From Candidatus Saccharimonadota bacterium (GTDB lineage: Archaea > Nanohalarchaeota > Nanosalinia > Nanosalinales > Nanosalinaceae), in NCBI RefSeq assembly GCF_029232205.1, contig NZ_CP107255.1, positions 600,001 to 632,000 of the forward strand: a stretch of 32,000 nt of DNA, in the 5' to 3' direction. The notes beneath the pieces are model-generated. The model searched no databases and was not told where the DNA came from. It worked only from the letters and a program-made list of their open reading frames with translations. The translations under genes were made by a program, and so were the position numbers. This document shows, one piece after another, positions 1-32,000 of the stretch (the first letter of the stretch is position 1; each line of letters starts with the position of its first letter).

Positions 1-2321
1 AGAGGGAACGAACAACCTCCACACACTGCCTGCTCATCAAACCAGGATTTCTGTATGTTGTCATTGAAAGAACCTTTTAGCAAGCTTTGCGCACGAGTCT
101 GCGCCTTAGCTACATCATCAGTAGATCTCACATCAAGATTTCCTTCACCAGTAATTACTGCGCCGTTGGAGTTGGTAAACTCGAGGCGGCAGGAATACAC
201 ATTGGTATTTATCTTTCCAACAAGAGGGACTGGCACCTGAGGGTTAGTTCCTACCCCAGTAACCTCCTTCGCAAACCAATCTTCCTCGCGTGTAGAAGGA
301 TCCAGAGAAGGCCTCTCTGAAAGCTCTCCATCCCAGCATAGAGCCCTGATAGACTCTATTGTAGCAGCCTGATCATTATCAGCATCCTCCTTGGCTTCAT
401 AATAGGTAGTAAGGAAACTGCTACTTGTTCTAAACTCATATGGCATTATGAAGAATCCTGCAGTATCAGGATTTTCGTTTCCTGTCGGTTCAAATGCGTA
501 GGCATCAAGATCCCACTGAATATCACCAGTACACTCCCAAAACTGGCCTGTATATCCCCATTGGAGGCCTGGTTCGCAGGTTGGGTAGAATCCTCCGTCG
601 AAGACACTGTCTCTTAGTACTGATACATCGTTTTCTTGAATGTTTTCTGCGGTTCCTAAGACTCCTGCAGTGTATTGGCCTGTTGCGTTGCTTGGGTTCC
701 ATACTTGTCTGATTGCTGTTTCGTCGGTGTCGTCTACTGCACGTGTGTATGCTTGTCCTCTTGAGATGTTGAGTTCGTCGTATTTTGAGGCGTTGTGTGT
801 GTAGGGTCTTTGGTATGTGTCTCCAGTTGAGCCTTCTAGGTATCTTAGTTCTGCTGCGTGGATATGGTCGAATCTTACGTTGTTGAATCCTGAGGTTGTT
901 GCAAAGCTTGTTCCTTTGAACTCGGCATTTCCTAGAGGTATGGCTTCTTTAGGCACGTAGTACTTGACTGCTAGTGCTGTTTCTGGTGCTGAAGTGTTGT
1001 GGAATGTTCCTAACCGGCAGTCGCCATCTCCAGTACACCTTCTCTGTGGATCACCGTAGCCAGGATAAGTTCGTTGACGCATGTCGTAGAGGCATGCTGT
1101 GTCTTTCTCTGTTGTAACTGGGTCGTTGCCGGTGTAGCTGTTTTCTACAGCATCATATCCTTCACAGAGAAAGATATCGGGCTCTCCGGTACGGACACTT
1201 GAGTAGACGTTGCCATAATCACAGTCAGTGGTGGCATCCGTAAAGGCGGCTCCTGAGTTTTGATCTGCAAACACCACTTTAACGCCGTCACTTTCCCTGA
1301 TGCCTACAGTCGGATCTGCACAGTTATTTTCCACATAGGGCAACCAAGAGTTTGGTTGATTTCCTCTCCAGTCTTGCCCATTTCCTAGCACATCGCACCT
1401 GAATCGACCGTTATCTGTATCTACTATTTCTCCATCCATAGAGCCACGGCAAATATGGAACAACCTATTGCCTTTCAGTATTTCTGTATCCGGGCTGTAT
1501 GTTGAACTATCATCGTGAGCTGGCGTACAGGAGTCAAAGTTATTTTCGAAGGCCGTGCATGCGCCTTTATCCTGACCTATAACATATTCCATGTCTCCGA
1601 AGTTCTGATCCCACACATCCTGTGCACCTAGGTTATCTCCCAAGTTGTGGTTGTTTGTGAAAACTTCTGATGTAGAACCTATATCCGATAGAGAAGTAGC
1701 CTCATGACCTAGTATTTCACCTGGTTGAGGCCTATATCTTCCGTAGTCATCCTCTCCATCAGGCCAGGCTTTCCAGTCTGTCTCTTGAAGAAGTATATCT
1801 CCCTGATTTATGTCGTTTACTCCGTGAATATTGCTGTTTCCAGGACTGTTGTAGAAAGGCTCCCTATCGTTCGTTAAAATAAAGTCTCTTATTTTATTCG
1901 CATTTACGTCCATCTCAACATATAGATATGCTCCTTTATTTGCACTTACACGGTCTTTAGGCTCTACAGTTAGATCAAAGGTACCTACTGTAAAGGACTC
2001 TCCTCCATCTGTCCCTGTTACAGTGACTTCATGAGTACCTACACCGCAGGGAACACTTTCAGGCACTCTGGTTGGTCCTGGAACAGACACCTCCAGATCC
2101 ACAGGCAGACCTATAGCGGAGCGGCCACCTCTACCAATGAAATCAGTTGTCTGGCCGCAAACGCTTGCTTGTACATAATCTGCACTTGGATCGCCGTCCA
2201 CTTCTTCTACAGTGACAGTTGTTGATCCACTATATTCTATAGTATTGGAATATCCTGAAATGGTTGCGGTTCCAAAAGTTGAAAAGAAGAGTACCGCAAA
2301 AATCAAGAGAATTTTCTTCAT
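1..2321 (-). CDS. Secreted Cys-rich acidic surface protein, first ~773 codons (3' end lies beyond the left window edge)
   Basis: Absent from the ORF track because it has no stop in the window. Hand translation of the minus strand from the ATG (complement of 2319-2321) stays open to position 1. I checked it codon by codon for 1-240, 720-900, 1020-1140 and 2160-2321, and read the rest once. The N-terminus MKKILLIFAVLFFSTFGTATISG looks like a signal peptide. About 18 Cys. A TATA-like element sits ~27 nt upstream. Confidence 0.7.
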   Translation of the reverse strand, partial: MKKILLIFAVLFFSTFGTATISGYSNTIEYSGSTTVTVEEVDGDPSADYVQASVCGQTTDFIGRGGRSAIGLPVDLEVSVPGPTRVPESVPCGVGTHEVTVTGTDGGESFTVGTFDLTVEPKDRVSANKGAYLYVEMDVNANKIRDFILTNDREPFYNSPGNSNIHGVNDINQGDILLQETDWKAWPDGEDDYGRYRPQPGEILGHEATSLSDIGSTSEVFTNNHNLGDNLGAQDVWDQNFGDMEYVIGQDKGACTAFENNFDSCTPAHDDSSTYSPDTEILKGNRLFHICRGSMDGEIVDTDNGRFRCDVLGNGQDWRGNQPNSWLPYVENNCADPTVGIRESDGVKVVFADQNSGAAFTDATTDCDYGNVYSSVRTGEPDIFLCEGYDAVENSYTGNDPVTTEKDTACLYDMRQRTYPGYGDPQRRCTGDGDCRLGTFHNTSAPETALAVKYYVPKEAIPLGNAEFKGTSFATTSGFNNVRFDHIHAAELRYLEGSTGDTYQRPYTHNASKYDELNISRGQAYTRAVDDTDETAIRQVWNPSNATGQYTAGVLGTAENIQENDVSVLRDSVFDGGFYPTCEPGLQWGYTGQFWECTGDIQWDLDAYAFEPTGNENPDTAGFFIMPYEFRTSSSFLTTYYEAKEDADNDQAATIESIRALCWDGELSERPSLDPSTREEDWFAKEVTGVGTNPQVPVPLVGKINTNVYSCRLEFTNSNGAVITGEGNLDVRSTDDVAKAQTRAQSLLKGSFNDNIQKSWFDEQAVCGGCSFP

Positions 2322-2343
2322 AGGCCTTGATTGGTGAGGCCTG

Positions 2344-2352
2344 TATAAAAAA
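2344..2352 (-). promoter_or_regulatory. TATA-box-like element for the 1-2321 gene (leaderless geometry)
   Basis: The minus strand reads TTTTTTATA, centred ~27 nt upstream of the ATG at 2321. Confidence 0.45.
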
Positions 2353-2359
2353 TAATGGC

Positions 2360-2422
2360 AGAGAAAGAGGTGGAAGAGAAGAGGAAAAAAGGAAGGGGAA
2401 GAAGGAAATGTGGGGAGAAAGG
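2360..2422 (-). terminator. 63-nt polypyrimidine tract (mRNA sense) directly after the 2423-3700 stop; candidate oligo-T terminator and spacer
   Basis: On the plus strand, 60 of 63 bases are purines, with an uninterrupted run at 2372-2408. The minus strand contains CCTTTTTTCC. Archaeal RNAP terminates at oligo-T. Confidence 0.3.
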
Positions 2423-3700
2423 TTATCTTGGCATGTTCCAGAGGATGTTTTTCTTCAGTTCTTCCATCTGGGCCGAGTCTCCTCCTGGCATTACTCCCAT
2501 CATTCCTTGGTAGCTGACGTCTTCTTCCTCTTGCTCCTCGTATTCTTTCCAGAATTTCCGGAGTCTGTTGTGTACGCCTGCTACGTCGGAGCGAGTGTTT
2601 CCTACTCCGCAAGTGTTTCCTACGCCTACTACTGCGACTTCTCCGTCGTATTCTCCTACGATTTCGTTGACTTTGTCGACTGCTTCGTGGTAGGCCTCGT
2701 AGATTTCTTTTTTCATTGGTTTGGAGGCTTCTGGTGGGGCCTGTTTGATTACTACTCCTTCTAGTGGGACGTTGTGGTCTGTTGCTGCTTCTTCGATTTT
2801 TGTTTTTTCTACTCCGGAGCCTCCCATCATTACTCCTACTCCTTCGTAGACGCTGCCGGTTTCTTCTCCTTCGAATTTGCCTGCTGCGTCGACTGTGATT
2901 ACTGCTTCCAGGTCGTTTTCTTCTGCCAGTGTTTCGACTGCGTCTCCGTATTTTCCTAGTCTTGCTCCTGGGCCTCTGCTTTTGACTACGTGTACGGTGT
3001 TGCCGTCGATTGTTTCTTCGGATGAGATGACGTCTTCTGCGATTTCTTCTGGTTCTTCTTCTGATTCGATGAGTTTGGCTGCTACTAGCGGGCCTATTCC
3101 GTCTCCTGTTGGTGCCTGGTTGATGAATGCTCTTGTTGCGTCTTTCTGTGCTTCTGCGATTTCTTTGTATATTGGCATCATCATGTTGACTAGGCCTACC
3201 ATCTGGAAGTTCTGTGTTTTCTTGATGAGTTGTCTGAAGTGGTTCATTACTTTGTAGATCTGGTTGGTGCCCATTACTCCTTTGAAGGCCATTGTTAGGT
3301 CTGCTAGTTCTTCTTCGTCTTCTGTGTCTGCGTGGTTTCTTACGAATCTGTCGAACTTGGCTTCTGATGTGTCTAGTACGTGTTCAAGTTTCTGTACCAT
3401 TCCTGCTGGGTCAAGCTGTGTTGGTGCTGACATCTGGAAGTTCTTCAGGGAGTGCATTTTGTCCTTGAGCCCTGGTTTTGGTTCTGATGTAAGTTTTTCC
3501 AGGAACATTGCTTCTGTAGCGTCTTTGTATGATTCCAGATCGAGAAGCGCGTCCTTCATCTTCCTGTCTACCTGCCAGACCATCAGTTTTGGCCCGAATA
3601 TGATTAGCGCTGGGAAGATCAGGAATGATAGAATCATCATGATTTGGTATATCTGGGTTAGTAAATTGTTTCCGCCCGCTGAAAGTATTCCTAGAGGCAT
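2423..3700 (-). CDS. Conserved archaeal membrane-anchored protein, DUF1512-like (function unknown)
   Basis: 425-aa ORF with an N-terminal hydrophobic anchor (ILSFLIFPALIIFGP) followed by an acidic soluble domain. The DUF1512 assignment is from memory of that family's architecture and is unverified. Confidence 0.6.
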   Translation of the reverse strand: MPLGILSAGGNNLLTQIYQIMMILSFLIFPALIIFGPKLMVWQVDRKMKDALLDLESYKDATEAMFLEKLTSEPKPGLKDKMHSLKNFQMSAPTQLDPAGMVQKLEHVLDTSEAKFDRFVRNHADTEDEEELADLTMAFKGVMGTNQIYKVMNHFRQLIKKTQNFQMVGLVNMMMPIYKEIAEAQKDATRAFINQAPTGDGIGPLVAAKLIESEEEPEEIAEDVISSEETIDGNTVHVVKSRGPGARLGKYGDAVETLAEENDLEAVITVDAAGKFEGEETGSVYEGVGVMMGGSGVEKTKIEEAATDHNVPLEGVVIKQAPPEASKPMKKEIYEAYHEAVDKVNEIVGEYDGEVAVVGVGNTCGVGNTRSDVAGVHNRLRKFWKEYEEQEEEDVSYQGMMGVMPGGDSAQMEELKKNILWNMPR

Positions 3701-3744
3701 GTACCTGAATTAATTTACCATCTTTTTAACTCTGAATAAGGCCT

Positions 3745-4317
3745 TCATGACTGGTCAAATTTATCCTTTATTTCGCCGATAAGTTGGTTGGCCTCACTTT
3801 CGGATGGATTGGCCCTGAGAATAAGCCTTTCTAAAATCTTTGAATCTACTATACTGCTTATATATTCTTTTTTATCCAGATTAAGGCCTTTTTCTTCGGT
3901 TTCTACCAGATTGTGCATTATTACTGCGGTTGCGTGGCTCTGGTTGAGGGAGTTGTATTTTTTGGTTTCTATGTGGATTACTGTGTCGCACATTTCGAGT
4001 TCTTTGTTGGAGAGGCCTGAGCTTTCTCTTCCTATCATTATTGATGTGTTTTTTCTTGGTGTGAACTGTTTGAGGCCTGTTCCTTTTCCAGGTTTGGTGC
4101 CGGCTACGTATTCAAGATCTTCGACTGCTTCTTTTACTGTGTCGTATATTTTGGCGTTTCTTAGTTTTTCTTGCCCGTTTTTTGCTGTTTTCCGGGCTTT
4201 TTCCAGGTTGAATTCGGGGTTGACTATTCTGATCTGGTAGTCGTAGTTGTGGGCTAGTCGGGCGATTGAGCCGGTGTTCTGCGGTATTTCTGGTTCTACG
4301 AGTATTACTGCTTTCAC
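3745..4317 (-). CDS. SPOUT (SpoU/TrmH-class) RNA 2'-O-methyltransferase, aTrmJ-like
   Basis: Motifs VILVEPEIPQNTGSIARLA, IMIGRESSGLS and NSLNQSHATAVIMH match the three SpoU motifs. GTG start at 4317. Confidence 0.8.
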   Translation of the reverse strand: MKAVILVEPEIPQNTGSIARLAHNYDYQIRIVNPEFNLEKARKTAKNGQEKLRNAKIYDTVKEAVEDLEYVAGTKPGKGTGLKQFTPRKNTSIMIGRESSGLSNKELEMCDTVIHIETKKYNSLNQSHATAVIMHNLVETEEKGLNLDKKEYISSIVDSKILERLILRANPSESEANQLIGEIKDKFDQS

Positions 4318-4353
4318 ATGGTTTTATATCGAGGCAAGATTTACATTCTTTTT

Positions 4354-5028
4354 ATGGAAGCAAGAATTTTAGCCGCAGTTTTCGCCTCTATTATGGCCCT
4401 TGCAGTGGGTATCAATGGTGGAGGTTTGAATCAAGCAGATGTTCAGGGGATTGACTCCCAGCATAAAAACGTGTTAAGAGGTATTTTTCCGAAGTCTATT
4501 GATATTTTCTCTATGTTGTCGAACAGGCCTGAGCCTCAGAAAAGTGTAAGTATTGATGTGACTGCTGAGGGAGAGGAGACTTTGAAGTTTTCGAAGGCCT
4601 CTGTGACTCCTGAGAATATGACTTCTTACAGTTCGGAGCAGTTTTCGATTACTTCTGATTCTGCTGTGACTGTGACAGGTTTTGATGGTAAGATGGTTTT
4701 TGATACGAATAGTACTGATGTGAAGGGCCGGGCCTCTGGTTATGTCAGTAGTGGTGTGAATTCTTCCAGGAATTTCAGGTTTGAGACAGAGCTTGGTTCT
4801 GAGAGGATTGAAGTTCACGATGTTAGAAGGCTTAAGGTTGATTTCTCCGGTGTTTCTGGAGAGGTTGAGACTGATTCCAGTACTTCAAGTATTAATGACA
4901 GTAGTTTGAAGGTGAACTCGTTCTCCGGCAATATTACTGTTTATCCTTCGGACAATCGTTACGTGTTTGAAGGAGTAATTGATGAGTTAAATGCTGGAAG
5001 TTTGAGAGTGAAGGCCTCAGAGGATTAA
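4354..5028 (+). CDS. Secreted or N-terminally anchored Ser/Thr/Val-rich protein, function unknown
   Basis: The track ORF is 4318-5028. The internal ATG at 4354 puts the hydrophobic segment MEARILAAVFASIMALAVG at the N-terminus and leaves a 36-nt divergent spacer containing TTTTATAT (4322-4329) ~27 nt upstream. Confidence 0.6.
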   Translation: MEARILAAVFASIMALAVGINGGGLNQADVQGIDSQHKNVLRGIFPKSIDIFSMLSNRPEPQKSVSIDVTAEGEETLKFSKASVTPENMTSYSSEQFSITSDSAVTVTGFDGKMVFDTNSTDVKGRASGYVSSGVNSSRNFRFETELGSERIEVHDVRRLKVDFSGVSGEVETDSSTSSINDSSLKVNSFSGNITVYPSDNRYVFEGVIDELNAGSLRVKASED

Positions 5029-5501
5029 TCCTCGTCTCCTTCTTCTTTTTCTCCTTTCATCTTGTCCAGCACTACTTCTTTGACTTCTCTGTCACTTTCT
5101 GCCTGTTTTTTGGCCTTCTTTTTCTCCGAGGATTTCTCTCTTATTGCACCTACTAGTTTCTTGATTCCACTGTAGATGTGTTTGAGTATGCGGTATGGTA
5201 TGGAGATCAGTGTTTCTGCTATTCCGTATGCTGAGGCCAGTACTGTGTATCCTACGTAGAGTGATGCTCCTGCGAATGCGAATAGTAGTATGTCGTTGAG
5301 GCCTGGCATTGTTCCGTATACTAGTTGTGTGAATGCGATGTATGTTCCTGCGGATAGTACTGAGACCATGATGGTTTCGAATACCATTTCCATCAGCTTG
5401 AAGGCTGCTATGAATGCTGCTAGAAGTAGGACTAGTAGAATTACTGTGCTGTATTCCTGTGGTAGCGAGCTGAATAGGCCTAGTGCCATTTTATTCTTCA
5501 C
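5025..5501 (-). CDS. Small polytopic membrane protein with a Lys/Glu-rich C-terminal tail
   Basis: 158-aa ORF with 3-4 hydrophobic helices. It overlaps or abuts the stop of the upstream 930-aa surface-protein gene (alternative start MALGLF at 5489), so co-transcription is likely. Confidence 0.6.
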   Translation of the reverse strand: MKNKMALGLFSSLPQEYSTVILLVLLLAAFIAAFKLMEMVFETIMVSVLSAGTYIAFTQLVYGTMPGLNDILLFAFAGASLYVGYTVLASAYGIAETLISIPYRILKHIYSGIKKLVGAIREKSSEKKKAKKQAESDREVKEVVLDKMKGEKEEGDED

Positions 5502-8283
5502 CTAGGTATTCGTATAGTGGGTCTCCGGGTTCTGGGATGTAGCTTGTGTAGAAGATGAACCCTCCTACTACCAGGATCAGTACTACCAGGATTATTGGAA
5601 GTATTCCCATGCCTCCGCTCTTCTGCTCTGTGTCTGTTGGAGGAGTGTCTGTTCCAGGGTCGTCTGATCCCCCGTTATTGTTATCTCCTTCCTGATTGTC
5701 CTCCTCGTCGTCCTGTTGCTGGTTATTGTTGTTTATCTGTGTTTCAAGAGACTCCAGATTGTTGATTGTCGACTGGTATGTATTGTAGGCCTGAATGTCG
5801 TCTCCTTTGCTCAAAGAGTCCTCCATTTTTGTTGCGTTCTGTCTTGCTGTCTCTAGCTGATTTATTACTCCTGTTGAAAAGGCCTGGCCCTGTAGTCTTG
5901 TTACCCAGGATGTTATGTTTTCTGATGCGGCCTGTGTTTCCGGCATGAATCTTGCTGTGATCTGTACTGTGTCAGTTGATCCTGTTTCGCTTGAGTTCTC
6001 TGGATCGTTCTGGTATGCTACGTATGTTACTTCTCTTTCAACTGTTCCGTAACTGTCTCTTGTGACCTGTGTTGTGAAAGGTTCCTGAGCGTCTACACTA
6101 ACTGTTGACCACTCTGATACCTCGAACATGCCTGTCTCTGACTGTATGTAGTTTATGTTTGTTGATCCATTGTTTTTTGCAATAAGCTGGAACTGGGAAC
6201 TAGATGACTGTATTACTCCGATATCCATCGAATCATTCATTATTTCCAGGTCTACTTCTGGCTCTGCGAAGTCTCCAGCAAGTCTTGTAGGAATACTTAA
6301 TCTCTGGCCTGATGAGTTCACTACTATCTCTCCGGAGACATTTACCGGTGTCTGCAGAGAGTAGTTTACATCGATGCTGTGGGAATCTGCCAGGTCTACT
6401 CCCATGACTGATGTTGTTACATAGTCCGAGATCTGGCCTGTGGTGTATATTTCTGTCTGTACTGAACTTTCAGGGCCTATGTTGTAGATTTCGAAGCTTT
6501 CTGTTACTTCTCTTGGGCCTAGTAGTGTGACATTGATCGATTCTCTGTCTGCGCAAAGTGAGTTGTTTGTTATCTGGCAGTCAGGTGAGTTCAGGTTTAC
6601 ATCGATCGTTCTTGAGAACTCGGAGTTCATGTCTTCCAGAAGTATTTCTCCTTCATAGTCCTCTACTTCATCTACATCGAAGTTTACTGTGACATTTGTT
6701 TCGTTGTTTGGCGCTATTTCAATGTTGTTTCCATCGTTGATCGTTGTTATTCCCGAGATTTCGGACATTGCTGTTGCGTTGATTGTTATGCTATTTGAGA
6801 GCTGATTGGTTATTGTAAAGTTTTCACTGTAGTTTTTCCTGTTGACAATACTGACGTTGAGCTCATCTGTAGTATTGAAGATCTGTGTTGTTTCTTTTAG
6901 ATCGAATACAGGACTTACAGTCACTGTTTCTCCGTACTGATTGGAAAAGACTCCTGCAATAGTGTAGGTGCCATTCGGTGTTCCCTGAGGAATTACCATT
7001 GATCCTGTGGCCCATCCTGTTTCATTATCATAGGATAGATCGCTCTTTGAGAAAGTCTTGTACTCTGAACCGTTAGGATAATCTACTGTAATATCAGCTG
7101 ATGCGAAATCCTCATTTTCTACAGGCGTTCCTGTGTATCTCTTGTTTATTCCGAATTTAAGCTGGTACTCGGAGCCCTGATAGGCCGTATCTATCATATC
7201 TGTTGTAAGCGCAAATCTGGCCTTTGTTATATTGTAGAACCTTGTGCTCGTGCTGTAATTGTTCTTTGCCGTGAATTTGATGTAGATTTCTTCTGAGTAG
7301 CTGCTGGTATCTAGGTCTGGGAATGTTAAATTGCCTTCGTAGAGGCCTGTTTCCTCGCTCTTGTTTATGTAGCTGCTGGAGATTGTTTCCAGATTGTTTC
7401 CTTCGACGGATTTTCTCATTACTGCCATTGAGACATTGTTTGCGTGTGCGGAGGTTACGTTAAGGCCTAGATCTAGTTCTGCTCCTTCTTCACATTTTGT
7501 TGGCATGCTTTGCTGGTTGCAGCCTGTCTGTGCTTCCACTGTTGAGACTGAGGTGTTTAGGTAGTCTCTTGTGCTTATCATCTGAGTGGTTGTTGCTGTT
7601 TCCCCGTTGGCTGTGGCCTTTACTCTTAGTGAGTACTCTTGTTGTACTGCTTCCGGTATTATGAGCGAGTAGAGCCTGTATTTCTGGTTTGTTGAGTCAT
7701 CTGGGAAGGCCTGTGTGTTGAAGTATGTGGTGTTTGTTATTTCTACATCCAGGTCTGTTGTTGTCAGGAAGTCTCCGCTTGTGCTGTTTGTTACGTTTAC
7801 TTCGATTCTTGCGTCTTCTCTTCCTGGGAAGTAGGCCTGGCTCATGTCTGTTAGAATTGTGATTTTGACGTTGGAGATTGTGATCTGTTTGGTTGAGTTT
7901 GCTTCTTCATCTATTGGGGAGCCTCTCTGGGCCTCGAATCTGAACTTGCCATCTTTGTCTCCTACTGTTTTGTGGACGTACCATACTGCTCCGTTTAGGT
8001 ATTTTAGGTCTCCTGAGTTCCGTAGTGTGCCGTTTTCCAGGTAGAACCATTCTGCTCGGCCTTCGTATCTTTCTAAGTAGTCTTTTGTGATTGGGTCTCC
8101 AGTATCTCGGTGTCTTATTTCAACGTACTGTGTGGTTGCTCCCGCAGGCGAGATTGTGGAGTAGCTGTCTGGAGCATTCATAGGTGTGACTTCCCATGCC
8201 GGTGCTGAAGCTGCTAGAGAAGTGGTGATTAGAAGGGTTGAAACCAAGATAAGTGACTTAACAAGATTTCTGCCTGCAGACAT
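5491..8283 (-). CDS. Large cell-surface glycoprotein candidate (S-layer or adhesin-like)
   Basis: 930 aa. Signal peptide LILVSTLLITTSLAASAPA. About 30 N-x-S/T sequons. C-terminal Asn/Gln/Asp-rich stalk, a single TM (ILPIILVVLILVVGGFIFY) and a short acidic tail. Confidence 0.75.
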   Translation of the reverse strand: MSAGRNLVKSLILVSTLLITTSLAASAPAWEVTPMNAPDSYSTISPAGATTQYVEIRHRDTGDPITKDYLERYEGRAEWFYLENGTLRNSGDLKYLNGAVWYVHKTVGDKDGKFRFEAQRGSPIDEEANSTKQITISNVKITILTDMSQAYFPGREDARIEVNVTNSTSGDFLTTTDLDVEITNTTYFNTQAFPDDSTNQKYRLYSLIIPEAVQQEYSLRVKATANGETATTTQMISTRDYLNTSVSTVEAQTGCNQQSMPTKCEEGAELDLGLNVTSAHANNVSMAVMRKSVEGNNLETISSSYINKSEETGLYEGNLTFPDLDTSSYSEEIYIKFTAKNNYSTSTRFYNITKARFALTTDMIDTAYQGSEYQLKFGINKRYTGTPVENEDFASADITVDYPNGSEYKTFSKSDLSYDNETGWATGSMVIPQGTPNGTYTIAGVFSNQYGETVTVSPVFDLKETTQIFNTTDELNVSIVNRKNYSENFTITNQLSNSITINATAMSEISGITTINDGNNIEIAPNNETNVTVNFDVDEVEDYEGEILLEDMNSEFSRTIDVNLNSPDCQITNNSLCADRESINVTLLGPREVTESFEIYNIGPESSVQTEIYTTGQISDYVTTSVMGVDLADSHSIDVNYSLQTPVNVSGEIVVNSSGQRLSIPTRLAGDFAEPEVDLEIMNDSMDIGVIQSSSSQFQLIAKNNGSTNINYIQSETGMFEVSEWSTVSVDAQEPFTTQVTRDSYGTVEREVTYVAYQNDPENSSETGSTDTVQITARFMPETQAASENITSWVTRLQGQAFSTGVINQLETARQNATKMEDSLSKGDDIQAYNTYQSTINNLESLETQINNNNQQQDDEEDNQEGDNNNGGSDDPGTDTPPTDTEQKSGGMGILPIILVVLILVVGGFIFYTSYIPEPGDPLYEYLGEE

Positions 8284-8314
8284 ATCAATTCTTTATCAAA
8301 CGGTGTTAAAAAAT

Positions 8315-8839
8315 CTATTTACCCAGAATATACAGAGTTTCAAACCAGAGCTGTTTTTCATCAAGCTTCTTGAGATCATATTCCTCAATTAAGTCTTCGA
8401 TTTCTGCCAGAGAACTGGCAACTATGTAAAAACGGCCTTCTTCAGCGAGATATTCTTCTACTTCATCCAGAAACTTTTTTGTGACTTCTATCCCTTTTTC
8501 TCCTCCACGCCATATTTCTTCATCTCCTATACCTTTCTCACCCGGAAGATAGGGAGGATTGAAAACTATTACATCGTAGAGGCCTTCTATATCTTCAAAG
8601 AGATCAGAATAAATGATTTCAACGTTGAGGCCTTTTTCCTCTGCTTTTTCATTTAGTTGCTGGAGTGCTTCTCTGTTTATATCGGAGGCCGTTACTTCTG
8701 CATTTTTCTGCGCTGCAAGAAGTGCTATTTCTCCATTTCCTGTTCCTATTTCGAGGAATTTCTTGTTTTCTAGCTGTATGTTTTCTTTTAGGTAGTCTCT
8801 GAGGAGGTAGGTGTCTTCTGAGGGCTGGTATATGGTCAT
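8315..8839 (-). CDS. HemK-related N5-glutamine methyltransferase (Mtq2/PrmC-like)
   Basis: YQPSEDTYLL N-terminus, SAM motif LEIGTGNGEIAL and catalytic NPPY (VFNPPYLP). There is a 4-nt overlap with the pyrG stop. Confidence 0.8.
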   Translation of the reverse strand: MTIYQPSEDTYLLRDYLKENIQLENKKFLEIGTGNGEIALLAAQKNAEVTASDINREALQQLNEKAEEKGLNVEIIYSDLFEDIEGLYDVIVFNPPYLPGEKGIGDEEIWRGGEKGIEVTKKFLDEVEEYLAEEGRFYIVASSLAEIEDLIEEYDLKKLDEKQLWFETLYILGK

Positions 8840-10407
8840 ACTGTGGATTTGAGGAATGCGAGGTAGAGTGGGTTGGGTTTTTGGAAGGTTGATGTGAATT
8901 CTGGGTGGGCCTGTGTGCCTATGAAGAAGTTGTTTTCCGGTAGTTCTATGTATTCTGCGAGTTTTCCGTTTTGCATTGTTCCTGATATTTTGAGGCCGTT
9001 GGCTTCCAGTTTTTCGTGGTATTCTGGGTTGAGTTCGTAGCGGTGGCGGTGTCTTTCTGTTGCGGTGTCTGACCCGTATATTTTGCTGACTTGGCCTGTG
9101 ATGTTTGCTGTGTAGCTGCCGAGTCTCATTGTTCCTCCCATTTCTTCTATGTTTTTCTGGCCGGGCATTTCCGCGACTACCAGTTCCTGGTCTTCTGATT
9201 CTGCGAATTCTTCGGATACTGCGTTCTCTATTCCGAGGACGTTTCTTGCGAATTCTATTGTCATTAGTTGTAGGCCATAGCAGAGGCCTAGTAGTGGGAT
9301 GTTGTTTTCTCTGCAGTACTGGATTGCGTCTATTTTTCCTTCTACTCCTCTTGATCCGAATCCTCCTGGGATTATTACTCCGTCGTGGCCTTGCAGGGAT
9401 TCTTCATTGAAGTTTTCGGTGTCGATGTATTCTATGTTGACTTGGCCTCCGATTTCTGCTCCTGCGTGTTTGAGTGCTTCTTCTACTGATGCGTAGGAGT
9501 CGTCGATGTCTGTGTATTTTCCGCAGATTGCGATGCTGGATACAGTGTCTTTTTCCAGATTTTCTGTTCTGGCTTTCCAGTCTTTCATCCCGTTCTTTCT
9601 CTCTGGAAGACCCATTTTTTCGGCTATTAGCTTGTCTACGTTCTGTTTGTCCAGTTCAAGAGGTAGTTGGTAGATGTAGTCCAGGTCCGGGTCTGAGATT
9701 ACTTCTTTTTCTTCTACATCGCAGAATAGTGCTATTTTTTCCTGTACGTCTTGATCCAGTTCGTTCTGGCTTCTTCCGACGATCATGTCTGGTTCGAGGC
9801 CCAGGCTCTGCAGTTCTTTGACGGAGTGCTGTGTTGGCTTGGTTTTTTGTTCTCCTACCGTGTCCAGATATGGTACTAGCGTTGTGTGGATTAGATAGGT
9901 GTCTTCTTCTGGTAGTTCGCTTCTTAGTTGTCGGACTGCTTCGAGGAATACCTGGTTTTCAAGGTCTCCGACTGTTCCTCCGATTTCTACTATGTTTATA
10001 TCAGAATTTTTCTCTTCGCCGGCTTCTCGCATGAGTTTTTTCATGCGGTTGGTGACGTGTGGCACCATCTGTACTGTTTTGCCCAGATATTCGCCTTCTC
10101 TTTCTTTTTCGATTACCTGTTTGAATACTTTGCCGGAGGTCAGGTTCTGTTTGCCGGCTGTTTTGATGCCGAGGAATCTTTCGTAGTGGCCGAAGTCCAT
10201 GTCTACTTCCGTACCGTCCTCGAGAACGAATACTTCTCCGTGTTCATGCGGGTTCATCGTCCCCGGATCCACGTTCAGGTATCCGTCACATTTGATCGGT
10301 GTGATCTCTAGTTCTCTTTGCTGTAGAAGTTTGGAAACGCTTGCGGAGACCAGGCCCTTACCCAGTCCTGATAGAACTCCTCCCGTGACAAAAATCCACT
10401 TCGGCAT
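8836..10407 (-). CDS. pyrG: CTP synthase
   Basis: [20 protein letters not shown]-terminus, GATase nucleophile [10 protein letters not shown], and HRHRYELN. Full length, 523 aa. Confidence 0.97.
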
Positions 10408-10477
10408 GTAACAATTTTAGCCATCAGAAATTAATAGTTGACGAAAGACTCAGTTTCAAGTCGTGAAATATTTTTTG

Positions 10478-10774
10478 TTAGAGAAGGCCTGATAGAAGGT
10501 TGATTATCTGTGATCCTAGGCCTTGTTTTTCGTCTCCGCCTGTTATGGTGTTATCATCCATCTGTCTCTGGCTGGATGGGTCTACTTTTTCCTGTTCTTC
10601 TACTGTTGTGTCTCGGCCCGGTGTTGGATCGGTTGTGGTGTTCTGACTGTTGTCAGATTTGTTTGCTTCTTCCTCATCTCCTCCGAAGTTGAATATGTCT
10701 ATGTTGATCGTGATTGCTGAGGAGAGGCCAATCATCAGGATTATTGAGGCGGCGAGTACTGCTTTTTTCTTCAT
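10478..10774 (-). CDS. Small secreted acidic protein, function unknown
   Basis: 98 aa. Signal-like MKKKAVLAASIILMIGLSSA followed by a low-complexity Asp/Glu/Thr/Gln-rich region. Confidence 0.5.
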   Translation of the reverse strand: MKKKAVLAASIILMIGLSSAITINIDIFNFGGDEEEANKSDNSQNTTTDPTPGRDTTVEEQEKVDPSSQRQMDDNTITGGDEKQGLGSQIINLLSGLL

Positions 10775-10812
10775 TTCAGTGGAGAATTGGAACTGGCCGG
10801 GTTAAAAAGTTT

Positions 10813-11613
10813 CTACTGGTTGAAGTTTTCCTGGTAGAATTCTGCTATTTCTGCTATTTCTTTGACTGTCAGGTTGATGACTCTTTTTTCGGAGTGCGGG
10901 ATCTGGTCTCTGAGTTCTTTGGCCCTGTCTTTTTCGATGTCCAGGATGTGTCTTACGTCGACGAAACTGTTTCTGATCTTTTTTCTTTTGTGTGTGAATA
11001 AGGCCTTGGCTACTTTGAGGAATGTTTCCTCATCTTTTATTCCGTGTCTCTGTTTGTTTGGGTATAGTTTGAGTATTGCTCCGTCTACGTCCGGTGATGG
11101 GTGGAAGTTTCTGGATGGTACGTTTCTGAGTTTTACAGGTACGAAGTAGTAGTTTATTCTTACTGAGAAGTATCCGTAGTTTTTGTCGCCGGGATCTGCT
11201 ACTGCTTTTTCGGCCAGTTCTTTCTGTACCAGGAGAGAGCTCTGGATCTGTTTTTCTCCAAGTAGGTCGAGTATTTCGGAGGATATCTGGAAGGGTATAT
11301 TTCCTACGCATCTTTCGATTTCTTCCGGTATTTCGTATTCGAGAATGTTTTCGTTGATTACTTCGACGTTGTCGAGTTTGAGGCCTTTGACGTGGTTTGC
11401 GAGTGTTGTGTCAGATTCTACTGCGTAGACTTTTTCGGCTTTTTCCGAGAGTTCTCTGGTTATTGATCCGGTTCCGGCCCCTATTTCGAGGACTGTTTTA
11501 TCGTCTATTTCTCCGGCCTCTACCAGTGCTTTGATTGTTGACTGTGAGTTTAGAAAGTTCTGGCCTTCTACAGGTCTTACTCCGAGCTTTTGAAGTTCTT
11601 CTCGTGGTTTCAT
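10813..11613 (-). CDS. rsmA: 16S rRNA (adenine-N6,N6)-dimethyltransferase KsgA/Dim1
   Basis: GQNFL, VLEIGAGTGSITRELS and VGNIPFQISS motifs. It sits at the conserved position downstream of the DUF655 gene. Confidence 0.93.
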   Translation of the reverse strand: MKPREELQKLGVRPVEGQNFLNSQSTIKALVEAGEIDDKTVLEIGAGTGSITRELSEKAEKVYAVESDTTLANHVKGLKLDNVEVINENILEYEIPEEIERCVGNIPFQISSEILDLLGEKQIQSSLLVQKELAEKAVADPGDKNYGYFSVRINYYFVPVKLRNVPSRNFHPSPDVDGAILKLYPNKQRHGIKDEETFLKVAKALFTHKRKKIRNSFVDVRHILDIEKDRAKELRDQIPHSEKRVINLTVKEIAEIAEFYQENFNQ

Positions 11614-12149
11614 CTACCTACGAAAAGGTTTCTCTTGGCGTCTCCTTTAAGCTCGTTTGTAATTCTCTTGACCAGCGTGTCCTTTGGATCCGGTAGCGAT
11701 GGTACTCTTTCTTTGACGTCTGCCAGGCTTTCGAACTCTTTTTCCTCTCTTTCGTCGAGAAGTTTCTGCATGTGTTTGCTTCCGATTCCTGGAAGTAGTT
11801 CGAATGCGTGTCTTCTTGGTGTTACTGGTGTTGCTTCGTTGAAGAATTTGACAAATTCGTCTTCTTTTTCTTCGATTAGTTCCTGGAGGACGTATTTTAG
11901 TTCTGACTTTGCGCTTGCTGTGAGGTCGTCGTAGGAGATCTTGTTTTTGATGTACTGTACTCTGTCTCTTTCTCCTTCGCCTATGTAGAGTTCTTCTCCT
12001 CCTTTAGGCCTTTCTTCATCTCGCATTACTACTTCTAGAAGGTTGTAGTGTTCTGCTCCGATTCCCTGGGCTGTTGGTTCGTCTTTCTGCCCTGATTTTC
12101 CGTGTTCTAGGAAATCTAGTACTCTTATGTGTTCGTCTTTTCCTGGCAT
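11610..12149 (-). CDS. DUF655/COG1491 predicted nucleic-acid-binding protein (OB fold + HhH)
   Basis: IRVLDFLEHG N-terminus and HhH-like ELLPGIGSKHMQKLL. It has the conserved archaeal position between rpoF and ksgA, with a 4-nt overlap with the ksgA start. Confidence 0.8.
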   Translation of the reverse strand: MPGKDEHIRVLDFLEHGKSGQKDEPTAQGIGAEHYNLLEVVMRDEERPKGGEELYIGEGERDRVQYIKNKISYDDLTASAKSELKYVLQELIEEKEDEFVKFFNEATPVTPRRHAFELLPGIGSKHMQKLLDEREEKEFESLADVKERVPSLPDPKDTLVKRITNELKGDAKRNLFVGR

Positions 12150-12188
12150 TGTTGATCTAGTCCTCCGTTAAAAAAGGGTTTTTTCTCA

Positions 12189-12207
12189 AGAAGGCATAAG
12201 GCCTTCT
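12189..12207 (-). terminator. Short hairpin between rpoF and the DUF655 gene
   Basis: A 7-bp stem (12189-12195 agaaggc pairs with 12201-12207 gccttct) with a 5-nt loop. It overlaps an AGGCCT copy, and a T-run follows on the minus strand (cccttttttaac). Confidence 0.3.
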
Positions 12208-12254
12208 AGTTAAGATATTAAAGGAAGTCAAGAAGTTAAAAGGGTTTCCCGGTT

Positions 12255-12590
12255 CTAGTTTGCTGTTTCGATACTCTGACAGATCTCGAGGATGTCTTCG
12301 ATCTGTGAGTCATCCAGCTTGATCCTCTCTTTGGAGAATACTGATCTGACCGTTGATTCGTGCTGCGGTACTATTTCCAGCAGTTTGTAGATATGTTTAT
12401 CCTTCAGATCTTCGATCTCTGTGAATTCTTCGTAGAGTTCTTTGAGAGTGTCTACATCGTCTACTTTGACGTGTCGGGAAAGATTCTCCAGTGCAATCTT
12501 CTGTTCGTGGGAGAGATCTTCCTCGTCTCTTTCTTCCAGTGCTTCAAGTGCTTCAATCGGGAATACAAATTCTTCTTCTTTAATTTCCAT
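12255..12590 (-). CDS. rpoF: DNA-directed RNA polymerase subunit F (Rpo4)
   Basis: 111-aa acidic helical protein immediately downstream of rpl21e, which is the conserved archaeal gene order. Rpb4-like C-terminal pattern KHIYKLLEIVPQHESTVRSVFSKERI. Confidence 0.8.
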   Translation of the reverse strand: MEIKEEEFVFPIEALEALEERDEEDLSHEQKIALENLSRHVKVDDVDTLKELYEEFTEIEDLKDKHIYKLLEIVPQHESTVRSVFSKERIKLDDSQIEDILEICQSIETAN

Positions 12591-12608
12591 TTTTTGATCA
12601 GGCCTCTG

Positions 12609-12902
12609 TTATTCTTCCTCCAGTTTCTGGAGGTGTACTGGTGCTACGTAGAGAGTTTTATCCTTTCCGCCGTCTGTGAACTGGACTTCGTAGGCATCTC
12701 CTCTCTTTCCTGTTACTTCTACTGTTGTTCCGTGGAATCTTGCGTGAGGTTGTCCTGACTGTACTGAGGAGTCAACCTTAATCAAGGCCTTTTCTCCTTC
12801 TTCGAACTCTTTCAGGTATTCGTTTACTTTTGTTTTTGCTCCCTGGTCACGCTTGAACTTTTTCCTTGAGCCATGTAGTGCTCCTCTGGATTTCTCTGCC
12901 AT
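12609..12902 (-). CDS. rpl21e: 50S ribosomal protein L21e
   Basis: SRGALHGSRKKF and PHARFHGTTVEVTGKRGDAY are typical of L21e. 97 aa. Confidence 0.93.
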   Translation of the reverse strand: MAEKSRGALHGSRKKFKRDQGAKTKVNEYLKEFEEGEKALIKVDSSVQSGQPHARFHGTTVEVTGKRGDAYEVQFTDGGKDKTLYVAPVHLQKLEEE

Positions 12903-12976
12903 TATATTTTTACCTCGTTATGTAGGAAAATCAGAAGTTTAAACTTTTTAAAGAAGTGGCTGTTTGAGGGTTTTCC

Positions 12977-14266
12977 CTATTCGTTGCCGACTTTTTCTAC
13001 CCATGAAACATCCAGATGAGTACATTCTGCCTCGACTCCGAGAAGGCCTGCGACACTAGGTTCTGTTCTTCCACCATCAGAAGAGATCATCTCCTTGATG
13101 TAGGTACCGGCCTCAGCCTTGACATCTATCTCAATCTGGCATTCGCCGGTCTTCTCATAATCTATCTCATAGACCTCTCTTTTCCGGACTTTATCGGCCC
13201 TACGGTGTTCGACTCTCTCAGGAGTTCTCTGCTCGATAGTGCCTATCAACTGCTCGAGAACCTCTAGATCCTCTACATCTACATCTTCTGATAGCTCGAT
13301 CTTTGCTCTGTAGGCCTTATCTGTCCTGGTTTCCTTGATCTCTTCTATCTTATCTTTGTGTGTCCACGCGGTTTCGAATATCTCGATCTTATCTGTAGAT
13401 TCGTTGACTTCTTCTTGCAGGGCCTCTAAATCCAGGTCTCTATTGAGTGGTTCGATCAGTTCGAGTACGAATTCTCTGCGGCCGAAGCATTTTGCGTCTA
13501 CGTCTTCTCTGCCGTTTCCGTGGAACTTGGCTTCTATGGCCTTTGATTCTCTGAGGAATGGGTCCATTATTTCTTCCTGTACGCTGGTAGGATAGTTTTT
13601 GCCTGTCCAGTCGCATTCGTCGCATCCGCTTCCTCTGCAGTTTCTGCAGTGCCATTCTGTCTGTGGGATCTCACGTGAGTATTTGTTGTATTGTGAGTAG
13701 ATGAGCAGCGAGTTGACCTGTAGTTCGACTCTTTCCTTACCTTCTCTCATGTCTACTACAGCCATTATGTCGGCTCTTTCGAAGTTGACGCTGAGATCTG
13801 TTCTGTCTTCTATTCTTTTTCCAATCAGTCGGGATAGCTCTGTTTTGACCGGTTCCGTCCATTCAACGCTGTATTCCTCCCATAGATCTTCTTCGGCCTG
13901 GAATACTTCTTCTGGAGGCCTTATTCCTACTAGAAATGTTTCAAGTTCGTATCTTTCGAAGGAGTCTATTACCATGTCAGTGTATCTGTCGACTTCTCCA
14001 AAGATGTTGTCACATAGCTCGCAGCTTCCAGATCCTTTCCCATATTCTGCGTCTTCAGGAATATTTTCTCTTACAAAGGAGTCTTCATCCAGCTCTTCTT
14101 TTTCGATATCGCGGATGATTGCTCCTCTTTCCCAGTTTTCAAGGCCGTGGCCTAGTTGTGCGAACTGTCTTCCGAGACAGTGATCGCATAGTTCTTCATT
14201 CTCTAGAATTCTTGAGGCCTTGTCGGCTACTGTTTGAATGTTCATAGGGTTCTTTGAGGAGGGCAA
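12977..14266 (-). CDS. pus10: tRNA pseudouridine(54/55) synthase Pus10
   Basis: N-terminal Zn motif CDHCLGRQFA...CELC, second Cys cluster HCRNCRGSGCDECDWTG, and catalytic-region GREDVDAKCFGRREF. Confidence 0.9.
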   Translation of the reverse strand: MPSSKNPMNIQTVADKASRILENEELCDHCLGRQFAQLGHGLENWERGAIIRDIEKEELDEDSFVRENIPEDAEYGKGSGSCELCDNIFGEVDRYTDMVIDSFERYELETFLVGIRPPEEVFQAEEDLWEEYSVEWTEPVKTELSRLIGKRIEDRTDLSVNFERADIMAVVDMREGKERVELQVNSLLIYSQYNKYSREIPQTEWHCRNCRGSGCDECDWTGKNYPTSVQEEIMDPFLRESKAIEAKFHGNGREDVDAKCFGRREFVLELIEPLNRDLDLEALQEEVNESTDKIEIFETAWTHKDKIEEIKETRTDKAYRAKIELSEDVDVEDLEVLEQLIGTIEQRTPERVEHRRADKVRKREVYEIDYEKTGECQIEIDVKAEAGTYIKEMISSDGGRTEPSVAGLLGVEAECTHLDVSWVEKVGNE

Positions 14267-14282
14267 TCTTTTATGGACTGCT

Positions 14283-14822
14283 TTAGAGTTTGAAGGTTCT
14301 GGTTTCTTTTTCTTTGAGTTCTCCTTCCTCTGTTTTTTCTATTATTCGGGCCTCGAGTTCATTTTCTGATAGTTCTATTTCCATCATGGTGGGGTTTCCG
14401 GGCCTGGCTGTTCCGCCGCCTACTCCTGTGCAGCTGCCTGGGTTGAGGAGGATTTTTCCTTCGTGTTTTGCTATTTCTTCCTGGTGTGAGTGGCCGTGGA
14501 TTAGTACGTCGACTTCGAGGTCCTCTTCTGCTATTTTTGATAGTGTGTCGTGGTCTCCGCGCGGGTTTATTCCTGTTCCGTGATAGACTCCGAATTTGAG
14601 GCCTTGTTTTTCGAATGTTTCTGATGTTGGCAGGTCGAAGAAGTCGCAGTTTCCTTTGACAGCTACTAGTTCTCCGTATTCATCTATACCATTGTATACA
14701 GGTTTTTCTGCGAAGTCGCCTGCGTGTACTGTTAGTTCTGCTTCTTTCATTTTCTCCCTGTATTCTTCAGGTATTTTTTCGGCCCGGGTGGGTACGTGGG
14801 AGTCGGAGACTACTGCTATCAT
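14283..14822 (-). CDS. MJ0936/YfcE-family metallophosphoesterase
   Basis: VVSDSHVP, HAGDF, KGNCD and HGHSH metal-ligand motifs in the canonical order. Confidence 0.88.
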   Translation of the reverse strand: MIAVVSDSHVPTRAEKIPEEYREKMKEAELTVHAGDFAEKPVYNGIDEYGELVAVKGNCDFFDLPTSETFEKQGLKFGVYHGTGINPRGDHDTLSKIAEEDLEVDVLIHGHSHQEEIAKHEGKILLNPGSCTGVGGGTARPGNPTMMEIELSENELEARIIEKTEEGELKEKETRTFKL

Positions 14823-14850
14823 GTTTGTTATTGGGTGGTGTTCGGAATAT

Positions 14851-14858
14851 TTTATATA
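14851..14858 (-). promoter_or_regulatory. TATA-box-like element for the phosphodiesterase-pus10 unit
   Basis: The minus strand reads TATATAAA, with its proximal edge 29 nt upstream of the ATG at 14822. Confidence 0.45.
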
Positions 14859-14929
14859 GGATGGTTTCGGTAGTTTATCTACGGGGAATCTTATCTTTAC
14901 AGATGGAGGGGTAAAGTCGATGATCTATC

Positions 14930-15241
14930 ATGAGAACAAGACAGGACGAACTTCGCAGAGAGGTACGGAAGAAGCTTTTACTGGCTTCGTTAGGTGTAAC
15001 TAGAGCCCTGTCCAGTATTGATTACAATATCCCTTCAAAATGGCTTTCTGTTATTGATAGTGTGACTGTTTCTTCTGAGACTGCTCACGCTCGTCTTTCT
15101 ATGCTTGACGAAGAGGTTCAGAGAGAGTACATTGAGAAGGAAGAAATGATTGAGAGAAGGCTTGGTAAAAGAAAGTTTTACGATGACGAAGAGATCGATG
15201 AGATCCGCGAACAGATTAAAAATACAGAGTTAAGGCCTTAG
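14930..15241 (+). CDS. Hypothetical charged helical protein
   Basis: This is the only long ORF in an otherwise empty 415-nt gap. Protein-like charged composition, no recognisable motif, and an uncertain start. Confidence 0.4.
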   Translation: MRTRQDELRREVRKKLLLASLGVTRALSSIDYNIPSKWLSVIDSVTVSSETAHARLSMLDEEVQREYIEKEEMIERRLGKRKFYDDEEIDEIREQIKNTELRP

Positions 15242-16530
15242 AAACCCAGGTTCTGCATTATGTCTTGCATATTTCCTCTTTTCAGTGATTTCTTGTCGAA
15301 CTTGTCCATCATGTTCTTTGTCTGGCGGTAGTGTTTGAGGAGGTCGCGTACTTCTCTCTCCGTTTTTCCTGATCCATTGGCTATTCTTTCTATTCGGCCT
15401 CTTTTGATGACTGAAGGATCTTTCTTTTCTTCGTCGGTCATTGAGTCCATGATTGTTGAGTAGCTCTGTATCTTTCCTTCTGTCAGATTGGAGATGTTGT
15501 CAGGGATCTGATTTCCTCCAATTGGTAGTTGCTGGAACATTTCCTCCATCATTCCTGTGTCCGTTACTTGGGCCATTTGTTCCTGGAAGTCTTCAAGTGT
15601 GAAGTCTCCTTCGAGGAGGGCCTCGGGATCGGTATCCATCTCCTCGATTTTTTCCAGTAGAGATTCGAGGTCTGGCTGGCCGATCATCTGGGAGACAAAC
15701 TCTACAGGGTCGTATGGTTCGAGATCCTGCATCTGTTCTCCTGTACCGACGAACTTGACCTGAGCACCAGAGTGTTCACATGCTACAAGTGCTCCACCAC
15801 CTTTAGCTGATGAATCCATCTTCGTAACGATGACTCCTGTGATTCCGACTGCATCATCGAACTGTTCAGCCTGGTCTCTTGCTGACTGACCGATATCCGC
15901 GGGCATAACCAGGTATTTTTCATCCGGTTGCAAGGCCTTTTCCATTTCGGAAAGTTCTTCGCTTAATTCGGCGTTCAGGGAGTTTCGCCCGGCAGAATCG
16001 ACGATAAGCACATCGACATCGAGGGCCTTTTTCCCGGCCTTGACTACTTTGACAGGATCTTCTGCGTCTTTCTCTCCATAGAATTCTACGTCTACGTCTT
16101 CTGCTATCTGTTTTAGCTGGTCGTATGCTGCCGGTCTGTCGGTGTCTGCTGCGATTACTCCAACTTTAAGGCCTCTTTTACGGTAGAAATCCGCTATTTT
16201 TCCTGTTGTGGTGGTCTTTCCTGCTCCATAGAGGCCTGCTAGTAGTATTGTTTGTGGCTCGATTTCTATCTCGGCTTCGTCGCCGAGTAGGTCTTCTAGC
16301 TGGTTGTATACTATTTCGAGTACGTGTTCTTTTCTTGTGAGGCCTGATGGCACTTCGTCTTCCAGTGCTTTTTCTCTGATGTCGTCGCTGATGTCTGATA
16401 CGAGGGATACGTCGACGTCGGCCTGGATTAGATCTCTCTGTATGTCTTTGACTAGTTCTTCTACTGCTTCTTTGTCCGCTACACTTTTGCGGGAGAACTT
16501 CTGTACTGATTCCTTGATCCTGTCAAACAT
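15238..16530 (-). CDS. srp54: Signal recognition particle protein SRP54
   Basis: LLAGLYGAGKTTTTGKIA P-loop, AADTDRPAAYDQL, VDSAGR, and a Met-rich C-terminal M domain. Confidence 0.96.
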   Translation of the reverse strand: MFDRIKESVQKFSRKSVADKEAVEELVKDIQRDLIQADVDVSLVSDISDDIREKALEDEVPSGLTRKEHVLEIVYNQLEDLLGDEAEIEIEPQTILLAGLYGAGKTTTTGKIADFYRKRGLKVGVIAADTDRPAAYDQLKQIAEDVDVEFYGEKDAEDPVKVVKAGKKALDVDVLIVDSAGRNSLNAELSEELSEMEKALQPDEKYLVMPADIGQSARDQAEQFDDAVGITGVIVTKMDSSAKGGGALVACEHSGAQVKFVGTGEQMQDLEPYDPVEFVSQMIGQPDLESLLEKIEEMDTDPEALLEGDFTLEDFQEQMAQVTDTGMMEEMFQQLPIGGNQIPDNISNLTEGKIQSYSTIMDSMTDEEKKDPSVIKRGRIERIANGSGKTEREVRDLLKHYRQTKNMMDKFDKKSLKRGNMQDIMQNLGF

Positions 16531-16552
16531 GTTTTGGAATTAGCTGCGAAAG

Positions 16553-16561
16553 ATTAAATTA
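16553..16561 (-). promoter_or_regulatory. TATA-box-like element for srp54
   Basis: The minus strand reads TAATTTAAT, centred ~27 nt upstream of the ATG at 16530. Confidence 0.4.
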
Positions 16562-16587
16562 CTGGGCCTGTTTTACTGGAATGCAAG

Positions 16588-16935
16588 TTAGTGTGGTTCT
16601 CCGATGTTCCAGTATTTGTATAGTAGCATTGCGAGGGCTGTGGCGAGGAGTGCGGTGCCGAGGCCGTATTTTATTGAGATGTTGATTGTTTGGCCTTTGA
16701 GTATGAGGTAGGTGGTTCCTGCTAGGAGGGCTGTTATGGCGAGCATTGGTGGGTTGATGAAGTAGCCGATGAAGTCCCATATTTTGCTGTAGTCGGTGAA
16801 TCTGTACAGTATCCAGGCTGTGGCGAAGATTACGAATACTGCGGAGGCGGTGTCTGTTTTTTGGTAGGCTAGGTATCCTGTGGTTGCTGCTATAAGTGCG
16901 ATGAGGGTGTATCCCAGTGTTTTGTTGTTGGCCAC
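16588..16935 (-). CDS. Small four-helix membrane protein, function unknown
   Basis: 115 aa, almost entirely hydrophobic helices. No overlapping alternative. Confidence 0.55.
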   Translation of the reverse strand: MANNKTLGYTLIALIAATTGYLAYQKTDTASAVFVIFATAWILYRFTDYSKIWDFIGYFINPPMLAITALLAGTTYLILKGQTINISIKYGLGTALLATALAMLLYKYWNIGEPH

Positions 16936-16992
16936 TGAGAAGGTTTTCTGGTTTAAAGGAATAAAAGTTTTTCAGGTCATACTTGTGTTACG

Positions 16993-17814
16993 ATGGATTT
17001 TCCGATAAGAAGAGTTGGTGATAGGAATATGCATTATTTTGAGTCAGATGAAGACTCTTCTATCCAGCTTGTTTTCCTTCCAAGTGGTTTTAATCCAGAA
17101 TTATGGAGACACCAGCTCAAGTATTTTTCCAGAGAGTTCAAGACTATTGCATTCAGGCCTACTGCCAGCAGGAGAAATCTTGAGGGAGAGGTTGATTGTT
17201 TAGAGGAAATTCTTGAACAGGATGGGATTAACAACGCGATTATTGTCTCCCATCATCTTGGAAACAGTATTGCTCAGAGCATGGAGTATAACGAGAATGT
17301 TGTAGGCCTTGTTTCAACTGGCAGCCGTGATAGGTTCAGTAAGAAGCCGCCTAGAATGGTTTATCGGTTTTTGAAGAAGCTGGGTTGCGGTGAGCCGAAG
17401 CTTGTTAAGAAGCTCTTGTTCTCTGATTTTGCGAAGTATGAGGTTGTTAAGGAGTTTGTAAATGATATTGAAATGCCGGAGTACGATGTTTTTGAGCAGT
17501 ATTACCGTAATTATAGTGTTGAAAGACCTGTGAAGCATTCGATGGTTGTTCATGCTTCGGAGGATCGTTTTTCTGATATTGATTTTATTCGTTCTTTGAA
17601 GCCTGGGCCTCAGATCAGTATTATTCAGGATGCTGGTACTTTCAGTTTTTATGAGAAGCCCGGCGACTTTAACAAGGCTCTTCATGACTTTTTGAGGCAG
17701 TTGGAGGAGTTTGTGGATGAGCGCGAGCTTGCTGAAGCCAAGAGTAAGAACAGGTCTTTGAAGGATTTCAGTGGTCGAAAAGCTATGAAGAGAAAGATAA
17801 AAGTTGAGCAGTGA
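16993..17814 (+). CDS. Alpha/beta-hydrolase-fold protein with substituted catalytic positions (probable pseudoenzyme)
   Basis: The fold pattern LVFLPSG...FKTIAFRP...AIIVSHHLGNSIAQ...VVHASEDRF...IQDAGTFSFYEKPGDF aligns to the canonical HG / GxSxG / D / GH pattern. The nucleophile Ser is replaced by His and the catalytic His by Thr. Confidence 0.7.
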   Translation: MDFPIRRVGDRNMHYFESDEDSSIQLVFLPSGFNPELWRHQLKYFSREFKTIAFRPTASRRNLEGEVDCLEEILEQDGINNAIIVSHHLGNSIAQSMEYNENVVGLVSTGSRDRFSKKPPRMVYRFLKKLGCGEPKLVKKLLFSDFAKYEVVKEFVNDIEMPEYDVFEQYYRNYSVERPVKHSMVVHASEDRFSDIDFIRSLKPGPQISIIQDAGTFSFYEKPGDFNKALHDFLRQLEEFVDERELAEAKSKNRSLKDFSGRKAMKRKIKVEQ

Positions 17815-17839
17815 ATTAGTTTTTGAGGTGTATTTTTGA

Positions 17840-18385
17840 ATGATTGCAGGCCTGATTTTGAAGGATACTCCCGGCGTTGAATGTGGGCTGGCTTTTCTTG
17901 ATGATGAGCTGGAGACTTTCAGCGTTGAGAGCAATGATGAAATAATTGAATTAATCGATGAGAAAAACCCTGATATTCTTGCTGTTGATATCAGCGATGA
18001 GACAAGTTTGAAGGAGTTTAACAAGGGTGAGAGCGATGCTCGTGAGTCAGGCCATATTTTTACGCCTGTTTCTCATGAAGGTGAGAAGGTTAAGCGTTTT
18101 GAGGCCTTGAAGGCGGGTTGTCGTCAGGCTCTTGGCCAGGATTGTCCTGAGTTTATCCGTTTTGAGCCTCAGATTACTGCTGATGAGCTGGCGGTTCACG
18201 ACGATGATGGCCTGAGGTCTTTCGGCGTTGATACCGATGGTATTCATTCTGCTGATGAGTTTGATGCCGTTCTTGGCGCTATTACTGCTCGTTTCTATCA
18301 GCAGAATCAGTTTGAGGACATGGGTATTGTGGTTCCTCAGAACTTTGATGCTGACGGCGAATCAGAGGATTCGGAAAAAGCTTAA
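17840..18385 (+). CDS. Predicted RNase H-fold nuclease-like protein (DUF429/COG2410-like)
   Basis: N-terminal beta-strand pattern IAGLIL..ECGLAFLD, then PDILAVDIS, then C-terminal ADEFDAVLGAITARFY. The family call is tentative. Confidence 0.5.
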   Translation: MIAGLILKDTPGVECGLAFLDDELETFSVESNDEIIELIDEKNPDILAVDISDETSLKEFNKGESDARESGHIFTPVSHEGEKVKRFEALKAGCRQALGQDCPEFIRFEPQITADELAVHDDDGLRSFGVDTDGIHSADEFDAVLGAITARFYQQNQFEDMGIVVPQNFDADGESEDSEKA

Positions 18386-18424
18386 AAGAGTTTTATGAGC
18401 ATTGAGTAGATACAGGTAATTGTT

Positions 18425-18772
18425 ATGGGTATGGAAAAATTTTACAGGACGGTGCGCAGGAAGTTTGGCCTGAACAAGGAACAGATGAAAAACGAGCTTA
18501 AACAGGAAGTAACACATGAGCTACGGGCCGAATTTGATGAAGAGATTTCCTACATCGAGGCCGAGATGAAGGAGTACGAGCAGCTTGTTGCTGAAGTTAA
18601 TCACCTGCTTTCAGTTATGCGCAAGCAGAGGATTAAGGAAGGTTCCAACAGTAAAGGCCGTCAGATCAGAATGGATGATGTTGGAGACGACATGGCACCT
18701 CTGAAGTCCAAGCTTCAGGAACTGGAGAAGTCTATGGAAGATAGGCTTGAAAGGCAGAAAGCCCTTCAATAG
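18425..18772 (+). CDS. Hypothetical coiled-coil protein
   Basis: 115-aa charged heptad-like sequence that fills the gap before ftsY. No motif recognised. Confidence 0.45.
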   Translation: MGMEKFYRTVRRKFGLNKEQMKNELKQEVTHELRAEFDEEISYIEAEMKEYEQLVAEVNHLLSVMRKQRIKEGSNSKGRQIRMDDVGDDMAPLKSKLQELEKSMEDRLERQKALQ

Positions 18773-18829
18773 GAAAATAACCACATTTTTCTTTCAAATT
18801 AAAAATTGTGAGGTTAGAGGCCTCTTTCT

Positions 18830-19714
18830 TTACTCGAGGATTTCCTCTACGAATTCTTCTTTATCGAACTCCCTGATATCTTCATAGCCCTGGCCTGTGC
18901 CAAGGAATGCTACCGGTTTACCTGATCTCTCGCTTATCGAGATAATTGCTCCGCCGTTTTCATCTACATCCATCTTTGTAACAATAACTGCGTCGAACAT
19001 GTCTTCATAGGCCTCTGCCTGTTCAAGTACGTCGTTTCCTGCGAGTGCGTCTACGACCAGGAATGTGATGTCTGGTTCGTTGACTCTTATCATTTTGTCC
19101 AGTTCGTTCATCAGGTTCTGGTCCGCGTGGCTTCTTCCCGCAGTATCGACCAGTGCTACTTTGCCTTCATTTTTGGCGTGTTCAACAGTGTCATATCCTA
19201 CTGCAGCTGGATCTGACTCGTACTCGTGGCTGATTACCTTGACGTCGAGGTTTTCTCCGTGCTCTTCCAACTGTTCGATGGATGCTGCTCTGAATGTGTC
19301 GCCGGCGCCCATTACTACTCCTCGATCTTTGAGTTTTGAGGCCATTTTTGCCACACTTGTTGTCTTTCCAGAGCCGTTAAACCCTATGAAGAATACTACA
19401 GGAGGTTCATCTGCTTCATCAAGTTTTTCTTCAAAGTTGAAGCTGTCATCAAGCAGTTCAAGGAGTACTTCTTCGACTGCGTTGTCTACTGTTTCCTGTA
19501 CTTTTCCTCGGCCGACTTCCTGGCCCAGAAGCTTTTCTCGGAGTTCTTCTTCTATGGCCTCTGCTGCCTCCAGAGATACATTGCTTTGGAGCAGTTTCAG
19601 TCTGAGCTCTTCAAGTAGTGGGTTGAGTGTGTCTTCGTCTAGTTCTTTTTCCGCTACCTTGCTCTTTACGCTGGATGAGAAGTCTTTTACTGAGTCCTTG
19701 AACTTTTCTAGCAT
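18830..19714 (-). CDS. ftsY: SRP receptor FtsY
   Basis: FIGFNGSGKTTSVAKMA, GDTFRAASIEQL and DTAGRSH. It has the conserved position downstream of pfdA. Confidence 0.95.
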   Translation of the reverse strand: MLEKFKDSVKDFSSSVKSKVAEKELDEDTLNPLLEELRLKLLQSNVSLEAAEAIEEELREKLLGQEVGRGKVQETVDNAVEEVLLELLDDSFNFEEKLDEADEPPVVFFIGFNGSGKTTSVAKMASKLKDRGVVMGAGDTFRAASIEQLEEHGENLDVKVISHEYESDPAAVGYDTVEHAKNEGKVALVDTAGRSHADQNLMNELDKMIRVNEPDITFLVVDALAGNDVLEQAEAYEDMFDAVIVTKMDVDENGGAIISISERSGKPVAFLGTGQGYEDIREFDKEEFVEEILE

Positions 19715-19738
19715 AATAAGTTCTAGTTGTTATCCAAA

Positions 19739-19748
19739 GAATAAAATT
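19739..19748 (-). promoter_or_regulatory. TATA-box-like element for ftsY
   Basis: The minus strand reads AATTTTATTC, centred ~29 nt upstream of the ATG at 19714. Confidence 0.4.
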
Positions 19749-19800
19749 AGGTTGGAAATTCTGTGAGTAATAGAAATGAGAAAGGATATGTGAGGAAGAT

Positions 19801-20217
19801 TTATTCTTCCTGCTGGGCCTGTTGCTGCTGTTGCTGAAGCTGCATCTGGATCTGCTGGAGCTGCTGTTGAACCTGCTGTAGGTTCTGTTCTAGCTGGCTC
19901 TGAGTTTCTTCCAGATTGTCCTGTTTCTCTTCAAGTGCTTCGACTGCGCCTTCACGGTCTTTTTCCTGGTGTGTTCCACCGCCGATGTTGACCATTACTT
20001 TTTCTGTGTCTTTGAGTTCGGCCTTCACGTAGGCTGCTTCTCCTACAGGTGCAAGGATTTCGCTTCCTTCTTCTGCGTCTTCAAGGCCTTTTACTCCTTC
20101 GATGCTCTGTTTGATTTCCTCTGTCTTTTCTTCTACTTCTTCCATGTAGTCCTGGATTTGCTCCATCTGTTGCTGTAGCTGCTGGTACTTCTGCATCTGT
20201 TCTTGTTGGTTTGACAT
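19801..20217 (-). CDS. pfdA: Prefoldin alpha subunit
   Basis: 138 aa. Two coiled-coil arms flank the double beta-hairpin core ILAPVGEAAYVKAELKDTEKVMVNIGGG. Conserved rplX-pfdA-ftsY order. Confidence 0.85.
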   Translation of the reverse strand: MSNQQEQMQKYQQLQQQMEQIQDYMEEVEEKTEEIKQSIEGVKGLEDAEEGSEILAPVGEAAYVKAELKDTEKVMVNIGGGTHQEKDREGAVEALEEKQDNLEETQSQLEQNLQQVQQQLQQIQMQLQQQQQQAQQEE

Positions 20218-20226
20218 AGTATCTCT

Positions 20227-20406
20227 TTACTCCTGTTCGGAAACGTCTTCAATTGTGATTTTTGATCTTGGGATAGAATGTTCGCTGCCGAGTTCTGCGT
20301 AAAGCTTCTCTTCAGCGTGGTTCTCGGACTCTGCATCGACTTCTCTCTCAAAGCCGTGGGTGCTTCGTCCCAGATTAATTTCTCCTGAAAATGTGTATAC
20401 AGTCAT
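20227..20406 (-). CDS. rplX: 50S ribosomal protein LX (eL20/L18Ae family)
   Basis: Hand-translated 59-aa ORF, below the track cutoff: MTVYTFSGEINLGRSTHGFEREVDAESENHAEEKLYAELGSEHSIPRSKITIEDVSEQE. This matches the LX pattern (Y.v.G.......F..ev.A.....A.E..Y...GS.H......I.I). Located 9 nt upstream of pfdA. Confidence 0.8.
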   Translation of the reverse strand: MTVYTFSGEINLGRSTHGFEREVDAESENHAEEKLYAELGSEHSIPRSKITIEDVSEQE

Positions 20407-20429
20407 ACAAAAGGTAGAAACCGACGAAC

Positions 20430-20437
20430 TTTTTAAA
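20430..20437 (-). promoter_or_regulatory. TATA-box-like element for rplX-pfdA
   Basis: The minus strand reads TTTAAAAA, centred ~27 nt upstream of the hand-called rplX ATG at 20406. Confidence 0.45.
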
Positions 20438-20518
20438 CCTAATATTGTGCAGTAGATTTCCTATCACATACCAGGTAACTCCAGTACCTTTTAGTAAAGG
20501 CCTGAATTTTTTACTGTT

Positions 20519-21943
20519 ATGAGGCCTGAGGTATTTTCAGAGCGTTCTAAAATTTTTTGTCTTTCGGCCTCTGTCCTGGCATGTTTTACTTTGTTTTTGG
20601 GCTTTTATGGTGTTTCGGAGCCAAATATTTCTTTTCAATCTCCGGATGATGGCCTGAGTTCTTCAGGAAGTACCGTGGGTTCTCTTGAGTCGGTGTCTTC
20701 AGATTCTGTAGAGCTTGAGAAAGGTCTTCGGGCGTATTACAGGTTTGATGATGCAGAGAATTCTGCAGGGTATTATTTCTCGGATAAGGCTGGTGGCGGT
20801 TTTGAGGCCGAGTTCGGGGATTCTAGTAGAGGCCTTATTGATTTTGATACTTCTGGTTACTGGAGGCCTGGAAGAGTTGGGGATTATTCTTTACGTTTTA
20901 ATGAGTCGAGGGATACGGAGGTTACTTTCGGTTTGAGTAGTGAGAGCAGGGATTCTCTGAATTCTGGTTCTTTTGCTGTTAGTTACTGGTTGAAGCCTGA
21001 GTCGACAACAGCCCGTCGTTGGGCTAATTATATGATGTTTTCTGGGTCTTCTTCCAGGGTTGAGATAATGGATCCTAGTGTTGATTGGGGCGGTATTGAG
21101 ACGCTTGCAGTTTTCTGGGAGAAGAGTGATGGTTCTGAGGTACGTGTTAATTCCACCTCAGATGCTACGGAGCTGGATCCTGGCGAGTGGAATAATGTTC
21201 TGTTTCAGTACGATGGCCAGGAGTTTGAGTTGTGGATTAACGGGGAGCTTGCAGAATCTAATAGTGTTTCAACTAGTTTAGAACCTGTTGATAGTCCTTT
21301 GGTGGCTTCAGGAGATAATATTACCTGGGGCCTTGACAATCTTGCTATCTACAATCGGAGTTTTTCCGGAAAAGAGGTCAGGGCCTTGAGCAACTTGACA
21401 GATAATTTCAGGAAGACTGATGAGTGGCGTTTTGAGGCTGGTTCTGGTTCTAAAGTGTATAACAGCGCTAATCTTGACAGGAAAGGTGTTCTGGATGCTG
21501 ATTCTGTTGTTCTGGACAATAATACCAATATTTCAGTTAATGGTTCTGTTCTTGATACGGGCCAGAACTTTACTATTTCTTTCTGGCTGAAGTCGGAGTA
21601 TAACGAGGTGAATGTTCTTTCAGGCCTTGATAGCGGTGTTTTCGTGGATATTGATGATGGTTTAAGCTGCGGTACTTATTCTGGGGCCGATATTGACAGT
21701 GTCGGTGGTACGAGGTTTTTCGAGAATAAGTGGAATCATGTCTCTCTGGTTCGTGATGACAGCGAGTTTACCTGCACGGTTAACGGAGAACGGTTGGGAA
21801 GCATGCAGTCCGCTGATATCAGTTCTGAGGCCTTTGTATTTGGTGGAAATATCAGTGGTTCGAGGAGTTTCAACATAGATGAGCTTAGATTGTATAATAG
21901 AAGTCTGACAGCATCGAATGTGGAGAGCCTGGGGTTTCGGTAG
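20519..21943 (+). CDS. N-terminally anchored double LamG (concanavalin-A-like lectin) domain surface protein
   Basis: TM/signal FCLSASVLACFTLFLGFYG. Two LamG_3-type modules each end in the hallmark LAIYNRSFSGKEVRAL or ELRLYNRSLTASNVESL. W-x-H/N-V core strands are present. Confidence 0.8.
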   Translation: MRPEVFSERSKIFCLSASVLACFTLFLGFYGVSEPNISFQSPDDGLSSSGSTVGSLESVSSDSVELEKGLRAYYRFDDAENSAGYYFSDKAGGGFEAEFGDSSRGLIDFDTSGYWRPGRVGDYSLRFNESRDTEVTFGLSSESRDSLNSGSFAVSYWLKPESTTARRWANYMMFSGSSSRVEIMDPSVDWGGIETLAVFWEKSDGSEVRVNSTSDATELDPGEWNNVLFQYDGQEFELWINGELAESNSVSTSLEPVDSPLVASGDNITWGLDNLAIYNRSFSGKEVRALSNLTDNFRKTDEWRFEAGSGSKVYNSANLDRKGVLDADSVVLDNNTNISVNGSVLDTGQNFTISFWLKSEYNEVNVLSGLDSGVFVDIDDGLSCGTYSGADIDSVGGTRFFENKWNHVSLVRDDSEFTCTVNGERLGSMQSADISSEAFVFGGNISGSRSFNIDELRLYNRSLTASNVESLGFR

Positions 21944-22474
21944 TTAGAGGCCTTTGATTTTGTCAAGTACTTTGAATTTTCTGTGGAATGCGTGCATTTC
22001 TTCTCGGGCTATTTCTCCGTATCCGAGGTAGCTTTCTACGTTGCTCAGTGATTTGATCGTGTTCATGTCTATTTCTTCGCTGTCTTGTTTGAGGGCCTGA
22101 AGTTTTTCGTTGAGCTCTTCTACTCTTTCATCGTCGTCGACTGCTTCTTTTATCCTGATCATTTCGTTGGCGGCCTGTCCCAGTCTTTTATCCCATTTTT
22201 CGAGGTCCTGTGTTAGATTATTCTGTAGTTCTGATGCGAAGCTGTTCAGTTTCTGAATGTTTTCTTCCTCTACTTTAACCGTTGTCTCGCCGTTCTTTCT
22301 TTCTACTGTGAGCAGGCCTTCGTTGGCGAGTTCTTTCATCCAGTTGCGGCCTCTCTGCCTGTTTACACCGATTGAATTGCATAATTCTTCTAGTTGTGCT
22401 GGTGATTCTTTGAAGGCCTTTCTGAAGAATGTGCTTACTCCGGGATCTGTCAGGAGTTTTTCTTTTCTGCTCAC
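21944..22474 (-). CDS. Winged-helix DNA-binding protein with C-terminal coiled coil
   Basis: wHTH-like segment LEELCNSIGVNRQRGRNWMKELANEGLLTVERKNGETTVKV followed by a helical acidic region. Confidence 0.55.
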   Translation of the reverse strand: MSRKEKLLTDPGVSTFFRKAFKESPAQLEELCNSIGVNRQRGRNWMKELANEGLLTVERKNGETTVKVEEENIQKLNSFASELQNNLTQDLEKWDKRLGQAANEMIRIKEAVDDDERVEELNEKLQALKQDSEEIDMNTIKSLSNVESYLGYGEIAREEMHAFHRKFKVLDKIKGL

Positions 22475-22502
22475 AGGTAGTTTTTAACTTGTCTCGATTT
22501 AA

Positions 22503-23408
22503 ATGAATTTCATGGTATTTGTCTTCCTGTCTCACGCCCTGACTTTCGGAATGCTTTTCGTGGCCTCGCTTTTTGACCTGGATACTACTGATGTTCCTGA
22601 TGTTTTCTGTGCCACAGCAGTCCTCGGAGGTTTAGGCCTTCATTTCTTGGCGTCGAGGCCTCTTCAGATCGGTATTATATCGGGTTTTGTTTCTGAGAAT
22701 GGTTTTCTGGCACTGGCCTCGCTGGAAGGAATCGGTGCTTTGATGGCTGGCATTGGCGATCCCCTGGCTTATTCTATTGGTGTTGGCCTTATTTTCTCTG
22801 TTATTGGCTGGGGTGCTTACTTGAGAGGTATGTGGGGCGGTGCTGATGCATTTGCTATGAGTGCTCTTGGTTTTGGCGCTCCTTTCGTCGGCTCAGCTAC
22901 GTTAATCGATCCCCTGAATCTTTTCGTGAATATTACACTAGCTGGATTTATCTACATCATGGTTTATACCCTGTACAGGAGTTTTCAGCACCCTGAGGTT
23001 TGGAGAAAGTCTTATAATCGTATAATTGAAGATAGAATGCGTATAGGCCTTGAGTTGGCTGCTCTAGCTGTTTTCTCTATTATTGCTTTCCGGGCTGGTA
23101 TGCCTGTTGTGCCTTTTTCGAGTCTTCTGGGTTTCATGATCTTCCTCACTCGTTTCCTTGAGGTTGTTCAGGATGAGGCCTTTTACCGTGTTGTTGATGC
23201 CGATGATCTGGAGGTTGGAGAGGTTGCTGCTCCAGGTCAGGGATTTGGAGATAAGATTGTCGGCTTGACTGAAGAAGATATAGAGAATTTTGAGGGAGAA
23301 GAGCTTGAGGTCCGGGAAGGAGTTCCTTTCATGCCGGTCTTTGTCCTGGCCCTTGTCTTGACCGATGTCTTCGGTGCTGGCTTCCTTCTTTTCTCAGCGG
23401 TTTTCTGA
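22503..23408 (+). CDS. Archaeal prepilin/preflagellin (class III signal) peptidase, A24 family
   Basis: Polytopic membrane protein with two catalytic Asp contexts, FDLDTTDVPD and MWGGADAFAMSALG, plus a soluble insertion and C-terminal domain as in FlaK/PibD-type enzymes. Confidence 0.8.
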   Translation: MNFMVFVFLSHALTFGMLFVASLFDLDTTDVPDVFCATAVLGGLGLHFLASRPLQIGIISGFVSENGFLALASLEGIGALMAGIGDPLAYSIGVGLIFSVIGWGAYLRGMWGGADAFAMSALGFGAPFVGSATLIDPLNLFVNITLAGFIYIMVYTLYRSFQHPEVWRKSYNRIIEDRMRIGLELAALAVFSIIAFRAGMPVVPFSSLLGFMIFLTRFLEVVQDEAFYRVVDADDLEVGEVAAPGQGFGDKIVGLTEEDIENFEGEELEVREGVPFMPVFVLALVLTDVFGAGFLLFSAVF

Positions 23409-23990
23409 GATATCTTTGTAGGCCTTCTTGATTTCTCTTTCCAGGACGTGAGCTTCTTCCTCGATTTCTGCGTAGTTGAACCATGTTATCCACATTACGA
23501 GAACTAGTGCTGTGAGACCCCATTTCCAGAGGAATCCGTGGATTACTCCGAAGGATATTATTCCTGCTTCTGCGAGGTATATTGTGGATACTACTCTGAC
23601 GATGTTTGCCAGGTAGATGAGGATTATTCCACCGAATACGTATTTGAGGTGGTTTCTGAATTTTGCTGATCCTGCGAATACGAGGCCTGTGAACATGGCC
23701 ATTGATTTCCATCCCAGGCAGTCCTGTGTTATGTAGTATCGGGCTTTTTCGCTGATGAGGTATATTCCCTCTTGTTGGAGGTTGAGGCCTATTGTGGATA
23801 GTACTGCGTCGACCTGTTGGGCGAGCGCGATCTGTAGTGTGGTTGTATCCGGGTAGATGTTGAGTATGAGGTGGAATACTGCTCCTGCGGCCAGGAGTTT
23901 TATCATGAATAGAAGTGTCTTGTTGAGTTTTTCCTGGCGTTCTGTTAGGTCTGCTGTGGTGAACACGTTATCTTGACTCGCGGTATTCAT
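23394..23990 (-). CDS. Archaeosortase/exosortase-family membrane protein (small subtype)
   Basis: Polytopic protein with a Cys motif (ITQDCLGWKSM), an Arg motif (LANIVRVV) and a His motif (VIHGFLWKWG) in the order typical of exosortase/archaeosortase transpeptidases. Confidence 0.65.
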   Translation of the reverse strand: MNTASQDNVFTTADLTERQEKLNKTLLFMIKLLAAGAVFHLILNIYPDTTTLQIALAQQVDAVLSTIGLNLQQEGIYLISEKARYYITQDCLGWKSMAMFTGLVFAGSAKFRNHLKYVFGGIILIYLANIVRVVSTIYLAEAGIISFGVIHGFLWKWGLTALVLVMWITWFNYAEIEEEAHVLEREIKKAYKDISENR

Positions 23991-25002
23991 CTATTACTTT
24001 TCGGAAGTTTTTAGCTTTAGGAAATTCTTCGACAACCGCGTATCTTTCGAGTTCTACGGCCTCAACTTCTTCTACATGTCTTATATTGAATCCTCGGGCC
24101 TCCAGTTTCTCTTTGAGTTCTTCTGATCTTGTGAGGGATTTGTCCGGTACCTGGTCTGTTCTGTGGGTTACTATCTCTATGAGTTCTCCGCCGTTTGAAA
24201 GTTTTTTCAGGGCCTTTTTGTATTGTTCTTCTCGTATCTCTGTTTTTTCCAGTTTTTCTTCAAGTTCCTGTATTCTGGAGTTTTTCTTTTTGAGTTTGGC
24301 CTCTCTTTTGGTTATTTCTTGTTCTTTGAGGACTTCCTGCCGGTCTTCTTCCTTTATTTTGTCAACTTTGCCGCGGAGTCTGTCGTTTTCGGCCTCCATT
24401 TCTCCCATTTCCGATTTGAGTTCGTTTACCTGTTCTTCCAGATTCTGGATTTTGGCCTCCATTCTCTCCTTTTCCGGATCCACTTCTTCTTTTTCAGGCC
24501 TTGATTCCTCCACGTTTATTTTCTGTGGTTCCTGTTCCTGTTCTTCTTTGTTTTCCTGGTTTTGTTGTCGTATTGGCTGGTTTGAGAAGTATCTGTCGGC
24601 TATTACTGTTTTTTCTTCTTCGAGTTCGTTGGAGAATTTCTCTATTTTTCTTATTTCTCTCTGCATGTTGTTGTAGGCGTTGATTGCTGAGGCCGCTGCG
24701 TCTATTTCGTGCGAGTTTTCTCCGTGGCCCAGTTCTTTCTTTTTGTCTTGTTCCAGGTCTCTGTCTGGTACGTATGTTTCTGCTCCGAGCGATGATGCTA
24801 TTTTGTCTACTTTGGAGGGCATTTTGGCTTTGTCGGAGGTGACTACTATGGGTTTACCTGTCTCTATTATTTTTTCGATTATCTGGCTTGGCGGGAAGTT
24901 TTTGGATGAGTGTAGAAGTTTTATTTCGCCTTGTAGGTTGATGGCTGCTACTGCGGATGTGCTTCCGGGATCTATTCCTATTATCAGTGGTTTTTTACTC
25001 AT
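23968..25002 (-). CDS. DUF460/COG2433 protein (RuvC/RNase H-fold N-domain + long coiled coil)
   Basis: LIIGIDPGSTSAVAAINLQG and GKPIVVTSDKAKMPSKVDKIAS match the DUF460 N-domain. The central Glu/Lys-rich coiled coil is also typical. It overlaps the hef stop by 8 nt. Confidence 0.8.
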   Translation of the reverse strand: MSKKPLIIGIDPGSTSAVAAINLQGEIKLLHSSKNFPPSQIIEKIIETGKPIVVTSDKAKMPSKVDKIASSLGAETYVPDRDLEQDKKKELGHGENSHEIDAAASAINAYNNMQREIRKIEKFSNELEEEKTVIADRYFSNQPIRQQNQENKEEQEQEPQKINVEESRPEKEEVDPEKERMEAKIQNLEEQVNELKSEMGEMEAENDRLRGKVDKIKEEDRQEVLKEQEITKREAKLKKKNSRIQELEEKLEKTEIREEQYKKALKKLSNGGELIEIVTHRTDQVPDKSLTRSEELKEKLEARGFNIRHVEEVEAVELERYAVVEEFPKAKNFRKVIDEYRESR

Positions 25003-27169
25003 AGCTCTGTGAGATCATTTTGCGGATGGATTCGGCTTTTTTATCGCCTATGCCTTCGACTTGTTTAAGTTCTTCTTCCGAAGCGGTAAATATTTTCTGT
25101 ATGGATTCGAATTCTTTGAGAAGTCTTTCCGCGATTTTTGTGTTGACTCCGGGTAGGCCTGCTACTACGAACTGCATTCTTTCTTTCCGGCTTTTTCCTT
25201 CGCTGGTTCCTCTTACTGCTACGTCTTTTTCTTTGTCTTCCTGTTCTCTGCGGGCCATTGATTCCAGCATTTCTGCCGTGTCTTTTTCGTTTTCTGTCCA
25301 CACAATTGGCATTCCGTAGTCGAGTGCTACTGAGGCCATTGCTCCTCTGATTGCGTCTGGGTCGACGTCTCTGTGGTTGTAGAGGTTGCGGCCTTCGATT
25401 ACTATCATTGGGTTAGCGAACTGTTGGAGTTCCTGTATCTGGTCGAATAGTCTCTGGTCGATCATTGAGTCGACGAAGTCTTCGGCCTTTTTTCTTTCTA
25501 TGGCCGTATCCTCAGATATGAGGAAGTCTGCTACATCCAGTCTCTGTTTGTCGACTTCAATATTTTTTCTGGAGAGTTCCTTGGCTATCGAGTTTTCTCT
25601 GTCGTCCGCTATCACTTTTACGTTATCCGTGTCTTCTTCATCGTCATCGAGTTTGGTTACTTTGGATTCATCATTATAGTTCTGCAGTGTCTGCTGTTCC
25701 TGGCCCAGATCCTCGTTTTTAAGTTGCTGGAGGACTTTGTTCATGTTTTTCTTTTTGTGATGTGCGCTCCAGTAGTATCCTTCATCTCGAGTGTTTTCTG
25801 CGATGAGTACGTGGACTTCTCCTGATTCCTGGCGGCCTGTTCTTCCTGCTCTCTGTATGCTTCTGATTGCGGAGGGTACTGGTTCGTAGAAGATTACCTT
25901 GTCGACTGCTGGTATGTCGAGGCCTTCTTCTCCGATGCTTGTTGAGACTACTGCGTTGTATTTGCCGGCTTCGAATTCTTCCAGTGTTTCTATTTGCTGT
26001 GTCTGGCTCATTCCTTCGTCGCCTTGCTGGCCGATGAATTTTGTTGCGTTGTGGCCTTCTTCACTCAGTCTTTCTACTATTTTTTCGGTGGAGTTTCTGT
26101 ATTCTGTGAAGATCAGTGCTTTTTCGTCTTTTCCGAGGTCTTCTAGCATGTTGACAAGTTTTTCGACTTTTGGGTGTTCTTCCTCTTTTTTCATGAGGTA
26201 CTCTACCATGGCCTTGGCTTTCTGGAAGTCGTCGTCGGCGAGTGCTCTTCCTGCGGCCTTGGAGTCGTCGTTTTCGAGGCCTTTGATGTATTCGTAGCAC
26301 TGTGATACGCCCTGTGTTTCGAGGAGTTCTATTGCCTGTGATATTTTGAGGGCTGTTGCTACGTGGCTGATTGCTGCGTATAGTTCTGAGTCATCGCTTT
26401 GTGATAGTTTGGAGCTGATTTTTCCTCTGAGGTTGAGAAGGTCTGTTTTCCGGACGTTGCTGATGGAGGAGATCTGGCCCATGTTCTTGAGTTTTTTGAG
26501 TTGTGTTCTGTATGCGTCCTCCATCTTGTTTTTTGCGTTTTCGAATCTGTTGTTGAGTTCGACTTTGGTCCAGTTGACTTCTTTTTCTTGTATGTATGGT
26601 TCTACGTCCGGGTCGTCTTCTGTGCGGACTTCGAAGTTGTTGATTTCCAGGTTTTCTGCTACATCCATGATTTTTTCTTTGCTTCCTCCTGGAGATGCTG
26701 TTAGTGCAAGTCTCTGGCACCGCATTTTTTCGCTGATGAAGTTGTATGAGTAGTCTCCTGTTGCTCTGTGAGCCTCGTCGAATATTACGAGTGAGAAGTC
26801 TTCTACTGGTACTTCGTTTGCGATCAGATCATTTTCCACTACCTGTGGTGTTCCGAAGAAGATGTTTTTTTCTTTCCAGAGTTCGTATCTTTTGTCTGGT
26901 CTTGTGCTTCCTGTCATTACCTGCATGTCGACTTCTGGTAGTTGGATGAGGTCTTTGAATGTGGATAGGTGTTGTTCTACTAGTGGTCTTGTTGGGGCCA
27001 TGAAGAGGACTTTGCCTTCCTGGAGTTTCATGGATGCTACCATTGCGGCGATTACTGTTTTTCCGAGGCCTGTGGGTAGGACGACTAGTGTGTTTCTGTC
27101 TTTGGCGGAGGCCGCGATTACTTCTTGGTATGTTCTGGATTCGAGTTTTTCCTGGTTTAGAAGTTTCAC
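24995..27169 (-). CDS. hef: Hef (helicase-associated endonuclease for fork-structured DNA; XPF/FANCM-like)
   Basis: SF2 helicase motifs VLPTGLGKTVIA, IFDEAHRATG, TSIGEEGLDIP and RAGRTGR. ERCC4 nuclease VADFLISEDTAIERKKAEDF. C-terminal tandem HhH (LPGVNTKIAERLL, VEGIGDKKAESI). Confidence 0.92.
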   Translation of the reverse strand: MKLLNQEKLESRTYQEVIAASAKDRNTLVVLPTGLGKTVIAAMVASMKLQEGKVLFMAPTRPLVEQHLSTFKDLIQLPEVDMQVMTGSTRPDKRYELWKEKNIFFGTPQVVENDLIANEVPVEDFSLVIFDEAHRATGDYSYNFISEKMRCQRLALTASPGGSKEKIMDVAENLEINNFEVRTEDDPDVEPYIQEKEVNWTKVELNNRFENAKNKMEDAYRTQLKKLKNMGQISSISNVRKTDLLNLRGKISSKLSQSDDSELYAAISHVATALKISQAIELLETQGVSQCYEYIKGLENDDSKAAGRALADDDFQKAKAMVEYLMKKEEEHPKVEKLVNMLEDLGKDEKALIFTEYRNSTEKIVERLSEEGHNATKFIGQQGDEGMSQTQQIETLEEFEAGKYNAVVSTSIGEEGLDIPAVDKVIFYEPVPSAIRSIQRAGRTGRQESGEVHVLIAENTRDEGYYWSAHHKKKNMNKVLQQLKNEDLGQEQQTLQNYNDESKVTKLDDDEEDTDNVKVIADDRENSIAKELSRKNIEVDKQRLDVADFLISEDTAIERKKAEDFVDSMIDQRLFDQIQELQQFANPMIVIEGRNLYNHRDVDPDAIRGAMASVALDYGMPIVWTENEKDTAEMLESMARREQEDKEKDVAVRGTSEGKSRKERMQFVVAGLPGVNTKIAERLLKEFESIQKIFTASEEELKQVEGIGDKKAESIRKMISQSYE

Positions 27170-27206
27170 AGTTGGTTATTGGACCTGAAATTATAAACCG
27201 GTTTGT

Positions 27207-27731
27207 CTATTCGAAGCTGACTTCGCTTCCGCCTGAGTCTGCTGTTGTTTCGAATCCTTGGAACAGTTTGAATAGGATTTGTACTGCGAGGAAGAATACT
27301 GCTGCGCCTCTTAGTGTGTCGGGTGTTACCCCCAGGTCTGTTTTGACGAATATTACTGTGATGTAGGCGAGTGTGTATACGATTCCGGAGGATGAGACGA
27401 TGAATGCGATTGTGTCGGGCCATTTGTGGTAGAAGTCCATGTAGCCGACTATTGCTCCGATTCCGATGAGCGAGTATGCGGCTTTTTCTTCTCCAGCTGA
27501 TAGGTTGGAGTTGATGAGTAGGTTGGCGCCTGTTGTGATCCAGATGATTGCGTTTCCTACTGCTGTGTTCCATCCGAGTTCTTCGTGTGTGAATCTTCCG
27601 AAGTAGAGTTCGATCACTATTCCGCCTATAATGATTGGCAGGAGTGTTGGCAGAAGTTCTGGCTGTCTGATAGGTGTGTAGATGAATGTTTCTAGAGCTA
27701 CCTGTAGTGATGTTCCTCCTGTTATTGCCAT
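27207..27731 (-). CDS. Polytopic membrane protein, function unknown
   Basis: 174 aa with about 5 hydrophobic helices. Its start is only 8 nt downstream of the ATPase gene stop, so it is likely co-transcribed. Confidence 0.6.
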   Translation of the reverse strand: MAITGGTSLQVALETFIYTPIRQPELLPTLLPIIIGGIVIELYFGRFTHEELGWNTAVGNAIIWITTGANLLINSNLSAGEEKAAYSLIGIGAIVGYMDFYHKWPDTIAFIVSSSGIVYTLAYITVIFVKTDLGVTPDTLRGAAVFFLAVQILFKLFQGFETTADSGGSEVSFE

Positions 27732-27739
27732 TTTGGTGA

Positions 27740-28987
27740 TCAGTCCTCGAATGCGTCTGGTGTTCCTCCTGCGTGCCAGGATTTTCTTGGTCTCATCTGT
27801 ACTGGGTAGACTCTTTCGGAGTTGTCGTCCAGTATTAGGCCTGTTCCGGCTCTGTCAGGTAGTGCATCGATGTAGTGTTTCAGGTCGTGGCGCATGTATG
27901 TCTGCATGATTTCGCCTAATGCATCGATGTCCTGTTTTGCTGTCAGTCTGTGTGATAGAAGTACATCGCACTGGGAAAGTGCGTTTGGGTGAAGTTTTGC
28001 TGGTTGCTGGGTTGCAAGCACAAGCGATACACCTGGCTCTCTACCGATCTTCACCCATCTCAGAAGTGTGTCAGTGGCCGGAGTCTTGCCTTTGTTCGGT
28101 ACAAACTCGTGGGCTTCGTCAATCATCATCCATACGATAGGCATTTCGTTGGAATCAAGGCCTTGCATTTCGTCGAGTTCTTCCATTCTTCTTGCGGCCA
28201 TTCTCTGTCTTAGTATTTTTTCTCCGAGCAGTCCTACGATGAGGCCTCTTACCAGTTCGTCGTACATTGATACATCGACTACCGACATTTCTCCTCTTGT
28301 CGTGAACTGATCGAGCGAGGATTCGTCTCCGAATACTCCCCATTCTTCTGCTGTCATGAACCTGTTTTCGAGGGCCTTGACTGTTGATTCGTTGAAATCG
28401 AATTTTTTGATTGCCTTATTTATGTCGTCAAGATCGTAGTTTCGGCCTAGTTTGTCCTGTAGTTTTGAGATTGCTCTTTCAAGTAGGATGCCCATTTCTG
28501 AGTTCATTTCGATGTCGAATGCCATAGCCCAGTCTTGGGCTGAGAGTTCTGCTGGGTCGATTGTGAATGTGTTGTCGTATGGCATGTCTTTTTTGTCGAA
28601 TTCGTCTCTTCTTCCTTCTGGAATGTATATTTTGGCGTCGAAGGCCTCTGGTTTGGTGTCCCATTCTTCTAGCATGCCTGCTGCTCTGTCGTTTGGTCTT
28701 TTCATTGACCAGTAGATTCCCATTGAGTCGATAACTATCGTAGAAAGGTTGTCTGATACGTCTGTTGTCTGTAGTTCTTCTGCAATGGTTCCCATGGAGT
28801 AGGATTTACCTGTTCCTCTTTTACCGAAGATTCCCATGACGTGGGGCTTTGCCAGATCGAAGTATATTGTATTGGCTTTGTGTGCTTCCTCGTTTTCCCC
28901 TACTAGGTGTTTACCGATAACTCCTGTTCCTTTGAGGCCGTGTTTCTCTCTGTCCTCCTCATTTCTTCCTACACTGATCTTCGGCAT
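27740..28987 (-). CDS. HerA/FtsK-superfamily (DUF87-type) P-loop ATPase lacking an N-terminal HAS-barrel
   Basis: Walker A GIFGKRGTGKSYSMG at about residue 55, Walker B VWMMIDEAHEF, and the downstream LATQQPAKLHPNALSQCDVLLSHRL segment typical of HerA-like ATPases. 415 aa. Confidence 0.85.
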   Translation of the reverse strand: MPKISVGRNEEDREKHGLKGTGVIGKHLVGENEEAHKANTIYFDLAKPHVMGIFGKRGTGKSYSMGTIAEELQTTDVSDNLSTIVIDSMGIYWSMKRPNDRAAGMLEEWDTKPEAFDAKIYIPEGRRDEFDKKDMPYDNTFTIDPAELSAQDWAMAFDIEMNSEMGILLERAISKLQDKLGRNYDLDDINKAIKKFDFNESTVKALENRFMTAEEWGVFGDESSLDQFTTRGEMSVVDVSMYDELVRGLIVGLLGEKILRQRMAARRMEELDEMQGLDSNEMPIVWMMIDEAHEFVPNKGKTPATDTLLRWVKIGREPGVSLVLATQQPAKLHPNALSQCDVLLSHRLTAKQDIDALGEIMQTYMRHDLKHYIDALPDRAGTGLILDDNSERVYPVQMRPRKSWHAGGTPDAFED

Positions 28988-29010
28988 ATCTGTCTTTACC
29001 GCAGGCTTGA

Positions 29011-29020
29011 ATATAAAATA
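29011..29020 (-). promoter_or_regulatory. TATA-box-like element for the HerA-like ATPase gene
   Basis: The minus strand reads TATTTTATAT, centred ~28 nt upstream of the ATG at 28987 and 4 nt after the upstream gene's stop. Confidence 0.4.
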
Positions 29021-29023
29021 TGG

Positions 29024-29632
29024 TTAGAATGTGAGGGCGTAGAGCACTAGGGTGAGGCCCATAAAGATCAGCCATGTGAATCCTGTCCACCGGAGTATAA
29101 ATGCTCCGTCAAGTTCTTCTCCTGGTAGGCCTTCGTAGTCGAACGGTAGTAGGAAGAAGAAGCTGGTTACTGCATACATTCTTGAGATTATGTTCCACCC
29201 AAGGCCTCCTGTGATTGCTGCCCCTATTATCAGTGAGAGTATTCCGCAGGAGTAGAGCCAGTATTTTCTTTTCATCCATGTTGAGTCTGTGGATTTACCC
29301 CATTGTTCGTATTTTTCGGATTCTGCTTCGTTCCATAGTGGGAAGAGCAGTATGATTGGCAGTTGTGTGATTACTGCGAGGAATGCCCCCATTATTGAAG
29401 TCATTGCTCCGCTGATAGAGATATTGTTGTCTACGTATGCGTCCATCCACTGTGCGCAGGTTCTGAATCCGAACTCTCTTGTTAGAAGTACTGCTATTGA
29501 GAGCCCTGTGTAGTATATAAGGCCTCGGGGTGTGAGTTCCTGGAAGAATGCTGCGAATGATGCTCCGAATACTATTGATGCTACCAGAAAATTCTTTACA
29601 TCTTCTTCGTCAGGAACGTAGCTTGAGGTCAT
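29024..29632 (-). CDS. Polytopic membrane protein, M50 (site-2 protease)-like with a degenerate metal site
   Basis: LLTREFGFRTCAQ aligns to the hhHExGHhh helix (HExxH replaced by REFGF). FLLPF...LDGAFILRW aligns to the NxxPxxxLDG motif. The protein contains no His at all. Family call is tentative. Confidence 0.55.
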   Translation of the reverse strand: MTSSYVPDEEDVKNFLVASIVFGASFAAFFQELTPRGLIYYTGLSIAVLLTREFGFRTCAQWMDAYVDNNISISGAMTSIMGAFLAVITQLPIILLFPLWNEAESEKYEQWGKSTDSTWMKRKYWLYSCGILSLIIGAAITGGLGWNIISRMYAVTSFFFLLPFDYEGLPGEELDGAFILRWTGFTWLIFMGLTLVLYALTF

Positions 29633-29656
29633 CTTTATCGAAAAATTTTGTGTTCG

Positions 29657-29667
29657 AAATTAAATAA
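29657..29667 (-). promoter_or_regulatory. TATA-box-like element for the M50-like membrane protein gene
   Basis: The minus strand reads TTATTTAATTT, centred ~30 nt upstream of the ATG at 29632. Confidence 0.35.
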
Positions 29668-29675
29668 GGCCGTTG

Positions 29676-30155
29676 TTAAATCTTCATTTCCATGCACATT
29701 TCCGCGACAGAATAGTTCTCCGAGTCACGAAGGATTTCCGGGTACTGCTGAATGTCATCGATATGAAGGCCTGTTTCCCCGTTTTCGTATGCTTCTCTGA
29801 CATCTTCCCATGGTACCATGTACGCTTTTCTGGCTCGGCCTCTACCTCTTTTGAGTTCGACTGCGAGAAATCCTGTTCTTCCAGATCTGTCCACGAAGTC
29901 GGATATTCTTTCTACCTGGTGGCCTCCGTTGCTCTGTGAGAAGTGCTGTGAGAAGTAAAGTTTGTTGGTTGAGGAGGTCTTCACCGATTTGTTTTCGATC
30001 GCCAGGTAAAACATGTCATGCTCTGAATCCACCAGTACATCACATAGCTGGCTGGAGAATCGGTGCTGTTTCTTTCGGTGAGCTATTCCATTTAGTTCTT
30101 CCTCATCGAAAAACTGGTTGAAAGAATTCACTAAGGCCCTTTCAAAGTCTGTCAT
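29676..30155 (-). CDS. PD-(D/E)xK nuclease-fold protein, Hjc-like Holliday junction resolvase candidate
   Basis: The order FERALV (Glu) ... CDVLVDS (Asp) ... YLAIENKS (E-x-K) matches the Hjc/restriction-endonuclease-like catalytic layout. 159 aa. Confidence 0.55.
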   Translation of the reverse strand: MTDFERALVNSFNQFFDEEELNGIAHRKKQHRFSSQLCDVLVDSEHDMFYLAIENKSVKTSSTNKLYFSQHFSQSNGGHQVERISDFVDRSGRTGFLAVELKRGRGRARKAYMVPWEDVREAYENGETGLHIDDIQQYPEILRDSENYSVAEMCMEMKI

Positions 30156-30220
30156 AAGGAAATATGGGGGATGGTTGAATAAAAATCATTCTCAATTTTG
30201 CTGAGATCTCCTTAAAACCC

Positions 30221-32000
30221 TTATTTGAATGCTAGAGCTTGAACTTCCTCTTTTGGAAGACTGCGATTATAGATCCTTAGCTCATCAGCTTTTCCTTCTA
30301 GATTTTCGCCCATAATTAATTTTCCAGAGGAATTAGAGTCCATTCCAACCTGCTTTGAGGATCTTTCTTGGCCTCCGATATACAGTTTTTGAGTTGAGCC
30401 ATTGAAGTTTAAAGATACGTGCCGCCATGAGGCCCCAATCTCTGCGGTTGTTATGCTTTTTCCAACAGAACCAACAACTACTTCGTCATCAATACCTAGA
30501 TAATAGTCTCCTTCATTTACAGAGGCAACAGTACCTACAGGATAGCGAACTAGAACAATACCAGAACCTCCGTCACCACCGAGGCCTCCACCATCACTTC
30601 CTCCGCCGCCACCTCCACCAGTGTTCGACATGCCGTCATATCCATTGTTATGCGTCTTGTCGCCTCCACCTTCACCACCGCCTCCTAATCCGCCTAGGCC
30701 TCCATAACCAGAACCATCTCCACCTGTATTTGCTCCTCCGCCACCTCCACCGGCGAAATATCCTTCGTCTCCGTATCTCATACCGAACTCTTCAGAGAAG
30801 TTTAGGCCTTTACCACCGTCTCCACCGTCGGTAGGATTAGTTATTACGATAGTCTCGCCCTGCTCTCCTGCTCCGCCTCCTCCAGCACCAAAGTCTCCGT
30901 TAGTGGTAGGTACGTCTCCACCATCGCTGCCTGAGCCTCTTGAAGTAATATCTTGCTGGGTTGAGTTTCCTCCTAAACCATTATCGTTGCCTGCTCCACC
31001 GCCAGATCCGCCGCTAAGACCATCTGAACCATCATCAGATCCTCTACCACCGCCTCCGCCTCCGATAGCTTTTACATCTTTAAAGCTCGAGTTTTCGCCG
31101 TTATTGCCGAAAGATGGCGTAGTTGTTCCTCCACTACCTCCATCTCCAACTTTAACGGTGTAGGCGCCTGAATTTAGACTATAATTATTCAGATATACGA
31201 GGCCTCCTGCTCCACCTCCTCCTGAGCCTCCATTATTATTTCCAGTATTTGAGGATCCTCCTCCGCCACCACCTGCAACTATAAGGGCGTCTACGTCTAA
31301 TTCTCCACCAGTGACATTTAGAGAAGATTCTCCTACGTTTGTAAATGCATGAACCTTGTAGAGAATTCCATTATCCTTGACATAATACTTATCTTCGCCT
31401 CCTATCACGTCAATGGAATCTTGATCAGATTTTACCCAGGAAGAAATAGTTACTTTACTATCAACGCTGGTAAGACCGAATTTCTTTATATTGCCGCTAT
31501 CTAAACCCACAGAATAGCTATCTAGAACTCCTCTTCTATTCATGTCTGAAGTATCATAAGCTGTTTTCCTATCACCTTCCTCAAATCTCCATCTGCCAAT
31601 TAGTCTATCATTAACCTGTTTGCCATTGTATAGAGCCCTAACTTCAGAAGTAGAAAGGGCCTTTGAGTATATTCTGGCGTCATCTATCTTACCGTTGAAA
31701 TAACCAGTTGTTCCTTCCTTATCAGCGCCTATTGTAACATCTGCATCAAAAGCTTCAAGGTTTCTATTTGTGGTTTCTGAACCTACTTGATCGCCGTTAA
31801 CATACAACTTCCTGGTTCCTGTCTTCTCTGAATATGTTAATGCGACGTGAACCCATTCATTATCTGGAATACTTGTTGCCGAGCCACAGTCATCCCCTCC
31901 ATCTCCAATGCACCCATATAATCCTCCAGATTTGGTAGCAATGAACCAGAAAAAGTTCCCTTCTCTCTTAGATATAATCTTATCATATGTTCCTGAGATA
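30221..32000 (-). CDS. LamG-domain surface protein with a nested glycine-rich domain (5' end lies beyond the right window edge)
   Basis: The track ORF starts at a TTG at 31807, but hand translation upstream (…NEWVHVALTYSEKTGTRKLYVNGDQ) stays open to 32000. LamG hallmarks ARIYSKALSTSEVRALY and LRIYNRSLPKEEVQAL are present. The Gly-rich core runs from YKVHAFTNVG…LIVAGGGGGG to …GSGIVLVRY. Confidence 0.85.
   Translation of the reverse strand, partial: ISGTYDKIISKREGNFFWFIATKSGGLYGCIGDGGDDCGSATSIPDNEWVHVALTYSEKTGTRKLYVNGDQVGSETTNRNLEAFDADVTIGADKEGTTGYFNGKIDDARIYSKALSTSEVRALYNGKQVNDRLIGRWRFEEGDRKTAYDTSDMNRRGVLDSYSVGLDSGNIKKFGLTSVDSKVTISSWVKSDQDSIDVIGGEDKYYVKDNGILYKVHAFTNVGESSLNVTGGELDVDALIVAGGGGGGSSNTGNNNGGSGGGGAGGLVYLNNYSLNSGAYTVKVGDGGSGGTTTPSFGNNGENSSFKDVKAIGGGGGGRGSDDGSDGLSGGSGGGAGNDNGLGGNSTQQDITSRGSGSDGGDVPTTNGDFGAGGGGAGEQGETIVITNPTDGGDGGKGLNFSEEFGMRYGDEGYFAGGGGGGANTGGDGSGYGGLGGLGGGGEGGGDKTHNNGYDGMSNTGGGGGGGSDGGGLGGDGGSGIVLVRYPVGTVASVNEGDYYLGIDDEVVVGSVGKSITTAEIGASWRHVSLNFNGSTQKLYIGGQERSSKQVGMDSNSSGKLIMGENLEGKADELRIYNRSLPKEEVQALAFK
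30560..31276 (-). repeat. Low-complexity glycine-codon tract, (GGN)n-rich on the coding strand and CCN-rich on the plus strand
   Basis: There are repeated runs such as ccgccgccacctccacc, ccgccacctccaccgg, ccaccgcctccgcctcc and cctcctccgccaccacctgc. They encode G5-G7 blocks spaced through about 240 codons. Confidence 0.8.

Follow-up and report, generated by a model that had tools for sequence, protein, structure and literature searches.

An excess of the palindromic hexamer AGGCCT in a nanohaloarchaeal genome, in which most protein-permitted positions are filled

The window analysed here is a stretch of 32 kb from a nanohaloarchaeon near strain M3_22 (Ca. Nanohalovita group), in which nearly all genes of at least 300 bp carry the hexamer AGGCCT. 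The automated recount found exactly 83 copies, where about 7 are expected, and reproduced both the hand count of about 83 and the coordinates of the initial annotation. As the word is palindromic, the sites are strandless; they start at positions 309, 565, 1728, 2322, 2337, 2692, 3192, 3739, 3884, 4013, 4073, 4525, 4595, 5012, 5299, 5476, 5787, 5880, 7343, 7463, 7707, 7833, 8580, 8628, 9284, 10485, 10518, 11001, 11381, 12006, 12199, 12600, 12785, 13044, 13312, 13916, 14215, 14599, 15233, 15933, 16169, 16232, 16340, 17155, 17304, 17848, 18102, 18818, 19009, 20084, 20498, 20522, 20830, 20864, 21622, 21828, 21948, 22314, 22414, 22634, 22656, 23045, 23176, 23420, 23683, 23785, 24496, 25155, 25920, 26277, 27066, 27837, 28158, 28242, 28642, 29127, 29202, 29520, 29767, 30582, 30696, 30804 and 31200.

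Two non-coding sites lie in front of the surface-protein gene at 3-2321: the first (2322..2327) adjoins its ATG (2321, minus strand; CAT followed by AGGCCT at 2319-2327), and the second (2337..2342) stands between this ATG and a TATA-like run (TTTTTTATA, minus strand). The plus strand around these two sites reads ...ttcttCAT AGGCCT tgattggtg AGGCCT gtataaaaaataat. The non-coding site at 3739..3744 adjoins the stop of a SpoU-type methylase gene (3745-4317, minus strand), 38 nt upstream of the start of a DUF1512 gene (3700). Downstream of rpoF, the non-coding site at 12199..12204 belongs to the stem and loop of the hairpin AGAAGGC-CUUAU-GCCUUCU (about 12190-12215), which is followed by a U-run within a 105-nt spacer (MFE −20.9 kcal/mol, z = −2.2), and another (12600..12605) occupies the 18-nt spacer between rpl21e (12609-12902, minus strand) and rpoF/Rpb4 (12255-12590, minus strand). 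The site at 15233..15238 is the core of TAAGGCCTTA (15231-15240), where the convergent genes 14930-15241 (plus strand) and srp54 (15238-16530, minus strand) overlap, and its last base, T15238, is part of the srp54 stop codon. Non-coding sites are also present in the convergent spacer between gene 18425-18772 (plus strand) and ftsY (18830-19714, minus strand), at 18818..18823, and in the divergent spacer between rpLX (20228-20407, minus strand) and a LamG-domain gene (20519-21943, plus strand), at 20498..20503, 15 nt upstream of the ATG. Right behind this start codon (20519) lies a coding site in phase 0 (20522..20527; ATG AGG CCT, Met-Arg-Pro), and the coding site at 21948..21953 falls in the final codons of gene 21944-22474 (minus strand), at its convergent junction with the LamG-domain gene. 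The boundary examples named in the initial annotation (2322/2337, 15233, the hairpin at 12199 and 20498/20522) were found as described.

The roughly tenfold excess over 5-8 expected copies proposed earlier was confirmed by a first-order Markov expectation of 7.0 and by the composition null of 100 dinucleotide-preserving shuffles of the window (6.8 ± 2.4, maximum 15). Higher Markov orders gave 19.3 (order 2), 44.8 (order 3) and 78 (order 4), the last of which is circular, as the signal is already contained in AGGCC and GGCCT, the 5-mers. AGGCCT was the sole outlier among the 64 palindromic hexamers, and TGGCCA, CGGCCG and GGGCCC were not enriched in the window, where GGCC overall was also in excess (225 vs. 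64). The coding DNA of the window holds 76 copies against 15.1 ± 3.4 (maximum 28 in 1000 runs; z = 18) in a within-gene synonymous shuffle that fixes protein sequence and codon usage, and thereby the dipeptides too. Neither the recount nor this codon- and dipeptide-aware null spoke against the excess. As noted initially, the word occurs in all three codon phases: 11 coding sites are in phase 0 (AGG-CCT), 19 in phase 1 (xAG-GCC-Txx) and 46 in phase 2 (xxA-GGC-CTx).

The comparison with related genomes was based on syntenic loci of about 35 relatives. The enriched genomes include CP046106.1 and NZ_CP180230.1, and JALDAJ010000001.1 is an example of the non-enriched ones; a Logan contig equals the window across 11.6 kb with 0 mismatches and 1 gap. 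The excess, 12-17 times overall in this nanohaloarchaeon and 16.6x in enriched loci over relatives, is restricted to three separate clades, with sister lineages at background. Enriched clades lie scattered among non-enriched ones, and monophyly of the enriched genomes was obtained in 0 of 200 bootstraps. Loci L011 and L035 have 60% of their AGGCCT sites in common at 71% DNA identity, whereas L011 and its closer sister L042 have 12% in common, which is background. Only 3 of the 15 sites common to L011 and L035 persist in L042, against 28% of ordinary conserved hexamers (18% when GC-matched); a sister lineage without the excess retains AGGCCT no better than other hexamers.

With the 59-aa rpLX gene counted as coding, the AT-rich spacers of the window contain 7 copies in 1,288 bp, about 5.4/kb, whereas its coding DNA has 2.5/kb, as the earlier figure of 7 copies in about 1.3 kb of denser spacer had indicated. 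The densities in non-coding and coding DNA are 4.34/kb and 2.84/kb in the loci of enriched genomes and 0.09/kb and 0.18/kb in those of relatives. The force on the word is stronger in unconstrained spacer DNA. The word abounds in convergent, tandem and divergent spacers alike, and a promoter or regulatory role is therefore unsupported. The word is indeed frequent at gene boundaries, but this results from the higher density in all spacer types, and it has no preferred position there.

Within genes, AGGCCT occupies 76 of the 127 protein-permitted positions of the window (60%); occupancy is 45-77% in enriched loci (77% in L014) and about 7% in relatives. Codon choice shifts solely in contexts that complete the word. 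In enriched genomes, Gly is GGC in 70-77% of cases before Leu and 22-26% elsewhere, Arg is AGG in 57-88% before Pro and 17-21% elsewhere, and Ala is GCC in 71-73% in [KEQ]A[FLSYCW] and 19-26% elsewhere; non-enriched relatives, whose background codon usage is identical, use these codons in 17-21% of identical contexts. A codon-pair preference is thus insufficient, as had been argued before. The permissive peptides are themselves more common than composition predicts, with ratios in enriched genomes of 1.57 for RP, 1.72 for [KEQ]A[FLSYCW] and 1.35 for xGL (0.99, 1.12 and 0.94 in relatives; P = 5e-6 to 2e-10), and reversed-order peptide controls are equal in both groups. The force overrides synonymous codon choice and even alters the amino-acid sequence.

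The outer-base neighbours (AGGCCV/BGGCCT), noted initially as clearly rarer than AGGCCT, are themselves enriched about 3-fold in the window and 2-3x in enriched loci, and inner-base neighbours are not enriched (0.5-0.9x). The most depleted inner-base classes are the C-to-T transition neighbours, AGGCTT/AAGCCT (0.63 of expectation in enriched loci, 0.98 in relatives) and AGGTCT/AGACCT (0.86 and 1.14), which per kb reach about 72% of the density in relatives. The constraint covers all six positions, with the GGCC core strongest and the outer A/T weaker; the hexamer as the unit is essentially right, although the core carries most of the constraint. The flanks show no consensus past 1-2 bases, as first reported, except for a weak clade-specific preference, A-AGGCCT-T in clade A (that of the window) and AG-AGGCCT-CT in clade B, which in non-coding DNA is at least as strong as in coding DNA. 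In spacing statistics that pool syntenic loci not fully independent within a clade, close pairs numbered 28, whereas random subsets of permissive positions gave an expectation of 49.9 (combined p ~4e-4), and the spacing CV was under its null value (p ~1e-4). AGGCCT sites repel one another at short range.

The force targets the double-stranded word itself and not the protein level. The selection or directed bias proposed initially is supported by the context-bound codon choice, the occupancy, the richer spacers and the on/off pattern among clades. The explanation that we tentatively prefer, at slightly less than an even chance, is that AGGCCT is a genome-wide tag that certain nanohaloarchaeal lineages actively generate and preserve, and which would be an archaeal counterpart to HIP1, the highly iterated palindrome of cyanobacteria, and to the DNA-uptake sequences of bacteria. 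Neither the window nor any syntenic locus yielded a methyltransferase, a nuclease, or a reader or uptake gene tied to the trait, so we infer the mechanism. The source would be a lineage-specific protein, easily gained or lost, for which the palindrome is a symmetric site on duplex DNA. Most likely it would be a cytosine methyltransferase specific for AGGCCT or GGCC, paired with a reader for DNA uptake, recombination or repair. DNA carrying (methylated) AGGCCT would be preferentially taken up, recombined or repaired, so that site-gaining alleles would spread and site-losing ones be replaced by molecular drive, to which selection for distinguishing self DNA from scavenged foreign DNA may add. 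This drive would explain the near-saturation and roughly even spacing, and even spacing is predicted for uptake-biased drive (PMC7811141); drive and site-by-site selection may both be compatible with the data. A 6-bp word holds little information for a self/non-self signal, which counts against a tag.

Published work bears on the methylation component in both directions. Strain M3_22, which belongs to the clade of the window, encodes a single Type II methyltransferase, an m4C enzyme (PMC10609329), in Alcanivorax borkumensis SMRT sequencing showed methylation of the second C by an AGGCCT restriction-modification system (PMC12128166), and an enzyme predicted in REBASE to be AGGCCT-specific is an m4C methyltransferase at GGGCCC (PMC6700114). 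Against methylation count the sole published nanohaloarchaeal methylome, that of SVXNc, with GDGCHC only (PMC10266531, PMC11001535), and BNXNv, assigned to the genus of M3_22, for which only a Type III system is reported (PMC10266531).

Rather unlikely, but next in probability, is that an abundant protein, nucleoid-associated or chromosome-organising, binds AGGCCT without methylation or DNA exchange, and that selection maintains one site per 200-400 bp for chromosome packaging or organisation. A nucleoid-structure role was argued for HIP1 by Xu et al. (PMC5861425). Even spacing and short-range repulsion suggest that coverage matters more than count, the constraint is graded from the GGCC core through the outer bases to the flanks like a binding-energy matrix, and the word is present in all genomic compartments. 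However, three independent gains (or many losses) of the protein would be needed, with thousands of sites each time, and the implied scaled advantage per site of about 3-4, estimated from occupancy odds (45-77% vs. 7%) by the standard mutation-selection-drift relation, is a high value where thousands of sites are individually redundant and the symbiont has a small population. No candidate protein specific to enriched loci was found at the syntenic loci, and an exact palindrome of 6 bp is what restriction-modification enzymes typically recognise. More of the evidence agrees with a methylation-marked identity or uptake-type signal.

Somewhat less probable still is a functionless by-product of methylation-linked biased repair, either a Dcm/Vsr-like T:G to C:G patch or an Elhai-type methyl-directed mismatch-repair ratchet favouring the methylated-site strand. 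The depletion of C-to-T neighbours suits it, as does the on/off distribution, which would match a mobile methyltransferase gene, but full conversion by patch repair yields at most 4.2x (AGGCTT/AAGCCT), 5.7x (AGGTCT/AGACCT) or 8.9x (both) against the observed 16.6x, and it would empty classes that are still 72% full; very-short-patch repair, and with it the site-specific mismatch repair listed initially, is therefore not the sole cause. A site-autonomous mutational bias predicts neither the repulsion nor the 2-3x excess of outer-base deviants, and the m4C mark, the class of the M3_22 enzyme, does not deaminate to T. A REBASE-based survey gives neither a Vsr gene nor an m5C methyltransferase for M3_22 (PMC10609329). 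The ratchet variant acts on all positions and may still apply, and it was proposed by Elhai for HIP1, whose deviants have the same outer-base bias as those of AGGCCT (PMC4390886).

A side effect of protein, codon-pair or base composition, e.g., of the acidic proteins of halophiles with abundant Gly-Leu or Arg-Pro, is refuted: the Gly-Leu phase accounts for 46 of the 76 coding sites and the circular order-4 model predicts 78, but the synonymous shuffle, the enrichment in three phases and non-coding DNA, the codon contexts, and the 16.6x fewer sites in relatives with the same proteins and background codon usage all oppose it, and the truly peptide-driven word GAGATAGAG (Glu-Ile-Glu) is, unlike AGGCCT, confined to one strand and phase. 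An origin from a small mobile element or a repeat family, or from errors of assembly or adaptor sequence, would account for an identical short word in high copy number, but is equally refuted by a consensus ending within 1-2 flanking bases, in-frame sites within the conserved housekeeping genes srp54, ftsY, pus10 and hef, and the same signature in independent assemblies (complete genomes of NCBI, MAGs, and assemblies of JGI, ENA and Logan), including the matching Logan contig.

In the literature searched there was no earlier account of such an AGGCCT excess, nor of such a genome-wide tag in archaea. With regard to the preferred tag, methylated HIP1 raises natural transformation and recombination (bioRxiv 10.1101/2024.09.10.611283), DNA-uptake genes co-vary with HIP1 abundance (bioRxiv 10.64898/2026.06.24.733823), and import of environmental DNA for nucleotides has been proposed for nanohaloarchaea (PMC10266531). 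Known uptake sequences are non-palindromic and 9-12 bp long, whereas AGGCCT is a palindrome of 6 bp, a difference that also counts against the tag; bacterial uptake sequences likewise shift tripeptides (PMC2817400), as AGGCCT does its permissive peptides. In its behaviour AGGCCT resembles the cyanobacterial "highly iterated palindromes" and the DNA-uptake sequences known from some bacteria.

The automated recount of the window, which has a G + C content of 44.8%, returned 83 copies of the palindromic hexamer AGGCCT, exactly the number estimated by hand in the initial annotation and at the same coordinates. The first-order Markov model predicts 7.0 copies, which gives a 12-fold excess, and dinucleotide-preserving shuffles of the window contained 6.8 ± 2.4 copies with a maximum of 15. 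Models of order 2, 3 and 4 predict 19.3, 44.8 and 78 copies, respectively; the order-4 value is circular because the 5-mers AGGCC and GGCCT already hold the signal. AGGCCT was the sole outlier among the 64 palindromic hexamers of the window, with TGGCCA, CGGCCG and GGGCCC at or below expectation. The tetramer GGCC as a whole was also enriched (225 copies vs 64 expected), and AGGCC on the + strand was followed by T in 83 of 109 cases.

Synonymous codons were shuffled within each gene in 1000 runs, a procedure that preserves the protein (hence the dipeptides) and the codon usage. The window genes contain 76 copies vs 15.1 ± 3.4 after shuffling (at most 28 in any of the 1000 runs, z = 18), and these coding sites are distributed over the codon phases AGG-CCT (11), xAG-GCC-Txx (19) and xxA-GGC-CTx (46). 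The other seven sites lie in 1,288 bp of non-coding spacer with 35% GC. This total counts as a gene the 59-aa rpLX (ribosomal protein LX/L18A; 20228-20407, − strand), which the ORF caller missed at its threshold of 60 aa and which was recovered from gene calls on the matching Logan contig. The excess reported in the initial annotation stands: the recount was not lower, the null that respects codons and dipeptides did not reproduce it, and the neighbouring words were not equally enriched.

The SRP54 sequence places the window in Nanohaloarchaeota, with strain M3_22 (CP046106.1) as the nearest relative at 94% amino-acid identity. Strain M3_22 belongs to Ca. Nanohalovita together with the cultivated strain BNXNv, 45.0% G + C (PMC10266531, PMC10443357). 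In Logan, the window organism was found in one run only, SRR26436575, where a contig matches the window over 11.6 kb with zero mismatches and one gap, and a second contig carries ~1.1 kb more of the same surface-protein gene.

The comparison set consisted of the syntenic SRP54 locus, one per genome, from ~35 nanohaloarchaeal genomes and metagenome contigs (designated here by L-numbers). Based on the first-order Markov model, the AGGCCT excess was present in eight distinct sequences including the window, and nearly all others ranged from 0- to 2-fold. The bootstrapped tree of nine concatenated proteins, built with a strict orthologue filter, showed three enriched clades on a weakly resolved backbone. 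Clade A gathers the window (12-fold), L019 (7-fold), L044 (9-fold) and L015 (10-fold). Clade B consists of L014 (Ca. Nanosalina sp. VS9-1, NZ_CP180230.1; 20-fold) and L041 (14-fold), and its sister is the non-enriched L017. Strain M3_22 belongs to the enriched genomes and NHA25 (JALDAJ010000001.1) to the non-enriched ones. Clade C contains L011 (18-fold) and L035 (20-fold), with the intermediate L039 and L042 (2.5-3.2-fold) nested as the sister of L011. The enriched genomes, represented by five enriched loci, were monophyletic in 0 of 200 bootstraps. The pooled density was 2.95/kb (446 copies in 151 kb) in the enriched group vs 0.178/kb (53 copies in 298 kb) in the non-enriched one, a 16.6-fold difference. 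As assemblies obtained independently from five sources carry the signature, an artefact is ruled out; a repeat element or an assembly artefact is also excluded by the occupancy and flank analyses described below and by the Logan contig match. The record of one locus, L006 (JBLGBK010000005.1), names a 'Colwellia polaris' MAG; its SRP54 sequence is that of a nanohaloarchaeon and clusters with L009 and L010 at 100% bootstrap, and, judging from this sequence, L006 is probably a mislabelled or contaminated bin.

The protein sequence permits AGGCCT through synonymous codon choice alone in three contexts: Arg-Pro, [KEQ]-Ala-[FLSYCW], and Gly-Leu preceded by a codon able to end in A. Of these permissive positions, 60% are occupied in the window, 77% in L014, 72% in L011 and 45-56% in L019 and L015, vs ~7% (46/667) in the non-enriched relatives. 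The background codon usage was equal in both groups, GGC accounting for 22-26% of Gly codons everywhere. In the enriched clades, the share of GGC rose up to 70-77% before Leu, that of AGG among Arg codons up to 57-88% before Pro, and that of GCC among Ala codons up to 71-73% within [KEQ]-Ala-[FLSYCW], while the base ahead of Gly-Leu was A in 77-87% of cases. The codon usage of non-enriched genomes in the same three contexts was 17-21%.

Moreover, the permissive peptides themselves exceed the expectation from composition in the enriched genomes (RP 1.57-fold, [KEQ]A[FLSYCW] 1.72-fold, xGL 1.35-fold), compared with 0.99, 1.12 and 0.94 in the non-enriched relatives (P = 5e-6 to 2e-10), and the reversed-order controls PR, LG and G[IV] were the same in both groups. 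It is because of this excess that an induced amino-acid change is claimed. The finding that 153 of 208 sites required an amino-acid change was rejected as evidence by itself, since at 58% protein identity most tripeptides differ anyway. Residues at the sites are slightly less conserved, with an identity to non-enriched orthologues of 0.53 vs 0.58 overall.

The density in the enriched genomes was 4.34/kb in non-coding vs 2.84/kb in coding DNA, and reached 5.6/kb in convergent, 4.2/kb in tandem and 3.1/kb in divergent spacers. As all three spacer types are rich, AGGCCT is not a promoter element, and a promoter or boundary function was rejected, convergent spacers being as AGGCCT-rich as divergent ones. 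The boundary sites and the hairpin that the initial annotation had pointed out are present in the window as described. A promoter-like stretch at 2322-2360, read on the − strand as TTTTTTATAC-AGGCCT-CACCAATCA-AGGCCT-ATG, carries two copies between the TATA-like run and the start codon, which leaves no space for a leader. Downstream of rpoF (~12190-12215, − strand), the arms AGAAGGC and GCCUUCU enclose the loop CUUAU and are followed by an A/U-rich run; this hairpin looks like a terminator partly made of an AGGCCT copy.

The analysis of one-base deviants showed that those at outer positions (AGGCCV/BGGCCT) are 2-3-fold enriched, with ratios to expectation of 2.7-3.2 and a similar result under the codon-aware null, and those at inner positions are at 0.5-0.9-fold. 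The word is a 6-bp palindrome with one or two weakly preferred flanking bases: A before and T after it in clade A, AG before and CT after it in clade B, with preferences equal or stronger in non-coding DNA. Compared with clades B and C, clade A shows a lower occupancy (45-60% vs 72-77%), more outer-base deviants and more GGCC beyond AGGCCT, and may thus have a weaker, younger or relaxed system. The spacing was compared with random subsets of permissive positions from which impossible overlaps were excluded. Site pairs less than 60 nt apart numbered 28 vs 49.9 expected (combined p ~4e-4), and each of the five strongly enriched loci had a coefficient of variation of the spacing under that of the null (combined p ~1e-4). 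Because these loci are syntenic, tests within one clade are partly dependent on each other; the three clades agree.

The scan of 5- to 8-mers for an alternate highly iterated palindrome (HIP) in the non-enriched relatives revealed GAGATAGAG only. This word and those overlapping it are 7-15-fold over-represented in the non-enriched L002, L021, L008, L007 and L003, nearly all on the sense strand and in phase 0, where they encode Glu-Ile-Glu with an ATA codon. It was rejected as an alternate HIP or DNA signal, being a strand- and phase-bound peptide and codon effect. Such is the pattern of a peptide-driven word, and that of AGGCCT differs. A composition, codon-pair or peptide artefact as the cause of the AGGCCT excess is therefore excluded by the codon-aware shuffle, the context-dependent codon choice and the contrast with GAGATAGAG.

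Other words and contigs were also noted. The palindrome ACCGGT is 3-4-fold over first-order expectation in enriched and non-enriched loci (e.g., L019, L007 and L004-L010) and in all three codon phases, a second excess that is far weaker than that of AGGCCT. GGCC is almost absent in two sister nanohaloarchaea, L007 (21.3 kb, 4 copies vs 52 expected) and L027 (14.9 kb, 0 vs 15), and this avoidance suggests that GGCC-specific restriction systems circulate in the same nanohaloarchaeal group. The scan of viral contigs for AGGCCT triplets gave no nanohaloarchaeal virus among the matches listed, which were tandem repeats and unrelated, non-halophilic contigs. In two related viral contigs of IMG/VR, L052 (3.6 kb) and L127 (5.0 kb), AGGCCT is dispersed and reaches ~10-fold the expectation (13 vs 1.3 and 8 vs 1.3, respectively). 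These contigs are 94% identical over 2.2 kb, have 36% G + C and encode proteins that are not halophile-like. They have no relationship with nanohaloarchaea and may represent another AGGCCT-rich system.

Enriched genomes share 37-61% of their sites vs 12-25% for all hexamers. Saturation and conserved peptides account for much of this sharing, and site conservation was rejected as decisive proof of selection, since the same pattern arises from near-saturation of permissive positions. L011 and L035, both enriched, have 60% of sites in common at a DNA identity of 71%, whereas L011 and its closer sister L042 have 12% in common at 73% identity, with a background of 16%. The sites common to L011 and L035 were retained in L042 in 3 of 15 cases (20%), compared with 28% for ordinary conserved hexamers and 18% for GC-matched ones. 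As L042 retains AGGCCT at the background rate, the word evolves there like any other; AGGCCT is thus actively maintained, by a process that a lineage can switch off. All six AGGCCT copies in the part of L042 that could be aligned match L011 sites (p ~0.14 given 72% occupancy). L039 and L042 come from separate assemblies and are 99.9% identical. The history of clade C takes two events whether the excess was lost in L039/L042 or gained twice, so that both are equally parsimonious. The residual 2.5-3.2-fold excess mildly favours the loss, and the factor that maintains the sites may have disappeared from the L039/L042 lineage.

The window contains ~35 genes, mainly on the − strand, and no tRNA or Rfam match was found in it. 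The genes include those of CTP synthase, KsgA, DUF655, Rpb4/RpoF, L21e, Pus10, SRP54, FtsY, prefoldin and rpLX, as well as Hef, a HerA-like ATPase and LamG-domain surface proteins. The comparison of the window genes with Pfam and NCBIfam identified methyltransferases of RNA or protein only (SpoU, KsgA, HemK2/MTQ2), and m5C and N4/N6 catalytic motifs, sought in each ORF of all loci, occurred only in the MTQ2 orthologue. In the window, this HemK2/MTQ2 protein methyltransferase adjoins pyrG (8315-8839, − strand) and is the only one of the region with an NPPY motif; it was rejected as the determinant, its orthologues occurring in most loci, enriched and non-enriched alike. No AGGCCT- or core-specific methyltransferase was found in the window or the syntenic loci, and no m5C methyltransferase or Vsr endonuclease in the window. 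None of the window genes screened has a phyletic pattern that tracks the trait. A divergent HerA/FtsK-superfamily ATPase (27740-28987) has hydrophobic proteins on either side (27207-27731 and 29024-29632), beyond which lies a 159-aa protein with a weak Hjc-like match (29676-30155), all on the − strand. The region 27207-30155 gave weak matches only, with a DNA-translocating ATPase model and with the HerA of anti-phage and of repair systems, and could be a DNA-handling module.

A single Type II methyltransferase, belonging to the m4C class, is present in strain M3_22 (PMC10609329), and it has been proposed that nanohaloarchaea take in environmental DNA as a source of nucleotides (PMC10266531). 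The literature searched holds no paper pairing Nanohaloarchaeota with AGGCCT and describes an AGGCCT excess for no genome, and the excess goes unmentioned in the papers published on the methylome and genomes of nanohaloarchaea.

The results join a symmetric 6-bp word constrained at all six positions and dominated by its core, 'dialects' that differ by clade, an on/off phyletic pattern, a higher density in spacers, an excess of permissive peptides, even spacing and decay without the force. As this is the combined signature of cyanobacterial HIPs and bacterial uptake sequences (USS/DUS), we propose by analogy that a lineage-specific recognition system of the HIP/USS kind may drive the accumulation of AGGCCT. 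We regard this proposal as quite possible, somewhat short of probable, and our confidence is limited because we infer its molecular players. The first component would probably be a cytosine methyltransferase specific for AGGCCT or GGCC. The second, a reader that acts when DNA is taken up, recombined or repaired, would favour DNA with AGGCCT, and the sites would spread by recombination-coupled drive, to which selection for telling self from scavenged DNA possibly adds. The host DNA is estimated from the base composition of a ~65% G + C genome to carry ~0.3 AGGCCT/kb vs 3-4.5/kb here. A more far-reaching and rather doubtful idea is that a HIP/USS-like self-tag arose on three or more separate occasions in some DPANN ectosymbionts. 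In a probably methylated form, AGGCCT would mark their ~1-Mb genomes at ~10-fold the estimated host density and separate self or conspecific DNA, which is kept, repaired or recombined, from imported host or environmental DNA, which is degraded for its nucleotides; the tag would spread by recombination-coupled drive of sufficient strength to rewrite codons and amino acids.

In the main rival explanation, which we consider unlikely, selection favours AGGCCT as the site bound by an abundant nucleoid protein. A scaled advantage per site of roughly 3-4 is suggested by the occupancy odds (45-77% vs 7%), and at thousands of redundant sites in a symbiont this seems easier to obtain from drive than from site-by-site selection. 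Slightly less likely again is a purely neutral repair by-product, of which a methyl-directed repair ratchet of the type proposed by Elhai, acting on all positions, is a possible form. In E. coli, Dcm/Vsr very-short-patch repair is accompanied by an excess of CCWGG, and AGGCCT resembles this case in being a short palindrome in excess, putatively a methylation site, whose C-to-T derivative is partly depleted. The simple form of such a footprint, with T:G to C:G correction only at the methylated cytosine, is rejected. With the non-enriched relatives as the starting state, the conversion of all AGGCTT/AAGCCT would give at most 4.2-fold, that of all AGGTCT/AGACCT 5.7-fold and both together 8.9-fold, a ceiling of 4-9-fold compared with the observed 16.6-fold. 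The footprint would also empty these neighbour classes, which instead persist at 72% of the relatives' density and explain at most ~14% of the AGGCCT gain, and a REBASE-based survey lists neither Vsr nor an m5C enzyme for M3_22 (PMC10609329). An active Type II restriction target is dismissed, as host avoidance would be expected and AGGCCT accumulated instead.

The proposed recognition system bears on the question of how host-dependent DPANN symbionts, as importers of foreign DNA, handle self vs non-self DNA. Since the description of HIP1 three decades ago, short palindromes of this abundance have remained a puzzle, and their function is only now tied to methylation-dependent DNA uptake and recombination. 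AGGCCT adds an independent archaeal case with another word, a far smaller genome, 45-77% of the opportunities filled and proteins bent to fit. As close lineages differ in its on/off state, the determinant can be sought by simply comparing which genes are present or absent, an approach for which cyanobacteria offer little scope. The cultivated Ca. Nanohalovita BNXNv, if AGGCCT-enriched, would make the methylome and DNA-binding proteins directly testable. If the self-tag reading is true, AGGCCT would be the first such tag in archaea, and the sister lineages with and without it would offer a tractable comparative system for the long-unsolved HIP1 problem. In practice, AGGCCT is a strong binning and lineage marker, and it raises apparent sequence conservation and codon-bias measures in enriched genomes.

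Among known systems, Chi, the RecBCD crossover hotspot instigator, is asymmetric, strand-oriented with replication and few-fold enriched, and archaea are not known to have RecBCD. The likeness of AGGCCT to Chi is that of an over-represented short word with a putative part in DNA recombination or repair, and it has been suggested that methylated HIP1 acts in a Chi-like way (bioRxiv 10.1101/2024.09.10.611283). The StuI-type restriction-modification system of Alcanivorax borkumensis recognises the identical word AGGCCT and methylates its second C, as found by SMRT sequencing (PMC12128166); thus, enzymes that read and methylate exactly AGGCCT exist. Another enzyme, predicted by REBASE to be AGGCCT-specific, is an m4C methyltransferase acting at GGGCCC (PMC6700114). 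A genome with a cognate restriction enzyme normally avoids its site (PMC4687349), whereas here AGGCCT accumulated and the avoidance concerns GGCC in L007 and L027.

The uptake sequences of Pasteurellaceae (USS) and Neisseriaceae (DUS) accumulate by molecular drive. The tripeptides that they encode are doubled, they occur at residues of low conservation, and an even spacing is predicted for them (PMC2817400, PMC7811141). Like AGGCCT, they occur in thousands of copies, in all frames and more richly at low constraint (PMC2817400, PMC7811141). Shared as well are the inflated tripeptides (~2-fold in USS/DUS, 1.35-1.7-fold for AGGCCT), the preference for less conserved residues (0.53 vs 0.58 for AGGCCT), a fairly even spacing, a strong core with weaker flanks, and clade-specific 'dialects'. 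However, USS/DUS are long asymmetric motifs of 9-12 bp at ~1/kb, and AGGCCT is a 6-bp palindrome, which discriminates far less. The uptake bias of USS/DUS is shown by experiment; nanohaloarchaea are not known to be competent or to take up DNA selectively, and their import of environmental DNA is a proposal (PMC10266531).

A further close likeness is to the cyanobacterial HIPs, which are 15-300-fold over-represented and have outer-base deviants and cognate orphan methyltransferases (PMC4390886, PMC5861425). AGGCCT, analysed at one locus per genome, shares with HIP1 (GCGATCGC) the over-representation of a GC-rich palindrome by at least 15-fold in all reading frames and intergenic DNA, the concentration of one-base deviants at outer positions, the sharing of sites between genomes above background, lineage-specific exceptions and replacement variants, and a quasi-regular distribution (PMC4390886, PMC5861425). 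For AGGCCT, this regularity was seen at short range within loci of up to 32 kb, and for HIPs the periodicity is one of 10-90 kb. The mechanism is debated in both cases between methylation-linked repair, nucleoid structure and uptake or recombination; methylated HIP1 boosts transformation and recombination (bioRxiv 10.1101/2024.09.10.611283), and HIP1 abundance co-varies with uptake genes (bioRxiv 10.64898/2026.06.24.733823). The two differ in that HIP1 is an 8-mer of another sequence, found phylum-wide in cyanobacteria at ~1/kb, whereas AGGCCT is a 6-mer found at 3-4.5/kb in archaeal DPANN symbionts, patchily, in three clades with non-enriched sisters. HIPs are defined by a cognate methyltransferase, and that of AGGCCT is putative. 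AGGCCT is thus neither the cyanobacterial octamer nor a described alternate, and it appears HIP-like in its working and outside the described set. The phenomenon is of a known kind, that of hyper-abundant short words like HIPs and USS; new are the sequence, its length, the domain of life, the degree of saturation and the patchy, repeated distribution.
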